From an uncultured Saprospirales bacterium (lineage in GTDB: Bacteria > Bacteroidota > Bacteroidia > Chitinophagales > Saprospiraceae): DNA of 64,000 nucleotides. The position numbers and the translations under genes are program-made. The notes beneath the pieces were generated by a model that saw only the letters and a program-made list of their open reading frames with translations, had not been told where the DNA came from and ran no database searches. Positions 1-64,000 of this stretch are shown one piece after another. Position 1 is the first letter of the stretch, and each line of letters opens with the position of its first letter. Location of the stretch: the NCBI GenBank assembly GCA_937926355.1, contig CALAZP010000190.1, positions 40 through 64,039 of the forward strand, given 5' to 3'.

Positions 1-138
1 CTTATCCAGATCCTGGTGGGGATGCTTATCCGGACGTGCCTGGCGCCGATCTTGGAGTTCCTGACAGAGCTTATCCAGATCCTGGAGGTGACGTATATTC
101 CAATGTTCCTGGACAAGATCTTGGAGTTCCTGATAGAA
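1..138 (+). repeat. Two tandem 69-nt units encoding a 23-aa repeat (AYPDPGGD.Y..VPG.DLGVPDR); the array may continue upstream of the window
   Basis: Units 1-69 and 70-138 are near-identical (cttatccagatcctgg...gatcttggagttcctga.aga). Confidence 0.85.
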
Positions 139-470
139 ATTATAACCGGACAATAGGTGAGAATGACGTTTATTCAAATTCAAACTTTACTACGGATTCG
201 TTGGAGTCAACGAGGGTCTATGGAGATGATTCACTAGTTTCCTCTAGGGGTGAACTTAGATCTCCAGAAAATACATTTACCGAACCTCCCGGACAAGTTT
301 ATTCGCAGAGAAAAAGGAACACACCATCTGGCGAAATTGGTAATGTTTATCCTGTGACTAATGGTGATTTTATAATTGAAAGGCCTCTAAATTTGGGGAA
401 CTCTAAACCTGCTGATAAATACAATGTGAGTCTTGGTGATTATAACCCTGACGAGTACGAAGAGCAATAA
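3..470 (+). CDS. 3' part of a CDS entering from upstream; Pro/Gly/Asp-rich repeat protein, function unknown (probably virion-associated)
   Basis: Frame 3 is open from the window edge (no stop before the listed GTG at 36). Stop at 468-470. Followed directly by the spike gene. Confidence 0.6.
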   Translation, partial: YPDPGGDAYPDVPGADLGVPDRAYPDPGGDVYSNVPGQDLGVPDRNYNRTIGENDVYSNSNFTTDSLESTRVYGDDSLVSSRGELRSPENTFTEPPGQVYSQRKRNTPSGEIGNVYPVTNGDFIIERPLNLGNSKPADKYNVSLGDYNPDEYEEQ

Positions 471-482
471 AATCATCTAAAT

Positions 483-1157
483 ATGCCTTATACCCCGCCC
501 AAAATATACCTTGGTGAGATTGTCGATATAAACGATCCGATAAAAGAGGGAAGAGCTAAGATTAGGGTTTTTGGACTCTTTGATGAACTTGAGGTAGAAG
601 ATATTCCATGGGCAAGTCAAGTAAATGGTATTTCTTTCAGCGGGGATGGAAACGGTAGGTTATCCGTTCCTAAATTGGGATCTGTAGTAGCTGTTCAGTT
701 TGATGGTCAGAACTACTATCGAATTACATATTACGGGGAGTGGGAAACTTCTAGGGCCCTTTTAGATGAAATTTCAGATTCATATGAAGGTGCTCAAGCT
801 TTACTTTATGATACAGATGCACAGCCAGGACCTTTAAAAATATTTTATACCAGGAAAAGTGGTATGAATATGATTCTTGGTAATGCAAAGGTACAGCTAG
901 ATACCCAAGACGGCGGACAACTTCGTGTTGTTATCGAAATGGGAGACGATCAAATTAGGATGGAAAATAATAAGGTGATTGTAAACTCTAATAATATTGA
1001 GCTTGGCGAAGCAGCAACCGAATCTGTAATAAAGGGAAATCTATTCCAAACATATTTTAATAACCATACCCACCTAGGAAATTTAGGTGGACCCACTTCT
1101 CCCCCGGTTATACCTTCGGACCCAACTCATCTTTCAAATGTTTCAAAGACCCGATAA
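483..1157 (+). CDS. Baseplate central spike/hub protein (gp5 OB-fold, P2 gpV / Mu gp45 class)
   Basis: N-terminal OB-fold pattern GEIVDINDP..GRAKIRVFG..PWASQV..PKLGSVVAVQFDG. C-terminal NNHTHLGNLGGPTSPP is the HxH spike-tip motif. Confidence 0.8.
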   Translation: MPYTPPKIYLGEIVDINDPIKEGRAKIRVFGLFDELEVEDIPWASQVNGISFSGDGNGRLSVPKLGSVVAVQFDGQNYYRITYYGEWETSRALLDEISDSYEGAQALLYDTDAQPGPLKIFYTRKSGMNMILGNAKVQLDTQDGGQLRVVIEMGDDQIRMENNKVIVNSNNIELGEAATESVIKGNLFQTYFNNHTHLGNLGGPTSPPVIPSDPTHLSNVSKTR

Positions 1158-1160
1158 TGA

Positions 1161-3995
1161 ATGGCTATTTTACCAGATAAAATAATACAGGATTATGAAT
1201 TTGATGCTTTTATCAATAGAGTTAATTCTGGGGCTGAAAAAATTATTAGCGATTCCAAATTTAAGCTAACAACGCCTGATTTACCGGGTCTTTCTTTTTT
1301 GATCAAATTGCAGGTCAGGGTTTTTGAGAAATCCCTTGCCAGTTCTTTTGCTCCTATTTTCATTGGAAAAAACGCATTCAGCAATGGTATAAAGGGAATT
1401 AGAGAAGCTTTCGAAAGCTTGCAGACTTTGTTCTCGAATCCTTTGCAATTTCTTTTGGATGAGGGCGTGAATTCAACTCTAGAGGATTTCCCATTTCCCC
1501 TTAGATTGGAACTTGGTGGTGCAAGTTCGGGCTCTTTAGATTTACCACTCTCGGATGCTAGAGATTTTAGTGGATATCAAACTTTTGATTATAACCCGGT
1601 TTTTAATACCAATGACTTGCCAGAAGCTGGCCAGTATACGACCCAGCAATCCTCTGTTGACACTATCCAATTCATTTCTATAAGTAAAATCACCAACACT
1701 AATAATGAAAACACCCTTTTAGTTGGGGTTAGTCCGGGAGATCCTATTCAAATATCTGATGGTGTTTCTGTTGGAAATTTTACAGTTAGTACTGTTCAAG
1801 ACCAAGGACAAAATAACAGTGTAAGACTGGGTTTAAAGTTTGTTTCTAGCTCGCTTTTAACGGATGCCTCTGCACAGACTTCAATCCCTGGATTTAGCAG
1901 TCCCAGCATCGGATTTGAAAAATGCCAATTGGTGATCAAAAACTTTATTAATCCCGAAGGAGCCTTAAAAATACCAATTTCTGCTCTTGGACTAAACATT
2001 CCCCTTTTAGAAAACCTCACCTTTGTAATGGGGGATTTTAGTCAACTAAAGGAAACCTCACCAACTAAAAAATTTGTGAATAGGCTTTCTCAGGAAACCG
2101 GACTAGAGTTCCAGGACGTATTTAGTGGAATACTTACTGGTAATTTCCCAAACATAGACTTCTCAAAAATCCAGGAGGAATCTGAAGCTGGTATAGACGA
2201 ATCTGAGGAACAAAGCAAAATTGACTTGATTACAGTTGCTAGATTTTTAGAGATTGGTATAACAAATCCTTGTTTCCTCATAGGGATAATACTCAATTAC
2301 GTAAAGCTTCTTCTTCTCCCCATAAAAGTTGTGATAAATGTACTCAAGGGACTTGGTGAATTAATAAGTGGGCCTATTAGGCTTATCCGAACTGTTATAA
2401 AGGGTATCACTGATCCATTAGGGTTAATTTGTGATCTTGTAGCAATTGCATTTCTAGAGGCACTGAGACCTTATATACAAAATCCTTTAGCTGCAGCAAA
2501 TATTACTTGGCAAGAGGCTTTAGAGGATCCTAACGATCCTTCCCGGGGATTAAAACCCTTGATTTCTGATATGGTTTGTGGCATGTTTAGAGATAAGCTT
2601 AAAAATTTTACACCCAGCCAAAGTTTTTTCCAAAGTTTAAGAAACGAATTAGAGGATAATCAAGTTGAAGAACTAGGACCTCAGATAACCTATGATTTAA
2701 GAGTTGATGGGCTTATTCCGTCGGAGGGTCAAGTGTCCGTAAACTCTGAAAATCCCTCGGAGATAAGAAACTTTAAGGTTTCCACTTTCTCAAACACAGT
2801 TGAAAATGCAACCAGTGCTCTTGCAAGTCTTTCCCCTGGGGATGAGTTTACTTTTTCCTTCTTAGATCAGATTGGGAAATATAGAGTAAACACAAAAAAT
2901 TTTATTTCCGATTCGGATTTCCCATATTTCGAAATAAGGGTTCAGTCAATCCCCAATCTTTTAGAAATCGCCTCTTCAAAAAGTGATTCTCAGAAATTAG
3001 TAGATGGATTGAATAACGATAATCTTAGATCTCAACTTTCTATAGACAATCCAGATACTGAGTTCCTTTTTATTTTAGAAAATTATCTTCCGATAAAGCT
3101 GATTGGTGTCTGGGAAGCAATAAAAGGAATGATAGCCATTTTCGGGAGCCTTGCACAACAGGTACCGTCTCTTCTTCCAGCGATAGTCAGAGGGCTATTC
3201 AGTAATGGTAATAACAACCAAAGTCAATCTGAGGTTTTAGCCCTGATCGAGTCCGGTGATTTTGATTTTACTTCTCTTTCTATTGATTCAAGCATCGAGG
3301 TTGTAAATTTGATTTATGGTGGAGGTAGCGATGGACAATCCCTCTCTTTTGCACAATCTTATGTTGATGGGCTTGTTTATCAGTCCACAGATCAATCGGA
3401 CGGCTTCTCGAATAGATTTAGCGAGGAATCAAGGGAAGCTTTATTTGAAATTGTAAATAATAGCCCTAGTTTTTTTGAAGAACCCGGGATAGAGCAGATT
3501 TTTTACGATCTGGGGGATTCTTTGTCAGGAAAGAATAAGGCTCCTGTGGTTTTTAGAAAGAATCTTTCGACCGACCCCGGTAGATTAACTGATCTTAATC
3601 TCTTCTTGAATAGGAGACGGGCAAACGGAGAACCTCTCTTTAGAAGCAATGCTCCGGATAAATCCGAATTTTATTGGGGAGCTTATAATCTTGTAGATAT
3701 TGGTAATACAGTCAAAGTCCTTACCTCTATCATGATGCTGTTTGGTAATCAGTATTATTTTTCTACATCTAATATAAATCTGAGAGATAGAAATATCACT
3801 GTGTATGTAAATAATGACACCGGGACAGGTAGAAGAATACTTTACCAGGGAAGCATCTTAAATGCTCTTAAGAAGTACTATTTCATTAGTTATCCTTTTG
3901 GAGAAAGAATACAATATTGGTCTTTAAGGATTTGCATAAACCGACAAATGAGTCTACTTTCTAATTACCTTTTACCCTCGCTAAAAGAAAGCTAA
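1161..3995 (+). CDS. Large virion protein, 944 aa; possible tape-measure or hub-associated protein
   Basis: Long ORF next to the spike gene. Central hydrophobic segments (ITNPCFLIGIILNYVKLLLLPIKVVINVL, LIGVWEAIKGMIAIFGSLA) resemble tape-measure proteins. No catalytic motif seen. Confidence 0.35.
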   Translation: MAILPDKIIQDYEFDAFINRVNSGAEKIISDSKFKLTTPDLPGLSFLIKLQVRVFEKSLASSFAPIFIGKNAFSNGIKGIREAFESLQTLFSNPLQFLLDEGVNSTLEDFPFPLRLELGGASSGSLDLPLSDARDFSGYQTFDYNPVFNTNDLPEAGQYTTQQSSVDTIQFISISKITNTNNENTLLVGVSPGDPIQISDGVSVGNFTVSTVQDQGQNNSVRLGLKFVSSSLLTDASAQTSIPGFSSPSIGFEKCQLVIKNFINPEGALKIPISALGLNIPLLENLTFVMGDFSQLKETSPTKKFVNRLSQETGLEFQDVFSGILTGNFPNIDFSKIQEESEAGIDESEEQSKIDLITVARFLEIGITNPCFLIGIILNYVKLLLLPIKVVINVLKGLGELISGPIRLIRTVIKGITDPLGLICDLVAIAFLEALRPYIQNPLAAANITWQEALEDPNDPSRGLKPLISDMVCGMFRDKLKNFTPSQSFFQSLRNELEDNQVEELGPQITYDLRVDGLIPSEGQVSVNSENPSEIRNFKVSTFSNTVENATSALASLSPGDEFTFSFLDQIGKYRVNTKNFISDSDFPYFEIRVQSIPNLLEIASSKSDSQKLVDGLNNDNLRSQLSIDNPDTEFLFILENYLPIKLIGVWEAIKGMIAIFGSLAQQVPSLLPAIVRGLFSNGNNNQSQSEVLALIESGDFDFTSLSIDSSIEVVNLIYGGGSDGQSLSFAQSYVDGLVYQSTDQSDGFSNRFSEESREALFEIVNNSPSFFEEPGIEQIFYDLGDSLSGKNKAPVVFRKNLSTDPGRLTDLNLFLNRRRANGEPLFRSNAPDKSEFYWGAYNLVDIGNTVKVLTSIMMLFGNQYYFSTSNINLRDRNITVYVNNDTGTGRRILYQGSILNALKKYYFISYPFGERIQYWSLRICINRQMSLLSNYLLPSLKES

Positions 3996-4006
3996 TTTAG
4001 AAGGTG

Positions 4007-4014
4007 GATATATA
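4007..4014 (+). promoter_or_regulatory. Intergenic octamer GATATATA (candidate phage promoter -10-like element)
   Basis: Context ggtgGATATATAcaac; 29 nt upstream of the ATG at 4044. Confidence 0.45.
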
Positions 4015-4043
4015 CAACAACTAATTTTCTAATTCAAAAATAA

Positions 4044-5210
4044 ATGAACACACCAGAGAACACTGATCAGATCCAGGAAGAATTTGATTGGAATATTTCC
4101 AATCGTAGAAAGATTAACCGAGATATAGAAGTTTTAGATGACTCAAAAGTTTATTGTAGGGAGGATTATGCACAATCTCTCTACTATCAAATGGCTGAAA
4201 GTCTAAAAGGAGTAAGCTCTTCGAAGGATTTGAGAACTGGAAATTCTTATAATAGCACTATTACCTCCCTAACAGATAAGCACGCTATTGCTCAAACTTA
4301 CGAGGGACAATCGATTTATGTTGATGTGGGGAAAGAGAAAAAAGATGCTGATAAACTTGGAATATCTCTAATGGATTTTGAAATTGGGTCCGAGATCCAA
4401 ACCATAGTGAGAAATATTAATGGTACTTATTACGGATCTATAGTAGATTGTTTCATCGAGACAACTAAGCAAGAATTCTTCGAACAGATCAAAAAAGAGT
4501 CCCTTGCTTATGAGGCAAGAATCGAATCCATTAATAACGGAGGTTATATTGTGGATGTTCAAGGCATAAAGTGTTTCTTACCTGGTTCACTTGCAGCTGC
4601 AAATAAGATAACGGACTTTGAGTCTTATTTAGGTAAGAAGATTTGTGTAATGATGGATGGATATGTTCAGAAGAAAGACATATTTGTAGTTTCTTATAAA
4701 AAATATCTTAATAAGATCATGGATCGAAAAATCCAGGAACTTGATCTTACTAAGAAATACAAGGGCTTCGTAACTGGTACTTCCAGCTTTGGAGTTTTCG
4801 TGGAGTGGGAAGACATCTACACAGGTCTTATTCATAAAACAGAGTTCGATAATCAAAAAGTTGAAGGCTTCACCGCTGGAGATGAGATTGAATTTTATGT
4901 CAAAGAAGTAAAGGATGATAATAGGCTAACCTTAACTTTCGGCGAACCTGTTGATAAAACACTAAAAATCTACGATCTCAAAAGGGATCTAGAGGATGGT
5001 GTTTCCCCGATTTCCAACGCAAAAGTTAAGCACAAGAGGAAAAATGGAGCTTTGGTTGAACTATTGGAGTTTGGCTTAATTGCAATGATACCACAAGGTC
5101 GTTTAGGTAAAAGGCATAAAGGTTTAAAAACTGGAGATCAAATCTTGGTAAGCGTTTATGAGGTAGACCAGGTTATGGGAAAAATATTTGTAGAACCAGT
5201 CAATGAATAA
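4044..5210 (+). CDS. Protein with 3-4 S1 (OB-fold) RNA-binding repeats, ribosomal protein bS1-like
   Basis: S1 signatures GGYIVDVQGIKCFLPGSLAA, YKGFVTGTSSFGVFVEWEDIYTGLIHKTEF, AKVKHKRKNGALVELLEFGLIAMIPQGRL. Confidence 0.75.
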   Translation: MNTPENTDQIQEEFDWNISNRRKINRDIEVLDDSKVYCREDYAQSLYYQMAESLKGVSSSKDLRTGNSYNSTITSLTDKHAIAQTYEGQSIYVDVGKEKKDADKLGISLMDFEIGSEIQTIVRNINGTYYGSIVDCFIETTKQEFFEQIKKESLAYEARIESINNGGYIVDVQGIKCFLPGSLAAANKITDFESYLGKKICVMMDGYVQKKDIFVVSYKKYLNKIMDRKIQELDLTKKYKGFVTGTSSFGVFVEWEDIYTGLIHKTEFDNQKVEGFTAGDEIEFYVKEVKDDNRLTLTFGEPVDKTLKIYDLKRDLEDGVSPISNAKVKHKRKNGALVELLEFGLIAMIPQGRLGKRHKGLKTGDQILVSVYEVDQVMGKIFVEPVNE

Positions 5211-6597
5211 CACCCACTTTGATAAAAGACAGTTACTTTCCTCTGCCTTTTTAGGTTTTGAGTTTGAATTCTTCTCTGAAATGGTCAGAGGAAGGATAAC
5301 TGAATCTTTGTCTAAGCTTTTGGGTAAGAAAATAACCCTTTCCAATAAATATCACTCTAAAGATCCTGTTAGTAGGGAGATTTTCAAACTTGAACCCGAC
5401 TATTCTGGAGGGGGAAAAATGAATGAGTTAGTTACTGGTCCCTTACCATATGCAGAAGCTATCCCAGTACTTATCAAGGTTCTTAAATGGATAGATGAAA
5501 ATGGATGGACTACCGATAAGTGCGCTTTCCAATTTTCCCTTAGTTTTGATAAGTTTGATAGATCCATTAAAAGGATGGAGGAGCTTGATAAGCTTCAATT
5601 TATTCTTGGTATTGACGAGGGCTTGATATATTCTAACTTTGGTAACAGAAAAAATAATGTCTATTCTAGGTCCATCAAAAAAGTTGTACCTAGAAATAGA
5701 TTTTCTATTCTCGAAAACGTATCTCATATAGATCCGAAGTTATTCAAAATTCCGGATGAGAAGTATTATGGTGCCAATTTTACAAAAGTACCAAAAGGGT
5801 ATATTGAAATAAGGTATCTGGGTGGTAAAGACTACCAGAAAAAGATTACCGCAATCCGCGACGTAATAGACTATGTTGTTCTTTATACCCATGATATTTT
5901 ATCCGGTAGGAGGTCATACACAAAGACAGACTTAGAAAATCTTAAATCCATGATGAAAGAATATTCTAAGGTTGTGAGGAGCTTCTCAGATCCTGAGTCA
6001 TTCTTCACGAATTTCCCAGATTTCCATCTTTTGGTTGATCTTAAGGGATATTTAGAAAACATTAAAACATACTTCCCCTACATCAGGGAAAAGGTTTTTG
6101 ATATAATAGTGGAGGGTAACGTGAAGAACGGATTCTTCAATTATGATACCACTAATGGGAGATTTCAGCTTAAGGATGTAAAAATCAAAAGCGCTGCATA
6201 CTTAGATAATTTAGACCTTATAAACTGTAAGGTGAGATCCTCTAAATTGGATAATTGTAGGATATTCAGCTGTGACGTTAGAAATAGCGAAATATATAAT
6301 TCTGAGATTTTAAATGGGAATAAGATTTCTAAATCCAAAATTAAGGATACCAGCGCTGATTTTGGAAATAAGCTCATAGAGTGCTACATAGATTCCCCCG
6401 AAAAAATGCTCGATTGTGAAATCACAGGTGGCGTTTTGAGGAAGGGTGATATCGGGAGAAATGCTGATGTAAGCAAGGAGACTGAAAAAGCTAAAGACTT
6501 TAATGAAATAAGAAAGGGTAGGTTTATCACAGATTCTAGATTAAAAAACCTAAATGATCCTATTTCTAGAATAAAGTTTAAAAATCAGAACTACTAA
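5203..6597 (+). CDS. Hypothetical protein; N-terminal region tentatively amidoligase-like (COOH-NH2 ligase fold), C-terminal pentapeptide/beta-helix-like repeats
   Basis: LGFEFEFF, EPDYSGGGKMNELVTGPLPY and YIEIRYLGGKDY fit the amidoligase strand pattern, but the HVH position reads QFS. C-terminal run is NCKVRSSKLDNCRIFSCDVRNSEIYNSEILNGNKISKSKI. Confidence 0.3.
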   Translation: MNNTHFDKRQLLSSAFLGFEFEFFSEMVRGRITESLSKLLGKKITLSNKYHSKDPVSREIFKLEPDYSGGGKMNELVTGPLPYAEAIPVLIKVLKWIDENGWTTDKCAFQFSLSFDKFDRSIKRMEELDKLQFILGIDEGLIYSNFGNRKNNVYSRSIKKVVPRNRFSILENVSHIDPKLFKIPDEKYYGANFTKVPKGYIEIRYLGGKDYQKKITAIRDVIDYVVLYTHDILSGRRSYTKTDLENLKSMMKEYSKVVRSFSDPESFFTNFPDFHLLVDLKGYLENIKTYFPYIREKVFDIIVEGNVKNGFFNYDTTNGRFQLKDVKIKSAAYLDNLDLINCKVRSSKLDNCRIFSCDVRNSEIYNSEILNGNKISKSKIKDTSADFGNKLIECYIDSPEKMLDCEITGGVLRKGDIGRNADVSKETEKAKDFNEIRKGRFITDSRLKNLNDPISRIKFKNQNY

Positions 6598-6598
6598 A

Positions 6599-7375
6599 AT
6601 GACTTTAGAAGAATTAGTACAGGAAATTAAGGACGATCTTTCAGCAAGCTGTTCGCTGCCATATAACTTGAATGATGATGAAATTCATAGAATCATCAGA
6701 AGGGCAAAGTTGTACATGTATGACAACTACCAGTATGCTGCTGAAGAGAGGGTATTCATCCTGGCTAATAATCTTTTCGCTCACGAGGAATTTAGAAGGA
6801 CCAGACAAATAAAGCTTCCTGAGAAGATTGTAAGCGTGTATGACGTTAGAGAGGTAAATGGGATGGGAATAGCTGGTACCCCGGATAGAGACTTTGGTGA
6901 TTCTAAGCTGTTGGGATCTGAACTTTTGCTTTCCCCCTTTACTGGAGATAACCTGGTTTATAGAACTGTCATGTACTCTTATTTTGATCTAGCACAGGCA
7001 TATCTTCTTCCTACTTTTGCTTTCAAGTTCAATAAGAACAATAAAAAGCTAACCATACTTGGTCGTGATCCCAATAGATCTGGGTCTGGCGGCGTCGGAA
7101 CTGGATATAACCAAAATGGAATGGATGTTGCTGTTAGGTGCTTTATTGCTATCGACGACTATGAATTATATGACGACGAACTTTTTGTAAGATATTGCTT
7201 AGCGAGAGCTAAAATTTCACTATCACGCGTTCTGAGTGCATTTGATTATAACCTTCCTGGTGGAGTAAGAGTAAACACTTCCGAATTAAGATCAGACGGA
7301 GAACGTGAACTCCAGGAGGTAATGGATATGATCAACGGAGAGAACACTCCTTCTTATTTCTTACAGTGGAATTAA
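6599..7375 (+). CDS. Hypothetical virion-module protein, 258 aa
   Basis: Long ORF tightly packed between structural genes; no motif recognised. Confidence 0.5.
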   Translation: MTLEELVQEIKDDLSASCSLPYNLNDDEIHRIIRRAKLYMYDNYQYAAEERVFILANNLFAHEEFRRTRQIKLPEKIVSVYDVREVNGMGIAGTPDRDFGDSKLLGSELLLSPFTGDNLVYRTVMYSYFDLAQAYLLPTFAFKFNKNNKKLTILGRDPNRSGSGGVGTGYNQNGMDVAVRCFIAIDDYELYDDELFVRYCLARAKISLSRVLSAFDYNLPGGVRVNTSELRSDGERELQEVMDMINGENTPSYFLQWN

Positions 7376-7379
7376 TCTT

Positions 7380-7387
7380 GATATATA
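7380..7387 (+). promoter_or_regulatory. Intergenic octamer GATATATA (candidate promoter element)
   Basis: Context atcttGATATATAtggg; 19 nt upstream of the ATG at 7407. Confidence 0.45.
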
Positions 7388-7406
7388 TGGGGAATTAAAA
7401 TTTCCC

Positions 7407-7778
7407 ATGGTAGAGATTTATAACAGAGATCCCCAAGACCCTAACTACAAAGAAAATGTGGTTGAGATAACTCAACCTGTAGAAATTTGTATAGGCCAAC
7501 TTAAAATGTTGCTCCTTACAAATAAGGGAGAAGTTTTAGGTGATCCTAAATTTGGTCTAAATTTGGAGGAACTGGTTTTTAGCTTAGAACTTTCGGAAGC
7601 AACTCTTAGGGAAGAGATAGAAAAAGGTCTTAGGTTTTATGTACCCCTGTTTGGTCAGTTGGCTGGTTATTTTGATTTAAAATTTTACCAGGGGACTGAG
7701 AGGGATATTTGTCTTTTGGATTTTTACATCCCAAGCTCAGGTAACGAAAGCCCTTTAATATCATTGAAAGTAAGTTAA
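7407..7778 (+). CDS. gp25: Baseplate wedge protein, gp25/gpW-like
   Basis: GPW/gp25 pattern IGQLKMLLLTNKGEVLGDPKFGLNLEELVFS; about 120 aa; lies immediately upstream of the gpJ-like gene. Confidence 0.75.
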   Translation: MVEIYNRDPQDPNYKENVVEITQPVEICIGQLKMLLLTNKGEVLGDPKFGLNLEELVFSLELSEATLREEIEKGLRFYVPLFGQLAGYFDLKFYQGTERDICLLDFYIPSSGNESPLISLKVS

Positions 7779-7782
7779 AAAG

Positions 7783-9564
7783 ATGGCTAATAACATTTTT
7801 AGGAAAAATAACATCCTCATCCAAGGTCTTCTGGGAGATTCTTTTGAATTTCTCCAAAGAACTTATAATCAAACAAGAAACGTTTTTACTGTTGCTTCTG
7901 CATGGGGCCAGATCCTTTTTGTCCTCGAAAATCTGTCCCAGCTGATTCTTTATTTCATAGAGGATTCTATCACGGAACTTAATATGCAGGAGGCTACCAG
8001 GAATTACTCCATTAAAAGCTTGGCAAGGATTGCTGGATATGACCCAGTTAGAGGAATGGCTGCGCAAGGAGAAGCTTCTGTTGCTTGGAATCTAAGAGAA
8101 GATGACGCTGGTGGAGGGGCAGTTATTTTAAGCAATAACCCTAAAATCCAGAATATCCAAAACGGCCTTCCATACACCCTTATCTTGAATTCACCAACTG
8201 TGAAAGTTCCGCTTTCTAGAGGTAAGGCATTCAACTTTAAAGTAGTGCAGGGTGCTTTTTCATCCTCTACTTTTACTGGAACCGGCCAATCTTTGCAGAG
8301 TTTTAATTTACCATCTAAGGCTGGTGCCTATATTGACCAGTTTTATGTTAATGTTTATGTAAATGGCACTCCGTGGGAAAGATATGAGTCCCTTTATGAT
8401 ATACCATTTGAGGGTGAAGGATACCTTGTAAAAACTGGGATAAGCGAGGGTATAGACATTTATTTTGGTAACTCCAATTTTGGAAAGATACCACAGGCAG
8501 GAAGTACAATTAGGGTTGAATATCTACAGACCTCTGGATTTAGTGGAAACCTCCAAGCAAAGAAAGATGCTACTCTTACTTACAGGTTCCTTGATAGCGG
8601 TACGGATCTTTTTGGCAATGATGTTAACCTAAACAACTATCTTACAATAACTGGAGTACTAGATCCAAGTTTTGGTGCAGATCCTGAACCAATCGAGCTA
8701 ACCAGGATAGTAGCTCCTAAAACAAGTAGGTCTTATGTTTTTGCAAATGCCGAAAACTATGAGATCTATCTTCAAAAACTAAATATATTTTCTCAAATTC
8801 AAGCTTTTTCAACCTTTGATGATGAGTATCTTGACGATGATAATGTCGTGTATATTTTTCTAGTCCCTGACGTTACCATATCCATGTCATCTAACCAAGA
8901 CTATTTTGATATTCCTCAAGATCAATTTCTATTGACGCAATCTCAAAAGCTTTCTTTATTAAACCTAATCGAAGATTCCGGGAGAATGATTGCAACTACT
9001 GTTGTGAAAATACTTGATCCTGAGATAAAGAGGTTTATTGGTAATGTTTCTATGTCAATCTTTGAGGGCTATGATCCTGAGGTATTGAAAGATAAAGTTA
9101 GGGATAGAATCTCAGAATATATGCTGAATACGAAAAGGCGTGATAGAATTCCAAAATCCGACATCATAGCCCTTATAGAGGGTATTGAGGGAGTAGATTC
9201 TGTTTCTTTCTTTTTTGTTGGCGAAGAGAACGAAAGATATCACCTTACAGTAGATAATTTGTCTAATGCATCCCAAGCCCAATTGGACAGAGAAATTGGA
9301 TTAGATCAGTATGGGGACATTATTATCGGGAGTGGGGAACTTATTTTGCTTAGAGGAGGCTGGACCGATAGATACGGAACAGTGTACGAGGAAGGAATAG
9401 TTAGTGGTAAGCCCTCTGCTTTAAATATAGCTGTAACTAGTATAAATCCAAGAAATTTCCTAAGCAATCTTAACGCGCAAACAAAAGCGAAGTTAATGGA
9501 GCAAAACAATACCAGCAGTGGTAGTGCAGTTGGAAGAAGGGCAAACTCAAGGAGTACCCTATAA
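7783..9564 (+). CDS. Baseplate wedge protein, gpJ/gp6-like
   Basis: Conserved W-J synteny directly after the gp25-like gene, and size (593 aa). No motif-level confirmation. Confidence 0.5.
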   Translation: MANNIFRKNNILIQGLLGDSFEFLQRTYNQTRNVFTVASAWGQILFVLENLSQLILYFIEDSITELNMQEATRNYSIKSLARIAGYDPVRGMAAQGEASVAWNLREDDAGGGAVILSNNPKIQNIQNGLPYTLILNSPTVKVPLSRGKAFNFKVVQGAFSSSTFTGTGQSLQSFNLPSKAGAYIDQFYVNVYVNGTPWERYESLYDIPFEGEGYLVKTGISEGIDIYFGNSNFGKIPQAGSTIRVEYLQTSGFSGNLQAKKDATLTYRFLDSGTDLFGNDVNLNNYLTITGVLDPSFGADPEPIELTRIVAPKTSRSYVFANAENYEIYLQKLNIFSQIQAFSTFDDEYLDDDNVVYIFLVPDVTISMSSNQDYFDIPQDQFLLTQSQKLSLLNLIEDSGRMIATTVVKILDPEIKRFIGNVSMSIFEGYDPEVLKDKVRDRISEYMLNTKRRDRIPKSDIIALIEGIEGVDSVSFFFVGEENERYHLTVDNLSNASQAQLDREIGLDQYGDIIIGSGELILLRGGWTDRYGTVYEEGIVSGKPSALNIAVTSINPRNFLSNLNAQTKAKLMEQNNTSSGSAVGRRANSRSTL

Positions 9565-9582
9565 TAAATTTTAACAACCAAA

Positions 9583-10113
9583 ATGGCTAAGAGAAATTAT
9601 ACACCCTTTTTACCCCCTGTAGAATCTTCATATAGTGTTAAGGGCATAAGATTTAGAACTAATACTCCTGATTTTGAAACGTCCGATGATCTGTACAAGT
9701 CAATTGCAAAAGCAGAGGAAAGAGCTTACAATATTGGATGCTCTGGATACAGAAAGGTTACGACTGATGCTCTAGGGTCAATTCTTTATGGCCCTTGCTC
9801 TAGCCTTGATACATATGTTAACATTACAAAGCATATTAAGCCTACGTCTATGGAAAGAAGATACTACCAATTTGATCCAACTAATAATATCTATGATATA
9901 AGGGATTCTATCAATGATGATGTAAGGGAAGGATTTGACTATAAGAATCAGATTTTTGAAAGGACTCTGTCGAATGTAATGTTTAGGGATCCTAGAAAAA
10001 TAGCTATCCTGAATAATATGCAAAGGGTTGTTTTTGCTTTAATAGAGTCTGTGAAGCAGATTAGAAATTTCTTTAACTATACTGTTCCGTTTAACAATAA
10101 AAGAGTATTCTAA
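9583..10113 (+). CDS. Hypothetical baseplate-module protein, 176 aa
   Basis: ORF in the structural operon; no motif recognised. Confidence 0.45.
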   Translation: MAKRNYTPFLPPVESSYSVKGIRFRTNTPDFETSDDLYKSIAKAEERAYNIGCSGYRKVTTDALGSILYGPCSSLDTYVNITKHIKPTSMERRYYQFDPTNNIYDIRDSINDDVREGFDYKNQIFERTLSNVMFRDPRKIAILNNMQRVVFALIESVKQIRNFFNYTVPFNNKRVF

Positions 10114-10115
10114 TA

Positions 10116-13100
10116 ATGGCTGATAGACGCTTAAAATTCTATAACAAGCAGGGGAATCCACTTAACTTTGAATATATCGGTGCAACCGCAGGGATTCCGT
10201 TAACTTACACCTTTAATTACGAGACCTTTTCTGTAAACACTACTCCTACTGCAGGTAATGTTTCTTTGATATCCTTGTCTAGTAACATCATTTATTTTAA
10301 TGTCAAAGATCTTAATGGATTTGATATTACTAGCTGGGCTAATTCGGTTAATGAGAAAATCCAGAGGGGTGGCAAGATTACCCTTAGACTTAGTATTCAG
10401 CCTTCCAATATAATCAATGCTACTATTGCTTCCACCTCAGTTTCTGGTGGTATTGTTACGGTTAATCTTAGTGGATTTAACGGACCGAGTATAATTTCAA
10501 ACAGCAACTTTGCTTATTGTGAGACTATAGTACAAGATTTACCTGGCGGCTATTTTAAAGGCAGTATTTTCTTTGATCCCGTATCTGCTGGTCTTTACGA
10601 AAATGAGCAGATCTTTATATTGCAGGAATTTAAGGATTCTGGAACTGGGTTAAATTTTGTTGGATTTCCACATACTGGTGCAACTGGTGCAAGCGGTAGT
10701 GCTACGTGGAGATCAAGATGGGAAAATGATTCCTATGGTGATGTCGACGTGTCCAATGTTATCTTCACATACCAGATTACCGAAAATGATCCTGAGCTTG
10801 GTGGGGATCCAACAATTACTAATTACCAGAACATTGTTTTCCCTGTCATTAAAAACCAAGCAGATACCTATCTTAATGGATATGTTTCTACCCCAGAGGG
10901 ATCAACTCCTTCTAGGGCATTGCAGGTTAATGTTGCTATCAACGCACCTGAACAAGGAGCGGAGGTTTACGAGAGGAAATTAATCATCGAAGACATCACA
11001 TCAGGGAATCCTTCCAAGGTTGCTGAAATAGATTTTTATGGTCAGATTGTAGGTTCCGGCGAGAGATTGGATGTTCTAACAAGGAATCTTGGCCGGGCTT
11101 TTGTGAACGAGGATTCTAGAATTCTTAGAAATCATGATCCCTCTGAGCCCCTTCCAGATTACATTGAGATAAATGAAAAGAGGAAGGAGCTTATGGTTGC
11201 TGGGGAAGATATCTTCCCATACATCGGTAGTTATAAGGGACTTATTGGTGCACTTAAGTTTTTTGGGTACCAGGATTTAAGAATCAAAGAATATTGGCTA
11301 AACCTTAATTATCAAAGAGTAAATCTAAGTCCACTCCAAGAGAATCAAATTTTCTTAGATAATTATAACAATACAAAAACTCCAAACCAAACAGTCCTGA
11401 TTGCTGATGTTTTGGATAATGAAAACACTGGTAAATATAGGCTAGAGCAAACCTATGGACCCAACGATGACGGTGAGTACGTCTTGGATGTATCCTCTGA
11501 AAATACACTGGTTCCATCTCGTACCTATAAAAAGACCTCTCTTTTTGGTCTCTACTATGATATAAATACTACCTCTACACAAACTGATCCCTATGGATAC
11601 CCAGTAACACCAGAGGCATTCACATTTACCCAGGAAGAAGTACTGGTTAAGCTTTTTGCTTTAAAAGAAAGGCTGAAAGAAAGTTATCTACCTCTTAATG
11701 CAAGAATAATTGATATAACCGGAGAGGGAGTTTACTATAATGTTTTCAATACTAAGGCTTGGACTGACACGGTTGAGCGTGATGAGGTTGATTCTGGTAA
11801 TAATATAAATTTCATCGCTAATCCAGATTTTGGATTTTTGGAGGATCTGAGAGCATTTGGAACTAGAACTGATCCAAAATCAATTCAAGCCCCGATGAAT
11901 TATGACAATATCGTTGATATTGGTGTTGAGGCCGTTGGTCCTTCAGGGGACGCATTTAGATTTTCAACCGGAAATGCACTAAATCCAACAATATCAATAC
12001 AGAGGGGAAAACAGTACAATTTCAATCTTATCTCATCAGGTTACGACCTTTACTTTACAACAGATCCTTCTCTGTCTCAGACCGACCCGGTCGGTGTTCT
12101 GAACAACGGAGCAACATCGGGTACTGTAAGAATAGATGTTAATCCGCAGGCTACAGGTCCTTATTACTACTATTCAAGTGTGAACCCGGTAAAGATGAAT
12201 GGTACGATTAATATCACAGATTCTCCGATTTCTGATTTTGGTAACGTTGTAAGTCCTTTGCATAATGGGCAGAAATACACTAATGGTCAAAATCAAAGTC
12301 TATTAACAGCCATTTCTAACTTCTATGATAAGAAAATGAATGGCGAAATTAAAAATCTTGGAGATGAAATTAATACATCTTTGAATAATGAGGAATGCGA
12401 TGTAGCGATCGGAATGCCTGTTATTCTTGAATTGGTTCCTGATACGTGGGATTGGGATGAAATGGGAATGTCTTGGAACTCGCTCGATCTTCCGTCTTTC
12501 CAGAGCCAAAACAGTGCTTTGACCTGGAGAACCATAGATTTTTCTGCCTATAATGAAATTGAATGGGTGATTAATAAATCTGAATCACAGCCTGGGTCTG
12601 GATACAATTTCTCTCATAGGGGATATGCTGTAGATTTCTACAAACTAGCACATTTTCTTCCATATAGTGGTGAATATGACGTAACCTGTTACCTATATGA
12701 TGCTTTTAATTTTAAGAATAGAAAAATTGTAAAGTCGTCGGTAACTGTTTCTCCGAGAACTATATTGCTTGACGGTTGGACGAGATACAGAGAGAATGAA
12801 AAGTACTCGTGGGATCTAACAATTAGAGACTGGGATAGCTATGATTCTATCTGGGAATATCCGGCGGAAGGAAAAACATATACCGAACTAAAGAAAGAGA
12901 TACCGGAGCAACTTTTAGATTTTGCAATTTATGGTAACAATGCCATAGATGGGCAAATTTTTAAAGTCGGTAAAGATGTTGCTTCTATTGGTGCTTCTGG
13001 TGATATTAGGCTTTCCCAAAATATACTCGACATATCAAAAATATACTCAGTTTTGGTGTCTGGTAGCCAGTATAGTTTTGCCAACGTATTTACAACACAA

Positions 13101-14147
13101 CCTCACAACTTTACTGATGGGTCCGATGTTTTTATAACTGGAAGTATAGACGCTCTAAACAAGTCTTGGCAAATATCAATCCCACCAGGAGCAACCGGTT
13201 ATTCTTTCCAGATACCTTACATACTTGGTAACCAAGCGGGAGTTGGTGCAACATCAGGACCTTCTTCTATTGTAGGAGCAACTGGATATTATGTTTTACC
13301 GTCAACACACCCAGATCAAAAAGTAACCGGCGGCGGAAGCATTAGTGTATCTGTAAATGGTCGTATAATAGGTGCTACTGCATCTGGATCAAATTTGCAG
13401 TCTACCGCTAATTCTATCATACAGGAAATAAACAAAATAGAAACACAGCCTGATTATTTTGCACAAACATTTGATCCTACTGAAAGTCCGGTTACCATTA
13501 ATATTGTCGCAGATCCAGAAAGCGGAAATGTAGGTAATGGTGATATTCTTACTGTCAATCTTACTGGATCCTTGAATTTGGTATCTTCGGATGCAGAACT
13601 CTCTGGAGGTGTAACTGGTGGTTTTAGATATGTTGATTGGGATGCTTCTTCTGGAACAAATCCCGTTGAAAACCTTAAATACTTTGGGACCAAGAATTTA
13701 AAATGGCAAACATTTACTGAAGCCTCCTGGGATAATGCATACGCACATTCCTGGGAAGATTTAGAATTTGAAAACGGGTGGCTTGGTGGATATGAGATAC
13801 ACAGTGCTAAAGTTGGAGATAATGTGAAGGTAAGTATGGGAAGTGAACCTTTCCCATTCCCTGTTGGTGTAACATTTGGACCTACTGGGGGTGGAACTGG
13901 AGCATCCGCATATTTGACTCTGGGATCTGCTGCCAGTCAGTTAAATGCTTCTGCTGATCCAAACATTACTAATTTTTACTATAGGGTTATCCCAGAAACA
14001 GCAACCGCAACACTAACAACATCTGGACCTTCTTCTATATCGCTATTTCCATTTGCAGCAACTGGAGGTACTGGATCTGTTCCGGCTTCAGTTCCTGGCG
14101 CACCCCCACCATTGGTTGTAACTTTTGTAGTAGCAACTGGCCCATAA
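10116..14147 (+). CDS. Large baseplate/tail-fibre structural protein, 1343 aa
   Basis: Size, Ser/Thr/Gly/Asn-rich composition, short G-x-T/GATG runs, and position after the wedge genes. Confidence 0.5.
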   Translation: MADRRLKFYNKQGNPLNFEYIGATAGIPLTYTFNYETFSVNTTPTAGNVSLISLSSNIIYFNVKDLNGFDITSWANSVNEKIQRGGKITLRLSIQPSNIINATIASTSVSGGIVTVNLSGFNGPSIISNSNFAYCETIVQDLPGGYFKGSIFFDPVSAGLYENEQIFILQEFKDSGTGLNFVGFPHTGATGASGSATWRSRWENDSYGDVDVSNVIFTYQITENDPELGGDPTITNYQNIVFPVIKNQADTYLNGYVSTPEGSTPSRALQVNVAINAPEQGAEVYERKLIIEDITSGNPSKVAEIDFYGQIVGSGERLDVLTRNLGRAFVNEDSRILRNHDPSEPLPDYIEINEKRKELMVAGEDIFPYIGSYKGLIGALKFFGYQDLRIKEYWLNLNYQRVNLSPLQENQIFLDNYNNTKTPNQTVLIADVLDNENTGKYRLEQTYGPNDDGEYVLDVSSENTLVPSRTYKKTSLFGLYYDINTTSTQTDPYGYPVTPEAFTFTQEEVLVKLFALKERLKESYLPLNARIIDITGEGVYYNVFNTKAWTDTVERDEVDSGNNINFIANPDFGFLEDLRAFGTRTDPKSIQAPMNYDNIVDIGVEAVGPSGDAFRFSTGNALNPTISIQRGKQYNFNLISSGYDLYFTTDPSLSQTDPVGVLNNGATSGTVRIDVNPQATGPYYYYSSVNPVKMNGTINITDSPISDFGNVVSPLHNGQKYTNGQNQSLLTAISNFYDKKMNGEIKNLGDEINTSLNNEECDVAIGMPVILELVPDTWDWDEMGMSWNSLDLPSFQSQNSALTWRTIDFSAYNEIEWVINKSESQPGSGYNFSHRGYAVDFYKLAHFLPYSGEYDVTCYLYDAFNFKNRKIVKSSVTVSPRTILLDGWTRYRENEKYSWDLTIRDWDSYDSIWEYPAEGKTYTELKKEIPEQLLDFAIYGNNAIDGQIFKVGKDVASIGASGDIRLSQNILDISKIYSVLVSGSQYSFANVFTTQPHNFTDGSDVFITGSIDALNKSWQISIPPGATGYSFQIPYILGNQAGVGATSGPSSIVGATGYYVLPSTHPDQKVTGGGSISVSVNGRIIGATASGSNLQSTANSIIQEINKIETQPDYFAQTFDPTESPVTINIVADPESGNVGNGDILTVNLTGSLNLVSSDAELSGGVTGGFRYVDWDASSGTNPVENLKYFGTKNLKWQTFTEASWDNAYAHSWEDLEFENGWLGGYEIHSAKVGDNVKVSMGSEPFPFPVGVTFGPTGGGTGASAYLTLGSAASQLNASADPNITNFYYRVIPETATATLTTSGPSSISLFPFAATGGTGSVPASVPGAPPPLVVTFVVATGP

Positions 14148-14159
14148 AAAATTACAGAT

Positions 14160-15785
14160 ATGTCTTCAAGGATTAAAATATACGAATCGCAGTCAGTCAT
14201 TTTTACGGACACTACCTCTGGAGGACTACCACCATATAATAGAGTGTGGTCTTTTAATGGTGGAGATATAGTTTCTGCAACCGGTGCAACAGCTCAGGTT
14301 AGATACAATACCCCTGGGCAATATACTGCTACCTTGACTGTGACCGATTTTAACAATGTTACAAATTCTTTTACCTCTTCTAATGGAATAGAGGTATTGA
14401 CAGCTTCTGTTACCTCCTCTTTTACTGTTAGCCCTAATCCGGTTTTGATGTCACAAACGGCACAATTCACTAATAATTCTACTGGAGTTCCCGAAGCACC
14501 TAGCTCTTACCAGTGGATTATAGGGGGATCGAACTATTCAACCTCGACTAATCCGACCCTAGAATATGATGATTGGAAAACCGTTCCTGGAGCTAACATA
14601 GGAGCTCAGCCCGGATCCACAGTTCTTGTTTCTACAAGACTTGACGCTTCGAGCTCTTTTGCTTCTGATAGTAGTCAGTCCAACATAACAGTTACAAAAA
14701 CCGGGGTGGAGGAATTTAATTTTATAAATAGAGTTGGGCCTTCACAACCATATTCTCAGGATGGAACAATAACTAGCACTGCAATAAAGGCTGGGTCTCT
14801 AGGGTATCCAACCAATTCCTATGTTTTTGAGATAGATTTTACCTCATCCTCTTCAAGACAATTTATCACTGGATTTCACTCAACCCTAGAAGATGCATAT
14901 TTAATATTAACTGGATTAAGTGGAAATACCTCCTTCGTTATAAATGGTGTTTCGGTAGTAAGAGGATACATTATTGTTGAGAATTATTTTTACAAAACCG
15001 GAGATAACGAAATAGTAAAGGGTCGTTATATATTCCCTGGCCTCTCAAGCGGTAAGCCTTATAAGTTATTTTTTGCAGATGACGGGGGAGACGGAAGTAT
15101 TACCGATCTGGTGGACAACGGAAACTTTACTTTATCTCTTATTGAAGATATAATGGACAATGTTTATCCCCAGTTAAATTCGGCTCAGAGTGATTATTGG
15201 TCTCCAAGATTCCCGGTAACAATCCAAAGCCCGGGACTTAACCCCGTTGTTTATTCACCCCGGTATTTTAGTAATAGAGGTTTCAACGGGGCAGAATATG
15301 AGGTTTATATTGTTGTAAAAATTGTAAATAATTCCATATCTGCAACTTGTACTTTTAATGGTAATTCGGGACAAGGTAACGAGTCGGGCGGTGATTTTGA
15401 ATTCTATGTAATGCAAGATGTTTCTGGAAATGCTGGGGTTGCAACACAGTTAAACGCTGCTATTGCTGCCTCTTTTCCCGGTGGGACTGCCTCTGTAGAA
15501 TTTAGTTCGATCCAGAGTTATAATATACATAGCGGCGGAACTCCCTCCCATTATTATGGATTGAAGATGGAAGTTAAAAACGAGAATATTGAGCAGGTGC
15601 AGATAAAAGACAATTCCGCTACCTTAAATGCCTTGTATGGACTTTCGTTGGCTCCATTTTCATACAAACACACTGGGAACTCTGGCGAGGTCTCTTGTTC
15701 GGGAATGCCTCCAGATTTATTGCTGTCTACTGATGGTTACGTTGATCTTGGGAAACGCATTTTTTATGGGAATACAATATTCTAA
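14160..15785 (+). CDS. PKD-domain-containing virion/fibre protein
   Basis: PKD signature WSFNGGDIVSATGATAQVRYNTPGQYTATLTVTDFNN, followed by a second PKD-like repeat. Confidence 0.65.
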   Translation: MSSRIKIYESQSVIFTDTTSGGLPPYNRVWSFNGGDIVSATGATAQVRYNTPGQYTATLTVTDFNNVTNSFTSSNGIEVLTASVTSSFTVSPNPVLMSQTAQFTNNSTGVPEAPSSYQWIIGGSNYSTSTNPTLEYDDWKTVPGANIGAQPGSTVLVSTRLDASSSFASDSSQSNITVTKTGVEEFNFINRVGPSQPYSQDGTITSTAIKAGSLGYPTNSYVFEIDFTSSSSRQFITGFHSTLEDAYLILTGLSGNTSFVINGVSVVRGYIIVENYFYKTGDNEIVKGRYIFPGLSSGKPYKLFFADDGGDGSITDLVDNGNFTLSLIEDIMDNVYPQLNSAQSDYWSPRFPVTIQSPGLNPVVYSPRYFSNRGFNGAEYEVYIVVKIVNNSISATCTFNGNSGQGNESGGDFEFYVMQDVSGNAGVATQLNAAIAASFPGGTASVEFSSIQSYNIHSGGTPSHYYGLKMEVKNENIEQVQIKDNSATLNALYGLSLAPFSYKHTGNSGEVSCSGMPPDLLLSTDGYVDLGKRIFYGNTIF

Positions 15786-15806
15786 AATTTTGATAAATAG
15801 AAAGTA

Positions 15807-18800
15807 ATGCCAACAACATTTTTTTATATAAATACTGCAGCTCTTGATTCCTTCGGGGATGTGTGGGCTGTAGGTAGAGATTTAACCAAGTATGATGGCG
15901 AAAATTGGTCGTATTATAACTACCAAAATTCGGTGGTTCCAAGTAATGCTCCTTACTTTTTAGATACTAGATCAATCTCTATTGATAATGAGAATAACAA
16001 ATGGGTTGGTTGTGCAGTTACCGCTTCCTTGTCCCAAGAATTGGTTTTTGTAGCTTCTGGTAACCAAGCAGCTACTGGGGAAAGTTGGTCTTTAAGTCAA
16101 TTTGGTGACTATTCTTCCCAATCACCAAATTGGGAAGTCCCCACTATTTATGCAAGTCCATATACTGAGGAGGTTCTTGCCTTCGTATCTCCTTTGAATG
16201 GAGGATTTGGTACTGGATCTACAGGTAATGTTGGCGTGACTGGTGGATACCTTTGGAGGTATGATAAGGTTTCAGAGGAATGGAGAGAGGTAAGTCCTGG
16301 ATATACCTGGCCACACATATATGAGATAACGGCTAAGGGCGAAGGTGGTAATAGTTTTGAATACTATCTAAGTACCAATGATGGTTTGCAAACAATACCG
16401 CAAGGAAACTTAGATCCAATTACCTTAGACAACGGAGAGCTTGCGATCAAGCAGCTTTCAAAATACAACTCTAAGACATCCGGTATTGGCGGTGATATTG
16501 TATACGATGTTTCTTTTGATGAGGATGGTAACTATTGGGCTGGTACCGAAAATGGAATTACATATTGGGACGGCAAAAAATTCTACAATTGGAACATTGG
16601 CGGCGGCGTAGGTGTAACCAAGGTTGTTGCCAGAAAAAACGGACACGTTTTCTTTAGGATAGGAAACCCATTTGGCCAACCTTCCACCTCTAATGGATTT
16701 TATCATTTTAATGGAGACTCGTTTACACATTTAACTTCATCTAATACAAATCTACCTGACAATCGGGTAATTGAGTTAATGAAGGTCGAAGAAAAATCAA
16801 TAGCAGGTACTAGACAAATATTTGAGGAAGATTTGTGGATTGTTGCTGGCAATAACATTTGTCTTTTTGATTATACCCTACCTCATATTTACGGAACCTC
16901 TAAATACACCGGAACTACCGGATGGAACTTTGTTTATTATACTCACACTACAGCAGGAGCAACCACAGACACTGCTAGATTACCAAAGGCAGATAAGTAC
17001 ACCTGGAAATATCCGACTTGGAGAGGATATGACAACGAATATTTGAAGAATTTACATCCAGGTTTAGATCCGAGAAATCTTTTTCTAGAAACTAACTTCA
17101 AAGATATAGCAAACGGAAAAGCTGGATTACAACAATATTGGGACAACGGCGAGGTAGTTCCTTATAGTGATCAGGAATTAGCCAAGCTTATTGCCAATTC
17201 TGAGTGGCTGACAGATACAACTTCTTTTACGATTACCTCAGCTAATAAGTACAGAAACTACAATGTTGTAACTGGATATTCTAGTGAAGCAACGATAAAC
17301 TTTGGAGAGAAAAATAACCTCAATCCAAATTATTCTATCACTAACCCAAACCCAACAGATTCAGCTGGTGGAACTGCTGATCTTGGATTTGTTGCACTTT
17401 ACAGTGATGGTGGACAGGTTAAAACCGTAGTACCATTTAGAGGATTCTCGACGAGAATTTATAAGGCATTACCTTCTTCGGATAATTCGTCGATTTATGT
17501 ACTAGGAACCTTTAGAAAGTACCTAGAGACTGGAGAATTCGTTTATTCTAGTAAATACCCAGGAGCATTTGATATGACAGTAACCGGTATAACTGGACCT
17601 ACTGGTGGACCTGTCGGATTTTCTAATATAGCTTCCCCTGGGTTAACTGGATCCTATGATTATCCGTGGATACTTAATGCAGCGACAGGAGCAACAAGTG
17701 GTATCTATTTACCGCAAACCTCCATCCTGGGAGATACCGAAGCAATCTTTATAGCTGAAGTTGAAATTGATTTGGGCAACAAGGTCAGCTATGGCGATTT
17801 GGATTTTTCTTCGGGCGATTCTGATCTAAATCAATTTTCTCTAAAAAACTTTAGATATTTCCCTGGTGCAAGTGGTAGCTATGACCCAACCGGAATAATA
17901 AATGCGTCATATTCTCCTCCAACCTCTATAGAAAGCTTGGATTTATCAGTTACTCAAAATTCTGTTAGATTAACCTCTAATTATTCCGGAGGACTAGCAA
18001 TGTTAAAGAATAATTGGTTTGATCTTAGCGATTTACCATATTCTCCAGAATTTATTTTCTCCTCTAAGAGTTCGGGTACCTATGATAGAAGCGGGAGCTT
18101 CATAGATATGAATGCAAATCTTTCGGTAAGAGACGGATTTACAGTGGGTCTTACTGGATCAAGTACTTCTAGCTTGGATGGCCTGGTATCTCTTGAGAAT
18201 TCTTTGACTTATCTGTTGACTGGAACATCGACAAGAGACGTTGTGCTTAATAATACAGTGTTATCCCATCCGAATCCTGGATTTTCATACCCGTATTTTG
18301 TATTGAATGACTTTAACCATCTTTCATTAACGGGAGCTTTTGTTAAAAATTCAGGAGGGACAGCTGCTGCTTATTCAACCTGGTACAAAACTATCTCTGG
18401 TTATAAGTCAGATAGTAATTATTATGTAAATACTCTCTACACAGATACCCCAACACTATCTCCTCTGTCTAAAAGTCCTACCCTTACCGGAATTGGCACC
18501 TCTGGTGGAGTTAATGTGCTTACTCTTTCAGTTAAACCCAGTGGAAATTTCACACAGCTTTCTGCCTATGAGGTGCTACCCGAAACTTACGGAAGTCCAT
18601 TTCTAGCATCCATCAGCGATCAAAGTGACTCTTTACCTGGTGGAGATCAATATATGGCTTTATATTATGAGAGGGCAACTGGAGCAAGTGGTGGAGGACA
18701 TAGTATTATAAAGAGAAACGTAACTGGTACATATGTAGATGTTGTTTCTACTTTTGGACAAGGGAACACCGGGGACCAATCCGAATTAAGGATGCACGTT

Positions 18801-19469
18801 AGTCCTAGTTTGGACGTATTCTTAGCAGGCTCAAGTTCGGGTGCTTCCGGACCAAATAATATCCCTTATAGTTCTGCAACTGGATCGTTTGTTGCTTTCC
18901 TTGAAAGCTATAAACCTGGTGTAGGTAAAGATGTAGGTAATATCATATCTAGAGCCGGATCCGGAGCATGGACGTGGGTAGATGTACATAACTCTGATTC
19001 TGACCTTTTTGTTCCCCTCTTATCTACTGTTTTTCTAAGCAATTATGACAGTAAGATTTTTGGTAAAAATACGAATACGTGGAAATTGACTAATGCTTTA
19101 ACTGGTGAAGTGTTGCTAGATGTAAAGGATGTGCCATTCTTTATCTATACTTTCTCAACTTCTGGATATTATTCTATACAAAATATTGTTGAAGATTGTA
19201 ACGGAAACGTGTATGAAATTTCCAAACCTGCCTTTGTTAAAGTAGTGGACCAAACTATACCAGCAGCTAATGATCCAAATCCTGAATATGTAAACTCTGC
19301 AGATTATGGATATAGAAAACCTCCTAAGTATATTAGTGGTGCTGAGTATAAAGAACTGTCGAAAGACCTTTCGGAAGAGCAGAAAAGGATTATGCTCCAA
19401 AATATAGTTCCTTTTGGGTCTGCTTTAATAATTAAAGATAACCCAGACGCTACTTTCGATTTGTTTTAA
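15807..19469 (+). CDS. Beta-propeller (Reg_prop-like repeats) plus C-terminal PKD-like protein; putative receptor-binding protein
   Basis: Repeats such as GDVWAVGRDLTKYDG, ISIDNENNKWVGC, VSFDEDGNYWAGTENGITYWDG, NGFYHFNGDSFTHL. C-terminal SGYYSIQNIVEDCNGNVYE. Confidence 0.55.
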   Translation: MPTTFFYINTAALDSFGDVWAVGRDLTKYDGENWSYYNYQNSVVPSNAPYFLDTRSISIDNENNKWVGCAVTASLSQELVFVASGNQAATGESWSLSQFGDYSSQSPNWEVPTIYASPYTEEVLAFVSPLNGGFGTGSTGNVGVTGGYLWRYDKVSEEWREVSPGYTWPHIYEITAKGEGGNSFEYYLSTNDGLQTIPQGNLDPITLDNGELAIKQLSKYNSKTSGIGGDIVYDVSFDEDGNYWAGTENGITYWDGKKFYNWNIGGGVGVTKVVARKNGHVFFRIGNPFGQPSTSNGFYHFNGDSFTHLTSSNTNLPDNRVIELMKVEEKSIAGTRQIFEEDLWIVAGNNICLFDYTLPHIYGTSKYTGTTGWNFVYYTHTTAGATTDTARLPKADKYTWKYPTWRGYDNEYLKNLHPGLDPRNLFLETNFKDIANGKAGLQQYWDNGEVVPYSDQELAKLIANSEWLTDTTSFTITSANKYRNYNVVTGYSSEATINFGEKNNLNPNYSITNPNPTDSAGGTADLGFVALYSDGGQVKTVVPFRGFSTRIYKALPSSDNSSIYVLGTFRKYLETGEFVYSSKYPGAFDMTVTGITGPTGGPVGFSNIASPGLTGSYDYPWILNAATGATSGIYLPQTSILGDTEAIFIAEVEIDLGNKVSYGDLDFSSGDSDLNQFSLKNFRYFPGASGSYDPTGIINASYSPPTSIESLDLSVTQNSVRLTSNYSGGLAMLKNNWFDLSDLPYSPEFIFSSKSSGTYDRSGSFIDMNANLSVRDGFTVGLTGSSTSSLDGLVSLENSLTYLLTGTSTRDVVLNNTVLSHPNPGFSYPYFVLNDFNHLSLTGAFVKNSGGTAAAYSTWYKTISGYKSDSNYYVNTLYTDTPTLSPLSKSPTLTGIGTSGGVNVLTLSVKPSGNFTQLSAYEVLPETYGSPFLASISDQSDSLPGGDQYMALYYERATGASGGGHSIIKRNVTGTYVDVVSTFGQGNTGDQSELRMHVSPSLDVFLAGSSSGASGPNNIPYSSATGSFVAFLESYKPGVGKDVGNIISRAGSGAWTWVDVHNSDSDLFVPLLSTVFLSNYDSKIFGKNTNTWKLTNALTGEVLLDVKDVPFFIYTFSTSGYYSIQNIVEDCNGNVYEISKPAFVKVVDQTIPAANDPNPEYVNSADYGYRKPPKYISGAEYKELSKDLSEEQKRIMLQNIVPFGSALIIKDNPDATFDLF

Positions 19470-20096
19470 CTAAAAAGTGTAGAGCAATCTTAGAACTTCA
19501 TCGATCGAATCGTGTCTATGATTATCCTTGAGTGCCATTGAGTAGACATATTGGGAATCCTTTAATTTTGGAACCTCGTGAATAGCTGAGTCGTTGTTAA
19601 ACTTTAGATCGATTTGTTGTCCATCCCCACAAAGAATCATGGTAGAATGCTTTCCTAACCTTCCCAATACCATTCCTAGTTGCTGTTTGGTGAGATTTTG
19701 GAATTCATCTACTATAACAATAGCTCTTTCGAATGTCCTACCTCTAAAGTGAGTAAGAGAAACTAATTCAATAGATTCATCTTTTTCCATTTTTTCTAGA
19801 TGGTCTGGTTTGTTGTAAACCTTTCTCATATTCGATCTGATTGGAACGAGCCAAGGCTCCATTTTTTCCTCAAGTGAACCCGGAAGAAATCCATTATCCT
19901 CGTTAGAAACGGTAGGTCTTGTTATTACTATCTTTTCACACTGCTTTTTGAAAAACATATCCAGTGCTATCTGAACAGCTAGTAAAGTTTTACCACTTCC
20001 TGCTTTTCCCGTAATAAAGTTAAACGGATGCATTAAAATTTGTGCTTTTGCTTGCTTTTGCTCTTCTGAGAGCGTAATGGAGAATTTTTTATCCAC
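19470..20096 (-). CDS. phoH: PhoH-like ATPase
   Basis: Walker A GKAGSGKTLLAV, ITRPTV..GFLPGSLEEKMEPWLVPI, RGRTF..IVDEFQN. GTG start is uncertain. Confidence 0.9.
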   Translation of the reverse strand: MDKKFSITLSEEQKQAKAQILMHPFNFITGKAGSGKTLLAVQIALDMFFKKQCEKIVITRPTVSNEDNGFLPGSLEEKMEPWLVPIRSNMRKVYNKPDHLEKMEKDESIELVSLTHFRGRTFERAIVIVDEFQNLTKQQLGMVLGRLGKHSTMILCGDGQQIDLKFNNDSAIHEVPKLKDSQYVYSMALKDNHRHDSIDEVLRLLYTF

Positions 20097-20113
20097 TGAG
20101 TTATTTTTATTTT

Positions 20114-20287
20114 TTATTGGTTGTTGTTCCAGAGGAAAAGGTTGAAATTTTGGTTATTTAAGTGCTGGATAACTTTTAGAAATCCCTCCTCCCTCTTCCA
20201 AGTACACATAATTACTGGTAAGATATTTCCATTATGAGATGTGTGGTTTGTATTGAGTTGAATTAGTTCCTTCTCGTTTATGAACAT
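20114..20287 (-). CDS. 57-aa ORF resembling the N-terminus of a GT2-type glycosyltransferase (possible truncated remnant)
   Basis: My translation: MFINEKELIQLNTNHTSHNGNILPVIMCTWKREEGFLKVIQHLNNQNFNLFLWNNNQ*. It fits the GT2 beta1-alpha1 pattern and stops where the DxD region would begin. Not in the ORF track (<60 aa). Confidence 0.3.
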   Translation of the reverse strand: MFINEKELIQLNTNHTSHNGNILPVIMCTWKREEGFLKVIQHLNNQNFNLFLWNNNQ

Positions 20288-20311
20288 GTTTTATGTCTTT
20301 GGAAATGGTTT

Positions 20312-20319
20312 GATATATA
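20312..20319 (+). promoter_or_regulatory. Intergenic octamer GATATATA within a near-palindromic core in a divergent intergenic region
   Basis: Context ggtttGATATATAttca; 34 nt upstream of the ATG at 20354. The minus strand reads GAATATATATC upstream of the 20287 ORF and phoH. Confidence 0.45.
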
Positions 20320-20353
20320 TTCAAAACTAAAGAAATCAAAATAATTACAAAAA

Positions 20354-21244
20354 ATGGCTACAGTAAATACTACTTCCATGAATGGCTCCGATTCGATTTC
20401 TGCATCGAGAACAACAATTAATTCAAATTTCCTTACGCTGGAGAATTGGATTAATAACTACAGCACTGTTTTCGGTCTAGATACTGTTAATGGAATCCTC
20501 AACTTAACAGGTGCTTCGACAGGTAGAATATCTGCTAAAACTGGGAAATTCGATTCTATTATCGTACCAAGTGGGGGAACAGCACTAGCACAGATTAATT
20601 CTGCTGGTGCAGGATCTTTTACAACCCTTTCAACGACAAACCTCACAGCTAGCGGCACTATTAGCTTTGGTGTGGGTAGCGTGTTAACACAAAGCGGTAC
20701 CTCGACTTTCTCAGGATCAACTACCTTGAGCGGGGCTACTACTCTCAACAACACTATGGTTTTAGGACCTGTTGGTAATGTTGCTTGCCAAAATACGATT
20801 GGTGCTAGTGGAGCAACTGCTGGAACAACGTTCCCTTCTTCTGCTACCGGAGGAGGTGGAGGTAGAGGAACCTCGTCAGGTAACCCATATGTAATTACTT
20901 CCCAAGAAGATGTAATATACGCTCAATGTTCTTCTGGATTTTACATGAGTGTAGGAACTGATGGATCAACTGGAGCTAACCTTCCTGCTGGACTTAGGAT
21001 TACTATTGTTAATACTGAAACCTCGGCTGGAACGATTATGACTGGAGTTCAGGGGTCAAATTATACTGGATTTAATACGGTAAGTGGATATGGAGAATTC
21101 CCTTCAACGGGGATTACTGTTGATGCTAACCGACCTTACCAATCTTCTGTTCAACTTCAATGGGAACCAAGGATAGGAAAGGATAGCGGTAGCCAGGAAG
21201 GATCTTGGGTAGTACTGGGATCTTCAAATATGTCTTGGTCATAA
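20354..21244 (+). CDS. Tail-fibre/needle-like protein sharing the N-terminal adaptor motif
   Basis: D13 and I22-N23-S-N25-F26 occupy the same positions as in the two collagen-like fibres. Thr/Ser/Gly-rich. Confidence 0.5.
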   Translation: MATVNTTSMNGSDSISASRTTINSNFLTLENWINNYSTVFGLDTVNGILNLTGASTGRISAKTGKFDSIIVPSGGTALAQINSAGAGSFTTLSTTNLTASGTISFGVGSVLTQSGTSTFSGSTTLSGATTLNNTMVLGPVGNVACQNTIGASGATAGTTFPSSATGGGGGRGTSSGNPYVITSQEDVIYAQCSSGFYMSVGTDGSTGANLPAGLRITIVNTETSAGTIMTGVQGSNYTGFNTVSGYGEFPSTGITVDANRPYQSSVQLQWEPRIGKDSGSQEGSWVVLGSSNMSWS

Positions 21245-21261
21245 TAAAAAAAATTAGATAA

Positions 21262-23472
21262 ATGGCAAAAACTCCATTTATAAGGCCTCTTCAAGTACAG
21301 GGTGGAACTTTTTACGCATTCTCTTCTGCCGCTGAAGACCTGTCCTTTACTTTTAATAATTCAGTAGATAAGTTCAAATTTTCAAAATTTGCTCTCCTGA
21401 ACATACCAGATATTAATTCTGGGGATCCTTTAGGAAACAGTATAAAGCTAAACGCGCCTGACAGCGCCTTTTTAGATTATGCTACAAGCGCTGGAAACAT
21501 TATTACTGGTAACGCCAATACTGATTTCTCACAAAGTTTCCAAAGCTATTGTTTGAATTTTGAAACTACTGTTTTAAGCTCTGATAATTACAACTCGGAT
21601 CTAAAACAAAATATCTCTGAAAGGGTTTTCTTTAAATGGTTAAAAGAGCTCGGTGCCATTAGATATCAACCTGCATCTTCTGATCAAGTAGTTTCTACGT
21701 TAGATCAAAATACGGTTCTTACTGTAAATGGTTTGCCATCTACCCAGAAAAGATATGTTGAGGGTGATCCATCTGGGGGAACGGGTTCGTATGGTTTAAG
21801 TGGTTCTACTTATAACAGGGTAGTTCAATACATTGGAAACTTGGATATCGTAAATTCAGTTAAGAATAACAACAATACTTATTCTGAGGTATATGTCCAC
21901 GTCCCAACCAAAGACGGTAACACACCGACGGTTCTTTTTAAGAATGTTGTTGACGAAAACTATTATCCAGATTTCCAATGGACCAACAACCCAGCAGATC
22001 CTTTGGATAGAGAATATTTGACAGGCAGGTCTTACGATGAATTGAATCCTAGTGGTCTAACTACTTTAGCAATTTTCGATGATGATGTCTTAGGTCTTCC
22101 CAATGTTACATTTGAGGATACTGCTGATGGTACTACAGGAAGTGGTAATTGGTATACCCCAAGAGACACTGCAAACACCTATTTTACAGATTCATCTTTT
22201 GTTGATCCCACTGCACAGATTTTATCCAAGTCAGTCTCTGGTGCTACATCCGGAGTTGGATTCCAAAAATATGTAAGGACAAGACTAGATTCTGTTGGTA
22301 TTGATTTCGATCCAGACTCGTATAAACAAATTGTTGATGATGCTTCAATTTCTACTCTGGAAGAATTTAACGCCACCTCAATTTCTCAGGATTTTGAATT
22401 TAATGCGGTCTTAATCTATTACGATGTATATGATCCTGCAGATCCTACAAATTCTGCTACTAACCTATATGGTGTATTATTCTTAGATGATGTGCAAACA
22501 ACGGGGTCCGGTATCTATAGCATACCTAGATTCCAGAAGTATAAACCAAACATAGTTACCAAGTTAAATGGTAATTCTTATGGTTTAAAGCTAAACATCA
22601 AATTTGACGTTGATATAGATCAAACTGGTGTTGAACAAGCGATAAATGACTATTCACCTTTCTCCTTAACCATGTTTATGGATGCGGTGAATGTATTGCA
22701 AGACGCTTCTAGCACTTTAAACAATAATGCAGCAAGCTATATTGATTTGGAAGCAAGAGTTTCTGCTATGGAGAATCTGATGCTAACTCAGGATACTTCA
22801 GCATCTCTTGATAGAAGAATCGCAAGTCTTGAAAGTTCTTATGCATCAAACCAAGCTTTGTTCAATAATACCCAATCAGTAATGGGCCTTATTACACAGA
22901 ACTATGAGCTAATTCGTGCTATAATTAATAATGAAACTTCGGTTGAAATATCCTATAATCTAGACGCAATAAAGCAGGGATCTGGTGTTATCGTCAATAG
23001 ATCAATACCAAACCAGGTAATGATCGAAAATAATAACCAGGAGTTTAACCTTGGCCAGGGTAACGGTACTATTACCCTCCAAAATAATGCCCTGAATAGA
23101 ATTGGTCTTAGATCCTTTGGTAATTATTGTAAGCACATAAACAACGGAACCCCAATCACGCTGACTTCCGATTTGTCTATAAGGATTGATGATTCTATTA
23201 CAACATGGAAAAAAGGTCAGACGTTTAAGTTCAGTTTTGGTGACCAAATAATTCCAAATGATTTTACAATCAATTTCCTAACTAATGCGGTTGGAAAATA
23301 TCCTCTTAGTAACCCATCTGGGGTTGCTTATTCAAATCTGATTATTTCTTTGGTTGATTCAGACATCTCATCTTATGACTATATGCCAGTTATTGAGATT
23401 GTTTGTATCGACGATGAAAACTTAGTATTCCAGACTGATATAGTCGGTAAAAGCTTAACAAATAATGGGTAA
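21262..23472 (+). CDS. Virion structural protein, 736 aa, with a coiled-coil segment
   Basis: Long ORF in the fibre module; heptad-like LEARVSAMENLMLTQDTSASLDRRIASLESSY. Confidence 0.45.
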   Translation: MAKTPFIRPLQVQGGTFYAFSSAAEDLSFTFNNSVDKFKFSKFALLNIPDINSGDPLGNSIKLNAPDSAFLDYATSAGNIITGNANTDFSQSFQSYCLNFETTVLSSDNYNSDLKQNISERVFFKWLKELGAIRYQPASSDQVVSTLDQNTVLTVNGLPSTQKRYVEGDPSGGTGSYGLSGSTYNRVVQYIGNLDIVNSVKNNNNTYSEVYVHVPTKDGNTPTVLFKNVVDENYYPDFQWTNNPADPLDREYLTGRSYDELNPSGLTTLAIFDDDVLGLPNVTFEDTADGTTGSGNWYTPRDTANTYFTDSSFVDPTAQILSKSVSGATSGVGFQKYVRTRLDSVGIDFDPDSYKQIVDDASISTLEEFNATSISQDFEFNAVLIYYDVYDPADPTNSATNLYGVLFLDDVQTTGSGIYSIPRFQKYKPNIVTKLNGNSYGLKLNIKFDVDIDQTGVEQAINDYSPFSLTMFMDAVNVLQDASSTLNNNAASYIDLEARVSAMENLMLTQDTSASLDRRIASLESSYASNQALFNNTQSVMGLITQNYELIRAIINNETSVEISYNLDAIKQGSGVIVNRSIPNQVMIENNNQEFNLGQGNGTITLQNNALNRIGLRSFGNYCKHINNGTPITLTSDLSIRIDDSITTWKKGQTFKFSFGDQIIPNDFTINFLTNAVGKYPLSNPSGVAYSNLIISLVDSDISSYDYMPVIEIVCIDDENLVFQTDIVGKSLTNNG

Positions 23473-23488
23473 AATTTTATAAAGTAAA

Positions 23489-26400
23489 ATGGCATCAACA
23501 CAAAATTCAATAAGTTCTCTAGTAGCTCAGTTCCTTAGACTGCAAAAAAATTCATTGGAGATCATTAATGGCCTTAATGAGGTAGCAACTTCTACTAACG
23601 ATAATGTACAAATTGAGCTGCTTGATGAAAATGGTTTGCCATCTTTCACTAGTATTCCAGCTTACGGTTACCTTAGAAGTGAGATAGAAAGACTTGATTC
23701 TAACATTCAATCACTTGCAGGTTTAGGTGACAACTTTGCTACTGTTAGAAATCCTGATGGAACTTACAGCCAGGTTTATAGATCTCAGCCTATTAAAGAT
23801 CCTACCCAACTTGCTAACCTTCAGGTCCCAAGCACATTTTCTGCTAGAGACAATTGGTTTTTTGAAAGCTTTTTAAGTCCTTTGCTTTACATATCAATCG
23901 ACGTCACAGGTCAGGTTGCCGATGACGCCGATCGTGTTAGGGTCAAAAGAATTATTGCAAATACGAATACCGACGAGAAGAAGGCTTATTTTGACGACAA
24001 TTTAAATGGAAGGAACGATTTATCGGAACAGGATTTTATTAATGATTTAGAGGATGCCGGCATCGACTATTTTGTGGATGAGGACAATATAGATCTTCCA
24101 CTTAGATCAATACGAAATCGAGGCTCTTTTGGTGTTCTATCCTTTTTTGATGATGTAGTAACAATAACAGATGCTAACGGAAACCAGGTCCAAGAAACTA
24201 GGAGGAATTACAAGTTAAATACTGTTAATTACACAGATACAACCTCTAATGTAACCAATGGAAGGACCTTAGCAGTTGGCGATACCTTGTTAACTAACGA
24301 TGGGACAAGATATCTAATTACTGCTGTAAATATTGAAGAAACCTCGGTACAACTAAAAAGAACCTCTGGTTATCAGCCTGTCCAGATCGGTGACAATCAA
24401 TTAACTTTAGAGTCCAGCCAGCTGAGTGCAAGGCTCATAGAAGTTAATGTTGGATTTGACGAGAGACAAGGTATTTTCTTTAAGCAAATAGATGACAACT
24501 TTAATATAGTTGGATCTACGTGGTCTACTGGAATTGTTATTTACAGTAATGAATTAACAATTAATACGGATTCTGGAGTACAAACCCTTGAGCAATTCTA
24601 CCTAAACTCAGTAGCAGATCTGGGTCAAATATTCCTTGGGATGGCTAAGGAGAAAAAGATAAATGCCATAAATGGTCTTATCCCAGATGCACCTGCAGTT
24701 TCTGCTACAAATTTCAGAGTAGTTCAGGTTAATACACAGCTTACCGAGGGTACTGATGTGCAAACCTTGAATGATAAAGTTGCTTTAAAGGCAACCTTAC
24801 AATCCGAAATTCAACAGATAGATGGGTCAATATCAAAAGCCAGAACAGACTTAAATTCTGTTTCTTCTACGAATGTACTTGCCAACAATACTCTGACGGC
24901 TCAAACTAACTCACTAAGTCGGGGTAATGACCAAGCATCTAGCTCTATATTGGCTTCTTTAAATTCATTGACTCAGCAAAGGGTACAAAAACAACAACTA
25001 CTTGCTTCTGTTGTTAGTGATATTACCACAATCTCGGAAACGAATACACAATTTAAGGTAGAGCCAAAATACAGGGTAAGAGGATTTTGGCCTATCCCTT
25101 TACCAAAATCAAGCACTGTCACCGGGGATCAAAGCGTTATACAGTTCATTATACAGTATAGGTACCTTTCTGAAGCTGGTGCTTCTCCTGCGGTACAACA
25201 GATAAGCTACCTCGATGATAATGGTCAGGAAAAAACTGGGGCTTTTTCTAACTGGACTGAGATAAAATCCGAGATAAGAAAGAAAATCTTTGATGCAAAC
25301 ACTGGAACGTACGTTTGGGCTCCGGAGGATACGGAGAATGCGGATGCAACAAATATCAATCAGCTTGATATCCCAATTACCAAGGGAGAACGAGTTGAAA
25401 TAAGAATCAAATCGGTTTCTGAAGCTGGCTGGCCGGATAATCCAGTAACCTCGGAATTCTCCGATCCAGTGGTGGTCACATTCCCTGACGATCTTTCAAC
25501 TCAAAGTACTGTCGAAAGTGTAAATAGTAACTTGAAAGACGAAGCTGTCCTTGCAATCCAACAGGATTTATCAGCTAAAGGAATAGACGGCCTTTTGAAC
25601 CAACAGGTAGTTACTGGTAATAAAACTTACTATTTAGCATCAAGCTCTATTTTAAGCGGGTATTTTGATTCTGCCGGAAATCCTTTGGATCTTTTCCAGA
25701 AGCTCACCGAACTTCAAGATCAGCTAAACTCTTTAAGGGCAACTGTAGAAAACGCAACTGGCATTTTGGAAGTTTATCTTGTAGACGGTACAAATACACA
25801 ACTTGTAAGTAACGGATCGACTATAAATCTTAATGCTGGATATTTTAACCAGATATACCAGAACGCATCTACTTCTGATGCTGGTAAAATAGCTTCTACT
25901 GTTTATGAGATAAAGATCAGCAATACCTCTGCCGGTCTATTGGAACTCTCATCCATACTTCCTGGAGGGCTAACAACGCTTGCAGGAACAAGCTCTTCGT
26001 ATGCTTTACCTGATGGTTATTCTAGTAATTTAAGATATGGAGAAGTGCCAATTTCAATTACTTCTTTAACCACTTCAGATATAATTCCGGTTGGATCTAC
26101 TGGAGGTGCAAACGACGATTCTTTTAAAGAATACAGACAAGCCCCTCCTTATGCTTCTGGTAATTCTAACAGCCAGTTTGTATATCCTAGATGGAAGTCT
26201 GTTGGATTTGATAGCGATTTGTACATAACTCCATCTGCTTTTGCTGGTTCTTATCTATATGCTGGTGACGCAAGCGGATTACCTAGAAACGGAAGTCAGC
26301 TATTACCCTACGACCCAACAAATGCTTCGGTACCAACTGCTTCCGGAACAGATGCTAATGTTTGGAGTGGTGTAATTACCGGTGCAACTGGTAGCTATAC

Positions 26401-27043
26401 AGGTATTGGTAATGGTACTTTGAGCGAATTCTGTATCCACAAGGATCACCCAGATTTATCTACAGGTCTTTCCTTCACGAATTTGGTAAAACCAGATTTT
26501 TCTGGTGGTTTAGTAGTGTATCCTTATTTCAGACATTCTGATTATTTCTATACTGATACAACAATACTAGATAACTATAAGCAATTAGGATTCCAGCAAG
26601 TATCTGCAGATTTTGTTCAAGGTCCTACTGCTGCCAGGGAAGATGAAATGTATCCAAATAAACTTGGATTTACTGCTAACGACGAGTATTTGATCGGAAG
26701 ATATACCTGTGGAGCTTATCTATTCTTAGGTCCTCCAACAGCTTCAACTATCCAAGTTGAGGGATCGACCCAATTGGCTTCTAAGTTTGTTAAGAATGGT
26801 GATTCTAATGCTATAAACGTTCCTTTGATATTCCAGTTTAGAGCAAACGATAAGTTGGGTTACATCGGAGGTTTTAGAGCTGACGGAAACCCAACAAACA
26901 TTACCTATACTAAAAAGATAGGAATAGATATACAGGTTAGAAACCAAAGTCCTTTCTCTTTTGACGTACAGGTTACTGGAAAATATAAAAACGATACCCT
27001 TTCGGCTCCAAATTTCTCTTCAACAACTAGAAATGTAGGCTAA
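23489..27043 (+). CDS. Virion structural protein, 1184 aa (fibre/baseplate-associated)
   Basis: Size, N-terminal and central coiled-coil-like segments, position. Confidence 0.45.
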   Translation: MASTQNSISSLVAQFLRLQKNSLEIINGLNEVATSTNDNVQIELLDENGLPSFTSIPAYGYLRSEIERLDSNIQSLAGLGDNFATVRNPDGTYSQVYRSQPIKDPTQLANLQVPSTFSARDNWFFESFLSPLLYISIDVTGQVADDADRVRVKRIIANTNTDEKKAYFDDNLNGRNDLSEQDFINDLEDAGIDYFVDEDNIDLPLRSIRNRGSFGVLSFFDDVVTITDANGNQVQETRRNYKLNTVNYTDTTSNVTNGRTLAVGDTLLTNDGTRYLITAVNIEETSVQLKRTSGYQPVQIGDNQLTLESSQLSARLIEVNVGFDERQGIFFKQIDDNFNIVGSTWSTGIVIYSNELTINTDSGVQTLEQFYLNSVADLGQIFLGMAKEKKINAINGLIPDAPAVSATNFRVVQVNTQLTEGTDVQTLNDKVALKATLQSEIQQIDGSISKARTDLNSVSSTNVLANNTLTAQTNSLSRGNDQASSSILASLNSLTQQRVQKQQLLASVVSDITTISETNTQFKVEPKYRVRGFWPIPLPKSSTVTGDQSVIQFIIQYRYLSEAGASPAVQQISYLDDNGQEKTGAFSNWTEIKSEIRKKIFDANTGTYVWAPEDTENADATNINQLDIPITKGERVEIRIKSVSEAGWPDNPVTSEFSDPVVVTFPDDLSTQSTVESVNSNLKDEAVLAIQQDLSAKGIDGLLNQQVVTGNKTYYLASSSILSGYFDSAGNPLDLFQKLTELQDQLNSLRATVENATGILEVYLVDGTNTQLVSNGSTINLNAGYFNQIYQNASTSDAGKIASTVYEIKISNTSAGLLELSSILPGGLTTLAGTSSSYALPDGYSSNLRYGEVPISITSLTTSDIIPVGSTGGANDDSFKEYRQAPPYASGNSNSQFVYPRWKSVGFDSDLYITPSAFAGSYLYAGDASGLPRNGSQLLPYDPTNASVPTASGTDANVWSGVITGATGSYTGIGNGTLSEFCIHKDHPDLSTGLSFTNLVKPDFSGGLVVYPYFRHSDYFYTDTTILDNYKQLGFQQVSADFVQGPTAAREDEMYPNKLGFTANDEYLIGRYTCGAYLFLGPPTASTIQVEGSTQLASKFVKNGDSNAINVPLIFQFRANDKLGYIGGFRADGNPTNITYTKKIGIDIQVRNQSPFSFDVQVTGKYKNDTLSAPNFSSTTRNVG

Positions 27044-27070
27044 GGGTTTAATAAAGGAATAACATTTTAG

Positions 27071-30000
27071 ATGGCATCACCAAAATTATTTGACTATAAT
27101 TCATCCTTTGGACTGTTAAGGACAAACCCTAAGATTACTGGCAATGTAAAGATCTCTTTGGATTCTTCTGGTGGTGTTTGGTTAAATTCTTTTAACGCAA
27201 ATCCGACACTTAGCACAGAGAAATTCAAAAAGTTTCAGGTAACTGGAAAGGATTCCTACGCCACAGATCTCTATAACTTCTTTGATAAAGGATCAGTCGC
27301 TAACGATCTTATTTTCCAAGTTGGTGAATTTACAGACGGAAGTTCAAAAGCTCAGGAGGATTTTGAGTTCCAATATGACTTCTTTTACGGCAGTGGAGCT
27401 TCTACCCTAATCGACAAAAATTACACTGAAAACTTCAGGTATTTTCAGCCTCTTTGGCTGCGTAATGAACTACCTGAATTCTTTGTTATTTTCAAAGTAC
27501 CAAATCCCGTTAGTTACCCCTATACCACCAATGTAACTAGAATCCGGACTTCGGTTAAATACAAGCTTATACAAGATCCAGAATCGACAGAAACTTTCCA
27601 GATAGCATATGGAAAGGACAATTCAGGTCAAGACATTTTTTATACGGCTAACCAAATTTTCGAGGGACTGAGCTTGTATAATTCCTATACTGTTGTATCC
27701 GGCTCTGGTAAAGTTGCTGAAATGGATGAACTCAAATATCAGCCAAATGTGGATGATGTAGAGTCTTTTTTTAACTCAAAGATATTACCAAATGCTAGCG
27801 TAGTTGCTACTTTTGATTTAAGATCTGGTACCAAGATTGGGAATTATATAAGGAGTATTGTAAACAATAAGAATTACAAGCAATCCCCTATAGATTTTTC
27901 CTTCCAGCAGAATACTTATACGTATTATAACGGAGTTAGCATAAAGGATGGTGTTTTTACTGAGAGGGGAGAACTCCTTTATGATTACCTAATTGATCCT
28001 CAGTCTTCAATTCAATCCGATTTTGAAAACTATGTAACCGACGGCTTCCAGAGAAATGGGGTAATTTGTTCTAATGTGTTGAACATGGAATTTTTGTTCA
28101 ACGATCCAGATTCTGACCTGTACACTATCAATAGGTATTTTGGTTTTTATGTTTCTAAAAATGACCTTGGCGAATTTTTCCTAAACGGGGATTTCTTTTA
28201 CAACTTTAGAAACTCTACTGGTAATTTAAATCTTCCCAAGCCTTCTAGGAATAATATTGGACACTACGAGGATAACAGATCCAACTATCAAAGCAGTACA
28301 GGAGGAGTTAGATTTTATTACGAGGGTGCATCGGGATGGATTCCTGGATCCTACGATGTCAACGTAAATGATCCACAGAAGCTATATTACATAACAGACA
28401 AGTCTGATAGATTTTATTCGCTTAAAAGGTATGAAAATTACAATTCAACTACTAAAACGTGGGCGGATAATGCACCAGAATATGCCCAATATGGACCCTA
28501 TGATGGAACGACTTTTGGAGTGACTGGGAACACAAGCCTAACGACTGGGTCTCTGGTCTTAGGAAATTCCTCAGTAAATCTACAAAATTTTACCGGGTAT
28601 GGTGATAAAATAGGATCGATTAAAGGGATTCTGCCCAGATCCAACGGAAGAGCTAACATTGGTATCGAGTTTACTGAAAATGAACCGTCAGTAGCTGAAA
28701 TTGTTTTTAAGATATTTTGGCCAAACGGTTCTAAGTCAGAATCTGCAGGAAGGTACGATCTAATTAAAAGCGGGGAGTTTGGCGGAACCTTAGTAGGATG
28801 GAAAGCTGGATCTTCATATAATGTTGGGGACGAACATTTCTTTAACGCTATTGACGGGGACACCGAGGATATTGCTTCTTCCTTTTGTGAATGTGTGACC
28901 TCAATTAGCGACGTTGTTTGGGACTCTGCACCTAGTTCATCTACTTCGGTTATCAGAACAAAGGCATCAGGAACCAAGGTTAATAGTGAATATCGGGTTG
29001 CAGTTTATGACGACTATGCAACTTTTGAATCTTTGTATGTTGGTGTTTGGGATAATACTAGTCCATATTCTGCTGGTGATGTTGTCTTAAGTCAAAACAA
29101 ATATTACCAAGCATCGAATAATATACCCGCAGCAGTTCCCGGCTCTGAGAATGTTAGTCCTGACTTAGATCCTACTAACTGGCAAGTTTATTCAACTTTT
29201 TCTCAAAGCGGATTCGTTAAAATTTCTGGGTCTGATGCTTCTACTTTAAGCGGTCCTGTATCTTTTAGTGGAGGAACCGATTATCCACTCTGTAGGGTAG
29301 CTTTTGATATCAAAGAAGTAAATAAGGTAATTCCTGGAAATTATATACAAGTAACCTCTGGAAGTGGGGTAACTGGTGGAGCCTCAATGGTCGAGATCGT
29401 AACCAGATATGTTGAAGATCCTGCCATAGACTCAAATGGAAAAGTTAGTGGATTTAGAGGATATAACGAGTTGTTAGTTGCAAATCTAAGAGACCAAAAG
29501 GCAGTTATTGATTTGGGAACAAGTCAGTCGTTTAACCTGTTTGAAATGCCTAAGGTTAAAACTGGTGTATTTTCATTTTTTGATATCAAGGACTTTGACT
29601 TTGATTTCTGGTCTTCTGAATATGGTGAAACCCCAACCTCAGAGTTTCATAGATACTTCCAGCTCCTACCCGATATTCAGGGACAAATTAAAGACGGAGT
29701 AAAATATCTGGTAAAGTCTGGTGAGATTGTAGTTGACATCGGCACTGTAAACCAGAGAACAATTCCTGCAGGAGGAGCTTTTATCGGATCCTCGGTTGAT
29801 TTTTTTAGAGACTCTGGATTTACAAATAGTGGGGTTTCATCTATCGTTGTACCTGCTATTTTTACTCAAATTGAATGGAAAACCCCATCCTCTTCATACC
29901 CTTCAAAAGCAATAAATTTTGAAAAGAATCTCGACTCTTTTGATGGTTTCTTTGGTATTCAATCGATCAACGAGACCCAATCAGTAACTCAATCAAATAC

Positions 30001-32599
30001 CAAGGAGTTCATTTTCAATTACGGTAAGTTAGAAACTGAATATGAATACCTAGAGGAAAATTATACCACAGCCAGAGCAAATAGATCCAAAATAGTCCCC
30101 TTTATTAACAAGTGGGGATACTTTGGTGGTACTGATGCTAGAGGTCATAGCTATAGACTAAATGCATCTGCAGCATTTAGTCCAACAAACTTTTCTCCAA
30201 GTTTTGAGAAGGAAACCCCAGATCCGATGTATCTCACACACGAATGGATGCTATTGGAAGGTGTTCCTGATGGCTATCCCTCGGACAAGATAGAGAGCCA
30301 GAATAGCTACCTCCCATCTAAGATTGATCTTGCAAAAGTAAGAAGCGCAGATCCGGATGATAGTTTATATTTTTCTTCGTTCTTTACTGTCGAGCCCTCG
30401 GATTATCCAAGTCCATACAACATCTCGATCAACACTACAAAGGAACTGTTTACTCCATTTACTTACAACAGATCTACTGGATTTTATGATACAGTATTTA
30501 GAGGAGCTAAAATTTCTTTGAGAAGAAGAAGTACAGTTGCTGATCCACAAACGGATCTTGAAAAATATGTACCTAACTATAGGGGTTTCGAGGATTATAA
30601 GTTTGCTTCAGTGTTAAGGGTAGTTCCTGAAACTCAAAACACTATACAATCCCCAGTTAGTTACGAAATTATTGAAAACACACAACAGAAGTGTGTGCTT
30701 TTTGTTTGTCAAATCGTTGTTAAAGATTATAGGGCATTACCATTGGGTTATACTGGTGGGACTGGGGGTAATCCTACTGTTGACTATCTACTACTCTATA
30801 GTCTGAGCGATAAGAAAAAAGATGCTGGTGTTGGGGTAACTGGAACTACTGGAGCAACAGGTGTTCCCTTATACGAGATAGATGATATTAAGCTAAGTGC
30901 TGCTTTGGATCTTTCTATGACCTCTGATAGCTCCGTGACACAATTTACAAATCCTGGATTTATCTACACCCTTCCAAATCCGAATTATGATACAGATCTT
31001 AGAGAAGAAATTAACACAATATATCCTGTTGGTGGTACCGGTTCTCTTTCCGCTACTGGGAAGGGTAGCTTTAGTGTTCCTGCTATAAGCTCTACTTATC
31101 CATGGCCAACTGGAAGATCTAAGAATCTGGCCTCTTTTGGGCCGGTGGGTACTAATTATACATTCACCATTCCTTTTGCGTTTGGCTCTCCGGTTACTGT
31201 TCCAGTTGGACCTAAGAGTGCTTATGGAAACAATCCGGTTTTCCAGCTGGAGGGAGGGGAAAAATACTTTGATTTCCTAATTAGGAGAATTTCCCTTTCA
31301 CAAATCTCGGATCGTGTAAATAACGAAAGCCCCTATATAAAATACCTTACATATTCTTGGAATGTTGATACACAAACAACTGAGGTCAGGAGCGATTACT
31401 TCCAAATCTATATGCAGCAGCCAACAGCCCTGCACAGATCAACTGGGGCATATCCAGTTGCAGACTATTCAGGACCACAAACATTAGGGCAGAACCAGCC
31501 CACTGGGTATCAGATAAATGTTGGGGCTAACTATGCTGCTGATATCTTAAGGTATGCTGGTAAGTATGAGCCTCTTTTCAATAAGGTTATTAGATATAAA
31601 AACGATAAAACTGATTCTATTACAGGCTATTCTTCTGTGGACTTGAGTTATAGAAACTGTACCTTTGCTCCGGAGAAGATTAACTTTGGAACTGTTAAGA
31701 ACCTAAATTACAGCAAGGTTTCCCTTGGGAGAAATATACTTGAAAAGTCAGTTAATCTTCCACTTGGACCCGTCTATCCGCTAGTTGGAGAAACTCCAAT
31801 TGCAAGAAAGGACTTTTCTGTATTTCTGTCAACTTGGGATCCTGGATATTTTAACCTTTACACCTCGGCTGTCCAAAATACTCCAGTTGCTGGAACTAGA
31901 TCTATGAGAGAGAATAAGTCTTTCCTAGGTTCTAAAATGATGCAAACTCCTTATACAATTACTACCTATACCTTTATAACTTTGGAAGTTAATAGGACCA
32001 CTGGAGAGACCGATGTACAGAAGATTAATCTCGAAGCAAAAGAAGCTTTAAGCCAGATTCAAAATATAACACCGCAAACATCCAATACTGGAATCGGTCA
32101 GTTGGGAGCGGTATTTTCGAATGTGGATCTTCAAGTTTTTGACGAAGGGATTTACCCTGACGTTGAGGTTTTTTGGCAAAAAGATACAAGAACTAATACC
32201 CTTTATGGATCTATAAGATTGGATAGAATATTAAGAAGATACCTCTTGAATGCCGGAATAAGTAAGGTGTTTGTGGATAATATGATAAGCGAATTTGGTG
32301 TTGGTGATCCAGAGAGTATTAATGATGATATCAAAACATACATCGACAAGAATATAGTTCCAATCTACCAGGGAATAACCTTTGATCTGTTTGTTAAAAA
32401 GACCGGAACAGACTTAAGTTCTACCGAACTATTATTAAGAGGTGATTTAACAAGCCCTGATAGGATTAGATATTCTTACTATTCAGAACCAAATTACAAG
32501 CTAACCAAGAGAAATTCTCTTTCGTATGCTTTTGAGCTTCCATTAGAAAGTGGTAAAAACTATTCTACAACATTTACTTTCCAGATTGAAAAAATATAG
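27071..32599 (+). CDS. Giant virion structural protein, 1842 aa, with an internal CBM5/12-like carbohydrate-binding motif
   Basis: W-x6-Y-x2-GD-V-x6-YYQA...P...NW at 29048-29182; size and position. Confidence 0.5.
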   Translation: MASPKLFDYNSSFGLLRTNPKITGNVKISLDSSGGVWLNSFNANPTLSTEKFKKFQVTGKDSYATDLYNFFDKGSVANDLIFQVGEFTDGSSKAQEDFEFQYDFFYGSGASTLIDKNYTENFRYFQPLWLRNELPEFFVIFKVPNPVSYPYTTNVTRIRTSVKYKLIQDPESTETFQIAYGKDNSGQDIFYTANQIFEGLSLYNSYTVVSGSGKVAEMDELKYQPNVDDVESFFNSKILPNASVVATFDLRSGTKIGNYIRSIVNNKNYKQSPIDFSFQQNTYTYYNGVSIKDGVFTERGELLYDYLIDPQSSIQSDFENYVTDGFQRNGVICSNVLNMEFLFNDPDSDLYTINRYFGFYVSKNDLGEFFLNGDFFYNFRNSTGNLNLPKPSRNNIGHYEDNRSNYQSSTGGVRFYYEGASGWIPGSYDVNVNDPQKLYYITDKSDRFYSLKRYENYNSTTKTWADNAPEYAQYGPYDGTTFGVTGNTSLTTGSLVLGNSSVNLQNFTGYGDKIGSIKGILPRSNGRANIGIEFTENEPSVAEIVFKIFWPNGSKSESAGRYDLIKSGEFGGTLVGWKAGSSYNVGDEHFFNAIDGDTEDIASSFCECVTSISDVVWDSAPSSSTSVIRTKASGTKVNSEYRVAVYDDYATFESLYVGVWDNTSPYSAGDVVLSQNKYYQASNNIPAAVPGSENVSPDLDPTNWQVYSTFSQSGFVKISGSDASTLSGPVSFSGGTDYPLCRVAFDIKEVNKVIPGNYIQVTSGSGVTGGASMVEIVTRYVEDPAIDSNGKVSGFRGYNELLVANLRDQKAVIDLGTSQSFNLFEMPKVKTGVFSFFDIKDFDFDFWSSEYGETPTSEFHRYFQLLPDIQGQIKDGVKYLVKSGEIVVDIGTVNQRTIPAGGAFIGSSVDFFRDSGFTNSGVSSIVVPAIFTQIEWKTPSSSYPSKAINFEKNLDSFDGFFGIQSINETQSVTQSNTKEFIFNYGKLETEYEYLEENYTTARANRSKIVPFINKWGYFGGTDARGHSYRLNASAAFSPTNFSPSFEKETPDPMYLTHEWMLLEGVPDGYPSDKIESQNSYLPSKIDLAKVRSADPDDSLYFSSFFTVEPSDYPSPYNISINTTKELFTPFTYNRSTGFYDTVFRGAKISLRRRSTVADPQTDLEKYVPNYRGFEDYKFASVLRVVPETQNTIQSPVSYEIIENTQQKCVLFVCQIVVKDYRALPLGYTGGTGGNPTVDYLLLYSLSDKKKDAGVGVTGTTGATGVPLYEIDDIKLSAALDLSMTSDSSVTQFTNPGFIYTLPNPNYDTDLREEINTIYPVGGTGSLSATGKGSFSVPAISSTYPWPTGRSKNLASFGPVGTNYTFTIPFAFGSPVTVPVGPKSAYGNNPVFQLEGGEKYFDFLIRRISLSQISDRVNNESPYIKYLTYSWNVDTQTTEVRSDYFQIYMQQPTALHRSTGAYPVADYSGPQTLGQNQPTGYQINVGANYAADILRYAGKYEPLFNKVIRYKNDKTDSITGYSSVDLSYRNCTFAPEKINFGTVKNLNYSKVSLGRNILEKSVNLPLGPVYPLVGETPIARKDFSVFLSTWDPGYFNLYTSAVQNTPVAGTRSMRENKSFLGSKMMQTPYTITTYTFITLEVNRTTGETDVQKINLEAKEALSQIQNITPQTSNTGIGQLGAVFSNVDLQVFDEGIYPDVEVFWQKDTRTNTLYGSIRLDRILRRYLLNAGISKVFVDNMISEFGVGDPESINDDIKTYIDKNIVPIYQGITFDLFVKKTGTDLSSTELLLRGDLTSPDRIRYSYYSEPNYKLTKRNSLSYAFELPLESGKNYSTTFTFQIEKI

Positions 32600-32616
32600 G
32601 GGATTAAGTTAATTGG

Positions 32617-32624
32617 AATATATA
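32617..32624 (+). promoter_or_regulatory. Variant octamer AATATATA (candidate promoter element)
   Basis: Context ttggAATATATAaac; 20 nt upstream of the ATG at 32645. Confidence 0.3.
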
Positions 32625-32644
32625 AACAAAGATAAAAGAAGAAA

Positions 32645-34147
32645 ATGCCGAGTCTGAACATAAAAGCTTTAAACGCTGGAGATACCCAGGAGTCTATCAG
32701 GGAAAAGGTAAACTCAAACTTCGACTCAATTGTAGCAGCTGGCGGAGGTCCACAAGGACAACAGGGTGAGCAAGGAGAACAGGGACCGATTGGACCAGCG
32801 GGTCCTAAAGGAGATCCAGGTCAAGAAGGCTTGAGGGGAACTAAATGGTTTGTCCAGGGTTCTGAACCTCTTGGAGGACCGAGCAATCCTATTAGAATCG
32901 GCGATTATTGGGTTCAAACTCTTCTTAATAACTCTATCTATGAATACACAGATTTGGGCTGGATCGATACCGGTCAAAACTTAAAAGCATCTGAGGTTTT
33001 TGAGGTCGTAGCTGGCATCTCTGGACCTACCGGAGGTAAGGATGCTATCGTTATCAGTAGTCCCTTCCCGGAGCTTAATACACTAGTGATTAGTGATTCT
33101 GCAGCTGCAACTTCTACTATAAACCCCACTTATGCTAAGTTTCTGATTTCGTCGAACGGAAGCAATGATTACCCCATCATAGAGTTTTCTAAAACAAACG
33201 TTGGTGGGATTGGAACCCCAGCTGATTATAATAGACATCCACAATTTAGATGGTTAGATGCTGCTGGAAGTAATTACAATTTGCTCTTTTCTGTACCCCA
33301 GGATGATTTTTCTTTAATATCCGGAGGAAGTATGCTTTTGCAGTCGACTTCTTCTACCCTTAACATCTCTGGTAATGGTGGATTAAATATCACATCGGGT
33401 TCTCAAATGACTTTCACCTCAACTGGTGCAATGTCCTTCTCTTCTGGAACATCCTTAATGACTTTTTCTTCTCAGAAATTTAATTTAACATCGTCATTGT
33501 TGGCTCTTAATGTTCCTATGACCATAAGCGGCGTGACATCGCAATCCCCACTACTTAGTCTTCTTAGTAGTGGTTCTGGGGACACTCTAAAAATTCAGTC
33601 TACTTCCTCTTCTTCTTCGTACTATCTTCTTAGACTACTAAGTGCTAGTACTGAAAGATTTAGTGTCAGAAACGATGGTAAGGTAACATTCCAAAGACAG
33701 GTTAATGCTACTAACAATACCCCCTCCAGTTCAACTTCTTTCAGCATTAGTATTAGTGGTATTACTTATGATAGCTGGTTCTATGGTCCTGCCTCAGGTA
33801 TAGTAGGAACTGTTAATACCTACGATTTTGGTCCAGGAAATATTATGTATGCGGATTGGACGACATCAAACCAAAGAATTCTTGGAGTTCCTAACACATC
33901 TGGCAACAGTAATGCTTGGCGAACTTATTTAGCCAGTGATGAATCTATTGTTTTAAAGTATTATGCAGCTAACGGGAAAGAAATAGATGGAATTACATCT
34001 CAAAACGGATCGCCTCCGACAACAATAGGTAACTATACTATTTTTTCTACTGCTGCTAAATCGGTTGAAGTTGTTATTTTAAAAGTTGGAGCAACACCAA
34101 AATGCTACTGGTCTACTTGTGCTGGAGAATGTGGAGTTTTATTCTAA
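32645..34147 (+). CDS. Collagen-like tail fibre protein (paralog 1)
   Basis: 11 G-X-Y triplets (aa 35-67, nt 32747-32845), the N-terminal adaptor motif, and a post-collagen W..GD.W...Y.Y...W motif. Confidence 0.75.
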   Translation: MPSLNIKALNAGDTQESIREKVNSNFDSIVAAGGGPQGQQGEQGEQGPIGPAGPKGDPGQEGLRGTKWFVQGSEPLGGPSNPIRIGDYWVQTLLNNSIYEYTDLGWIDTGQNLKASEVFEVVAGISGPTGGKDAIVISSPFPELNTLVISDSAAATSTINPTYAKFLISSNGSNDYPIIEFSKTNVGGIGTPADYNRHPQFRWLDAAGSNYNLLFSVPQDDFSLISGGSMLLQSTSSTLNISGNGGLNITSGSQMTFTSTGAMSFSSGTSLMTFSSQKFNLTSSLLALNVPMTISGVTSQSPLLSLLSSGSGDTLKIQSTSSSSSYYLLRLLSASTERFSVRNDGKVTFQRQVNATNNTPSSSTSFSISISGITYDSWFYGPASGIVGTVNTYDFGPGNIMYADWTTSNQRILGVPNTSGNSNAWRTYLASDESIVLKYYAANGKEIDGITSQNGSPPTTIGNYTIFSTAAKSVEVVILKVGATPKCYWSTCAGECGVLF

Positions 34148-34155
34148 TATAGGAA

Positions 34156-35715
34156 ATGGCTGACTTTAATACAAAATACATATTACCAGGTGATGATAAG
34201 GATACTATCATCAATAAGATAAATCACAATTTCTATCAGGTATTTTTTAATGGAGTTGGTGAGAAGGGTCCTGTTGGTAATGTGGGGCCTACAGGGATTA
34301 GAGGACAAGCTGGTAGGGACGGCATACCCGGTGCTACTGGAGAAAGAGCTGCTGAGTGGTTTTTCTCGTCTACTGAACCTATTGATTCTGTTTCACAGGA
34401 CGGCGATATCTGGATTAATATAGGGATAACCGGAGGACAGCAAGTTTACGTTTACACCTCGGGATCTTGGATTTACAGTGGGCAAACGCTTTTATCTTCT
34501 GGTGTATTTTCGACAATAACTGGTATTTCTGGTCCTGGTAATTCCACTTCAAGTAATGCCATTTATATTAATGCTAGCCAGGGAGATAAAACTTTTGTGC
34601 TATCAGACTCAATTGGTGCAACAGCATCCATGAATCCTAACTTTTCTAAAGTTATGGTTTCAACAGATGCCTCTCAAACTGCTGATTTTCCAATTTTTGG
34701 GTTTGCAAAGACATTTTTGCCACAGTCTAGTGGAAATATTGTAGAAATGAAATGGGGTGAGACGGGTAGCTCTTACAACCATAGCTGGACTTTTCCAGAT
34801 GAACTGAGGATGCAAAGTGGTCTTTCTTCGGCCTACTCTGCTACTGGAGGTACTATGAACTTAACCTCCCCCAGCGAAAGCGTGGCTGGCTCTTCCCAGA
34901 GTTTTACCAACTTCACTGCCGCGACCGGAACAAGCGGGGCTTTTGCATTTTCTACACCTTCCGTTTTAAGTTTTACTTCTTCTTTGGTTAATTTATCAGC
35001 ATCCTCCTTCTCTGTAACATTGTCAGCTCCTGGTGGGACTGGATATATTGCAGCCCCAGTTACCCCGTATGTTCCGTTGGTAAGTATCTCTGGATCTGGA
35101 TCTGGAATAAATGTTACAGCATCCTCTGAAACTTCCGATGAGCTGCTACAGATATTAAACACCACTGACCAGGATTTAATTAAATCCGGGAGAACAAATA
35201 AATTCGTATTTGGATCTGTTGGGGCAACAGGACTCAAAAAGGTCAAGGGAATTACTACTACCTCCCAAAATTTCTTATCTGACGGAACAGATTCATATGT
35301 ACTCTGTGGCAACCCGACAAATGATGTGTGTGTTATTACTCCGCCTCCTTCAGGTAGTCCAACTGCTAACGGAAAGGCTAATCGAGTAATGCTGTCCTTA
35401 GGCAGTAACTTTTCTTGGGCTAGTGAACTAGTGAATACTGGACAGAGCAGAACGTTTGATTTCTTTATGAATAGTTCTACATATTCCTTTGGTGGAATAA
35501 GAGTACTCCCTGCTTCTGGCCTTGGTTCTCCAACCAGAGTTTATATAGACGATAACGCTGCTGGCCCAACAGGATGCCAGCATATTAGAATTACTTTTTT
35601 CCCTTCGGGTGTCACTGAGAAGTTTCACTACGAAGCATTTTCTGATGGTAATTATAAATGTGGACAAATAACATACACGTTAGCAATAGCTGAAGGACCT
35701 CTTATAGTGATATGA
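34156..35715 (+). CDS. Collagen-like tail fibre protein (paralog 2)
   Basis: 10 G-X-Y triplets (aa 35-64, nt 34258-34347). G12-D13, N23, N25-F26, G35 and W68 are at identical positions to paralog 1. Confidence 0.75.
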   Translation: MADFNTKYILPGDDKDTIINKINHNFYQVFFNGVGEKGPVGNVGPTGIRGQAGRDGIPGATGERAAEWFFSSTEPIDSVSQDGDIWINIGITGGQQVYVYTSGSWIYSGQTLLSSGVFSTITGISGPGNSTSSNAIYINASQGDKTFVLSDSIGATASMNPNFSKVMVSTDASQTADFPIFGFAKTFLPQSSGNIVEMKWGETGSSYNHSWTFPDELRMQSGLSSAYSATGGTMNLTSPSESVAGSSQSFTNFTAATGTSGAFAFSTPSVLSFTSSLVNLSASSFSVTLSAPGGTGYIAAPVTPYVPLVSISGSGSGINVTASSETSDELLQILNTTDQDLIKSGRTNKFVFGSVGATGLKKVKGITTTSQNFLSDGTDSYVLCGNPTNDVCVITPPPSGSPTANGKANRVMLSLGSNFSWASELVNTGQSRTFDFFMNSSTYSFGGIRVLPASGLGSPTRVYIDDNAAGPTGCQHIRITFFPSGVTEKFHYEAFSDGNYKCGQITYTLAIAEGPLIVI

Positions 35716-35752
35716 TTTTAACTTATAAAAATTTTGGATAAATATAACTAAG

Positions 35753-35989
35753 ATGGAATTGACAAAGGAAGAGAGGGAAAGAGCTAATATGCTTAAGAAT
35801 AGATTTTCTTCGGTTAGGGAAGAGATTGAAACAGTACAAGCGGAAATGGATATACTAAATGCAAAGGCTGGTACTTTGATCAGAGAACTGGAGGAATTAA
35901 GAGACCAGGAATCCAAGTTTGTTGGTAATCTAAAAGAAAAATATGGGGAAGGTACTCTAGACCCATTTAAACTAATTTATATGAAATGA
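35753..35989 (+). CDS. Small coiled-coil protein, 78 aa
   Basis: Charged heptad-like sequence; overlaps the next ORF by 4 nt (ATGA). Confidence 0.45.
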   Translation: MELTKEERERANMLKNRFSSVREEIETVQAEMDILNAKAGTLIRELEELRDQESKFVGNLKEKYGEGTLDPFKLIYMK

Positions 35990-36801
35990 CAACAATTTTG
36001 GGTAAAATCTGGTCTGTAGTCAACAGCAAAATTGGACCTATAATAGCCATAGTGGTATTAGCTTTCCTGCTCCTAAGACAGTGTAATATATCACAGGACG
36101 CCAAGAGAGAAGCTGAAAGAAATATGAACAACCTACTTGCAGAGCAAGATAGTGTTCGGGAGGTATCATCAAAGCTAGGTAACGTACTTGCAGAAAAGTC
36201 TGCTTTTCAGCTTAAGTATAATGAGCTTTCTGCAGAGCAGGAAGAATTGATAAAACAACTTGAGCTTGCTAAAAACAAAAAGCCAGGAGTAATCATAGAG
36301 ACTCAAGTAGTTTATAGAGATACAACTATTATGGTACCGGTAGAAAATGAAATTGGAGATAGCACAAGTTCCCTTAAATTTACTTACAATCCTATTTTAC
36401 CTGGTAACAATCGTTTGATGGTAAGTGGTAAACTACCTTATACTACCAGAGATACTGTTTTAGGAGGAGTTGAAAGAACTCTAATTAATCCAGGGTCTGT
36501 TAATTTATTGATTGAGCAGAAAATAGATCTCGTTACTGGTTTATATAGAGATCCGAAAACCGATAGGCTTTATGTAAGGGCCTCAACAACTTTTCCCGGC
36601 ATTTCTTTTAACGATATAAACGCCTTGGATATGGTTGATGCTCCGGGGACACGAAAAGCTTTAAGAGGTGCTAGAAAGCCCTTTGGTATTGGAGTAAATG
36701 TAGGTTATGGGATGGTAATTACAACAAACGGTTATCAGGCTGGGCCTGTCATTGGGGTTGGTCTTCATTACTCCCCGAAATTCTTGCAGTTTGGTAAATA
36801 A
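35986..36801 (+). CDS. Membrane-anchored protein: N-terminal TM helix, coiled coil, beta-rich C-terminus
   Basis: IGPIIAIVVLAFLLL TM segment, then a coiled coil (NNLLAEQDSVREV...EELIKQLELAKNKK). Confidence 0.45.
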   Translation: MTTILGKIWSVVNSKIGPIIAIVVLAFLLLRQCNISQDAKREAERNMNNLLAEQDSVREVSSKLGNVLAEKSAFQLKYNELSAEQEELIKQLELAKNKKPGVIIETQVVYRDTTIMVPVENEIGDSTSSLKFTYNPILPGNNRLMVSGKLPYTTRDTVLGGVERTLINPGSVNLLIEQKIDLVTGLYRDPKTDRLYVRASTTFPGISFNDINALDMVDAPGTRKALRGARKPFGIGVNVGYGMVITTNGYQAGPVIGVGLHYSPKFLQFGK

Positions 36802-36812
36802 AGAAAGATAAA

Positions 36813-39272
36813 ATGGCATTTTCAACAACATCAAAATTTGTTCAATTAACCCCATATTTGGTTATGGAGTACATGTATGCTGACCAGCCAAATCCTGAAA
36901 CGTATTTTGTGAACACTGGATTTCCAGCTGTCGGATTCAACAAATTAGTTAATGGTGTATTTGAGGATGAAAATGGACAGCCCTCTAATGACATCCAAAT
37001 AATGAATTTGGATCAGGATCAATCGGTTACGCAAAATACTAGGAATAACAGCGTTGTCCGTACCAACCAGAATACCTTTGTTACCCTGGATCCGAGTTTG
37101 ATAGTTCCATATAATGACTTCAATTCAAATCTAACCGACACTGCAAATCTACAGATCACATTTCCTTCTAATATCCAAGTTATTTATGATTCCATAAGGT
37201 ATCACATTTTAGCGGGATATAATCTGGATAATGTTGATGGACTGGTGTTGCAGGTACAATACCCTGATGTTGATAGTTCATTTGTTACCTTTTCTCAGAT
37301 AAAGTTATCAAAGGGATCCTCTCAAACTTATACGTTAAATCCAAATCCAGTAACCATTGGATCTAGTATTTATGACAAGTATTATGAGGTAAAAGTTCCA
37401 AGCCTTGTTGATATGAACAACAAGTATGCTGTAGCAACCGCTCCAAATAAACCAAATACGTTAGCTGGGCTAACTAGTAAGAGTGGTAGAGGATATCAGA
37501 CTGCTGCTCCTATTAGGATAAATGCTTACGAGATTCTAAGCACTACTACCACTAATGGTTACGATACCTATGGAGTAGATCTTTTAGCATCTCTATCGCT
37601 TGAGTCTACCGACCCCTTTAAGAATATTGGTGCATATATTGCTCCTTCGGACCAGGGAGATTATTTCGAATATTTCGCAACAGATAATGGCGGATTCCCG
37701 GAGGATTTTATACTTTTCCAGAATTCGATCGGAAACAGTTATTATCTAAATCACTCAATCGAAACCTTGGAGCAGGTTGGTGGTGCATTGCTAAACACAT
37801 CAAACTTTAGCAACATCCAAACAACTGCTTATGACGTTCCAAATCTTTTAAGACCTATTGTTAGATATCCGCAGGTAGCTTCTTCTTTTACCTTAAGGTA
37901 CACTATGACCTTGGTAAACAATAAAGATCAATCCAGATTGATTAGGATTGCAACTTATACCTCGACGGATGTCAGTAGGTATGGTGCTAACATTCAGCCA
38001 TTGCAGCTACAGGTTTTACCCCAACAACAAAAAATTTATAATAAAGTTGCTGCGGGAGTAAGCATTTCAGTACCCGGAAATAAAAATGTACCTAAGCAGA
38101 TAACAAAGTTTTCTAATGTCTTTATCGACAGAACCTTGGTAAATACAACTCTTACCAATTTAATTGTTAATGGAACGACCTTAACTGAAGACAATTCTAA
38201 TGAGACTACCGAAACTGCTGCAGTTTCATATGGTGTGGGCAAAGCTTACATTACAGTTTCCCCTTTTGATAACTATTATAAGTTTACCTTTTTCCGGAAG
38301 GCAAATGATGGAACTATAAGAAACATAGATCTTTCTTCCTCTGGAGAGTATTCCATGGTTTTCATCAATAACCAAAATAGGAAAGTTAGTGCTCCTTCTA
38401 TAGTTGATAATAACATTGCTAAACCTGCTAATGGAGAGCTTGCTTTTAAGGTTGATGAAACGTTATCAACCCAAATATTGCAATTCACTAACAAGAAATT
38501 CTACATTTCCAACCGGCCAATAGTTGAATCTGAAACCAAATCCAGCAATTTCAAGGTTTCTAGACTAAATAAGGTTGCATCTAAGCTTGCTTCAAGATCT
38601 GTTTCTTTAAATGATTCCATAACCGAATTAAGAGCGGAAAGTGTGAGAAGATCCGAGCAACAGACATCGGTAAAAATTGGTACAGCTAGAATTTCCTCTA
38701 AATCTTCCTCTGTGCTTTATTGGGGAAATTGGATTAGCGAGGGTGAAAGTGTTCCTACACCGAATGTGATTACAAACGAGGCTCTAACTAGTTCAAGAGG
38801 TGCGCTTGATGCTCTAGCTGTCATAACACAAAGAACACCTGCTGTTGGAAAGCCATCTTGGCAAAAGTTTGGATCCATCTCTGGTAATTTACAGGCTAAC
38901 ACCACGTCGACAGTAAATCCAGGCAGAGGAAATAACCAAACTACTAACTTAAGTCCTTCACAACTTAGAAGTGCTATTGCATCTGATGTGCAAGGAAAAA
39001 TAGGACTTGGATGGATTACACCCGACATACTCTCTTATTTCTTAGACCCTTCTGGAACAGGATATAAGCTTTATGGTGGAATCACAAAAGAAGTTTTTGA
39101 GCAAGCAGTAGCTGGTATATTTGGCGGAGAAGATTTAGCACTACTTCTAAATTACGGAAACACCTCTTCAGGTAGAACAAACGGTGGAAGTGCATCTCAG
39201 GGCGGATCTAATAGTAATCAGACTGGAAGCGACAGCGGTAGTCCAAACAGGGGTCCTCAGTTCCCAAAATAA
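36813..39272 (+). CDS. Virion structural protein, 819 aa, with a Gly/Ser/Asn-rich C-terminal tail
   Basis: Long ORF, Met-Ala start like other structural genes; no motif recognised. Confidence 0.4.
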   Translation: MAFSTTSKFVQLTPYLVMEYMYADQPNPETYFVNTGFPAVGFNKLVNGVFEDENGQPSNDIQIMNLDQDQSVTQNTRNNSVVRTNQNTFVTLDPSLIVPYNDFNSNLTDTANLQITFPSNIQVIYDSIRYHILAGYNLDNVDGLVLQVQYPDVDSSFVTFSQIKLSKGSSQTYTLNPNPVTIGSSIYDKYYEVKVPSLVDMNNKYAVATAPNKPNTLAGLTSKSGRGYQTAAPIRINAYEILSTTTTNGYDTYGVDLLASLSLESTDPFKNIGAYIAPSDQGDYFEYFATDNGGFPEDFILFQNSIGNSYYLNHSIETLEQVGGALLNTSNFSNIQTTAYDVPNLLRPIVRYPQVASSFTLRYTMTLVNNKDQSRLIRIATYTSTDVSRYGANIQPLQLQVLPQQQKIYNKVAAGVSISVPGNKNVPKQITKFSNVFIDRTLVNTTLTNLIVNGTTLTEDNSNETTETAAVSYGVGKAYITVSPFDNYYKFTFFRKANDGTIRNIDLSSSGEYSMVFINNQNRKVSAPSIVDNNIAKPANGELAFKVDETLSTQILQFTNKKFYISNRPIVESETKSSNFKVSRLNKVASKLASRSVSLNDSITELRAESVRRSEQQTSVKIGTARISSKSSSVLYWGNWISEGESVPTPNVITNEALTSSRGALDALAVITQRTPAVGKPSWQKFGSISGNLQANTTSTVNPGRGNNQTTNLSPSQLRSAIASDVQGKIGLGWITPDILSYFLDPSGTGYKLYGGITKEVFEQAVAGIFGGEDLALLLNYGNTSSGRTNGGSASQGGSNSNQTGSDSGSPNRGPQFPK

Positions 39273-39290
39273 TTCATAATAGGATTCTGT

Positions 39291-39821
39291 ATGTTCCTTC
39301 ATAGAAGAGGCAAACAATTTTCTACAAGACCTTTCAAAAAGCCCACTTGGGATTTATTTAGGTTGTGGCTTAGGGATTATCTAAATGAAAATCCTAACCT
39401 AAAGTATGATATACTCTTAGTCGGTGCCTTTTGTGAGAATATTTTTGGGGAATCTGATAAAAAATATGATACCCTGGATGTTGATATCGCTTTATGTGGG
39501 GGGATCACAGATTTACAGAACTTGAGAGGTGGACTGATAAGTGCTTTTGAAATTGGTAAAAAATATGATTTGCTGATAGATGTTGCTTGGAGAAGCCACC
39601 TTTTGTCTTCCGTGCAGGGATCTATCGGGCAGGAGAAGATAATTACTTACTTTGATGTTGAGGATATTGATGATAAAGGAGATGGAAGAGTATATACTAT
39701 GAGTGGGACAGTTACTCCATTATCGGAAGATCTTTACCACTTCAGGGATTATGATCTTACCTCTGCATTAAAGAAATTTAATGAGAGAGAATATACTGTC
39801 CCTTTTAAAAAAATTGCATAG
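39291..39821 (+). CDS. Hypothetical protein, 176 aa (weak Pol-beta nucleotidyltransferase-like pattern)
   Basis: LLVGAF...DTLDVDIAL...LLIDVAW; spacing is longer than the canonical G[SG]x9-13DxD. Confidence 0.25.
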   Translation: MFLHRRGKQFSTRPFKKPTWDLFRLWLRDYLNENPNLKYDILLVGAFCENIFGESDKKYDTLDVDIALCGGITDLQNLRGGLISAFEIGKKYDLLIDVAWRSHLLSSVQGSIGQEKIITYFDVEDIDDKGDGRVYTMSGTVTPLSEDLYHFRDYDLTSALKKFNEREYTVPFKKIA

Positions 39822-40382
39822 ATGGGTATATTAAACGCAAGAGCCAATAGTTTTTATTTTGTTTTCCCCAAGGGTTTTTTCCCGGACAAGGTTCACCAAA
39901 AATACATTGACTATTTAAAGAAGCAACCAACACCATACGACACATTAACCTCGTATATGAATAGTACGATACAGAGTGTTACGTTCCCATCTATGAACAT
40001 GGATTTGTCTGAGCAGGTTAGACAGCTTGGAAAAAGGGTGAATTATCAAAGTGCTACCCCGGTTCAGGATCTTTTCAATAGGGAATTTCAGGTTTCTTTT
40101 AGAATAGCGGAGGGATTTGTTAATTACTTTATAATGCTGGAGACCGTGTTGGATTACCTGGATTTTAAAAATCCTGAGACTTATATCCAAAACCTTCCCC
40201 TTAGGACTTTAGATAATGAAGGTAATATACTAACAACTGTGATGTTCAAAGAGGTAACTCTCACTTCCTTCTCCGAGCTTAATTTAAACTACACCCAAAA
40301 TTCACCTTCCGTGTACACCTTCAATGTCGGATTCAAATGCAACTACTTGGGTCTAGATCTTGAAATTGGTAGAGAGAGGTAA
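39822..40382 (+). CDS. Hypothetical protein, 186 aa; possibly tail-tube-fold (gp19/gp48/gp54 class)
   Basis: Only a pattern-level resemblance (ANSFYFVFP..SVTFPSMN..FQVSFRI..YTFNVGFKCNY). Confidence 0.25.
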   Translation: MGILNARANSFYFVFPKGFFPDKVHQKYIDYLKKQPTPYDTLTSYMNSTIQSVTFPSMNMDLSEQVRQLGKRVNYQSATPVQDLFNREFQVSFRIAEGFVNYFIMLETVLDYLDFKNPETYIQNLPLRTLDNEGNILTTVMFKEVTLTSFSELNLNYTQNSPSVYTFNVGFKCNYLGLDLEIGRER

Positions 40383-40390
40383 GATATATA
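40383..40390 (+). promoter_or_regulatory. Intergenic octamer GATATATA (candidate promoter element)
   Basis: Context ggtaaGATATATAaaat; 21 nt upstream of the ATG at 40412. Confidence 0.45.
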
Positions 40391-40411
40391 AAATACAAAA
40401 AATACTAAGGC

Positions 40412-40657
40412 ATGAAGAAGTTCTCAGATTTAACCAAAATTAACGAAATGAAGTATGGTCAGCCAATGTACGGAGAGGATGATCTAAAGCAACATATGAA
40501 GGATCTTTTAGTCGCTGCATCTGGTAACGACCGGAGGGTGCTAAATGATATTGTTGATTGCTTGACTGATGATCAGATGAAAAAGTGCTATGACAAGCTG
40601 ATCAATGATTACAACTACACTGGAAAGAAAGGTGAGGTTGTAAAACCAACTATGTAA
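40412..40657 (+). CDS. Small protein, 81 aa, with a leader-like N-terminus (MKKFSDLTKINE)
   Basis: ORF bounded by a promoter-like octamer and terminator hairpins. Confidence 0.5.
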   Translation: MKKFSDLTKINEMKYGQPMYGEDDLKQHMKDLLVAASGNDRRVLNDIVDCLTDDQMKKCYDKLINDYNYTGKKGEVVKPTM

Positions 40658-40666
40658 CCCACTTCT

Positions 40667-40685
40667 CCTTGGATAGTATCCAAGG
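40667..40685 (+). terminator. Perfect 8-bp hairpin (CCTTGGAT-AGT-ATCCAAGG) without a U-tract
   Basis: Read directly; 10 nt after the stop at 40657. Confidence 0.35.
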
Positions 40686-40704
40686 ACCGACTCATAAGAG
40701 TTTC

Positions 40705-40731
40705 AGCTCCCTGGTAACTGGGAGCTTTTTT
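40705..40731 (+). terminator. Rho-independent terminator
   Basis: AGCTCCC-TGGTAACT-GGGAGCT followed by TTTTT. Confidence 0.7.
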
Positions 40732-40741
40732 GTGTTAGGTT

Positions 40742-40749
40742 GATATATA
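40742..40749 (+). promoter_or_regulatory. Intergenic octamer GATATATA (candidate promoter element)
   Basis: Context aggttGATATATAactt; 25 nt upstream of the TTG at 40775. Confidence 0.45.
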
Positions 40750-40774
40750 ACTTGTATTCTTAAACACATACATT

Positions 40775-41446
40775 TTGAAAACATTAGTCGGGATAGACTT
40801 TTCCCTTAATTCACCAGCATTCTGCATTTTGAGAGACAACCAATTCACTTGGGGATCTCTGACCAGAAGTGATCGTACAGAAGATTCCTTAAAAAAGAAT
40901 TCTAAAAAACCTTACTCCGTCTTATCTGAGGATAAATCCGAAGATTATGTCCTGATGTTTATGTCAAAGGATAAAATGCCAGACGACTACTCCGAGAGAG
41001 AAAGGATAAAAATAGATTATTTCCAAGAACTTGTCGATGTGTTTTGGTCCGAGATTGAGAACCTCTGTGGTGGAGATGACATTGTGGTAGCTATGGAAGG
41101 ACTCAGCTTTTCTTCGAACGGAAATGCTTTAATAGATATTTCCATGGCAACTGCCCTTCTAAGGAAAAAAATAGTGGACCACACAGGAAGTGATAATTTC
41201 TATGTGTATTCTCCCACATCTGTGAAAAAGTTTGCTTACAAGGGAAATGCAAAAAAACACGAACTCTATAATTCTCTAATAGAGCACAGATTTCCCGAAA
41301 CTAATCTGAGGTCATTCACTACTATTTTAGAAGAAAACAAGGATGAATGGATAACTCCTTCTGGCAACGTAAATAAGCCACTTGACGATATTATCGATTC
41401 AACTTGGATATGTTTGTTTTTGCATGACTCAATCAAAGAAGATTAA
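40775..41446 (+). CDS. RuvC-like Holliday junction resolvase (RNase H fold)
   Basis: VGIDFSLNSPA (Asp 1), VVAMEGLSFSS (Glu), SPTSVKKFAYKGNAKKHEL, DDIIDSTWICLFL (C-terminal acidic pair). TTG start is uncertain. Confidence 0.65.
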   Translation: MKTLVGIDFSLNSPAFCILRDNQFTWGSLTRSDRTEDSLKKNSKKPYSVLSEDKSEDYVLMFMSKDKMPDDYSERERIKIDYFQELVDVFWSEIENLCGGDDIVVAMEGLSFSSNGNALIDISMATALLRKKIVDHTGSDNFYVYSPTSVKKFAYKGNAKKHELYNSLIEHRFPETNLRSFTTILEENKDEWITPSGNVNKPLDDIIDSTWICLFLHDSIKED

Positions 41447-42152
41447 TATACTCATTCCTCTTGGCGGTGCTGGAAGGAGATTTACTGAGGTAGGGTATAA
41501 GCAGGTAAAGCCTTTTATAGATGTAAAAGGTGAAACTATGATTAGGTCAGTTATCAAAAACCTGAACCATAGAGATGCACACTTTATATTTGTTGTAAAT
41601 GAGGAGTATATCTCCCCTAAGGAGTTTAAGTCCCATATAGAAGATATGGAGATCTCTTATGATATTTTCTCAACCCCCACCTTAACTCAAGGACCTGCTT
41701 CAACAGTTCTAATTGCCAAAGAATCTATAAACAACGAAGTTCCCCTCATTGTTATAAACTGTGATCAAATTATCCTGGATTTCGATTTGGGTCATTTAAT
41801 GAACTTTGCAAATTCAACGGGTTGTGATGGATTGTTAGGATGCTTCCTTTCTTCCTCTAAAAAGAACAGCTATGTAAAACTTGATCCTAACGGTGAGGTT
41901 TGTGATGTAAAGGAGAAAATAGTTATTTCCAATATAGCTACGAATGGATTGCATTTCTGGAAGCATGGTGAATATTTTGTCTCCAGTGCAGAACAGATGA
42001 TAGAATCTAATGACAGATACAACAACGAATTCTATGTTGCCCCCACCTACAATTATCTCATAAAAGATGGAAAAAAAATATTGCCTTTCTTCTATAATCT
42101 TCACTTTCCAATAGGAACCCCGGAGGACCTGGAAAGATTTTTAACGGTTTAG
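41424..42152 (+). CDS. Sugar/alcohol-phosphate nucleotidyltransferase (NTP_transferase, LicC/GCD1-like)
   Basis: ILIPLGGAGRRFTEVGYKQVKPFIDVKGETMI, the G-x-G-x-R..KP loop. I chose the ATG at 41424 over the listed TTG at 41382. Confidence 0.6.
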   Translation: MTQSKKINILIPLGGAGRRFTEVGYKQVKPFIDVKGETMIRSVIKNLNHRDAHFIFVVNEEYISPKEFKSHIEDMEISYDIFSTPTLTQGPASTVLIAKESINNEVPLIVINCDQIILDFDLGHLMNFANSTGCDGLLGCFLSSSKKNSYVKLDPNGEVCDVKEKIVISNIATNGLHFWKHGEYFVSSAEQMIESNDRYNNEFYVAPTYNYLIKDGKKILPFFYNLHFPIGTPEDLERFLTV

Positions 42153-42204
42153 CTATGCTCTCGTGCCGTAAATCGAGAACGAAACTTTCAAATAATACAA
42201 AACT

Positions 42205-42420
42205 ATGAACGAAGCAAAAAACATTAATAAACCCACTAAAAAGGCATGGAGTATAGCTTTTGTTATGTGGCGTTATTTCAAGTGGATATTAATCCCTGCG
42301 TGGCTTATTTTATGCGTAAACTTCGGTGCTTTTTTAGGTAAGTGCCTTTGGTTAACAATGACATACTTTGGTGTAGAAGATAACTTTGCAAGTTTTATTG
42401 AGTGGTTGGTTTGGTTTTAA
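42205..42420 (+). CDS. Small membrane protein, 71 aa
   Basis: Hydrophobic WILIPAWLILCVNFGAFLGKCLWLTMTYF. Confidence 0.5.
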   Translation: MNEAKNINKPTKKAWSIAFVMWRYFKWILIPAWLILCVNFGAFLGKCLWLTMTYFGVEDNFASFIEWLVWF

Positions 42421-42441
42421 TGCCACATAACAATAGTGTAA

Positions 42442-42765
42442 ATGGAGGTTTTTAGAATAGAAGAAATGAAAGATGGGTGGTATGCTGGTAATTTTTCCCC
42501 GGCAGCATACCAAACAGAACAATTTGAGATTTGCTACAAAAAGCATTTTAAGGGTGAAAAATGGCCAAAACATTATCACAAGGAGGCAGACGAAATTAAT
42601 TATCTCAGATCGGGTAAAATGATAATACAAGGCAGGGAGCTGAGTGCTGGAGATATATTCATATTGAGAAAAAACGAAATTGCTGATCCTGTTTTTTTGG
42701 ATGACTGTGAAGTCTTTATTGTAAAATCTCCTTCTGTGCCTGGAGATAAATTTGTGATTGAATGA
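42442..42765 (+). CDS. Cupin-fold protein, 107 aa (NDP-sugar ketoisomerase/epimerase-like or dioxygenase-like)
   Basis: KHYHKEADEINYLRSGKMIIQG..GDIFIL cupin motifs; stop overlaps the next start (ATGA). Confidence 0.5.
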   Translation: MEVFRIEEMKDGWYAGNFSPAAYQTEQFEICYKKHFKGEKWPKHYHKEADEINYLRSGKMIIQGRELSAGDIFILRKNEIADPVFLDDCEVFIVKSPSVPGDKFVIE

Positions 42766-43997
42766 TTAGTATTTTTAAAAATAAGGATGAATTTGATATT
42801 TCTGACTATTTTGTGGTTAGGTATTATTTGGAAGCTAAAACTTCTTTGAGAGATGCCTCTTGGAATTTGGCTATCGGTCAAAGTATCGGTAACCCGACGA
42901 ATCGCAGTGAATGGGAAACTGATGAAATGTTTGAAAATCACAGTTGTTTCATTCTTGCTTCTGAACAAGATCTTAGCCAAAAAAAAGATGGTGAAGTTGA
43001 AATTGCTTTCCCCTTGGCAAACATTAATTTGGAGGAGGATGGGATATCACAGATCCTTTGCCATATAGCCGGTGGACAAGTCGATATAGAAGAGGTGAAG
43101 CAGTGTCATGTTTTGGATATTGTTCTGCCTCAAGAAGTTGAAGACTCTTTTTCTTTGAAACCTGCTTACGGTATTAGTGGATGGAGAAGATTCAATGGAG
43201 TTGATGCCAAGCCTTTTCTAGGGGGAATAGTTAAACCTAAAGTAGGCATGCCCCCGGAGGTATTGCTAGAAGCTGTTAAAGAGATGGTTTATGGAGGGGT
43301 CAACTTTATTAAAGAGGATGAGCTCCTAGCAAACCCTTCTCACTGTCCACTAGAACAAAGAGTTCCTTTAATTTCATCTTGGTTAAAAGAAAATGCTCCG
43401 GATGTGATCTATTGTTTCTGTATCAATGGTGATAGCCCATATGCTTTGGAGAGAGCAAATTTTGTTGCAAATAATGGCGGGAACGGAATCCACATAAATG
43501 TCTGGAGCGGTCTTGGGGTATATCGTGCTATAAGGAAGCAAAACCCTAACATATGGATACATTTTCAAAAAAGTGGTGATAAATTCTTTACTGACAAAAG
43601 GGCACCATTCCACATCTACTGGCCTGTGATTTGTAAAATTGCTGGATGGTCTGGTGTGGATTCTATACATGCTGGAATGATTGGAGGTTATATGAACCAG
43701 GATAATGATGAGATACGGGATACTCTAAAAGTCCTCTGGCATTACAATATAGTTCCAGCTCTCAGTTGTGGAATGCATCCTGGTCTGGTTGATTATATCA
43801 ATGAATCTATACACAGTGTGGATTGGATGGCTAATGTTGGAGGAGCTATGCATGGACATCCAATGGGAACTAGAGCTGGTGGCTTGGCAATGAAGCAAGC
43901 CATCAATAATGATTTCCAAGAAGAGGAATATGTTTGCGCCATAAAGAAATGGGGAAAAAGAACATTTTCTAAAGACCTAGATTACAGGATATTTTAG
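42762..43997 (+). CDS. RuBisCO large-subunit-like protein (form IV-type RLP)
   Basis: GGIVKPKVG, GGVNFIKEDE, NIWIHFQ, GVDSIHAGMIGGY, PALSCGMHPG, NVGGAMHGHPMGTRAGG align to the RbcL catalytic motifs. Confidence 0.85.
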   Translation: MISIFKNKDEFDISDYFVVRYYLEAKTSLRDASWNLAIGQSIGNPTNRSEWETDEMFENHSCFILASEQDLSQKKDGEVEIAFPLANINLEEDGISQILCHIAGGQVDIEEVKQCHVLDIVLPQEVEDSFSLKPAYGISGWRRFNGVDAKPFLGGIVKPKVGMPPEVLLEAVKEMVYGGVNFIKEDELLANPSHCPLEQRVPLISSWLKENAPDVIYCFCINGDSPYALERANFVANNGGNGIHINVWSGLGVYRAIRKQNPNIWIHFQKSGDKFFTDKRAPFHIYWPVICKIAGWSGVDSIHAGMIGGYMNQDNDEIRDTLKVLWHYNIVPALSCGMHPGLVDYINESIHSVDWMANVGGAMHGHPMGTRAGGLAMKQAINNDFQEEEYVCAIKKWGKRTFSKDLDYRIF

Positions 43998-43998
43998 G

Positions 43999-44478
43999 AT
44001 GAGACTAATATCACACCGGGGAAATATAAAGGGGCCAATACCATCAAGAGAGAACAACCTTGACTACATACAAGAAGCTCTTGATCTTGGTTATGATGTG
44101 GAGATAGATGTTTGGATATCTGGATCTTCACTTTATTTAGGACACGATTCCCCAAATTCTAAGGTCTCCTTAGATTGGCTTATGGAGAGATCAGACAACC
44201 TTTGGATCCACTGCAAAAACATCTCTGCTCTTGTGTATCTAAAGGAGTATGTTGAATTCAATGTATTTTGGCATGAACAAGACAGAATAACTCTTACTTC
44301 TAAGTCTTTCATTTGGGCTTTCCCTGGAAATCAGCCCATAAATAAAAGTATCGCAGTTCTTCCTGAGATCTATGATGATCCTGTTAACGGATGCTGTGGA
44401 ATTTGCTCAGATTATATAGAGAAGTACAAATTTTTAAGTACAAATGAAAGTAGCTCTTTTACTTCCTGGACAGATTAG
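43999..44478 (+). CDS. Compact glycerophosphodiester phosphodiesterase (GDPD)-like protein
   Basis: ISHRGN, RENN, DVEIDVW, LGHD, LWIHCKN, GICSDY match the GDPD N- and C-terminal signatures in only 159 aa. Confidence 0.55.
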   Translation: MRLISHRGNIKGPIPSRENNLDYIQEALDLGYDVEIDVWISGSSLYLGHDSPNSKVSLDWLMERSDNLWIHCKNISALVYLKEYVEFNVFWHEQDRITLTSKSFIWAFPGNQPINKSIAVLPEIYDDPVNGCCGICSDYIEKYKFLSTNESSSFTSWTD

Positions 44479-45226
44479 GGAGGCAAAAGAAACCTTTCCC
44501 TACTTAAAAGGCAGAATTTTGGATAGGTTTAAGCCAGATGTTTTTATATCTACCTGGAGCCCATCTGAAACTATAAAAAATTCCCTTCATGCAGAAACAC
44601 ACTACCTTACTGACACCCTAAGCACCGACACTTTAGCAAGTCTTTATTCTCCAGTAACCATAAAGATGGACAAGTTTGAATCCCCGGGTATATCAAGGAT
44701 AGTAGATAAAGCGTGGTCGTTTGAAAGCTATGGCCCACAAACTGGTGAGATAAATCCAGTTTCGGTTTTCTTGATGTGGTATAAGATAAGACAGTCCTTT
44801 CTCCTTTTAGAGGAGCATGAAAACCTAACTGGTGAGAGATATGATTATATTATAAAAGGAAGAATGGACATAAAAATCCACAACGACATCCCTTTGGATC
44901 CAAATCTAAAAACTATATGTATTCCTCCCGGTTTTGATTGGAAGGGCGGGGTTAATGATATTTTTGCATGGGGAGGTAGGGAAGCAATGGAACACTACTC
45001 AAAACTCTACGAGATGATGGAAGAATACATTTTCTCTGGTGTTTACTTTCACCCCGAGACACTTTTAAAGCATCATATACTTAATTCTGAATTTAACCTT
45101 TCCCGCCCTATGGTAAAGGTATCCTTAAGAGGTAAGAGAGTGTGGGAAATTGAATCCACGGGTGAACGAATGGATAAAAAAAATTATGAATATATACAAT
45201 CTAAGGGAAACATTTGGGACACTTAG
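44444..45226 (+). CDS. Hypothetical protein, 260 aa; tentatively a WavE-like/GT-A-type glycosyl- or phosphotransferase
   Basis: Pattern VALLLPGQIR...DVFISTWS...YDYIIKGRMD...NDIFAWGG..M..Y. Confidence 0.3.
   Translation: MKVALLLPGQIREAKETFPYLKGRILDRFKPDVFISTWSPSETIKNSLHAETHYLTDTLSTDTLASLYSPVTIKMDKFESPGISRIVDKAWSFESYGPQTGEINPVSVFLMWYKIRQSFLLLEEHENLTGERYDYIIKGRMDIKIHNDIPLDPNLKTICIPPGFDWKGGVNDIFAWGGREAMEHYSKLYEMMEEYIFSGVYFHPETLLKHHILNSEFNLSRPMVKVSLRGKRVWEIESTGERMDKKNYEYIQSKGNIWDT
45189..45196 (+). promoter_or_regulatory. Variant octamer AATATATA(CAA), candidate promoter for the SSB gene
   Basis: tgAATATATAcaatc inside the 3' end of the upstream gene; 67 nt upstream of the ATG at 45264. Confidence 0.2.
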
Positions 45227-45263
45227 AGATTAAATAAAGGATTTAAAAATAATTAAAGGAATC

Positions 45264-46214
45264 ATGAGTAACTTAGACATTTTCAATTTGGATGCGGAAG
45301 CATTCGTAACGAAAGCAAAAAAGGAGAATTCAGAGGGAACAGAATTTTACAAACCATATCCGGAAAACGGAAAGGATGGAGTTTATAAATCGCTGATCCG
45401 TTTTCTTCCTAACCACGTCGATCCGACGAAATCAAAAATCCACAAGTACTACGTTTATCTAAACGATCCAACAACAGGAGATGGCTTCCCAGTTGACTGT
45501 CCGTCAACAGTAGGAAAAAAATCGGTACTTAAGGATATGTTCTGGAAGCTGAAAAATTCGCATTCAGCTGCAGATCAAGAGCTATCAAGAAGTTTTTCTA
45601 GAAAGGAAGACTATTACTCTCTCATCCAAATTGTACAGGATAAGCACAATCCTGAACTTGAGGGTAAAATTATGATCTTCAAATTTGGACGTAAGCTAAA
45701 TGATATGCTCGAAGCACAGCTTAAGCCTGAGTATGGTGATTCGTGCAACCCTTACGACCTTTTCGAGGGTAAACTTTTCTCAGTTCACACAAGAAAAGTT
45801 GGTGAGTGGAACAACTACGATCTTTGTTCATTTGTTGGAGATAGAACTCCTATCGAAATCAATGGCAAAAAGATGGAGAAAAATCAGGATGACATGAATG
45901 CAATCATGGAGTACCTTAAAACAGGTCCTGACAATCTCACCCAGTTTGAATATAAAGATTGGGACGATAACACTACTCAAAGGGTTATGAATGTGATTAA
46001 AAAAACAGTTCCAGATGGAAGGCTAGTTAATGAGGTTTTAGGAGGTGCAAACCAGACTTCGACCCCATCGTCATCTAGCTCAACGAATGACTTTTACAAC
46101 GAGGCTTCATCAACTAAAGTAGGCTCTGAACCTGCAAAGGAAGATAAAGGCATTAGTCAGCCATCAGCACCTGAAACATCTTCGTCTCTAGACGACCTAT
46201 ACGCAGATCTCTAA
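45264..46214 (+). CDS. gp32: Single-stranded DNA-binding protein, T4 gp32-like
   Basis: YKSLIRFLPN, EGKIMIFKFGRKLNDML, Ser-rich linker and acidic tail SSLDDLYADL as in gp32. Confidence 0.8.
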   Translation: MSNLDIFNLDAEAFVTKAKKENSEGTEFYKPYPENGKDGVYKSLIRFLPNHVDPTKSKIHKYYVYLNDPTTGDGFPVDCPSTVGKKSVLKDMFWKLKNSHSAADQELSRSFSRKEDYYSLIQIVQDKHNPELEGKIMIFKFGRKLNDMLEAQLKPEYGDSCNPYDLFEGKLFSVHTRKVGEWNNYDLCSFVGDRTPIEINGKKMEKNQDDMNAIMEYLKTGPDNLTQFEYKDWDDNTTQRVMNVIKKTVPDGRLVNEVLGGANQTSTPSSSSSTNDFYNEASSTKVGSEPAKEDKGISQPSAPETSSSLDDLYADL

Positions 46215-46227
46215 ATCTACCTTGAAT

Positions 46228-46268
46228 GGGGGCTAAGCAATAATCATTGCTGCCCCCTTTTCTTTTTT
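46228..46268 (+). terminator. Rho-independent terminator
   Basis: GGGGGC-TA-AGCAAT-AATC-ATTGCT-GCCCCC followed by TTTTCTTTTTT. Confidence 0.8.
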
Positions 46269-46289
46269 AACTGTAAATAAAGGATTGAT

Positions 46290-47351
46290 ATGGATTTGGG
46301 TAGAATTAGGGAGCTTTTAGGCGATATCTTAAGGAAAGAATTTGCTGGTAATATTGGAAAGCAAAAAATCTATGAAGCCGGTAATAGGCTGAACATTTCT
46401 TGTCCCTATTGTGGGGATAGTCCTAATCCTAGGAAGAAGAGGGGAAATTTTTACATCGATACCCTTACTTACAAGTGCTACAATGGGGGGTGTGGTATCT
46501 ACAAGGACGCATATTCTATGTTCCGTGATTTTCATGTTGCGTCAAAGCTTGAGGGTGATGAAAAGAGGGATATAATCGATCTCATTAAAAAGGGGAAAGA
46601 GAAGAGACAGACGACATACGGAGATGTCGACATTTCCCTTTTCTTCGATACAGATTTTAAGTCTGTTGTTATTCCGAGGGATAAGTTCGTACATGATATG
46701 AACCTCCAGGAAGTAAAGGGGTCAAAGATGGAAAGATATCTAATGGGGAGAAACCAACAGGCTGATGATAAGTTTGCTTGGGATCCCAAGAGTGGTAAAC
46801 TTTATCTTTTCAATTTATCCAAGGATAACGAGATTCTAGGTTTGCAGTTTAGAAATATGGATTCAACGTATGGATCTAAATATTACACGTACAAGCTCAG
46901 TGGTATTTGGGAAAAACTCCTCAAGACCAATGACCAGAATTTGATAGAAGAGGCAAAAAAGATAGATCCTGTATCCTTTGTTTTTAATGTAGGCAGGATT
47001 TCTTTTGATCGGACAATAACTATCTTCGAGGGACCAATGGATTCCTGGCTCTGGAAAAATTCGGTTGCACTTTGCTCTATAGAAAACAAATTCCCATTTG
47101 ATGTTGAGAATGTGCAATATTGGTATGACTGGGACAACGCAGGAAGACAGAAGCATTCTGAGCTTTTATCTGCGGGTAAAAAGGTGTTTAATTGGAAGAA
47201 GTTTTTAATGGATCACGAACTTCCGATAAATAGGAAATGGGACTTAAACGACCTTGTGAATTTTCTTCGAGCGAAGAGAATAAAAATAAGGAGATTGGAT
47301 AACTACTTTACCGAGGAGATACTTGATTTATCCGATTTCATATATGCATGA
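46290..47351 (+). CDS. gp61: DNA primase, T4 gp61-like (Zn ribbon plus TOPRIM)
   Basis: SCPYCGDSPNPRKKRGNFY..YKCYNGGCG zinc ribbon; IFEGPMDSW and WYDWDNAGR TOPRIM acidic motifs. Confidence 0.8.
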   Translation: MDLGRIRELLGDILRKEFAGNIGKQKIYEAGNRLNISCPYCGDSPNPRKKRGNFYIDTLTYKCYNGGCGIYKDAYSMFRDFHVASKLEGDEKRDIIDLIKKGKEKRQTTYGDVDISLFFDTDFKSVVIPRDKFVHDMNLQEVKGSKMERYLMGRNQQADDKFAWDPKSGKLYLFNLSKDNEILGLQFRNMDSTYGSKYYTYKLSGIWEKLLKTNDQNLIEEAKKIDPVSFVFNVGRISFDRTITIFEGPMDSWLWKNSVALCSIENKFPFDVENVQYWYDWDNAGRQKHSELLSAGKKVFNWKKFLMDHELPINRKWDLNDLVNFLRAKRIKIRRLDNYFTEEILDLSDFIYA

Positions 47352-47571
47352 GATGCCAACTATAGATCAAACGCAGGAGTGGGAGGAAAGCTTAAATTCT
47401 GAAGAGGGTGGGGTAAAATTTCCCATATCTTTTCTTGACAGGTTTAACGAGGAAGAGATTAGAATAGAAGCATCCAATATTGATATAGGTCCACCGAGGC
47501 TTAAGAAGTCCTCGGTAAAGGAAATAAAGTTAGGGAAAAAGACTAAAAACAAGGGCAAAGAATTATTCTAA
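47344..47571 (+). CDS. Hypothetical small acidic/basic protein
   Basis: ORF; start chosen at the ATG overlapping the primase stop (ATGCATGA). The listed start 47323 lies inside the primase gene. Confidence 0.4.
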   Translation: MHEMPTIDQTQEWEESLNSEEGGVKFPISFLDRFNEEEIRIEASNIDIGPPRLKKSSVKEIKLGKKTKNKGKELF

Positions 47572-47572
47572 T

Positions 47573-48019
47573 ATGTCAGAGCAACAAAAAACCGATTACA
47601 GTAAGCTTTTCGAAAGGGAAAGAGCTGAATGGAAAGAAAAAATCCAAGTGATATCTTTGAGCCTAAAAAACATTAGAACAGTTGCTGAAGCACAAGTGGA
47701 TTTGTTTTCCAATAGACAAATACTATTGGAATACAGCTATAAACTTGCTCAGATTGTTAATAAGCTTGCTACTAAGGAAAGAAAGCTGAGAGCTTCCAAA
47801 CTAAGAGATTATACGGTTAACAGTGATGTGAGATATGGATCGAATGAGACTAAATTACTTATTGAGGGAGATGTTGCCGATGTTGTGGAAAAAATACAAC
47901 TAGTGGAAGGACACCGCAAATTTATTGACCAAACAATCCAGACTGTTGATCACATGCTCTATGGTATTAAGTCAAGGATTGCTCTTGAAGAATATCTTAG
48001 AGCTAGCACGATAGAATAA
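47573..48019 (+). CDS. Possible UvsY-like recombination mediator
   Basis: About 148 aa, helical, directly upstream of the UvsW-like gene; C-terminal LYGIKSRIALEEY resembles the UvsY C-terminal helix. Weak. Confidence 0.4.
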   Translation: MSEQQKTDYSKLFERERAEWKEKIQVISLSLKNIRTVAEAQVDLFSNRQILLEYSYKLAQIVNKLATKERKLRASKLRDYTVNSDVRYGSNETKLLIEGDVADVVEKIQLVEGHRKFIDQTIQTVDHMLYGIKSRIALEEYLRASTIE

Positions 48020-48028
48020 GATAGGTAG

Positions 48029-49552
48029 ATGATCAAATTTAACGTATCTGAGGATCAACAATGGCTAATACTCGCTCAATCAAATGATGAGATAGAAAAA
48101 AGGCAAATTGAGATCTCTTTAACCAAGAAAATACACAATTGGTATTTTCACCCGCTAGTTAAGAAGAAGATCTGGGACGGTAATATTTGCTTTATAGAAA
48201 AAAGAGGGCCATTTTGGAAAGTCCCAGTTGGGCTCTGGAGGGAGGTTCTGGAGATAGGTAAAGAGTTTGGTATAGACATCGACATTGAGGGCCTTGATAA
48301 GATAATACTCAGCGACTTAACTCTGGAAGAGTTCCAAGAATGGGTAGACGGGTTCTTTGCAGATAAGGATATTACTCCCCGTGATTATCAGGTTGAAGCT
48401 GCATGGAAAATCGTAAAGTATAGGTATTCTGTATCTGAGATTGCTACTTCCTCTGGTAAGACACTTATATCCTTTATGATATTTGCTTTTCTTAAGCAGA
48501 GGGGACTGATTAGAAAGTTCTTAATGATTGTACCAAACACTAACCTAGTCTTCCAAGGAAACGGTGACTTTATAGATTATGGCATTGGCGAACTTGGTGT
48601 GAGAATCCAGCAAATTGGAGGTGGTAGTAAGCTTAGAGAAGGGTGTGATCTTATAATAGGTACTTTCCAATCTTTGGTTAAAAAAGACGAGGACTTCTTT
48701 GAGGAGATTGATGCAGTTTTCGTTGATGAAGCACATCACACAAACTCCATGTCAATTAAGAAGATTGTTGCTAAGTGTATGCACAGTAAGTGGAGGTTTG
48801 GTTTAACTGGGACACTTACTAAAAGGGGTTCAGCTGATCATTTAACCATACAGCAATTTTTGGGACCTGTTGTCGTTGAGATCTCACCGGATTTCCTTTT
48901 CAAAAATAAACACGCAACCCCGGTCCACATCAAGGTGGTAAGGATGAATTGGTTAGATGACGAGATCAAGGGGAAACTAGCAGATCTAAAAGCTAATTCA
49001 CAAAGTCTTGAGGGTAATGAACTTTATAACCTTGAGAGGAAACTTGTAATTGAAAGCGAGAAAAGACTTAATTACGTAGTTGAATTCATATCTAAAACAT
49101 CTAAGAATTCCTTGGTCCTATTCCAATCAGTAAAGGACGAGTATGGTAAGCAGATCTGGAATAGACTCAGGGAGGTAACCAACGATAAGGAGGTTTTTTA
49201 TGTCGATGGTGATACAGACGAATCTCTCAGGGAAGAGTATAAATCTAGGATGGCAAACGGTGAGAATAAAATACTGGTTGCGACATATGGCACTTTTTCT
49301 ACGGGTATCTCTATTAACAATCTTCACAACATTTTCTTGGTTGAGTCTTATAAGAGCGAGGTTCTCATTAAGCAGAGCCTCGGTAGGGGAATGAGAAAAA
49401 TGGACGGAAAGGAAAAAGTTAACGTGATTGACTTTGTGGACGATTTTTCCTCCCCAAAATACAAGAACTACCTGCTTAAGCACAGCGAAGCAAGGATTGA
49501 GATCTATAAAAACGAAAAGTTCAAGTATAAGATCTTTAATGTTAATCTCTAA
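48029..49552 (+). CDS. uvsW: SF2 DNA helicase, T4 UvsW-like
   Basis: Motif I TSSGKT, motif II VDEAHH, motif III TGT, motif VI QSLGRGMR; YGTFSTGISINNLHNIFL and C-terminal NYLLKH..KFKYKIFNVNL resemble UvsW. Confidence 0.7.
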   Translation: MIKFNVSEDQQWLILAQSNDEIEKRQIEISLTKKIHNWYFHPLVKKKIWDGNICFIEKRGPFWKVPVGLWREVLEIGKEFGIDIDIEGLDKIILSDLTLEEFQEWVDGFFADKDITPRDYQVEAAWKIVKYRYSVSEIATSSGKTLISFMIFAFLKQRGLIRKFLMIVPNTNLVFQGNGDFIDYGIGELGVRIQQIGGGSKLREGCDLIIGTFQSLVKKDEDFFEEIDAVFVDEAHHTNSMSIKKIVAKCMHSKWRFGLTGTLTKRGSADHLTIQQFLGPVVVEISPDFLFKNKHATPVHIKVVRMNWLDDEIKGKLADLKANSQSLEGNELYNLERKLVIESEKRLNYVVEFISKTSKNSLVLFQSVKDEYGKQIWNRLREVTNDKEVFYVDGDTDESLREEYKSRMANGENKILVATYGTFSTGISINNLHNIFLVESYKSEVLIKQSLGRGMRKMDGKEKVNVIDFVDDFSSPKYKNYLLKHSEARIEIYKNEKFKYKIFNVNL

Positions 49553-49562
49553 CCATTTGTCC

Positions 49563-49570
49563 GATATATA
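49563..49570 (+). promoter_or_regulatory. Intergenic octamer GATATATA (candidate promoter element)
   Basis: Context gtccGATATATAggat; 18 nt upstream of the ATG at 49589. Confidence 0.45.
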
Positions 49571-49588
49571 GGATAAATGAGGAAGAAA

Positions 49589-50077
49589 ATGGATAACATA
49601 AAAGATTTTCAAAGTTTTCTCAACGAGAATATTGAAAGAAGAGAACCATATTCTGCTACTGAGTGGATCAAGCAGAAAAGGAGAAGTATAGAGGCAGAAA
49701 CCGGCGCTGAGAAAATCTACCAAATGACTTATGATGAAGGGGGTGCTTTGCAGAGACTTGTAAAAGGTGCTGTTGAAGGGCTTCGAAACCTGGGTCAGGG
49801 AATTGCTGATCTTTTCGATTCTGGTAAGGCAGCAAGCATGGATATTGAGGGTCTTAGTAAAAATAAAGATCAGGTTTTATCTAGATGGGGAGATTCAATT
49901 AGAGCTTCTGGAAAAAACAAAAGGGGAGAATATGAAACCTTTTACAGAGACGCTATCCGAAAAGGTAAGTCAACTTTCGGTAAAGACTTTGACATCAACA
50001 ACCCACAGGGAAGAGACCAGCAACTTTACAGGGATTATGTCTTTTCTGCCACAGATTATTTTGATTTAGGAAGATGA
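49589..50077 (+). CDS. Hypothetical protein with leader MDNIKDFQSFLNE
   Basis: Start moved to the second ATG: the listed 49577 lies only 6 nt after the octamer, and gaggaag precedes 49589. The stop overlaps the next start (ATGA). Confidence 0.5.
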   Translation: MDNIKDFQSFLNENIERREPYSATEWIKQKRRSIEAETGAEKIYQMTYDEGGALQRLVKGAVEGLRNLGQGIADLFDSGKAASMDIEGLSKNKDQVLSRWGDSIRASGKNKRGEYETFYRDAIRKGKSTFGKDFDINNPQGRDQQLYRDYVFSATDYFDLGR

Positions 50078-50985
50078 GAAACGTGCTAAAATTCGGAGAT
50101 TACGTTTCGCTGTTCGAAGGTGGAGCTGCGATAAAGGAATCTAGGAGGATAAAGGAGAGTGAGGTTCCAAAAACCATGGAGTCCATCAAAGAAATTCTTT
50201 TCCCTCTGCTTGGTGGTGGGGAGGTAGACAAGGAGTATCTTATCATTGGTAGCATTGGTAAAAAGAAAGATCAAAATGACACATCTGGTGATATCGATCT
50301 TGGTATAGATAAAAAGTTCCTCTCTAAGAAGCTGGGTGTTTCTGAAGATGATGTTCTCGGAGCTTTATACAAAAATCTTTCGGAGACCTTACACAACAAA
50401 CTTGGCTTTGTACCAGATATGAAATTGATGAGAGGAATTAACGTTCTCTCGATTGGTTGGCCTATAGAGGGTGACGCTGAAAATGGTATAGTTCAATTAG
50501 ATCTTATTCCAATTTCTGATATGGAATGGGCTAAGTTTATATTCTATTCCCCAGATTACAGAAAGAACGAAAGTAAATACAAGTCGGCTCACAGAAACTG
50601 GCTTTTCCAAGCAATTCTTTCAGCACTAAAGGAAGTAATTTCTAAGGACGAAAATGGTGAACTGGAGGATTTTTATTCTTATGCCCTGAGGTTAAGCGAT
50701 GGGATTTACAAAAATAAGAAGTCTTTTAGGGGTGCTACAAAAAGACTCAAAAGTCCTAAAACGGTTAAAGGAAAAAGCACTTTGGTAACTAGAGATCCAG
50801 ACGAGTTTGTTGAGATGATGTTTGGTGGTGGGATTAAGAAGGAGGATCTAAAATCTTTTGAGGATGCTTGGAAGTTGGTTTCTTCTCCAAACTTTGTCCA
50901 TGCTGACAAGAGGGACGAGATCAGGGACGATCTGGAAAGATATTTAACAAACGGTGGATTTGAAATCCCCACCGAGATCAAATAA
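50074..50985 (+). CDS. Pol-beta-superfamily nucleotidyltransferase-like protein
   Basis: GSIGKKKDQNDTSGDIDLGID fits G[SG]-x(9-13)-D-x-D; third acidic candidate in VQLDLIP. Confidence 0.55.
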   Translation: MRNVLKFGDYVSLFEGGAAIKESRRIKESEVPKTMESIKEILFPLLGGGEVDKEYLIIGSIGKKKDQNDTSGDIDLGIDKKFLSKKLGVSEDDVLGALYKNLSETLHNKLGFVPDMKLMRGINVLSIGWPIEGDAENGIVQLDLIPISDMEWAKFIFYSPDYRKNESKYKSAHRNWLFQAILSALKEVISKDENGELEDFYSYALRLSDGIYKNKKSFRGATKRLKSPKTVKGKSTLVTRDPDEFVEMMFGGGIKKEDLKSFEDAWKLVSSPNFVHADKRDEIRDDLERYLTNGGFEIPTEIK

Positions 50986-51437
50986 TGGAGTTTACACAAA
51001 AACATAACGATTTAATCTACGGCGCCTTGGAGGTTTTCTTAGAAAAGGATTCACCTTCCCTAGTAGCGAGGGAAGAAGATGGACTTATTTCTTTTTCTAC
51101 CGTACTTGGTTTAAGTGGTGTAATTGAGAAGGAAGAGAATGGAAGTGCTAATGTATTTTTGGAGGGTCAAAAGTACTATGAAATTGAGAAAGAGGTTTTC
51201 CATCTAATAGAGAATAGAAACGATGCCCCAGAGGTTGAGTCTCTATTGGAAGAGTTGGCTATAATACATCAGATGGAATTACAGGAAAGATCGAAAATTC
51301 TTATAGAAACGATCATAAGAGGTTTAGCAAAACTTATAGTGGACCAAAAGGTAACTGTCGGAGTTGATATCCAACTTGGACCTGTACTTATTAAGAACAC
51401 CGATGAGATGGGGAACGTAAAAATTCTATTGAACTAA
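50985..51437 (+). CDS. Hypothetical acidic protein, 150 aa
   Basis: ORF with a TAATG overlap to the upstream gene. Confidence 0.45.
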   Translation: MEFTQKHNDLIYGALEVFLEKDSPSLVAREEDGLISFSTVLGLSGVIEKEENGSANVFLEGQKYYEIEKEVFHLIENRNDAPEVESLLEELAIIHQMELQERSKILIETIIRGLAKLIVDQKVTVGVDIQLGPVLIKNTDEMGNVKILLN

Positions 51438-51441
51438 GAGG

Positions 51442-53355
51442 ATGGCTGGGATAAATCACTTATATGACATTTACAACAAAAAAGGATCTGACTTTGTCAA
51501 TCAGCTTTTTAATCGTTATGTAACCATCAACGAAAAGATGGATGGCTCGGCTTTTTCTTTTGAAAGAGATAAGGAATCTGGAAATTTCCGGTTTTATAGG
51601 AGGGATCAAAGAAATCCAATAACTTTAGTGGACAGGACTCTCATGAAATATTACGAGAAGCCAATCCAGTATATCGAATCTCTTCCTCCAAACATACTTG
51701 AAAAAATACCTAGAGGATTGAGATTCGGGCTGGAATATTTTTCAAACACTAAACCTGTAGAGATCTCCTACGATAGATTGCCAAAGAATAACTTGATTCT
51801 TTCTTATATCCACAAGATGGGTACTGGAGGTAAGATAGAAAGCACTATTCAGGATAAGGGGGAATTAGACAATTGGGCAGATCTGATTGGGGTTGAAAGA
51901 CCACCAATTGTTTTTCAGGGAGTTCTAGACGAGGACCAGAAATCTGAACTTATGGAGTTTTTGAACACCCCGTTCAAGGATCTTGTCGAAAGATTCAAAA
52001 CTCAATCTTTTGTTAGGTTTGTTATTAAGACCCTGAACCCAGAGTTAACCAAAACTGCTCTCAACGATGACCTAGATAAGGACGTCGAGGGAATAGTTTT
52101 TAGGTTTGGCGAGCCCGATGGTGATAGTGATACCGTTTTAGCTAAAATGGTAGATCCAATATTCACCGAGATTGCTAAGCAAAAGTTTGCTGACAAAAAG
52201 AGCAAAAAGCCTTCTGATTTTCTAGGTATTACGCTGCTCGACGTAATGAATTTCATTTTGGAGAAAGATCTTTCCGAATTTGAAGTTGAAGGCGAGTCTG
52301 AGGACGAGAGATACATTTCCTTTATAGGAGACGTTTTTGTCAAGTTCCTTGATGAATACGAGGAAAAGTATAAGGGTACTGATTTCGAAGAACCAGATTA
52401 TCTAAAAAGAGAAGAATTTAGGTTAAACAAGGAAAAAATTAAGGATAGAAGAGTTCTTAAGTATGTTGAAAAAGACGACTCGTTCGAATCTCTATTCAAA
52501 CTCATTCTTAATTCCTTTAGAAAAATAAAAACCAGAGCTGGTGGAATAATCACAGCTGGTATGAAGGACCAAATGAATCTTTTGATCAAAGACATTAAGG
52601 ACTACATCAAAAAACCAGAGAAGAACGTAAACGAATCTAGGTTTATTAGCTTCGGTGAATTTAGGAAGGAGAACACCCCCTCTGTAGAATACCTACAGGA
52701 GGAGGATGATTCGGATACAAGTGATGATCCTTTTTTCTCATACCGTGAATTCATCAGCAAACTTGAGACTATTGATAACGAGGAGTTGCCAAACGAGGTA
52801 GAGATTCTTAAAGAGGACGATACCGAGGAAAGAAAGCCGGTAAATGTCATAATGGGTAGATTTCAGCCCTTCCACCAGGGGCACCTCAAGATGGCAAAGG
52901 ATCTTATGGAGAAAAACGATTTGCCTTCATTCGTTGTTGTAGTTTATCCTGGCCACAACAAGTCTGGAAAATCCCCATTTGATGAAGAATCTATCAAAAG
53001 ATACATGAATGCGATAGTTGCCAACAATGAAGAGATAGAAGGCTATGTTCTTGCTACTCGGGGACTTCTTGGTTCTGCCATTGCAAGACTAATAGATATG
53101 GGATATGATCCTAAGTTAATTGGTGCAGGCCCCGACCGAATAGATGACTACTCTAAGCAGATAGACTATGTTAAGATGTCTGATATAAAAGACAAAATAA
53201 GCGATGACCTAAGCATAGTAGAAACCCCAAGAGTAACGAGCGGTACCGAAGTTAGGCAAGCTATGAAAGACCAAGATTTTGCCAAGTTTAAAAAGATGGT
53301 TCCAAAAGAGGTCTCAAACCTCTATAATGACCTCATTACAAGCGTCAGGGACTGA
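51442..53355 (+). CDS. Fusion protein: N-terminal covalent nucleotidyltransferase (RNA/DNA ligase-like) domain plus C-terminal NMN adenylyltransferase-like (HxGH cytidylyltransferase fold) domain
   Basis: Ligase motifs: I INEKMDGS, III RFGLEYF, IV VEGIVFRF, V VLAKMVDP. C-terminal: IMGRFQPFHQGH and TSGTEVRQAM. Confidence 0.65.
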   Translation: MAGINHLYDIYNKKGSDFVNQLFNRYVTINEKMDGSAFSFERDKESGNFRFYRRDQRNPITLVDRTLMKYYEKPIQYIESLPPNILEKIPRGLRFGLEYFSNTKPVEISYDRLPKNNLILSYIHKMGTGGKIESTIQDKGELDNWADLIGVERPPIVFQGVLDEDQKSELMEFLNTPFKDLVERFKTQSFVRFVIKTLNPELTKTALNDDLDKDVEGIVFRFGEPDGDSDTVLAKMVDPIFTEIAKQKFADKKSKKPSDFLGITLLDVMNFILEKDLSEFEVEGESEDERYISFIGDVFVKFLDEYEEKYKGTDFEEPDYLKREEFRLNKEKIKDRRVLKYVEKDDSFESLFKLILNSFRKIKTRAGGIITAGMKDQMNLLIKDIKDYIKKPEKNVNESRFISFGEFRKENTPSVEYLQEEDDSDTSDDPFFSYREFISKLETIDNEELPNEVEILKEDDTEERKPVNVIMGRFQPFHQGHLKMAKDLMEKNDLPSFVVVVYPGHNKSGKSPFDEESIKRYMNAIVANNEEIEGYVLATRGLLGSAIARLIDMGYDPKLIGAGPDRIDDYSKQIDYVKMSDIKDKISDDLSIVETPRVTSGTEVRQAMKDQDFAKFKKMVPKEVSNLYNDLITSVRD

Positions 53356-53361
53356 TATATA
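53354..53361 (+). promoter_or_regulatory. Octamer GATATATA overlapping the upstream stop codon (candidate promoter element)
   Basis: Context ggacTGATATATAaaaa; 19 nt upstream of the GTG at 53381. Confidence 0.45.
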
Positions 53362-53380
53362 AAAAAATACAAATAAACCA

Positions 53381-53920
53381 GTGGATAAAAGAATACAGAG
53401 CTTCTCCGACTTCCTAAAGGCTTCTTCGATTAACGAGGGAGATGGATTTGGGACCTATCCTTTCTTATTAGTAAAGGATGGTGACATTTACAACTACCTT
53501 TTCCAATTAGAACTTGAGAATGGTTCTCAGAAAGGATTTATGTTGGTGGTTGGCAAATATTCTCAGTATGAGACAATGGAGGGACCTAAAAACTCTTACG
53601 CAGTTCTAAATATAAACGAGATAGCTCCTGAAATTATAGAAGATATTGCTATCAAGAAATCCGAAATACCCGATCTAAATGATGCTAAGTTTAATCTTAA
53701 GGACAATGTCCTAAGCAGATTTTTAGAGCAGATATCTAAGGCTTTATTAAATTATCTTGAGAAAAATCCAAAAGTAATTCGTATATTTGACGAAATGCAG
53801 GGTAATATGGATATCGAAAACTATGAAGAAATGGTAAAATCAGTTTTACTTTCCTTCTTAGGTCCAGAATGGGCAATCCAGGAAGGATCTCACAAGGGAA
53901 CATTCATAATCAGTAGATAA
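53381..53920 (+). CDS. Hypothetical protein with leader (M)DKRIQSFSDFLKASSINE
   Basis: GTG start; N-terminus paralogous to the leaders at 49589 and 58507. Confidence 0.5.
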   Translation: MDKRIQSFSDFLKASSINEGDGFGTYPFLLVKDGDIYNYLFQLELENGSQKGFMLVVGKYSQYETMEGPKNSYAVLNINEIAPEIIEDIAIKKSEIPDLNDAKFNLKDNVLSRFLEQISKALLNYLEKNPKVIRIFDEMQGNMDIENYEEMVKSVLLSFLGPEWAIQEGSHKGTFIISR

Positions 53921-53951
53921 TCCAAATTGAAACATTTACTCTTAACAATCC

Positions 53952-53959
53952 TATAAATA
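53952..53959 (+). promoter_or_regulatory. TATAAATA box (identical to the T4 late-promoter consensus)
   Basis: cTATAAATAagg; 18 nt upstream of the ATG at 53978. Confidence 0.35.
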
Positions 53960-53977
53960 AGGAAAATTTAAACAACT

Positions 53978-54154
53978 ATGGAAAATTTCGATCGAATCAA
54001 AGAAGTTATGGAAGCTGCAGAAGCTGACGTAGCAAAGTTTGTTGAAAAAGGCAATAAGGCAGCTGGAACAAGAGTTCGCCAAGCCATGCAAGAAGTTAAG
54101 AAGCTTGCTCAACAAGTAAGGTTGGATGTTCAGGAGATAAAGAACAACTCTTAA
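53978..54154 (+). CDS. Histone H1-like / Hc1-like small basic DNA-binding protein (Bacteroidota-type), 58 aa
   Basis: My translation: MENFDRIKEVMEAAEADVAKFVEKGNKAAGTRVRQAMQEVKKLAQQVRLDVQEIKNNS*. The core KFVEKGNKAAG.R.R matches the family. Absent from the ORF track, which lists only an antisense ORF here. Confidence 0.6.
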   Translation: MENFDRIKEVMEAAEADVAKFVEKGNKAAGTRVRQAMQEVKKLAQQVRLDVQEIKNNS

Positions 54155-54178
54155 GAAACCAAACCACAAACAGATATT

Positions 54179-54204
54179 AGGCAGCCCTTCAGGCTGCCTT
54201 TTCT
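54179..54204 (+). terminator. Rho-independent terminator
   Basis: AGGCAGCC-CTTCA-GGCTGCCT followed by TTTCT. Confidence 0.75.
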
Positions 54205-54243
54205 GTGTACATGGAAATGGAAATGGAATAAAACCACCTAATC

Positions 54244-54251
54244 GATATATA
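54244..54251 (+). promoter_or_regulatory. Intergenic octamer GATATATA (candidate promoter element)
   Basis: Context aatcGATATATAagat; 19 nt upstream of the ATG at 54271. Confidence 0.45.
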
Positions 54252-54270
54252 AGATGTAAATTTTATACAC

Positions 54271-54477
54271 ATGGGATATTACGTAGCAAAAGTTAGTTTT
54301 GAATCAACTGAAACCAAAAGAAATGGTGATCCAGTAATTCACAAATCAGAATTTCTAGTTGCAGCTGAGTCTGTGCTAGAGGTTGAGACGAAAGTAGCGG
54401 AGTTCCTTGAGGGAACCACTGGATTCTTTGAAACCACACAGATTTCAAAATCCAAAATCGAAGCAGTTATAGAATAA
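54271..54477 (+). CDS. Hypothetical protein, 68 aa
   Basis: ORF after a promoter-like octamer. Confidence 0.45.
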   Translation: MGYYVAKVSFESTETKRNGDPVIHKSEFLVAAESVLEVETKVAEFLEGTTGFFETTQISKSKIEAVIE

Positions 54478-54773
54478 TGGCAAATACCGGCAGCTATATT
54501 CCCCCACAATCCCCCATTGCTATCCAACCTGGAGACAAGGGATTTGAGATAGTTGGGAAGAGTTACAATAGATGGCTTTGGACATTCCCCGATTGGAAGA
54601 AGGGAAAGAAGAAGATAATTAATCCTGCAACTAACTGGGAATTGAACGCAAAGCCAATGAGTCCTGCAGAGATAAAGAAAAAGATGAAAGGTCTTTATCT
54701 ACAGGAGGATAACGATAAAAAAGTAGAGGAGAGCATGAAAATCATTACTCCCTACGAAAAATATAAGATTTGA
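54477..54773 (+). CDS. Hypothetical protein, 98 aa
   Basis: ORF; TAATG overlap with the upstream gene. Confidence 0.45.
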   Translation: MANTGSYIPPQSPIAIQPGDKGFEIVGKSYNRWLWTFPDWKKGKKKIINPATNWELNAKPMSPAEIKKKMKGLYLQEDNDKKVEESMKIITPYEKYKI

Positions 54774-54774
54774 A

Positions 54775-55212
54775 ATGCCCTCGGTTAGTAAAGCACAGCA
54801 AGCAATTATGGGTCAAGCTTGGGCTCTAAGACAAAACGAGCTAAAGCTCAAGGACATCAATGCTAAATACAGAAAAGAAATCGAAAAGATTGCTTTTGGT
54901 TACAAGGACAAGGACGGAAAGTTTATTGCACCTATGACTGACAAGGAACTTAAAAAGTTTGCAAAAACAAAATCTAAGGATTTACCCGAGAACGTAAAAG
55001 ACGGTAAACCGGTGAATGAGGAAAAATTCACTCCGGGGATAACCAGTTCTAAGGGAGTTCCATCCTTTACACCTAGTATTACTTTTGGTGGAGAAATTAA
55101 ACCCATTATACCTTATCTAGACACGGATGCAAAAAAAGAGAAGCCTGGGAAGAAAAACCTAGAGAATCTCAAGGATTATAGGGACTGGATAAAGGAAAGA
55201 AAGAAGTCATGA
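54775..55212 (+). CDS. Hypothetical Lys-rich protein, 145 aa
   Basis: ORF; N-terminal SKAQQAIMGQAWA motif. Confidence 0.45.
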   Translation: MPSVSKAQQAIMGQAWALRQNELKLKDINAKYRKEIEKIAFGYKDKDGKFIAPMTDKELKKFAKTKSKDLPENVKDGKPVNEEKFTPGITSSKGVPSFTPSITFGGEIKPIIPYLDTDAKKEKPGKKNLENLKDYRDWIKERKKS

Positions 55213-55619
55213 TAAATCTTTTTGAGTTTGATAAGTATGATCCTAAATCTGAATATCTTGAGGATGAAAGGAGAAACATAGATCTGGATAAGATAAGAAA
55301 GTCTGATGCTTATATGGATATTTTAGACCTCGGTTTTTCCGATGAAACCTCGGATCAACAGGAACTAAACAATACACTCAAATTCAAAAGAAAGAATCAG
55401 CCTGAGGTAAAGGGATATGGTGAGGTATTTTACACTATACACCCAACAGGTGTAGTTCGTCGCTATAACCCAATCAAATCAAATGAAACCCCAGAGGGAC
55501 AAGGAAATACTATTAGGACTTATCCATCACCTTTCAGAAACGGTAAGGAATATAAAAAGGCATTAAGATACCTCTTTAATTATCTACGGAGAAAGGAATT
55601 AAGGAAAGACTATAGATAA
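55209..55619 (+). CDS. Hypothetical protein, 136 aa
   Basis: ORF; ATGA overlap with the upstream gene. Confidence 0.45.
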   Translation: MINLFEFDKYDPKSEYLEDERRNIDLDKIRKSDAYMDILDLGFSDETSDQQELNNTLKFKRKNQPEVKGYGEVFYTIHPTGVVRRYNPIKSNETPEGQGNTIRTYPSPFRNGKEYKKALRYLFNYLRRKELRKDYR

Positions 55620-55647
55620 ATATAGAAACAACTTAAAGAATACTAAA

Positions 55648-55875
55648 ATGGGATGTGGATGCAATAAAGGGTCAAGGAGTGAGACAAGCACTCAAACTAC
55701 AAAGCAATACGATGACCTTTCTGGTAAGTTTATACTTGACACACAGGGTAACAAATTTCTTGTAACTTCGCCAATATATGATGCTTATAAGGATATTGTT
55801 GGCTACACTGTCAAGGACGAGCAGGGAAACTCTCTTAGAATATTTGCAAAGAATGTTCAAAAAATACTAGATTAA
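55648..55875 (+). CDS. Hypothetical protein, 75 aa (N-terminal MGCGCNKG)
   Basis: ORF. Confidence 0.4.
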   Translation: MGCGCNKGSRSETSTQTTKQYDDLSGKFILDTQGNKFLVTSPIYDAYKDIVGYTVKDEQGNSLRIFAKNVQKILD

Positions 55876-55876
55876 A

Positions 55877-56371
55877 ATGGATTCAATGTACTATCCAACT
55901 GGAAATTCAACTAACGGACGAACGCTAGTTTGTTTGTGCTGCGAGGATGTTCCGGTAATGGAAGACCAGGAAACCCCAGATGCTATGGAACTTAAGATCA
56001 AGGAATGGTTGGACGAAAACGACTATTGCGTTGAAAAATGGCAAATGGACGAAGAAATGAAAAATTGCGGATGTGAAGGGTATGAACTCCAAGAAATGGA
56101 TGGAGGAGCACCTGCACCAGCTGGAGATGGTGGTGGAGCATTCGCTACATTAGGAACTACCCAGGGGATGGGAAATGTTGAAGCACCTTCGTCTGGCGGT
56201 ACTAATGCAGATTTTTATAGCGGAGCAGTTGGATCCGGCGATAAGTTCCCTTCACTTACGGTAGGAACCCCGGCTGCTAAAGGGGGTTCTGGTAAAAAGA
56301 AGAAAAAGAAAGATAAGGTTGTTAAAAGCTTCGAGGATTTCAAGAAAATGATGAAGTCTTTGCAGAAATAA
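55877..56371 (+). CDS. Hypothetical protein with Cys pairs, a Gly/Ala-rich linker and a poly-Lys tract
   Basis: CLCCED, CGCEGY, GGAPAPAGDGGGA, GKKKKKKDK; C-terminal KSFEDFKKMM. Confidence 0.45.
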   Translation: MDSMYYPTGNSTNGRTLVCLCCEDVPVMEDQETPDAMELKIKEWLDENDYCVEKWQMDEEMKNCGCEGYELQEMDGGAPAPAGDGGGAFATLGTTQGMGNVEAPSSGGTNADFYSGAVGSGDKFPSLTVGTPAAKGGSGKKKKKKDKVVKSFEDFKKMMKSLQK

Positions 56372-56395
56372 GACAAAAAGTCATAACTGTTTGCT

Positions 56396-56425
56396 AAAAG
56401 GTGCCAAAAAGGCACCTTTTTCTTT
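56396..56425 (+). terminator. Rho-independent terminator (A-tract/U-tract symmetric, potentially bidirectional)
   Basis: AAAAGGTGCC-AAAAA-GGCACCTTTT followed by TCTTT. Confidence 0.8.
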
Positions 56426-56476
56426 GCTTTTTATTAGTGGAACAGGATTTGAAATATTAGTAATAAAAAACAAATT

Positions 56477-56833
56477 ATGAACAGAACAACTTTTTACAGT
56501 CCTCTAGAAATGATGGAAAGGATTTTCCACAACACAAATCCTGTTATTCAAAGTAGAAACTACTTTGTGGACGAGAGGGATGGAGAGTATGCTTTAGAAA
56601 TACCGGTCCCTGGTTTTTCTAAAAAAGACATCTCGGTTGATGTCGAAGGAAACTTTTTGGTCATAAGTGGTGAAGATAATGAATCATATTGGACAGATGA
56701 CTTCACGAAGAAATTCAAACTTCCCAATGAAGCTGATCCAGAATTGATTAAAGCGAAGATAGAAGACGGTGTACTTAAGGTTTCAGTGGGTAAGAAGAAA
56801 GAGTCGATGCCTAAGAAGATTAAAATCTCATAA
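56477..56833 (+). CDS. Small heat-shock protein (Hsp20/alpha-crystallin family)
   Basis: YALEIPVPGFSKKDISVDVEGNFLVISGE ... F.KKFKLPNEADPELIKAKIEDGVLKVSV. Confidence 0.85.
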   Translation: MNRTTFYSPLEMMERIFHNTNPVIQSRNYFVDERDGEYALEIPVPGFSKKDISVDVEGNFLVISGEDNESYWTDDFTKKFKLPNEADPELIKAKIEDGVLKVSVGKKKESMPKKIKIS

Positions 56834-56865
56834 GTTCCGAAATTTTTCTTACTTTTATAAATATT

Positions 56866-56896
56866 AAAGCTCGATCACTAAAGATTGAGCTTTTTT
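56866..56896 (+). terminator. Rho-independent terminator
   Basis: AAAGCTCGAT-loop-ATTGAGCTTT (one G-U pair) followed by TTT. Confidence 0.6.
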
Positions 56897-56899
56897 ATT

Positions 56900-57115
56900 A
56901 TGTCAAGGGAAAAAGAAATATTCGAAAGATTCGCAATTGAGATTGCACAAGAAATCATTAAGAAGGAAGAAAATCCAGACTATGAAATAATTCTGGATAG
57001 AAAGTCTGTTATAGGTAAACTTTCATCTATCATGGGACAAGAATATCCAGAAACAGCCTCTCAGTTTGATAAGAGAATAAATGATCACCTAAAAAGATTA
57101 AGGAGAAATCTATAA
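56900..57115 (+). CDS. Hypothetical protein, 71 aa
   Basis: Start moved to the ATG at 56900; the listed TTG at 56885 lies inside the terminator stem. Confidence 0.45.
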   Translation: MSREKEIFERFAIEIAQEIIKKEENPDYEIILDRKSVIGKLSSIMGQEYPETASQFDKRINDHLKRLRRNL

Positions 57116-57501
57116 TGGAAAGGCTTATACAGGAAGATTACTTAGATAGCCCTTGGAAGATGACCGTAATATGTATACTGCTAAACCAAACCACTAACCA
57201 GCAGGTAAGAAAAATTTTAGATTCCCTTTTTGATCTAATACAATCCCCAGAGAAATGCTCTGGATTGAACCCAGACCAGATCTATCCAGTAATTAAAGGA
57301 ACTGGCTTTGGAAACGTAAAATCTAGGAGGATAATCTCTATGAGTCAAAAATGGATCGACGGATTTAAAGACGTCCAAGAATTACCCGGGGTTGGAAAAT
57401 ACGCAAAGGAGTCCTGGGAAATTTTTGTGAATGGAAAAACAAATTTTACTCCAAGTGACAAAAAATTAAGGATGTACCTAGAGGGATTGAATAGTCTCTA
57501 A
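57115..57501 (+). CDS. HhH-GPD DNA glycosylase, MBD4 glycosylase-domain-like
   Basis: ICILLNQTTNQQV, ELPGVGKYAKESWEIF (HhH, compare MBD4 GIGKYGNDSYRIF), downstream PSDKKL candidate catalytic Asp. Confidence 0.6.
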   Translation: MERLIQEDYLDSPWKMTVICILLNQTTNQQVRKILDSLFDLIQSPEKCSGLNPDQIYPVIKGTGFGNVKSRRIISMSQKWIDGFKDVQELPGVGKYAKESWEIFVNGKTNFTPSDKKLRMYLEGLNSL

Positions 57502-58170
57502 TAGAGCTGGATGTGGTGGACAGCTCAATCTATCAATTCTTACATTGCTATGAGACCAAAGACCTTGACCCCCTAATAAAGCATTTTCTGACAGTTCAAA
57601 TCCACCAAAATCACCAAACTTCAGGATTTCTTTCTGAAGACCTCTTTTAAGATCTATTTCATATTTTTCGCTAAGGTATTTAAGTAAACCCTTTAGTGAT
57701 TCTATTTGAGCTTTTGAATAACTATGAAAATACTTACTGCCCCTGAAAGGTGATTCAAGCTCTGTAACTTGATTTTTACTTATCTTAACGTGACTTGATG
57801 TATAGAAATCTCCATCCTCTGTTTTTATAAGAGGACCGTAGTTACATATGTCGATGCCTATACTCTTTTGGTTTAGGAAGGTGTTATTTTTTGCTTTTAT
57901 GAATAGATGGTGTGACCACATAGATTCGTCAAAAGCTCTATAAACTACCCCATCATACTTTTTATCTTTCCCGTCTGGAGATATACCACCAATTACAAAT
58001 GCACTAGAGGATCTTATTTTGTTGGTAGAATTTTTCCTGTCTCTTCCCCGGTATTCAATCAGCCAATCGGGCCTATAATGTCCAGACGAATCCCTTAGGA
58101 AAATGGAATCCTTCGGGTGTGGTTGTTGATAATATGCACTTTCGGAAAGTGGATGATCAATATATTCCAA
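57478..58170 (-). CDS. Peptidoglycan amidase (Amidase_2/PGRP fold) endolysin
   Basis: SHHLFIKAKN..NQKSIGIDICNYG and LWSHSNV...RLSCPP (His/Cys Zn ligands). The first Zn-ligand position is ambiguous (IFLRDSSGH). Confidence 0.6.
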   Translation of the reverse strand: MEYIDHPLSESAYYQQPHPKDSIFLRDSSGHYRPDWLIEYRGRDRKNSTNKIRSSSAFVIGGISPDGKDKKYDGVVYRAFDESMWSHHLFIKAKNNTFLNQKSIGIDICNYGPLIKTEDGDFYTSSHVKISKNQVTELESPFRGSKYFHSYSKAQIESLKGLLKYLSEKYEIDLKRGLQKEILKFGDFGGFELSENALLGGQGLWSHSNVRIDRLSCPPHPALLETIQSL

Positions 58171-58180
58171 TCCTTGATAC

Positions 58181-58507
58181 TTATTTTTCTTCGGAGGTTT
58201 TGGCTGTTGGTGAAAGTTCCTCGTGTATTCTCTTTTTCAAATACTTGATAACATCCTTAGGTGCCTCTCCATTTTTAACCATATTCGTGAATTCCTCCTC
58301 CTCTGCTAACGTATCTAAATAGTTGTAAAGATCCGTACTTTGAAACATTGAATCCACTACCTGTGGGGTTTGTGTATAAGCGGGCCTATAGTTTCTTGAG
58401 TTAACATTATCCTTGTACCATTCACCAGGAACAACCACACTACCAGGTGCTGCTGAAATGTAATATTCATTAAGGAAATTCTCGAAACTTTTGATCCTGC
58501 TATCCAT
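58181..58507 (-). CDS. Hypothetical protein with leader MDSRIKSFENFLNE
   Basis: Start moved to Met13 of the listed ORF, because the octamer (58518-58525) lies inside the longer version. Leader is paralogous to 49589 and 53381. Confidence 0.5.
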   Translation of the reverse strand: MDSRIKSFENFLNEYYISAAPGSVVVPGEWYKDNVNSRNYRPAYTQTPQVVDSMFQSTDLYNYLDTLAEEEEFTNMVKNGEAPKDVIKYLKKRIHEELSPTAKTSEEK

Positions 58508-58517
58508 AAGTATGTTG

Positions 58518-58525
58518 TATATATC
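58518..58525 (-). promoter_or_regulatory. Octamer GATATATA on the minus strand (candidate promoter element)
   Basis: Minus strand reads aaaGATATATAcaac; 10 nt upstream of the ATG at 58507. Extended match to the 4007 copy (GATATATACAAC). Confidence 0.45.
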
Positions 58526-58567
58526 TTTAGCGATTTCCGCCAAAGGTGTAATCTCAAATTTTATTCC

Positions 58568-59980
58568 ATGATAGTAGACATTGAAAACAAAGGGACTTAT
58601 TTAAAAGTATCGTCTTTCTCCGAGGAGGGCGATTTAATTTTTGTAGATGTTCCTGTCCCAGAGGAGGAAAGGTTTATCTGGGAAAAATGCTCACCTTCGG
58701 ATAGAAGAAGGGCATCTGATTGGGAGTCTTGGGATGGAATGCCGGTTAGAAAAGTGAAGACCCAGAAGTATGACAAATACCGAATGGTTCAAATCTTGGA
58801 AGAAGCAGACCCAGAGCTTACTAAATCTCTTTGGGATTTCCAAATCCCGAAAAAGTACTTTGTGGATATTGAGGTTGAGATGACCGATGAGATGGGAGAT
58901 TCCCTAGATACCTCTAATGCCAAGAACAAGGTGCTTTCTATCGGTATTGCAACAGATAGGTGTAAATCAATAATTCTAGGGCTTGATCCACTTTCAGCCG
59001 AGGAGCAAGCGGACATTTACAAAAAGACCAACGAGTATCTTGAACCGATGGGTGATGAATGGTCTTTTAAATATCACCAGTTTGAATCTGAGTATGATAT
59101 GCTTTATACCTTCTTTAAGAAGTTGGCCCCTAAAATGCCATTGATAACTGGGTGGAACTGGTTTGGGTATGACTGGCCATATTTGGTGAATAGAGCTAAG
59201 AGACTTGGTATCGATCCAAAGGTAATTTCACCAGCTAACTGGCTTATTGGAAAGAACAATCTTCCTATGCATTTGCTAATGGTCGATTATCTTGAGATCT
59301 ATAAAAAATGGGATCGGACAATTAAGATCAAGGAGAGCAATAGATTAGACTATGTTGCAGAGAAGGCTACAGGGTTAAAGAAGATTGTATATGACGGATC
59401 TCTAAGGGACCTCTACCAGTCTGATTTCCCTAAGTTTATCCTTTACAACGTAATTGACTGTGCCCTGGTTCACTATATAGATGTTAAGTTAAAAACCCTC
59501 CTAACTTATTTCAAGATAGCTAATTTAAACAGGGTTGAAATCAGTAGGGCGCTTTCACCCGTATGGGCAACAGAGGTCATGATGCTCAAAAAGTTTTTGG
59601 AGAGGAATCAGGTCTTTGTCAATGAGAGGAAAGAAGAAAGCCATGTCAAATTCATTGGTGGGTATGTCAAAGAGCCTATCAAGGGACTTCACGAATGGGT
59701 TGCTTGTTATGACTTTGCTTCCCTATACCCAAACACCATTGTGCAATGGGGTATTTCTCCTGAGGTTTATAAAGGTAAGCTAGGAAGGGATATATCTGAA
59801 GCCAAAGAGGGATGGGTGAAAACATCCTCTACCGCACTCTTTGGTGGAGACGACGAAAGTCCAATTCTGAAGACAATAATTAAGGACTTATACTCAAAGA
59901 GGAAAGCAACAAAAAAGAGAATGCTTGAGTTGCAGATAGAAATTGACGGGTTGGAGAAACAATTGAAAAAATTAACATAG
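58568..59980 (+). CDS. gp43: Family-B DNA polymerase, N-terminal part (exonuclease domain, motif A and first fingers helix), T4 gp43-like; split gene
   Basis: ExoI FVDIEVE, ExoII ITGWNWFGYDWPYLVNRA, ExoIII YNVIDCALV, motif A YDFASLYPNTI. Stop about 50 aa later; no KxxxNSxYG or YGDTDS motif. Confidence 0.85.
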   Translation: MIVDIENKGTYLKVSSFSEEGDLIFVDVPVPEEERFIWEKCSPSDRRRASDWESWDGMPVRKVKTQKYDKYRMVQILEEADPELTKSLWDFQIPKKYFVDIEVEMTDEMGDSLDTSNAKNKVLSIGIATDRCKSIILGLDPLSAEEQADIYKKTNEYLEPMGDEWSFKYHQFESEYDMLYTFFKKLAPKMPLITGWNWFGYDWPYLVNRAKRLGIDPKVISPANWLIGKNNLPMHLLMVDYLEIYKKWDRTIKIKESNRLDYVAEKATGLKKIVYDGSLRDLYQSDFPKFILYNVIDCALVHYIDVKLKTLLTYFKIANLNRVEISRALSPVWATEVMMLKKFLERNQVFVNERKEESHVKFIGGYVKEPIKGLHEWVACYDFASLYPNTIVQWGISPEVYKGKLGRDISEAKEGWVKTSSTALFGGDDESPILKTIIKDLYSKRKATKKRMLELQIEIDGLEKQLKKLT

Positions 59981-60017
59981 AATTTTCCTAAAATCACCGC
60001 ACTTTAGGGACCCACTT

Positions 60018-60025
60018 GATATATA
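60018..60025 (+). promoter_or_regulatory. Intergenic octamer GATATATA (candidate promoter element)
   Basis: Context cacttGATATATAaaaa; 51 nt upstream of the ATG at 60077. Confidence 0.45.
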
Positions 60026-60076
60026 AAAAACCTAGAGACGGGAAGGGATTTTAAAAACTATTGCAAACAAACAAAT

Positions 60077-60544
60077 ATGGCAAATACAGACAATCAATGT
60101 TCAGACCTACAGATCAAAAATCTTTATCCCGAATCTAAAGATACTCTAGGTGACATTTTAAATCTTCAGGCAGAAACCCAGAGGAATGTTTACGGCTACA
60201 ACTTCGATGAAATGTCTCTAAGGGACCTAATGGAGTTTTGGCACATGAACAACCACGCACTGATCGACGAAATCCACGAAGCAACCGACGCACTAGGTGG
60301 CATCAAGGACGGCAACGGAAACGCTATATGGAAGAGATGGAAAAGTGCATACTCTACATATTCAGACAAATGTTTTTCCGATTTATCCGAATCCGACAAA
60401 ATGGAATGCAAGTTTGAGATTATAGATATGCTACATTTCTTCATGAACTATGCAGCTTCCATTGGAATGACTTCCCAAGAAATGTACAACATGTACATGA
60501 GCAAGAACGAGGAAAATCGTCGAAGACAGGCAAACAATTACTAA
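60077..60544 (+). CDS. All-alpha NTP pyrophosphohydrolase (MazG / dimeric dUTPase / T4 gp56 dCTPase-dUTPase class)
   Basis: IDEIHEATDAL (ExxE), IWKRWKSAY, KFEIIDMLHF (ExxD), C-terminal KNEENRRRQ. Confidence 0.65.
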   Translation: MANTDNQCSDLQIKNLYPESKDTLGDILNLQAETQRNVYGYNFDEMSLRDLMEFWHMNNHALIDEIHEATDALGGIKDGNGNAIWKRWKSAYSTYSDKCFSDLSESDKMECKFEIIDMLHFFMNYAASIGMTSQEMYNMYMSKNEENRRRQANNY

Positions 60545-60569
60545 ACTAAAAAAAACAAAGTATTAAATT

Positions 60570-61553
60570 ATGAAGGAGGACTATTCGCTACCGGAACCGA
60601 TTTTACAAGAAAATCCCAACAGATTCGTTATTTTTCCCATACAGCATCAAGAGATTTGGAAGATGTATAAGAATCAGGAAGCTTGTATCTGGACAGCAGA
60701 AGAGATTGACCTTTCGGCAGATATCGACGATTGGAGAAATAAGTTAAATGATAGTGAAAGACACTTTATTAAGCACGTGTTGGCATTCTTTGCTGCTTCG
60801 GACGGTATTGTGAATGAGAACTTAGCTGAAAACTTCGTCAGAGAGGTTCAATATTCGGAAGCTAAATTCTTTTATGGATTTCAAATTATGATGGAGAATA
60901 TCCACTCTGAAACCTACTCCCTCTTAATTGATACTTATATTTCGGATCCTGCTGAGAAAAATGTGCTTTTCAATGCAATTGAAACCATCCCAGCGGTGAA
61001 GAAAAAAGCCGAATGGGCTTTAAAATGGGTTGAATCTGAGCATTTCCAAGAGAGACTAGTTGCCTTCGCTGCAGTTGAGGGTATATTCTTCTCCGGCTCT
61101 TTTTGTTCAATCTTCTGGCTTAAAAAGCGTGGATTAATGCCAGGCTTAAGCTTCTCGAATGAACTTATTTCAAGAGACGAAGGGATGCACTGTGATTTTG
61201 CAGTTCTTTTGCATAATAATTATCTTGCTAACAAGGTTTCTGAAGAAAGAATTAGGGAAATCATTCTCAGTGCACTTGAGATTGAAAAAGAATTTATTAC
61301 AGAATCTTTGCCTGTTAAGCTAATTGGTATGAATCAAGATCTTATGAAGCAATATCTAGAGTTTGTTGCTGACAGATTGCTAGTAGATCTTGGATGTTCA
61401 AAGGTTTTCAATGCAGAAAATCCATTCGACTTTATGGCAAATATTTCTTTGCAAGGTAAAACTAACTTCTTTGAAAAAAGAGTTGGTGAATACCAAAAAG
61501 CAGGAGTGAAGAATTCCTCCGAAAATACGTTCGATATGGACGTAGACTTCTAA
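60570..61553 (+). CDS. nrdB: Ribonucleotide reductase class Ia small subunit
   Basis: [64 protein letters not shown]. Confidence 0.95.
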
Positions 61554-61569
61554 AAAAATAAAAGCAAGC

Positions 61570-64000
61570 ATGTACGTAACTAAGAGGGACGGATCCAAAG
61601 AAGCGGTAAGATTTGATAAGGTTTCTAATCGCGTAAAAAAGATGACTTATGGCCTAAACAACGACTTTGTTGATTGGGTGGGTATTTCACAAAAGGTAAT
61701 CGCTGGAATATATGATGGCATTTCAACGGGAGAATTAGACAACCTAGCTGCTGAAACTGCAGCATCACTTATTCCAAGCCATCCAGATTATTCCATTCTG
61801 GCAGCAAGGATTGCCATTTCTAGATTGCACAAATCAACAAAGAAGAAATTTTCTGAGACCGTTGAGGATTTATATTCCTATATTGATCCTGAAACTAATA
61901 AGCCTGCAGGACTTATTGGAGATGAAACCTATGAGGTCGTAATGAAGAATAAGAACAAATTTGATTCTGCCATTATACATGATAGGGATTTCAACTTTGA
62001 ATATTTTGGATTCAAAACCCTTGAAAAAAGTTACCTCCTTAAAATGCATGGGATTCCAGCAGAAACCCCACAACACATGTACATGCGTGTTGCCGTAGGT
62101 ATCTGGGGAGATGATATTAAAAATGCTCTCAAAACATATGAGCTTCTCTCAACTCATATGATGACACATGCAACTCCAACCCTATTTAATTCTGGTACTA
62201 AAAAACCACAGCTATCTTCCTGTTTCCTTTTAACTATGCAGGAAGATTCTATCCCTGGAATCTACAAGACTCTTTCTGATGTTGCGATGATTTCTCAGAA
62301 TGCTGGTGGTATTGGTCTTGCTATCCACAACGTAAGATCAACGGGTTCTTATATCAGGGGTACAAACGGGAAATCCAATGGTATTGTACCAATGCTTAAA
62401 GTATTCAACGAAACTGCTAGATACGTTGATCAAGGTGGTGGTAAAAGAAAGGGATCCTTTGCTATCTATTTAGAACCATGGCACGCCGACGTTGAGGATT
62501 TCTTAGATCTGAGAAAGAACACAGGTAAGGAAGAAAGAAGAGCCAGAGACCTGTTCCTTGCTCTTTGGGTTTCTGACCTTTTCATGGAAAGGGTAGAAAA
62601 AGATGAAATGTGGTCTTTATTCTCTCCCTCTGAGGTACCTGGACTTCATGAAGTTTATGGGCAGAAGTTCAATGAAATGTACATAGCAGCTGAAGAGGCT
62701 GGGAAGGCAAAGAAAACCATTAAAGCGAGAGAACTCTGGGGAAAGATTATCGAGTCTCAAATTGAAACCGGAACACCCTACATCCTTTATAAAGACTCTG
62801 CTAATAGAAAGTCAAACCAGCAGAATTTAGGGACCATCAAATCTTCGAATTTATGCTGTGAGATCATTGAATACACAGACAGGGACGAACAAGCAGTTTG
62901 TAACTTGGCCTCTATCCCAGTTAACAAGTTCCTAAAGTCTACTGATGCAAGAACATCGAAGATAACTAGGGGTAAGTGTGAGGTCGATCATGATTATCTA
63001 TATGAAGTAGCATACCAAACTGCTGTAAACTTGAATAAAGTAATTGATGTAAATTTCTATCCTACTGTTGGGACCAGGAGGTCCAATATGAGACACCGCC
63101 CAATTGGTATTGGAATTCAGGGATTGGCTGATCTTTATGCAATGATGGGTATTCCATTTACATCTGACGAGGCAAGAAAAATTAACTCAGAATTATTTGA
63201 GACAATTTATTTTGCATCGATGACAGCTTCTAAAGATCTTGCTAAGAAATTTGGAGCTTATGAAACGTTTGAAGGCTCTCCATTAAGCGAGGGTAAATTC
63301 CAATATAACTTATGGCAGGTAAACGACGAGGATCTTTCTGGAAGATGGGATTGGAAAAAACTTAGGAAGGATGTTATGAAGCATGGAGTTAGAAACTCTC
63401 TTCTTCTTGCGCCTATGCCAACAGCTTCAACAGCTCAAATTATGGGTAACAACGAAGCATTTGAACCTTTTACCTCTAATATTTACACTAGAAGGACTCT
63501 AAGTGGCGAGTATGTTATAATCAATAAGCACCTAATTTCTGATCTGATTTCTCTCGGACTTTGGAATGAGGATATGAAGAATATGATCATTATCCATAAA
63601 GGCTCTGTACAGAATATTCCAAACATCCCTGATGACATCAAGGAGATCTATAAAACAGTTTGGGAGATCAAGCAGAAGGATCTCATCGAAATGTCTGCTG
63701 ACCGTGGTAAATTCATTTGCCAATCACAATCTCTAAACCTGTTTATAGAAGGAGTAAATGCTGCTAAACTTACTGCAGCACACTTCCATTCTTGGAAACT
63801 AGGACTTAAAACTGGAATGTACTACCTAAGAACAAAAGCTGCTGTGGATGCCCTTTCTGGCCTTGGTATAGATACGAGCAAATACAAAAAAGTCGAGGAG
63901 AACCCAACTCCAAAGGCAATTATGGTTGAGAAGAAAAATGTTGCTGCAAATGAAGACCTAAAAGCCCTGGCAGAACAAACTATGAACGATCTTTCTTGTA
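61570..64000 (+). CDS. nrdA: Ribonucleotide reductase class Ia large subunit (3' end beyond the window)
   Basis: My translation: [22 protein letters not shown] (ATP-cone), [49 protein letters not shown]. Frame is open to the window end; not in the ORF track. Confidence 0.95.

What the first reader, a model, noticed from the sequence alone, without database searches (positions are those of the whole stretch)
4007..60025. Octamer GATATATA found only in intergenic spacers: candidate phage-specific promoter
Exact plus-strand copies lie at 4007, 7380, 20312, 40383, 40742, 49563, 53354, 54244 and 60018, and one minus-strand copy lies at 58518. Each is 10-51 nt upstream of a start codon on the same strand. 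Scanning by eye I found no exact copy inside a coding region. Only one-off variants occur there, such as GATATATT at about 5650, 35045 and 42651, and GATATATC at about 59790. Spacers make up only a few percent of the window, so this placement is strongly non-random. Several copies extend to TTGATATATA or GATATATA(C)AA. Variants AATATATA (32617, 45189), GATAAATA(TA) (15792, 35737, 55615) and TATAAATA (53952, 56856) also precede genes. The motif does not resemble the Bacteroidota sigma-A -7 box (TAnnTTTG). It does recall the -35-less T4 late promoter TATAAATA. It precedes both structural and replication-type genes.
Basis: seen in the sequence. Interest (0 to 1): 0.6.

Follow-up and report, generated by a model that had tools for sequence, protein, structure and literature searches.

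The report
Huge-phage promoter octamer GATATATA
The octamer GATATATA is a real promoter-type signal of a huge (at least about 330 kb) uncultivated phage of Bacteroidota; it is a diverged version of the phage T4 late promoter and is most likely read by a small T4 gp55-like sigma factor that the phage encodes.

Summary
All lie in spacers, or overlap a stop codon, 10-51 nt before a same-strand start. Spacer-only shuffles expect 0.1 copies; nine are seen.

The window belongs to a T4-like huge myovirus. Thirteen contigs (about 326 kb) are binned with a Saprospiraceae-like Bacteroidota MAG. In the phage contigs GATATATA is the top upstream 8-mer (44 upstream, 14 coding, about 109-fold). In the host contigs it never occurs upstream; those show TAnnTTTG instead.

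The motif has no -35 partner. It is followed by a conserved A five nt downstream, the likely start site. It is depleted inside genes on both strands. It stayed invariant in more than 40 diverged orthologous spacers from IMG/VR relatives.

Relatives carry sister motifs: AATATATA, AATAAATA, GATAAATA, ATACATA. The family is xATAnATA, the T4 late type (TATAAATA). The phage and all six relatives checked each encode one gp55-like sigma. No phage RNA polymerase was found.

Best reading: a -35-less promoter read by host core polymerase plus the gp55-like factor. Novelty: a new variant of a known kind.

The parts
4007..4014 (+). GATATATA promoter core, 29 nt before ATG 4044 (S1-like 388-aa gene in the baseplate module)
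7380..7387 (+). GATATATA promoter core, 19 nt before ATG 7407 (gp25-like baseplate wedge gene)
20312..20321 (.). Overlapping divergent pair. GATATATA on + (20312-20319) lies 34 nt before ATG 20354. AATATATA on - (20314-20321) lies 26 nt before the minus-strand 58-aa ORF and PhoH operon.
40383..40390 (+). GATATATA directly after the TAA stop of the tube-like gene, 21 nt before ATG 40412
40705..40749 (+). Terminator hairpin (40705-40726 plus T-run) followed by GATATATA (40742-40749), 25 nt before TTG 40775 (RuvC-like resolvase operon)
49563..49570 (+). GATATATA after the helicase stop, 18 nt before ATG 49589. The octamer is invariant in more than 40 distinct orthologous spacers whose flanks differ.
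53354..53361 (+). GATATATA overlapping the TGA stop (53353-53355), 19 nt before GTG 53381. Exact in 14 and variant in 5 of 34 orthologous upstream regions.
54179..54251 (+). Terminator hairpin (54179-54199) followed by GATATATA (54244-54251), 19 nt before ATG 54271
58518..58525 (-). GATATATA on the minus strand, 10 nt before ATG 58507 (108-aa gene, then a 230-aa gene)
60018..60025 (+). GATATATA 51 nt before ATG 60077 (NTP pyrophosphohydrolase, NrdB, NrdA operon)
15792..15799 (+). Variant GATAAATA in a spacer, 7 nt before ATG 15807 (1220-aa gene)
32617..32624 (+). Variant AATATATA in a spacer, 20 nt before ATG 32645 (tail-fibre-like gene)
35737..35744 (+). Variant GATAAATA in a spacer, 8 nt before ATG 35753
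55615..55622 (+). Variant GATAAATA overlapping a stop codon, 25 nt before ATG 55648
53929..53957 (+). Different promoter type, not part of the GATATATA class: GAAACA-N17-TATAAA, about 20 nt before a 58-aa ORF.
56396..56460 (+). Different promoter type: terminator (56396-56420), then a T-rich stretch and ATATTAG (56454-56460), 16 nt before ATG 56477 (Hsp20). The same element recurs before small genes on contigs C201 and C52.

Best explanation
GATATATA is the -10-like core of a -35-less promoter class of a huge T4-related myovirus that infects Bacteroidota. The fuller consensus is GATATATA-V-N3-A-A-A. G1 can be any base, T5 can be A, and the last A is invariant.

Proposed mechanism: the host's core RNA polymerase, carrying a small phage-encoded sigma of the T4 gp55 family (about 119 aa, sigma region 2 only, contig C278 about 27448-27810), melts the octamer and starts at the conserved A five nt downstream. 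This gives mRNAs with leaders of about 13-14 nt and, in a minority of cases, leaderless mRNAs.

**Shown:** the placement of the motif, its phage specificity, its conservation, its depletion inside genes, the sister motifs in relatives, and the presence of the gp55-like gene.

For: **1. Placement.**
- 9 copies in spacers against 0.096 expected.
- Top upstream 8-mer in 13 phage contigs: 44 upstream against 14 coding, about 109-fold, p about 1e-59.
- Same-strand orientation with an ATG-led ORF within 45 nt at 72% of sites, against 16% of random positions.

**2. Phage-specific.**
- No copy in 85 kb of host upstream DNA.
- The host's top upstream 8-mers are TATATTTG and TATTTTTG, that is TAnnTTTG.

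**3. Promoter anatomy.**
- No information upstream of the octamer.
- The base 5 nt downstream is A or G in 47/50 sites. In 104 distinct contexts from relatives it is A in 92 and a purine in 102.
- Terminator followed by motif at 40705/40742 and 54179/54244.
- Divergent pairs at 20312-20321 and on C224 at 7067/7095.
- The motif-to-ATG gap is never below 4 nt. Helicase orthologues keep the ATG exactly 4 nt after the motif while those 4 nt vary.

**4. Selection at the DNA level.**
- Deep inside phage genes: 2 sense and 0 antisense copies, against 8.5 and 7.5 expected.
- AATATATA and GATAAATA are similarly depleted on both strands. GATATATT and GATATATC are much less so. The host shows no such pattern.

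**5. Conservation.**
- Top upstream 8-mer in 74 IMG/VR relatives: 164 upstream against 45 coding.
- 100% conserved in more than 40 distinct orthologous spacers after the helicase, with divergent flanks.
- 21/21 orthologues of gene 49589 carry it. The promoter-less control genes I picked out carry it in at most 1 of 33-46 orthologues.

**6. Family.**
- Relatives show (A/G)ATATATA, AATATATA, (A/T)ATAAATA, GATA(A/T)ATA and nATACATA upstream of genes.
- T4's late promoter is TATAAATA.

**7. Reader.**
- gp55-family ORF on phage contig C278: phrog_234 E=4.7e-14; the only significant PDB match (E = 3e-4) is T4 gp55, 7d7c_F.
- One such ORF in each of six relatives.
- Ordinary sigma-70-family genes vary from 0 to 4 per relative; PTm1 has none.
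- T4 pocket residues Y97 and T99 hold the flipped A at -12 and A at -8 (PMC7892883). T99 is T in all seven clade proteins; Y97 is Y or F (Y in this phage). These correspond to motif positions 2 and 6; A6 is not tolerated as a variant and A2 only weakly.
- No phage RNA polymerase was detected.

**8. Late genes behind the motif.** Sheath, scaffold plus major capsid, tube (GATAAATA variant) and baseplate genes.
Against: - Promoter activity and the start site are therefore inferred.
- The gp55-like protein lacks T4's C-terminal helix-loop-helix and clamp-binding tail, and gp33 was not found. The T4 activation mechanism cannot be assumed.
- The phage also encodes two sigma-70-family factors. Either could in principle read an extended -10 type promoter.
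- The motif precedes replication and nucleotide-metabolism operons as well as structural ones, unlike the strict late restriction in T4.
- The residue at T4 H95 (the -9 pocket) is F throughout the clade. It does not track the base that varies (A, T or C) at motif position 5.
- That the 13 contigs come from one phage rests only on tetranucleotide composition and on the shared motif.
Confidence: 0.68

Rival explanations
1. The motif is a promoter, but it is read by one of the phage's sigma-70-family factors as an extended -10 type element, not by the gp55-like protein. The candidates are the 269-aa factor at C171:18618-19427 and the 205-aa ECF-like factor at C278:19557-20174.
For: Both genes lie on phage-type contigs and pass the Sigma70_r2 cut-off. 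Several copies read TTGATATATA, which recalls a TGn extended -10. The motif precedes non-structural genes too.
Against: - T before the G occurs in only 34% of sites, and no -35 element exists although both factors have a region 4.
- A separate bipartite class, GAAAC(A/T)-N16-17-TAnAAn, is a better fit for the ECF-like factor.
- Sigma-70-family genes vary from 0 to 4 among relatives that all keep an xATAnATA motif. PTm1 has none.
Confidence: 0.17
2. The motif acts in RNA, as a processing (RNase) site or a translation-initiation enhancer. A possible binder is the phage S1-like protein encoded at 4044-5210.
For: The motif-to-ATG distance peaks sharply at 18-19 nt in relatives. Genes here lack Shine-Dalgarno sequences.
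Against: - The motif precedes only roughly a fifth of genes, typically at operon starts and after terminators.
- Spacing ranges from 4 to 51 nt.
- The motif family is depleted on the antisense strand of genes, which an RNA signal would not cause.
- Divergent pairs occur.
- It is homologous to a known DNA promoter family, and the cognate sigma is present.
Confidence: 0.04
3. The motif is an operator or binding site for a phage DNA-binding regulator, or another DNA signal. It lies next to promoters without being the promoter itself.
For: Invariant short A/T-rich words upstream of genes can be regulator sites. The ATATATA core is nearly palindromic.
Against: - No other conserved promoter element accompanies it within 45 nt on either side.
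- Sigma-70-type promoters are not enriched in the region: 43 found against 54 expected.
- Orientation is strictly gene-directed through the G at position 1 and the A downstream.
Confidence: 0.08
4. The pattern is a chance by-product of A/T-rich spacers.
For: Spacers are A/T-rich. The whole-window count is only about 3 times the expectation.
Against: Spacer-only dinucleotide shuffles give 0.096 against 9 observed. The motif is absent from host spacers of similar composition. It is conserved in orthologous spacers with divergent flanks.
Confidence: 0.01

Closest known systems
Phage T4 late promoters (TATAAATA at -13 to -6), read by gp55 with gp33 and the gp45 sliding clamp
   Same: - An 8-bp A/T-rich -10-like element with no -35 element.
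- Six of eight bases are shared (xATAxATA).
- The phage encodes a gp55-family sigma with T99 kept (Y97 is Y or F), the T4 residues that hold the flipped A at -12 and A at -8.
- Host core polymerase is used.
- The motif sits before structural genes: sheath, scaffold and capsid, tube, baseplate.
- A purine start lies 5-6 nt downstream.
   Different: - The consensus has G at position 1 and T at position 5.
- T4's own TATAAATA is not depleted on the sense strand of this phage's genes (antisense ratio 0.46).
- The gp55-like protein is about 119 aa and lacks T4's helix-loop-helix and clamp-binding tail.
- gp33 was not detected.
- The motif also heads replication and nucleotide-metabolism operons.
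- Some transcripts would be leaderless.
Upstream xATAnATA motifs of related Bacteroidota jumbo and megaphages found here (LR756500.1, LR756502.1, Lak-A1, Flavobacterium phage MaF61, Tenacibaculum phage PTm1)
   Same: They show the same placement before genes, the same lack of a -35 element, and one gp55-like ORF per genome.
   Different: The preferred bases at positions 1 and 5 differ: AATATATA, AATAAATA, GATAAATA and ATACATA. I found no publication describing any of these motifs.
Bacteroidota housekeeping sigma-A promoters (-33 TTTG, -7 TAnnTTTG)
   Same: Both are A/T-rich elements close to the start site in a host that does not use TTGACA/TATAAT promoters.
   Different: The sequence is different and there is no -33 element. 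The host contigs of this same bin use TAnnTTTG and never GATATATA upstream.

Membership tests
T4-type late promoter / gp55 system | An 8-bp A/T-rich -10-like element with no conserved -35 element | tested here: met
   Information content is about 0 from -45 to -1 in 50 sites of this phage and in 104 distinct contexts from relatives. The octamer is invariant by selection.
T4-type late promoter / gp55 system | Consensus TATAAATA | tested here: not met
   The consensus is GATATATA, which differs at positions 1 and 5. GATAAATA and AATATATA are tolerated variants. TATAAATA is only weakly enriched upstream and is not depleted on the sense strand inside genes.
T4-type late promoter / gp55 system | Phage-encoded gp55-family sigma (sigma region 2 homologue) | tested here: met
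   phrog_234 hit at C278:27454-27732, E=4.7e-14. PDB 7d7c_F gp55, E=3e-4. T99 is conserved and Y97 is Y or F in the clade. One copy in each of six relatives.
T4-type late promoter / gp55 system | gp33 co-activator | tested here: inconclusive
   phrog_254 gives no hit at E<=1 in the whole bin. However, the phage assembly is fragmentary and gp33 is small and diverges quickly.
T4-type late promoter / gp55 system | Sliding clamp, plus a clamp-binding tail on gp55 | tested here: not met
   A clamp homologue exists at C278:34657-34604..35604, 29% identical to the MaF61 clamp. The T4 gp45 profile does not hit it. The gp55-like proteins of the whole clade end about 45-50 aa short of T4 gp55 and lack the SLDFLYEAND-type tail.
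T4-type late promoter / gp55 system | Activity restricted to late infection and coupled to replication | not testable with these tools
The motif precedes both structural and replication-type operons.
Bacteroidota sigma-A promoter | -7 box TAnnTTTG with -33 TTTG | tested here: not met
   TAnnTTTG is the top upstream signal of the host contigs but is only 2-fold enriched upstream of phage genes. GATATATA does not match it.
Sigma-70 -35/-10 promoter (TTGACA-N17-TATAAT) | Bipartite consensus enriched upstream of genes | tested here: not met
   43 matches against 54 expected in 40300-60200. No -35 element next to the octamer.

The most novel reading that the evidence does not exclude
A large, globally distributed clade of 170-640 kb Bacteroidota phages runs much of its gene expression through a minimal sigma: a gp55 relative of about 120 aa with sigma region 2 only, no clamp-binding tail and no detectable gp33. 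This factor would read a -35-less octamer whose first and fifth bases have drifted between lineages (GATATATA, AATATATA, AATAAATA, ATACATA). That drift would give a natural series of promoter-specificity changes. The factor would start transcription exactly 5 nt downstream, so a subset of genes would be expressed as leaderless mRNAs. It would be the last step of a cascade: host sigma-A, then a phage ECF-like sigma (GAAACW-N16-17-TAnAAn), then gp55-like (GATATATA).
Probability: 0.35. Interest if true: 0.6.

Novelty: new variant of a known kind. Interest (0 to 1): 0.45.

Why it matters
Huge phages of Bacteroidota, including the Lak gut megaphages, are known almost only from metagenomes. I found nothing published on how they are transcribed.

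A defined promoter word and a candidate reader have several uses:
- They allow operon maps and better gene starts. Here they correct the starts at 49589 and 58507.
- They help tell phage contigs from host contigs in bins. This GTDB representative MAG carries about 326 kb of phage DNA.
- They give a tractable test system: a 120-aa sigma whose specificity differs between relatives at one or two bases.

Conceptually this extends a textbook T4 mechanism and is not a new kind of system.

Tried and rejected
- **Phage RNA polymerase.** Searches gave nothing on phage contigs: PF00562 hit only host rpoB on C282, and PF00940 gave no hit. The PF00940 control rang nowhere, so that result is weak.
- **gp33 and T4-type gp45.** Neither the gp33 profile (phrog_254) nor the T4 gp45 profile (phrog_223) was found.
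- **Literature.** GATATATA as a phage promoter returned only irrelevant hits. Nothing turned up on late promoters of Flavobacterium or Lak phages.
- **Pocket residues against the variable fifth base.** I tried to tie this base (A, T or C) to gp55 pocket residues. The H95 equivalent is F in every clade member. The N13 equivalent varies (N, K, S) but without a clean rule in seven sequences. No conclusion was drawn.
- **Terminators upstream of the motif.** The association is only moderate: 9 of 50 sites against a 7.5% background. I use it as minor support only.
- **Chryseobacterium phage MA9V-2.** It showed only A-rich upstream words and no clear xATAnATA motif in the 50 kb sampled.
- **Codon-shuffle expectations.** These overestimate all TA-rich words, so depletion was judged against non-functional sister words and against the host.

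Full report
**1. The observation**

The window is contig C190:40-64039 of a 2.99-Mb, 336-contig assembly. It is packed with plus-strand genes, and only about 2-2.7% is non-coding.

- Eight copies lie wholly in spacers.
- The copy at 53354 overlaps the TGA stop of the upstream gene.
- The minus-strand copy at 58518-58525 lies 10 nt before ATG 58507.

Whole-window enrichment is modest: 10 copies against 3.45 expected. The placement is not. GATATATA is the most spacer-enriched 8-mer found de novo (9 in spacers, 0 in coding on the plus strand, p about 3e-15). Dinucleotide shuffles of the spacers alone expect 0.096 copies, with a maximum of 2 in 3000 shuffles. One-mismatch variants as a group are at chance level: 88 found against 87 expected.

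**2. What the window is**

PHROG scans identify these genes:

- T4-type baseplate genes (gp5-, gp6- and gp25-like) and a tail tube gene.
- PhoH and Hsp20.
- A gp32-like SSB, a primase and a UvsW/gp41-like helicase.
- The N-terminal half of a split family-B DNA polymerase.
- NrdA and NrdB.

The nearest phage records by tblastn are the 462-kb uncultured phage LR756500.1 (31-43% amino-acid identity), the Lak Prevotella megaphages, 630-735-kb uncultured phages, and jumbo phages of Tenacibaculum, Chryseobacterium and Flavobacterium plus Sphingomonas phage PAU.

IMG/VR holds 74 closer relatives, with helicase identity of 73-99%, on contigs up to 373 kb.

Tetranucleotide PCA splits the assembly into two groups:

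- 13 phage-type contigs, about 326 kb in total: C190, C278, C151, C32, C224, C171, C240, C242, C201, C52, C329, C59 and C21.
- A host-type remainder. Its rpoB is closest to Saprospiraceae/Lewinellaceae MAGs of Bacteroidota.

**3. The motif is phage-specific and points towards genes**

| Measure | Phage contigs | Host contigs |
|---|---|---|
| GATATATA upstream of genes | 44 copies in 16.6 kb | 0 copies in 85 kb |
| GATATATA in coding, both strands | 14 copies in 2 x 299 kb | 96 copies in 2 x 2109 kb |
| Upstream-to-coding density ratio | about 109-fold, p about 1e-59 | not enriched |
| Top upstream 8-mers | GATATATA | TATATTTG and TATTTTTG, that is TAnnTTTG |

TAnnTTTG is the Bacteroidota sigma-A -7 box.

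Of the 68 sites in phage contigs, 72% have an ATG-led ORF of at least 40 aa within 45 nt downstream on the same strand. Only 16% of random positions do.

**4. Anatomy**

- Anchored alignments show no information upstream of the octamer, so there is no -35 element.
- Downstream, the first base is almost never T.
- The fifth base after the motif is a purine in 47/50 sites. In 104 distinct contexts from relatives it is A in 92 and a purine in 102. An A-rich tract follows.

Tolerated substitutions:

- Position 1 can be any base (31-fold upstream enrichment).
- Position 5 can be A, giving GATAAATA (16-fold).
- Position 2 is tolerated weakly.
- Changes at positions 3, 4, 6 and 7 are not enriched upstream.
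- A change of the last A never occurs upstream.

Distance to the start codon:

- In this phage the motif-to-ATG gap peaks at 19-27 nt; in relatives it peaks at 18-19 nt.
- A minority class has 4-8 nt.
- No site has fewer than 4 nt.
- In several helicase orthologues the ATG sits exactly 4 nt after the motif while those 4 nt differ: aata, gata, caga, aaaa.
- The A of that ATG is therefore the same position as the conserved A. I read this as the transcription start. These genes would then be leaderless. This is an inference.

Other promoter-like features:

- Terminator-like hairpins precede the motif at 40705-40726 and 54179-54199.
- Across all sites the link to terminators is moderate: 18% against a 7.5% background.
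- Divergent motif pairs occur in divergent spacers, at window 20312-20321 and on C224 at 7067/7095.
- Classical TTGACA/TATAAT matches are not enriched: 43 found against 54 expected.

**5. Selection acts on the DNA**

I looked deep inside phage genes, at least 60 nt from the 5' end and 100 nt from the 3' end.

- GATATATA occurs twice on the sense strand and never on the antisense strand.
- Codon shuffling expects 8.5 and 7.5.
- Codon shuffling overestimates all TA-rich words, so I compared sister words and the host.

| Word | Phage, observed/expected (sense / antisense) |
|---|---|
| GATATATA (functional) | 0.23 / 0.00 |
| AATATATA (functional) | 0.17 / 0.09 |
| GATAAATA (functional) | 0.20 / 0.24 |
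| GATATATT (non-functional) | 0.78 / 0.68 |
| GATATATC (non-functional) | 0.62 / 0.62 |
| GATCTATA (non-functional) | 1.40 / 1.47 |

In the host contigs the three functional words are mostly in the 0.55-1.06 range; GATATATA on the sense strand is lower, at 0.34. Depletion on the antisense strand argues for a DNA signal, where spurious promoters would be selected against. It argues against an RNA signal.

**6. Conservation**

- In 921 kb from 74 IMG/VR relatives, GATATATA is again the top upstream 8-mer: 164 upstream against 45 coding. These regions are homologous to one another, so this is not independent of the window result.
- The spacer after the helicase gene (window 49553-49576) gives a clean footprint. 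More than 40 distinct orthologous spacers all keep GATATATA. The bases on both sides differ freely.
- By orthology, 21/21 distinct upstream regions of gene 49589 carry the exact motif.
- For gene 53381, 14 of 34 upstream regions are exact and 5 are variants. For gene 54271, 12 of 34 are exact and 3 are variants.
- Genes with no motif in the window, such as 46290, 47573, 50074 and 54477, have it in at most 1 of 33-46 orthologues. A few genes gain or lose it.

**7. Relation to T4 late promoters**

De novo upstream words in more distant relatives:

| Phage | Upstream motif |
|---|---|
| LR756500.1 | (A/G)ATATATA |
| LR756502.1 | AATATATA |
| Lak-A1 | (A/T)ATAAATA (AATAAATA: 10 upstream, 3 coding) |
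| Flavobacterium phage MaF61 | GATA(A/T)ATA |
| Tenacibaculum phage PTm1 | nATACATA |
| Chryseobacterium phage MA9V-2 | unclear |

All fit xATAnATA, the pattern of the T4 late promoter TATAAATA.

**The candidate reader**

- The phage contig C278 encodes a member of the T4 gp55 family. The phrog_234 match has E=4.7e-14. The only significant PDB match is T4 gp55, 7d7c_F.
- Each of six relatives has exactly one such ORF.
- The T4 structure paper reports that gp55 flips the A at -12, -9 and -8 into pockets lined by Y97, N13/H95 and T99 (PMC7892883). In T4 numbering these are motif positions 2, 5 and 6.
- In the clade T99 is conserved and Y97 is Y or F. H95 is F throughout. This fits the constraint on A6 and, more weakly, A2, and a looser position 5. 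It does not explain which base is preferred at position 5.

**Other transcription machinery**

- No phage RNA polymerase was detected.
- The phage also encodes a 269-aa sigma-70-family protein (C171) and a 205-aa ECF-like sigma (C278). The ECF-like gene lies behind a host-type TATATTTG box.
- Such genes vary from 0 to 4 among the relatives; PTm1 has none.

**Differences from T4**

- The gp55-like proteins are about 115-125 aa. They lack T4's C-terminal helix-loop-helix and clamp-binding tail.
- gp33 was not found.
- A sliding clamp homologue is present, but the T4 gp45 profile does not recognise it.
- The motif heads structural operons: sheath, scaffold plus major capsid, tube and baseplate. 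It also heads replication and nucleotide-metabolism operons.

**8. Other promoter classes, seen in passing**

- (a) A T-rich stretch followed by TATATTAG(CTAAGTAATCAAACAA) recurs before small genes on C201 and C52. It also occurs at window 56454, before Hsp20.
  - Contigs C201, C59, C21 and C329 lack GATATATA, and C52 has only two copies.
  - This suggests a separate, probably early, region.
- (b) GAAAC(A/T)-N16-17-TAnAAn has 27 matches, 21 of them intergenic.
  - It lies before the gp55-like gene and the clamp gene on C278.
I treated that as a lead, and the pattern search supports it weakly.

**9. Verdict**

The most likely mechanism is a -35-less promoter read by host core polymerase with the phage's gp55-like sigma, starting 5 nt downstream.

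- I put the chance that it is a promoter at about 0.9.
- It is a new variant of a known kind.
- Literature searches found no description of this motif or of promoters in this phage clade.

Noticed in passing
window 56396-56476; contigs C201 (43, 693, 3240, 4852, 5371, 5667) and C52 (257): A second promoter-like element: a T-rich stretch, then TATATTAG, often followed by CTAAGTAATCAAACAA, about 16-25 nt before small genes. It is repeated almost verbatim on C201 and C52, which nearly lack GATATATA. It is probably an early, host-sigma-like class.
   Followed up: partly
window 53929-53957; C278 27400, 34612, 59510; C52 4125; C240 11109: A third, bipartite element, GAAAC(A/T)-N16-17-TAnAAn. It has 27 matches in phage contigs, 21 of them intergenic. 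It precedes the gp55-like sigma gene and the sliding-clamp gene. It is a candidate middle promoter for the phage ECF-like sigma.
   Followed up: partly
G000 contigs C190, C278, C151, C32, C224, C171, C240, C242, C201, C52, C329, C59, C21: About 326 kb of huge-phage DNA is binned inside this Saprospiraceae-like Bacteroidota MAG, a species-representative genome. The phage contigs separate cleanly on tetranucleotide PC2. IMG/VR holds relatives on contigs up to 373 kb.
   Followed up: partly
C278:19557-20174, C171:18618-19427, C278 about 27448-27810: The phage encodes three sigma-like proteins: an ECF-like protein of 205 aa behind a host-type TATATTTG box, a sigma-70-family protein of 269 aa, and a gp55-like protein of about 119 aa that probably starts at GTG.
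   Followed up: partly
window 49577/49589 and 58507/58543: Two gene starts need revision. Orthologues show that the 166-aa ORF really starts at ATG 49589 (MDNIKDF...). The minus-strand 120-aa ORF most likely starts at ATG 58507, not TTG 58543.
   Followed up: yes
window 40412-58507 and many genes on C151, C32, C224, C171: Many small proteins behind GATATATA begin with a similar N-terminus: M-x-(K/R)-x-(K/R/S)-F-x-x-F, for example MKSFRSF, MKLRSF and MDNIKDFQSF. An earlier first-reader note compares this to a capsid-targeting leader. I did not test it.
   Followed up: no
L023 (Flavobacterium phage MaF61, record 55282-55410 region): The gp55-like ORF of MaF61 carries an insertion of about 130 aa in the middle of the sigma region 2 homology. 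Its open frame is 253 aa, against about 120 aa in the other relatives.
   Followed up: no
contig C190 bases 1-25 and 70-94 (just outside and at the window start): The first 25 bases of the contig recur 69 bases further on. This could be a short direct repeat or an assembly-end artefact.
   Followed up: no
L020 (Lak-A1 gp55-like ORF): The Lak-A1 gp55-like frame contains three in-frame TAG codons, consistent with stop-codon recoding in that phage.
   Followed up: no

What the first reader, a model, noticed from the sequence alone, without database searches (positions are those of the whole stretch)
4044..5210. Ribosomal-protein-S1-like multi-OB protein embedded in the baseplate operon
The 388-aa product carries at least three clear S1 domains, for example GFVTGTSSFGVFVEWEDIYTGLIHKTEF. 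It sits between the spike/large-protein genes and the gp25/gpJ wedge genes, preceded by its own GATATATA element. Starts in this window have A-rich leaders and no Shine-Dalgarno sequence. Bacteroidota-type translation initiation of that kind is known to depend on bS1 and unstructured leaders. A phage S1 homolog expressed with late genes could bias ribosomes towards phage late mRNAs. Alternatively it could be an RNA-binding virion component.
Basis: partly seen in the sequence, partly recalled or inferred. Interest (0 to 1): 0.6.

Follow-up and report, generated by a model that had tools for sequence, protein, structure and literature searches.

The report
Phage-encoded mini ribosomal protein S1
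A giant phage of Bacteroidota carries a shortened copy of ribosomal protein S1 that keeps the part S1 uses to dock on the ribosome, so it probably sits on host ribosomes and helps translate phage messages; such phage S1 genes, and this idea, were already published in 2020.

Summary
ORF 4044-5210 encodes a 388-aa protein with a significant Pfam S1 hit (three stretches). The predicted structure has four OB folds. The gene lies inside a baseplate gene block, has GATATATA 37 nt upstream, and has an A-rich leader without a Shine-Dalgarno sequence.

The protein is a truncated bS1. A profile of the family aligns collinearly with E. coli bS1 domains D1-D4 (E=2e-63). Phage D1 and D2 match only bacterial D1 and D2, which form the ribosome-binding half. 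The N-terminus carries an FDW motif found in bS1 of class Bacteroidia only, where that helix docks on uS8/uS2. D5 and D6 are missing.

The family is virus-specific: at least 595 IMG/VR contigs, complete genomes of 270-434 kb, and only 2 hits in 185,579 cellular genomes. In 80 of 80 relatives the gene keeps its place in the baseplate block. In Lak megaphages it lies among tRNA-repair and replication genes, so it is unlikely to be a structural part.

The most likely function (about 0.55) is replacing or supplementing host bS1 on the 30S subunit to favour SD-less phage mRNAs. This is inferred, not shown. Al-Shayeb et al. 2020 already proposed it for "possible rpS1s" of huge phages. The gene is a new member of a known kind, and the docking-motif evidence is the new element.

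The parts
4007..4014 (+). GATATATA promoter-like element in front of the S1-like gene
   Evidence: Exact match. Conserved 31-56 nt upstream of the S1-like start in 46 of 62 distinct relatives. The same 8-mer precedes gp25 (7380), fibre-like gene 20354, genes 49577 and 53381, RuvC-like 40775 and dUTPase-like 60077.
4015..4043 (+). A/T-rich leader without a Shine-Dalgarno sequence (caacaactaattttctaattcaaaaataa)
   Evidence: Sequence read. Window-wide leader statistics. The host bin shows the same SD-less pattern.
4044..5210 (+). CDS of the phage mini-bS1 (388 aa)
4077..4091 (+). FDW motif (residues 12-16, EFDWN), counterpart of the uS8-contacting helix of Bacteroidia bS1
   Evidence: An aromatic-x-W motif occurs in 120 of 120 close homologs (113 with [FYW][DNE]W, 7 with FSW). 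It occurs in 14 of 14 class-Bacteroidia bS1 and 0 of 15 bS1 from other Bacteroidota classes. hhalign score 21.1, P=2e-4, against a maximum of 14.4 in 30 shuffles. The F. johnsoniae helix FLANFNWHNF contacts uS8 (PMC13000457). pLDDT is low here.
4143..4202 (+). Second N-terminal segment KVYCREDYAQSLYYQMAESL (residues 34-53, predicted helix 43-53), at the position of the uS2-binding helix of bS1
   Evidence: AF2 helix 43-53, pLDDT 86 for residues 41-50. Y42 is invariant in 45 sequences. The segment is more conserved than D1 or D4 in the diverse set. In the distant phage clade this segment matches the bacterial bS1 helix at P=3e-7 and 1.4e-7. For the window's own type that match is not significant.
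4242..4442 (+). OB domain D1 (residues 67-133), bS1-D1 type
   Evidence: The domain HMM best-hits host D1 in 29 of 29 Bacteroidota bS1, 16.6 bits against at most 2.2 for the other domains. Pfam S1 does not detect it.
4506..4697 (+). OB domain D2 (residues 155-218), bS1-D2 type with the FLPGSL signature; the most conserved part of the family
   Evidence: The domain HMM best-hits host D2 in 29 of 29, 41.2 bits against at most 3.1. Aligned with E. coli D2. Conservation 0.60. The N-terminal part (about 173 residues) superposes on the ribosome-bound N-terminal part of E. coli bS1 at TM 0.73-0.74, rmsd 3.5-3.8 A.
4752..4940 (+). Canonical RNA-binding S1 domain D3 (residues 237-299)
   Evidence: Best Pfam S1 stretch, 238-296. 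Carries the G-x-V-x5-FG-x-FV ... GL-x-H signature. Most similar to host D5 and D4.
5007..5207 (+). S1/OB domain D4 (residues 322-388), less canonical
   Evidence: S1 stretch at about 326-382, OB_cyt-4 at 328-386, AF2 OB fold.
5203..6597 (+). Downstream gene overlapping the S1-like stop by 8 nt; glutamine-synthetase-fold (amidoligase-like) N-terminal part plus a pentapeptide-repeat beta-helix
   Evidence: Overlap from the coordinates. Always directly downstream of the S1-like gene in relatives. AF2 pLDDT 83.9. Foldseek matches are weak: GS E=7e-5 with TM 0.24-0.28, AlbG/MfpA-type beta-helix E=4e-3.
483..1157 (+). Context: baseplate hub / spike OB protein
   Evidence: phrog_430 E=2e-13, Pfam Phage_base_V.
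7407..9564 (+). Context: gp25-like (7407-7778) and gp6/J-like (7783-9564) wedge genes
   Evidence: PF04965, phrog_261, phrog_219 E=1.4e-28.

Best explanation
ORF 4044-5210 encodes a virus-specific, shortened ribosomal protein bS1 ('mini-bS1'). It has an N-terminal docking segment, the two ribosome-proximal OB domains D1-D2, and two RNA-binding S1 domains. D5-D6 are absent. It is probably made from its own GATATATA promoter-like element as the first gene of a small unit inside the baseplate block. It would then bind the host 30S subunit at the bS1 site (uS2/uS8 platform), replacing or supplementing the loosely bound host bS1. There it would capture the A-rich, SD-less, unstructured leaders of phage mRNAs, raising or biasing translation when large amounts of virion protein are needed. 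Shown here: homology, domain orthology, N-terminal motif, conservation, gene context. Inferred: ribosome binding, mRNA preference, timing.
For: Pfam S1 E=6.6e-16 in three stretches. Every NCBIfam match better than E=1e-8 is an rpsA model or PNPase; the best one-stretch match is the 4-domain model NF005208, residues 55-377 on 7-339 of 391. The family profile hits E. coli bS1 at E=2e-63, collinear 51-344 on 12-305. AF2 gives four OB folds and an N-terminal helix. The top Foldseek hits are ribosome-bound bS1 (9gut_B, E=4e-21); chains that hold only the N-terminal ~172 residues of bS1 superpose at TM 0.73-0.74. Phage D1 and D2 match only bacterial D1 and D2, in 29 of 29 each. The FxW motif is in 120 of 120 close homologs and in Lak phages. 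It is in 14 of 14 class-Bacteroidia bS1 and 0 of 15 bS1 of other classes. hhalign scores exceed all shuffles. [quoted passage not shown] Helix 2 and D2 are among the most conserved parts. Phage and binned host both lack SD and have A-rich leaders. The family is virus-specific: at least 595 IMG/VR contigs and 2 loci in 185,579 cellular genomes. In Lak megaphages the homolog sits with Thg1, RNA ligase, PNK and DnaB. There is a published parallel: phage bS21 in the structural region of Bacteroidetes phages, expressed late (PMC9723584).
Against: Scores are far below the rpsA equivalog cut-offs: 73 against 577 bits, 70.5 against 368. Identity to the binned host's bS1 is only 23-27%. The FDW region has low pLDDT. 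The hhalign P for the window's type is modest (2e-4), was chosen after inspection, and its helix 2 is not significantly similar to host helix 2. S1 D1-D2 can also anchor S1 to non-ribosomal partners, as in Q-beta replicase (4q7j and 4r71 among the Foldseek hits). Phage leaders differ only slightly from host leaders (49% against 43% A), so no discriminating mRNA feature was found. GATATATA also precedes a resolvase gene and a dUTPase-like gene, so 'late' is not established.
Confidence: 0.55

Rival explanations
1. Host shut-off decoy. The mini-bS1 occupies the bS1 site through its N-terminus and D1-D2. Because it lacks D5-D6, it supports a narrower set of mRNAs, so its main effect is to inhibit host translation rather than stimulate phage translation.
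For: It has the same docking features as the main explanation. D5-D6 are missing in the whole family: lengths are about 370-410 aa in 114 representative clusters at E<1e-30.
Against: Phage and host leaders are nearly alike, so a simple loss of host mRNA recognition has no visible basis. Both RNA-binding domains are kept and D3 is strongly conserved.
Confidence: 0.15
2. Off-ribosome RNA factor. The protein works as an mRNA chaperone or protector, or as the RNA-binding subunit of a phage enzyme. This would resemble host S1 with T4 RegB or in Q-beta replicase, with D1-D2 holding the partner.
For: S1 D1-D2 anchor S1 to the Q-beta replicase beta subunit; those structures are among the Foldseek hits. 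In Lak phages the gene lies among RNA ligase, PNK and Thg1. Here it overlaps an enzyme-like gene by 8 nt. Al-Shayeb et al. left open 'on or off the ribosome'.
Against: The class-specific FDW docking motif and the bS1-type N-terminal helix are hard to explain for a non-ribosomal partner.
Confidence: 0.17
3. Virion-associated protein. It would be made with baseplate proteins, packed into the particle as a structural OB-fold part or as cargo, and delivered into the next cell, where it could act on the first phage mRNAs.
For: Its position between hub and wedge genes is fixed in 80 of 80 relatives. The motif it shares also precedes virion genes. OB folds are common in tail hubs.
Against: No PHROG structural family hit. 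No T4-type capsid-targeting leader, unlike several proteins of this phage. Lak homologs are outside any structural block. The sequence is a bS1 in every part.
Confidence: 0.08

Closest known systems
Bacterial ribosomal protein bS1 (rpsA), especially Bacteroidia bS1 as seen on the F. johnsoniae 30S subunit (PMC13000457)
   Same: N-terminal docking segment with the F[D/N]W motif. D1 and D2 of bS1 type, including the FLPGSL signature. Canonical RNA-binding S1 domains follow. Collinear alignment over D1-D4.
   Different: Four domains instead of six (388 aa against about 590-650 aa). Only 23-27% identical to the binned host's protein. Far below the rpsA equivalog cut-offs. Phage D3 resembles bacterial D4/D5 more than D3. 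Encoded almost only by viruses.
'Possible rpS1' proteins of huge phages and Lak megaphages (Al-Shayeb et al. 2020, PMC7162821)
   Same: Same protein family: tblastn hits of 27-34% identity in Lak-A/B/C and in LR745206 and LR756500-504. Same correlation with genomes lacking SD sequences, and the same proposed role in initiation.
   Different: That paper did not resolve whether these are true rpS1. The D1-D2 orthology, the docking motif and the fixed baseplate-block position with its own promoter-like element are worked out here. Lak homologs lie in a different gene context.
Phage-encoded bS21 of Bacteroidetes-infecting huge phages (Chen et al. 2022, PMC9723584)
   Same: A small-subunit platform protein involved in initiation. 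Encoded inside the structural gene region of large phages of SD-less Bacteroidetes. Proposed to substitute into host ribosomes late in infection.
   Different: A different protein. bS21 expression was shown by metatranscriptomics, and nothing comparable exists for this S1. Seven complete relatives of this phage have no bS21.
bS1 of the jumbo cyanophage PhiMa05 (ISME J 2026, PMC13157829)
   Same: A cultured phage encoding a bS1 homolog, with replacement of the host protein proposed.
   Different: In PhiMa05 it is part of a recently acquired block of ribosomal protein genes from a Vampirovibrio-like host. Here it is an old, diverged, single-gene, virus-specific family.

Membership tests
Pfam S1 RNA-binding domain (PF00575) | Score above the gathering threshold of 22 bits | tested here: met
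   58.9 bits, E=6.6e-16, three stretches. Also over the cut-off in the genome scan.
Ribosomal protein bS1 (rpsA) | Tandem OB/S1 domains collinear with bS1 | tested here: met
   Family profile against E. coli bS1: E=2e-63, 51-344 on 12-305. AF2 gives four OB folds. Foldseek top hits are bS1.
Ribosomal protein bS1 (rpsA) | bS1-specific N-terminal domains D1 and D2 (the ribosome-binding half) | tested here: met
   Phage D1 best-hits host D1 in 29 of 29 and phage D2 best-hits host D2 in 29 of 29, with other domains near 0 bits. The N-terminal ~173 residues superpose on the ribosome-bound N-terminal part of bS1 at TM 0.73-0.74.
Ribosomal protein bS1 (rpsA) | N-terminal peptide that docks on uS2 (and on uS8 in Bacteroidia) | tested here: inconclusive
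   The FxW motif is shared with 14 of 14 Bacteroidia bS1. hhalign P=2e-4 for the window's type, and 3e-7 and 1.4e-7 for the distant phage clade, all above shuffles. Helix 43-53 is predicted. Helix 2 of the window's type is not significantly similar, and binding itself was not tested.
Ribosomal protein bS1 (rpsA) | Score at or above the NCBIfam equivalog cut-off | tested here: not met
   TIGR00717: 73.1 against 577 bits. NF005208: 70.5 against 368 bits.
Ribosomal protein bS1 (rpsA) | Six-domain architecture of Bacteroidota and Proteobacteria bS1 (D5, D6 present) | tested here: not met
   Four domains in 388 aa. The whole family is about 370-410 aa. The host protein has six.
Ribosomal protein bS1 (rpsA) | Physical presence on the 30S subunit and stimulation of initiation | not testable with these tools
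   Needs biochemistry.
Phage baseplate / tail structural proteins | Homology to a known structural family, and a place in the structural block across relatives | tested here: not met
   No PHROG hit. The position is fixed in the window's clade, but in Lak phages the gene lies among RNA and DNA metabolism genes.
T4-type capsid-targeted (packaged, injected) proteins | N-terminal capsid-targeting-like leader as on other proteins of this phage | tested here: not met
   The N-terminus MNTPENTDQIQEEFDWN does not resemble the recurrent leader of genes 49577, 50074 and 53381.

The most novel reading that the evidence does not exclude
The N-terminal peptide of the phage mini-bS1 is a lineage-matched 'key' for the host's ribosomal platform. 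Phage clades carry the FDW helix typical of class Bacteroidia, or only the EY..E...LYEG-type helix common to Bacteroidota bS1. If so, the peptide co-evolves with host uS2/uS8 and could predict host range. Together with the overlapping glutamine-synthetase-fold ligase-like gene, it may form a ribosome-remodelling unit that gives phage mRNAs priority on SD-blind ribosomes.
Probability: 0.2. Interest if true: 0.7.

Novelty: new member of a known kind. Interest (0 to 1): 0.48.

Why it matters
Bacteroidia ribosomes ignore Shine-Dalgarno sequences, and how bS1 selects mRNAs there is an open question. The nucleotides at -12/-13 and most of bS1 were invisible in the 2026 cryo-EM work (PMC13000457). 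This family is a natural, strongly conserved, minimal bS1: docking peptide, D1-D2 and two RNA-binding domains. It is encoded by hundreds of huge phages. That makes it a ready-made tool to define which parts of bS1 suffice for SD-less initiation. It also allows a direct test, in the existing F. johnsoniae in vitro system, of whether phages reprogram ribosomes by swapping a platform protein. If the docking peptide tracks host lineage, it could also help assign hosts to uncultured giant phages.

Tried and rejected
- PHROGs gave no family for the protein.
- Megablast of 20 kb against GenBank phages found nothing.
- The PDB chain named 'Ribosomal protein S1 homologue' (28jw/9tvu) looked like a possible phage structure, but it belongs to the Chlamydomonas chlororibosome.
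- I looked for a co-encoded phage bS21. None was found in seven complete relatives, LR756500 or the Lak phages; only LR745206 has one.
- An S21-like ORF lies on contig C224 of the same bin. I could not tie that contig to this phage.
- A rooted phylogeny against bS1 of all phyla was not possible, since only Bacteroidota bS1 could be fetched. By crude profile score, E. coli bS1 (218 bits) scores higher than a 591-aa bS1 chain of F. johnsoniae-like length (183 bits). The OB domains therefore show no special affinity to Bacteroidia, and the origin stays open.
- Sequence searches of PDB with the two downstream proteins found nothing.
- Leader composition does not separate phage from host mRNAs in any clear way.
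- Recent capture from the binned host is rejected: identity is only 23-27%.

Full report
**1. Observation**

ORF 4044-5210 on the + strand is open and encodes 388 aa. Pfam S1 (PF00575) matches at E=6.6e-16, 58.9 bits against a gathering score of 22, in three stretches.

The neighbours confirm the context:
- 483-1157 is a gpV/gp5-type hub OB protein (phrog_430, E=2e-13).
- 7407-7778 is gp25-like.
- 7783-9564 is a gp6/J-type wedge protein (phrog_219, E=1.4e-28).

GATATATA lies at 4007-4014, 37 nt before the ATG. Leaders in the window are A-rich, with 49-62% A from -16 to -7. Only 9 of 47 starts have a loose SD core. All points of the observation are confirmed. One correction: two more genes (5203-6597 and 6599-7375) separate the S1-like gene from gp25.

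**2. Source of the window**

The window is contig C190 (64.2 kb, 38% GC) of a 2.99-Mb, 336-contig metagenomic bin of a Bacteroidota bacterium. The bin has its own six-domain rpsA on C215. Its genes also lack SD sequences and show the Bacteroidia-type A peak at -14 to -11. The contig is a fragment of a huge phage. Relatives in IMG/VR include complete genomes of 270-434 kb, some with direct terminal repeats.

**3. What the protein is**

Sequence evidence:
- Every NCBIfam match better than E=1e-8 is an rpsA model or PNPase. The best single-stretch alignment is to the four-domain model NF005208, residues 55-377 on positions 7-339 of 391. All scores are far below the equivalog cut-offs: 73 against 577 bits and 70.5 against 368 bits.
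- A profile of 25 diverse family members hits E. coli bS1 at E=2e-63. The best stretch is collinear, profile 51-344 on residues 12-305, which covers D1 to the start of D4.

Structure evidence:
- AlphaFold2 on a 45-sequence alignment gives mean pLDDT 81. It shows four OB folds (68-132, 156-217, 238-298, 323-385) and a helix at 43-53.
- The top Foldseek hits are ribosome-bound bS1 (9gut_B, E=4e-21). Chains that hold only the N-terminal ~172 residues of bS1 superpose at TM 0.73-0.74, rmsd 3.5-3.8 A.

Domain orthology, tested with separate domain HMMs against 29 Bacteroidota bS1 proteins:

| Phage domain | Best-matching bacterial domain | Mean bits |
|---|---|---|
| D1 | D1 in 29 of 29 | 16.6, others at most 2.2 |
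| D2 | D2 in 29 of 29 | 41.2, others at most 3.1 |
| D3 | D5 in 29 of 29 | 31.2 (D4 23.0, D3 10.6) |
| D4 | D4, D5 or D6 (13, 11, 5) | 37.4, 36.0, 25.1 |

The protein is therefore a mini-bS1. It has the ribosome-binding half of bS1 plus two canonical RNA-binding domains, and it lacks D5-D6.

**4. The N-terminus**

In F. johnsoniae, bS1 residues 4-40 form a helix-loop-helix docked on uS2 and uS8. The helix FLANFNWHNF contacts uS8 (PMC13000457). I fetched bS1 from 60 Bacteroidota genomes and read the N-termini of 29. All 14 members of class Bacteroidia carry [F/Y][D/N]W, for example AHDDFDWSIDKRN, FNWHNF and FDWDAYEKGE. None of the 15 from other classes does.

The window's protein reads EEFDWNISNRR. 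In the close clade, 113 of 120 proteins have [FYW][DNE]W and the other 7 have FSW. Lak megaphages of Prevotella have GSFDWSPYDDG.

Profile-profile comparison of the N-terminal peptides alone:

| Comparison | hhalign score | P | Control |
|---|---|---|---|
| Window's type against Bacteroidia bS1, aligned on FDW | 21.1 | 2e-4 | maximum 14.4 in 30 column shuffles |
| Distant phage clade (N-termini YTRDEYSPEERAVMDELYEGHF) against bS1 helix 2 of other Bacteroidota classes | 30.8 | 3e-7 | shuffles at most 10.9 |
| Distant phage clade against helix 2 of Bacteroidia bS1 | 33.2 | 1.4e-7 | shuffles at most 13.5 |
| Window's type against the N-termini (helix 2) of bS1 from other Bacteroidota classes | 8.5 | 0.19 | not significant |

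Helix 2 of the window's type (KVYCREDYAQSLYYQM) is predicted helical at the equivalent place, and Y42 is invariant in 45 sequences. Helix 2 and D2 are among the most conserved parts of the family.

Caveats: the segments are short, I chose them after looking at the alignments, and the FDW region has low pLDDT.

**5. Distribution and context**

- The family is large and old. There are 508 hits at 90% clustering, with JGI automatic names 'ribosomal protein S1'. There are 114 clusters at 50% identity with E<1e-30, nearly all 370-410 aa. At least 595 IMG/VR contigs encode a relative.
- A family-specific signature found only 2 loci in 185,579 species-representative cellular genomes. One is in a Flavobacteriaceae MAG. 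The family is therefore essentially viral.
- In 80 of 80 IMG/VR loci, down to 35% identity, the order is hub, (variable ORF), S1-like, 5203-homolog, 6599-homolog, gp25, gp6-like. The hub, S1-like, 5203-homolog and 6599-homolog lie in the same order in LR756500.
- In Lak-B5 the homolog lies among tRNA-His guanylyltransferase, RNA ligase, polynucleotide kinase, endonucleases and DnaB. The baseplate position is thus a clade feature, not evidence of a structural role.
- The protein has no structural PHROG hit.

**6. Expression signals**

GATATATA is kept 31-56 nt upstream of the S1-like start in 46 of 62 distinct relatives. The exceptions are the distant clade, which has another upstream motif, a few truncated loci and L053.

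In the window the motif also precedes gp25, a fibre-like gene (20354), two genes that open with a T4-like capsid-targeting-type leader (49577, 53381), a RuvC-like resolvase and a dUTPase-like gene. It looks like a phage promoter, possibly a late one analogous to T4's TATAAATA, but its timing is not established.

The S1-like stop overlaps the next start by 8 nt (5203-5210). That next gene folds as a glutamine-synthetase-like domain plus a pentapeptide-repeat beta-helix. The model has pLDDT 83.9, but the Foldseek matches are weak: E=7e-5 with TM 0.24-0.28. The S1-like gene therefore seems to head a small unit that is not obviously structural.

**7. Mechanism**

Most likely (about 0.55), the protein docks at the bS1 site of host 30S subunits through its N-terminal peptide and D1-D2. 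It then uses its two S1 domains to bring A-rich, SD-less phage leaders to the ribosome, supplementing or displacing the exchangeable host bS1. Homology, orthology of the docking half, motif conservation and SD-less leaders are shown. Binding, selectivity and timing are inferred.

Rivals:
- A host shut-off decoy (0.15).
- An off-ribosome RNA factor or enzyme subunit, as host S1 serves T4 RegB and Q-beta replicase (0.17).
- A packaged virion protein (0.08).

Phage and host leaders differ only slightly, 49% against 43% A. No basis for discriminating between them was found.

**8. Comparison with what is known, and novelty**

Al-Shayeb et al. 2020 reported 'possible rpS1s' in huge phages. They noted that those phages rarely have SD sequences and proposed a role in initiation 'on or off the ribosome', while stating that true rpS1 could not be confirmed (PMC7162821). 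The Lak and LR75xxxx genomes of that work carry homologs of this protein.

Mizuno et al. 2019 left S1-domain proteins aside as ambiguous. Chen et al. 2022 showed late expression of phage bS21 placed in the structural region of Bacteroidetes phages. A cultured cyanophage with a bS1 was described in 2026.

What this analysis adds:
- the D1-D2 orthology;
- the Bacteroidia-specific docking motif;
- the mini-bS1 architecture;
- the virus-only distribution;
- the fixed position with its own conserved promoter-like element.

Interest is moderate. A translation specialist would find the natural minimal bS1 useful and testable, but the concept is not new and nothing functional is shown.

Noticed in passing
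L125 (G000 contig C224, 23827-23973; ORF 23776-24009): A second, short bS21-like gene in the same bin (Pfam S21 27.9 bits, product MIIIDVTKEKSIDSALKKFRNKF...). It is 47% identical to the bS21 of huge phage LR745206, which also has an S1 homolog. C224 is rich in GATATATA (9 copies in 26.8 kb), and the adjacent gene starts with a T4-like capsid-targeting-type leader (MENLKIYESFIQDINE). It may belong to this or another phage. Seven complete relatives lack any bS21.
   Followed up: partly
window 5203-6597: The gene overlapping the S1-like stop folds as a glutamine-synthetase-like (amidoligase-type) domain followed by a pentapeptide-repeat beta-helix. It is always directly downstream of the S1-like gene in relatives. 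A ligase next to a ribosomal-protein mimic raises the untested idea of protein modification.
   Followed up: partly
window 4007, 7380, 20312, 40383, 40742, 49563, 53354, 54244, 60018 (+ strand): GATATATA recurs at intergenic positions or gene ends, at seven of the nine sites 14-59 nt before a start codon (10 copies against 3.45 expected). It precedes both virion genes and DNA-metabolism genes, and looks like a phage promoter of T4-late-like simplicity.
   Followed up: partly
L110-L117 and L119-L122, about 40-60 nt upstream of the S1-like start: The distant phage clade lacks GATATATA. Most members share instead GGGGTTTGGTACTAAAAT upstream of the S1-like gene. The clade also has a different N-terminal type, without FDW.
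   Followed up: no
L013-L042 (Bacteroidota rpsA loci): The F[D/N]W helix at the bS1 N-terminus is present in 14 of 14 class-Bacteroidia genomes sampled and in 0 of 15 from other Bacteroidota classes. It is a clean class-level marker of the ribosomal platform contact.
   Followed up: yes
L001 8953-10062 and neighbours (Prevotella phage Lak-B5, TAG read as Q): The Lak S1 homolog (369 aa) lies next to a tRNA-His guanylyltransferase, an RNA ligase, a polynucleotide kinase-like gene and DnaB. This is a cluster of RNA-repair, translation-related and replication genes.
   Followed up: partly
window 1161-3995: The 944-aa ORF between the hub and the S1-like gene is the only variable member of the block. 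It is 28-68% identical in the closer relatives (88% in two) and undetectable or replaced in most others, while its flanking genes stay put.
   Followed up: no

Follow-up and report, generated by a model that had tools for sequence, protein, structure and literature searches.

Within the window, i.e. the whole stretch of 64,000 nucleotides analysed here, several seemingly unrelated open reading frames (ORFs) start with nearly the same short peptide, which raises the question of what this peptide does. The evidence assembled below suggests that it is probably a capsid-targeting leader of the T4 type, removable by a protease and belonging to an uncultured jumbo myovirus; the phage genome spans at least 183 kb and is related to Lak and other huge phages of Bacteroidota.

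Leader peptides in the window

The original prediction had placed leader-like N-termini at five ORFs, and all five were found at its positions. Three ORFs (49589+, 53381+ and 58507-) share the N-terminal pattern I-[KQ]-x-F-x-x-F-L, followed after 0-5 residues by phi-N-E, and ORFs 40412 and 50074 have looser versions of it:

49589..49627, + strand: canonical leader MDNIKDFQSFLNE, predicted cut after Glu13; 162-aa ORF 49589-50077
53381..53437, + strand: leader (M)DKRIQSFSDFLKASSINE, with a 5-residue spacer and a GTG start, predicted cut after Glu19
58466..58507, - strand: canonical leader MDSRIKSFENFLNE; ORF 58181-58507 (108 aa)
40412..40447, + strand: probable leader variant MKKFSDLTKINE, with Leu for the second aromatic; 81-aa ORF 40412-40657
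50074..50118, + strand: possible leader variant MRNVLKFGDYVSLFE; 303-aa ORF 50074-50985

Read from its GTG start, the N-terminus of ORF 53381 is MDKRIQSFSDFLKASSINE. The canonical copies follow the register F(-6)-x-x-F(-3)-L(-2)-N-E(0); some copies have a spacer of 2-8 residues and, across all leader copies, the aromatic pair and the Glu are 0-8 residues apart, so that there is no single fixed recognition register, which counts against a T4-type reading. Leader length is 12-19 aa in the window and up to ~21 aa elsewhere in the genome. A Sec, Tat or lipoprotein signal peptide, with a basic n-region followed by a hydrophobic h-region of at least 7-10 residues, was ruled out: the leaders are amphipathic, end acidic and are without a hydrophobic stretch.

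Regarding the DNA ahead of these genes, a promoter-like box, GATATATA, occurs at four places:

40383..40390, + strand: box 21 nt upstream of 40412, conserved in the relative L150
49563..49570, + strand: box 18 nt upstream of 49589
53354..53361, + strand: box upstream of 53381
58518..58525, - strand: box upstream of 58507

At two sites the longest ORF begins earlier than the leader (49577, ATG; 58543, TTG); because the box lies inside these extensions, and the ORFs of several relatives start at the leader Met, the real starts were taken to be 49589 and 58507. The 49589 stop and the 50074 start overlap, so that the two genes are probably co-transcribed from the promoter-like box of 49589. Over the reconstructed genome, the box preceded 11 of the 17 leader genes versus 9 of the 109 others (Fisher p = 6.5e-7), and it also stood ahead of the protease gene, the gene of an 897-aa head-module protein and a baseplate wedge gene; it was kept at orthologous sites in diverged relatives.

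Recurrence and conservation of the leader

The pattern [KQR][STD]F..F[LIV] occurred nine times in the six frames of the 64 kb, and at ORF starts it was found only in the three leaders. The strict pattern, [FY]xx[FW]-(0-7)-[LIVMA]NE within the first 40 aa, was present in 10 of the 126 genes of a 122-kb reconstruction; when residues 2-40 of each protein were permuted with their composition kept, 0.19 ± 0.43 matches were expected, with a maximum of 3 in 2000 shuffles, and none of 785 internal 40-aa windows contained it. The recurrence of the leader is thus confirmed as real and far beyond chance. Counting leader-like forms too, ~17 genes carry it within the 122 kb of reconstructed genome.

In BLASTP among the leader proteins, similarity did not extend past the first ~30 aa, and E was ≥ 0.02; by this comparison they are otherwise unrelated to each other. 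Third-codon-position identity between leaders was 12-38%, and the DNA upstream of the leader genes had no similarity between loci except for the 8-bp box; judged in this way, the leader is conserved at the peptide level and not at the DNA level.

As for the individual positions in three independent alignments of orthologues, A1 had F10 and E15, i.e. the aromatic at -3 and the terminal Glu, invariant or nearly so, with varying flanks. In alignment A2 (22 sequences of the 53381 family), E19 was invariant and F11 nearly so, and the conserved fold began directly after, at DGFGT; in alignment A3 (49589 and 13 homologues, 23-57% identity), M1, F7, F10 and E13 were nearly invariant, and the sequence immediately past the leader was hypervariable. 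In the relatives of 58507, the leader Met is itself the first residue of the ORF and IKSFE[ND]FL[NL]E is kept, the orthologues of 40412 read MKKFSELTQLNE, and those of 50074 retain aromatic-x-x-aromatic-[VI]-x-LFE/GGAAIK (here and below, a slash marks the site). Common to the leaders of distant orthologues are the two aromatics, a hydrophobic P3 and the invariant Glu. In the T4 peptide MKTYQEFIAE, targeting was shown to depend on residues 4 and 7 and processing on residues 8 and 10 (PMC9026906; PMC8442874); the match to this peptide, on which the original prediction was built, held, since the conserved leader positions are the targeting and processing positions of T4.

Motif copies had also been reported inside ORF 51442 and at the C-terminus of ORF 55877:

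52627..52719, + strand: internal leader-like element VNE/SRFISFGEFRKENTPSVEYLQE/EDD in ORF 51442-53355
56324..56353, + strand: C-terminal KSFEDFKKMM in ORF 55877-56371

The first was confirmed as VNE/SRFISFGEFRKE..., conserved in four relatives; it is placed in the linker that joins the RNA-ligase domain to the cytidylyltransferase domain, and the 897-aa head-module protein has an internal element of the same architecture, LLNE/SRVLSFSDFSSRSPISINE/E. The second stood only in part: KSFEDFKKMM is present, and its likeness is to the aromatic half of the leader; with no phi-x-Glu cleavage site, it is probably not a leader.

Head module: protease, scaffold and capsid protein

Contigs that overlap the window, at 99.9% identity, extend to a head module ~21-25 kb upstream. 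The T4-type prohead protease proposed as a check is encoded there: a gp21/S77-type serine protease gene was found at 3519-5525 of L137, ~23-25 kb upstream of the window, where it is fused to a repeat scaffold in one gene. It matched Pfam Peptidase_S77 with 31.1 bits (cut-off 27; 2e-7) and phrog_207 with 3e-35, it scored also on Peptidase_S80 (25.9 bits), and its catalytic His and Ser aligned to the T4 gp21 structure 5jbl. The module also encodes a gp23-type major capsid protein (2.3e-41; phmmer E 1.7e-9 against T4 gp23). On these matches, the protease and the capsid protein are homologous to their T4 counterparts.

The same cleavage motif had been expected in capsid and scaffold genes, and [LIV]-N-E indeed recurs in the capsid propeptide and in the protease-scaffold; with this and the protease, everything in the original prediction that could be checked computationally was borne out. 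Against a genome mean of 1.6 phi-N-E per 1000 aa, the capsid protein had 5.2 and the protease-scaffold 10.5 (7 sites, a density 6.4 times that of the genome), and the sites of both proteins are conserved in three diverged genomes. These include the capsid propeptide site ...KYCHYHSLNE/SAGAY at residue 45, conserved in the three genomes. A conserved LLNE near the protease N-terminus parallels LIE-9 of T4 gp21, and the conserved sites of the scaffold tail, NLNE/S, NINE/A and SLNE/S, are without an aromatic pair. Coiled-coil, scaffold-like products of 366, 297, 89 and 226 aa are encoded next to the capsid gene, and they bear leaders. Two results count against a T4-type reading: the predicted site of the capsid protein is not aligned column for column with T4 E65, and the leaders were not detected with a scaffold-repeat profile.

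Since the invariant Glu and the hydrophobic P3 occur in the capsid and scaffold sites too, the peptide could be only a protease substrate, i.e. a propeptide for enzyme activation or inactivation, with targeting, if any, residing elsewhere in the proteins; N-terminal trimming might, for instance, regulate an enzyme such as adenylate kinase. This is unlikely, because the two aromatics are as conserved as the cleavage residues, whereas the conserved phi-N-E sites of the scaffold tail carry no such pair, and because the equivalent aromatics of T4 were shown to be targeting determinants (PMC9026906). Moreover, gp21-type proteases are reported to be active inside the prohead (PMC5694885), so that their substrates would have to be inside anyway.

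Proteins that carry the leader

Of the proteins tagged in the window, those with canonical leaders have the following predicted mature parts:

49589..50077, + strand: cargo gene 1, 149 aa, 17 kDa, pI 8.7
53381..53920, + strand: cargo gene 2, 160 aa, 18 kDa, pI 4.7; alpha/beta domain
58181..58507, - strand: cargo gene 3, 94 aa, 10.8 kDa, pI 4.9

Cargo gene 1 had 18 remote homologues and no Pfam or PHROG match, cargo gene 3 adjoins an Amidase_2 gene, and ORF 50074 had no Pfam match. The AlphaFold model of the 53381 protein had a pLDDT of 84 and a pTM of 0.80, with residues 1-20 at low confidence and outside the globular domain; Foldseek against the PDB returned no structural relative (best E 0.013, TM 0.36). 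Overall, the cargo domains of the window were without recognisable function and had no likeness in sequence or fold to known proteins in Pfam, PHROG and Foldseek; nothing specifically supports an anti-restriction role such as the original prediction mentions for the T4 proteins. The predicted mature pI values in the window were 4.7, 4.9, 5.7, 6.1 and 8.7, i.e. mostly acidic or near neutral.

Outside the window, the cargo includes a RimK-like ATP-grasp ligase (4.4e-32) and an adenylate kinase (ADK, 3.9e-37). Both are of the housekeeping type and their use inside a virion is not obvious, which counts against a T4-type reading. Further points against it are that the adenylate kinase gene lacks a GATATATA box and stands immediately after those for ribonucleotide reductase, and that most leader genes of the window are placed in a region of replication and nucleotide metabolism and not in the head module.

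This gene neighbourhood, together with a cargo that includes adenylate kinase, nucleotidyltransferase-like proteins and an RNA ligase fusion, would also agree with a short linear motif for a hub other than the capsid, such as the sliding clamp or another replisome component, a chaperone or a degradation adaptor; F-x-x-F loosely resembles clamp-binding peptides. Such a hub is nevertheless improbable: the polymerase, helicase, primase, gp32-like SSB and ribonucleotide reductase have no leader, whereas the motif reaches its highest density around the capsid gene and recurs inside head-module proteins and in the capsid propeptide; the terminal Glu, invariant behind a spacer of variable length, suits a cleavage site and not a clamp motif, and head genes have the same promoter box. 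The sliding-clamp (PIP-like) peptide in particular was ruled out, the leader motif being absent from these replisome proteins and concentrated on head-module proteins.

Phage genomes are mosaic, and where the motif occurs at a domain junction, in 51442 and the 897-aa protein, it has the look of a fossil gene fusion. On this basis, the likeness of the leaders could go back to an N-terminal module that came from a common ancestor or was shuffled (paralogy or recombination) and has no present function. It would then be hard to explain why third-position identity between leaders is at random level, which indicates no recent DNA exchange, and why the motif residues are the best-conserved part of each family among orthologues of 23-60% identity, which indicates purifying selection on the peptide; this explanation is accordingly very unlikely. 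A compositional or translational artefact, conceivable in a genome of 38% GC, where codons for K, N, F, I and E are AT-rich and such residues abound in the leader near the starts, is scarcely credible and effectively refuted, because composition-keeping shuffles gave 0.19 matches versus the 10 observed, and because the residues are position-specific, invariant in orthologues and present in conserved internal copies.

Proposed mechanism

If the peptide is a capsid-targeting leader, the tagged proteins would be made from promoters of the kind that also drives head and baseplate genes, and the F-x-x-F aromatics would dock each of them onto the scaffold core inside the assembling prohead. There, the gp21/S77-type protease, fused to the repeat scaffold, would be activated and would cut behind the invariant Glu that ends [LIV]-x-E, in most cases [LIV]-N-E, releasing the mature protein inside the head for later ejection with the DNA; the same protease is predicted to trim the capsid propeptide and chop the scaffold.

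More tentatively, in a widespread, uncultured lineage of jumbo phages related to Lak, a portable tag of 12-20 aa might send a large, evolvable group of proteins into the capsid to be co-injected; this group may comprise ~10-15% of the genes, including adenylate kinase, the RimK-type ATP-grasp ligase and nucleotidyltransferases. If so, the virus would arrive with a pre-made enzymatic toolkit, fusion proteins could be cut, at internal tags on their domain junctions, into parts that are each retained separately, and the proteins that uncultured phages inject could be read directly from sequence.

Comparison with known systems

The jumbo phages phiKZ and SPN3US process many head-internal or ejection proteins after Glu with a protease related to gp21, the S80 protease gp175/gp245, whose motifs are S/A/G-x-E and A-x-E (PMC5694885). 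Their propeptides are long and heterogeneous, with a small P3, and no common short leader is reported for them; processing of this S80 type was rejected here, because the leaders are short and similar to one another and their P3 (Leu, Ile or Val) is hydrophobic, as it is in T4.

Tenacibaculum phage PTm1 is a cultured relative, with 31% identity in the capsid protein; its 'prohead core scaffolding protein and protease' is a fused gene directly upstream of the capsid gene, as here, and [LIV]-N-E sites occur in the N-terminal region of its capsid protein (TINE/N, IINE/S) and in its scaffold tail. F-x-x-F...N-E N-terminal leaders were not found in the 75 kb of PTm1 examined, nor were leaders found in the other cultured relatives examined, pT24 (first 50 kb) and LR756500 (head region), which counts against a T4-type reading.

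As for T4, its internal proteins are basic, and the small, highly basic cargo of IPI-III has no counterpart in the window, where the predicted mature pI is 4.7-8.7; this counts against a T4-type reading. Enzymes and acidic proteins are among the cargo of this genome. The consensus also differs, being F-x-x-F-L-N-E with a strong preference for Asn at P2; a spacer of 0-8 residues may separate the aromatic pair from the site, copies occur also inside proteins, at domain junctions, and at least ~17 tagged genes, with a dedicated GATATATA box, are scattered over at least 122 kb. The lineage is very remote from T4, to judge by the capsid proteins (phmmer E 1.7e-9). T4 Alt, an ADP-ribosyltransferase, is a precedent for enzyme cargo trimmed after Glu: it is taken into the head, and the prohead protease cuts it at ITE-6 and LTE-619 (PMC5694885). 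Its propeptide differs from the consensus of the capsid-targeting sequence (CTS), and no ADP-ribosyltransferase was found among the cargo here.

In conclusion, the T4 CTS (MKTYQEFIAE of IPI, IPII and IPIII, removed by gp21) and the leaders described here are both short N-terminal extensions on unrelated proteins, of variable length (10-19 aa in T4; 12-19 aa in the window and up to ~21 in the genome), with the register aromatic(-6)-x-x-aromatic(-3)-[LI](-2)-x-Glu(0). The T4 gp23 cut, AFGSFLTE65/A66, has the same aromatic(-6), aromatic(-3), Leu(-2) and Glu(0); an S77-type protease and a gp23-type capsid protein are present in both phages, as is the same type of site in the capsid propeptide and the scaffold.

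Leader peptides in the window and their conservation

The original prediction likened five N-terminal peptides to the capsid-targeting sequence of phage T4 and read them as leaders of packaged, protease-cleaved proteins; all five were recovered, at the starts of these ORFs:

49589, + strand: strong leader, MDNIKDFQSFLNE
53381, + strand: strong leader, MDKRIQSFSDFLKASSINE
58507, − strand: strong leader, MDSRIKSFENFLNE
40412, + strand: looser leader
50074, + strand: looser leader

The three strong leaders have I-[KQ]-x-F-x-x-F-L in common, with N-E at the end, and the leader-bearing proteins are unrelated to one another beyond the first ~30 residues. Third-position identity among leaders is 12-38%, and synonymous sites differ; what is conserved is thus the peptide and not the DNA. 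The pattern [KQR][STD]F..F[LIV] has nine six-frame matches in the window, and those at ORF starts are the three strong leaders alone.

Regarding the cargo (the leader-bearing proteins minus the leader), the five window proteins had zero matches in Pfam or PHROGs. For the 53381 protein, AlphaFold (pLDDT 84) places residues 1-20 outside the globular domain, at low confidence; no significant structural match came from a Foldseek search of this model against the PDB (best E 0.013, TM 0.36).

As for conservation, all five leaders are kept in relatives at 68-97% identity, and the relatives' ORFs begin precisely at the 58507 Met. Across 13 sequences of the 49589 family, at 23-57% identity, M1, F7, F10, and E13 are nearly invariant, and the ~40 residues after the leader are hypervariable with indels; among 22 sequences of the 53381 family, E19 never varies and F11 hardly does, and the conserved fold starts right after E19, at DGFGT; a 303-aa family of the head-proximal region has F10, E15, and S16 in every member. 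Judged by three orthologue alignments, the leader is under selection, with a distance from aromatic pair to Glu that varies between leaders. Leaders are absent from pT24 (first 50 kb) and PTm1 (75 kb), both cultured relatives, and from the head region of LR756500, and only one subclade, known from metagenomes alone, seems to have the system; this subclade is widespread: with clustering at 90%, one conserved leader protein of 297 aa still counts at least 176 homologues, and their contigs reach 349 kb.

Three further readings were rejected or left in doubt. The N-terminus of ORF 51442, TINE/KMDG (a slash marks the predicted cleavage point), is no leader, given its context in ligase motif I of nucleotidyltransferases, which we take KxDG to be. 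Paralogy of 50074 with a leader-bearing 263-aa nucleotidyltransferase of the head module was rejected, their similarity not being significant, and the leader of ORF 39291 is doubtful, its only match to the strict pattern defined below lying at residues 23-33.

Protease-scaffold and capsid protein

A gp21-like prohead protease, to be expected in the same genome if the leaders are of T4 type, was found as part of a 668-aa protein. It belongs to a pair of head genes about 21-25 kb upstream of the window, distances that are approximate because a 69-bp tandem repeat at the window start makes the contig overlap ambiguous:

L137 (the sequence carrying the head module) 3519-5525, about 23-25 kb upstream of the window: protease-scaffold gene, 668 aa
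Directly downstream of it: Gp23-family major capsid protein, 573 aa (2.3e-41)

The first ~200 residues of the 668-aa protein are the prohead serine protease (Pfam Peptidase_S77, 31.1 bits vs a cut-off of 27; Peptidase_S80, 25.9 bits; phrog_207, 3e-35), and its catalytic His (GELDHP) and Ser (SISSRAAG) align with the T4 gp21 structure 5jbl. The rest consists of thirteen 14-residue tandem repeats (..I-x-Y-S-E-Y-L-A-E-N-L-D-K-G..) and an acidic tail; by its sequence, the protein is a scaffold fused to a protease, matching the annotation in PTm1. Descent of the leader from a scaffold repeat was considered and rejected: a PSSM of the 13 repeats (I-x-Y-S-E-Y-L-A-E) does not lift the leaders over background, and the resemblance is at class level only.

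The same cleavage motif was also anticipated in capsid and scaffold genes, and conserved hydrophobic-Asn-Glu sites occur in both. Per 1000 residues, [LIVM]-N-E is found 10.5 times in the protease-scaffold, 5.2 times in the capsid protein, and 4.5 times in an adjoining 897-aa protein, vs a genome mean of 1.6. Conservation of these sites was scored over three diverged genomes, and the following are kept in all three:

LLNE/N: near the protease N-terminus
CVNE/S: just past the protease domain
NLNE/S, NINE/A, A[IL]NE, and SLNE/S: scaffold tail
KYCHYHSLNE/SAGAY: residue 45, capsid propeptide

The counterpart to the first in T4 gp21 is LIE-9 (PMC9026906). At the position equivalent to the capsid propeptide site, LR756500 has ..YAHYHELYE/N; PTm1 has TINE/N and IINE/S in its capsid N-terminal region.

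Other genes of the module deserve mention. The 897-aa protein (L137 760-3453), a candidate ejection protein, has an Ala/Gly-rich, tape-measure-like center (phrog_28, 4e-7), and its acidic C-terminal half opens with an internal leader. The gene of a 497-aa homing endonuclease (L137 7362-8855; phrog_3339, 1e-95) separates the capsid gene from the head gene that follows; two relatives (L139 and L140) lack it at that position, and PTm1 has one after its own capsid gene.

Internal and C-terminal copies

ORF 51442-53355 (+) encodes two fused domains, an RNA ligase at aa 26-235 and a cytidylyltransferase at aa ~453-633, with an acidic linker between them. The internal copy noticed here is present in the linker and conserved, VNE/SRFISFGEFRKE...YLQE/E, and the 897-aa protein has a conserved internal element, LLNE/SRVLSFSDFSSRSPISINE/E. 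In each, an apparent cleavage site precedes an apparent second leader, an arrangement suggesting cleavage of the fusion proteins into separately retained pieces.

The motif-like KSFEDFKKMM noticed at the C-terminus of ORF 55877 is indeed there, but without the Glu site, and it is probably unrelated to targeting. This small ORF (55877-56371, +) is Cys-rich and Lys-tailed; the 44 residues encoded by 56126-56257 are 40% identical (E 2e-6) to capsid residues 43-99, including a 9-residue identity, GSGDKFPSL. The capsid stretch matched is the N-arm, beginning at the predicted maturation site, and the product might mimic the capsid arm or serve as an assembly factor.

The phage genome

The window is phage DNA of about 38% GC with nearly all coding on one strand. 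Its first part (1-39 kb) holds tail and baseplate genes, including a gp5-like hub, a gp13-like neck protein, and a gp6-like wedge; the remainder (39-64 kb) holds replication and nucleotide-metabolism genes, namely gp32-like SSB, primase, helicase, family-B polymerase, and ribonucleotide reductase. ENA metagenome contigs are 99.9% identical to the window; one, k127_229847 (115.8 kb), reaches about 70 kb upstream of it, and in another assembly (ERZ1644701) the abutting contigs NODE_16 (70.3 kb) and NODE_1 (112.4 kb) give a genome of at least 183 kb. About 122 kb, with 126 genes, was reconstructed via homologue searches and IMG/VR relatives. A DNA search of INPHARED with 40-60 kb found no relative; the capsid protein is 44-45% identical to those of LR756500 and Lak. 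The genome is that of a jumbo phage from a remote lineage, with Lak and other huge phages of Bacteroidota as relatives.

Some further features were observed:

1-137: tandem repeat of 69 bp, translated as a repeated ..DLGVPDR.Y.. peptide within the C-terminus of a 799-aa protein running into the window
42762-43997, + strand: phage-encoded RuBisCO-like protein of 411 aa, matching the large chain in its catalytic domain (7.6e-31) and N-terminal domain (3.3e-5), adjoining an NTP-transferase and other sugar or nucleotide genes
53978-54154: histone-like Hc1 protein
54271-54477: DUF4494 protein
56477-56833: HSP20 small heat-shock protein
58568-59980, + strand: 470-aa exonuclease/N-terminal part of a family-B DNA polymerase
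L006 (another sequence of the set) 16407-17552, about 17 kb downstream of the window polymerase part: 381-aa ORF with a K..NS.YG motif

The family-B polymerase thus appears split between the last two. The host is likely a member of the Bacteroidota because of the Hc1 and DUF4494 ORFs and the relatives' hosts (Prevotella, Tenacibaculum, Flavobacterium).

Leader count over 122 kb and putative cargo

The strict leader pattern, [FY]xx[FW]-(0-7)-[LIVMA]NE within the first 40 residues, occurs in 10 of the 126 reconstructed genes; 2000 composition-preserving shuffles gave 0.19 ± 0.43 expected matches (maximum 3), and none of 785 internal windows matched. With looser variants, leader genes number about 17 in the 122 kb. 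Those whose cargo or context can be recognized are:

Adenylate kinase, just beyond the window end: MDKVRNFENFIAINE/R
RimK-like ATP-grasp ligase: ..ALNFESFLNE/A
Nucleotidyltransferase-like protein, 263 aa
Several coiled-coil proteins, adjoining the capsid gene

The adenylate kinase leader is kept in many relatives; however, its gene is directly 3' of the ribonucleotide reductase genes and has no GATATATA box (described below), which complicates the packaging reading. An anti-restriction role would be pure conjecture, since the functions of the window cargo are unrecognisable.

Promoter-like box

The window has 10 copies of the octamer GATATATA vs 3.45 expected, all on the coding strand, 10-51 nt 5' of a gene start, and with no conserved −35-like partner:

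4007, 7380, 20312, 40383, 40742, 49563, 53354, 54244, and 60018: 8-bp boxes
58518-58525, − strand: 8-bp box

The 122-kb reconstruction has 23 copies, 22 of them upstream of genes, among which are the protease-scaffold, 897-aa head-module, and baseplate wedge genes. The box precedes 11 of 17 leader genes vs 9 of 109 others (Fisher p = 6.5e-7), and relatives with as little as about 41% protein identity keep it at the orthologous sites. A phage-specific single-element promoter, similar to T4 late promoters, is the probable reading; we infer the label "late" from the structural genes that follow it. ORF 50074, which overlaps the stop of the 49589 gene, is for this reason probably transcribed from the box of that gene.

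One box lies inside the protease-scaffold gene (codons K-I-Y-K), kept in three genomes, about 60 nt before an in-frame Met233; by analogy with lambda C/Nu3 or herpesvirus UL26/UL26.5, it suggests a nested, scaffold-only product.

Comparison with T4

In conclusion, the computational evidence (protease, shared site motif, T4 register, and, independently, the promoter-like box) favors the T4-type interpretation, and we consider it likely that this remote jumbo-phage lineage uses leaders, with a consensus of their own, for capsid targeting and maturation cleavage. Leaders of this kind have, to our knowledge, been studied mainly in T4 and close relatives; in T4 they mark proteins injected with the DNA, e.g., the anti-restriction IPI*, and serve as an engineering handle to package foreign proteins. 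The main value of the present case is a sequence rule for predicting candidate packaged or injected proteins in uncultured phages, here a lineage that is environmentally common; in addition, the leader offers a second natural tag for protein delivery by a phage capsid, and it indicates unexpected cargo, a nucleotide kinase and an ATP-grasp ligase, whose possible role at the start of infection is of interest.

T4 internal proteins are basic, whereas the mature window proteins are predicted to be mostly acidic or near neutral (pI mostly 4.7-6.1, with one of 8.7). The T4 sequence is MKTYQEFIAE (PMC8442874); by suppressor analysis, targeting depends mainly on Tyr4 and Phe7, and processing on Ile8 and Glu10 (PMC9026906), and all characterized proteases of the gp21 family cleave after Glu in a short motif (PMC5694885). 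The cut in T4 gp23, AFGSFLTE65/A66, was read from an alignment and fits the offset of 65 residues that separates the mature chain from the full-length one. It shares its register with the canonical leaders, F-x-x-F-L-N-E: aromatic (−6), aromatic (−3), Leu (−2), and Glu (0), the positions conserved in the orthologue alignments. This grammar of aromatic-x-x-aromatic plus hydrophobic-x-Glu may be an old property of gp21-type head assembly.
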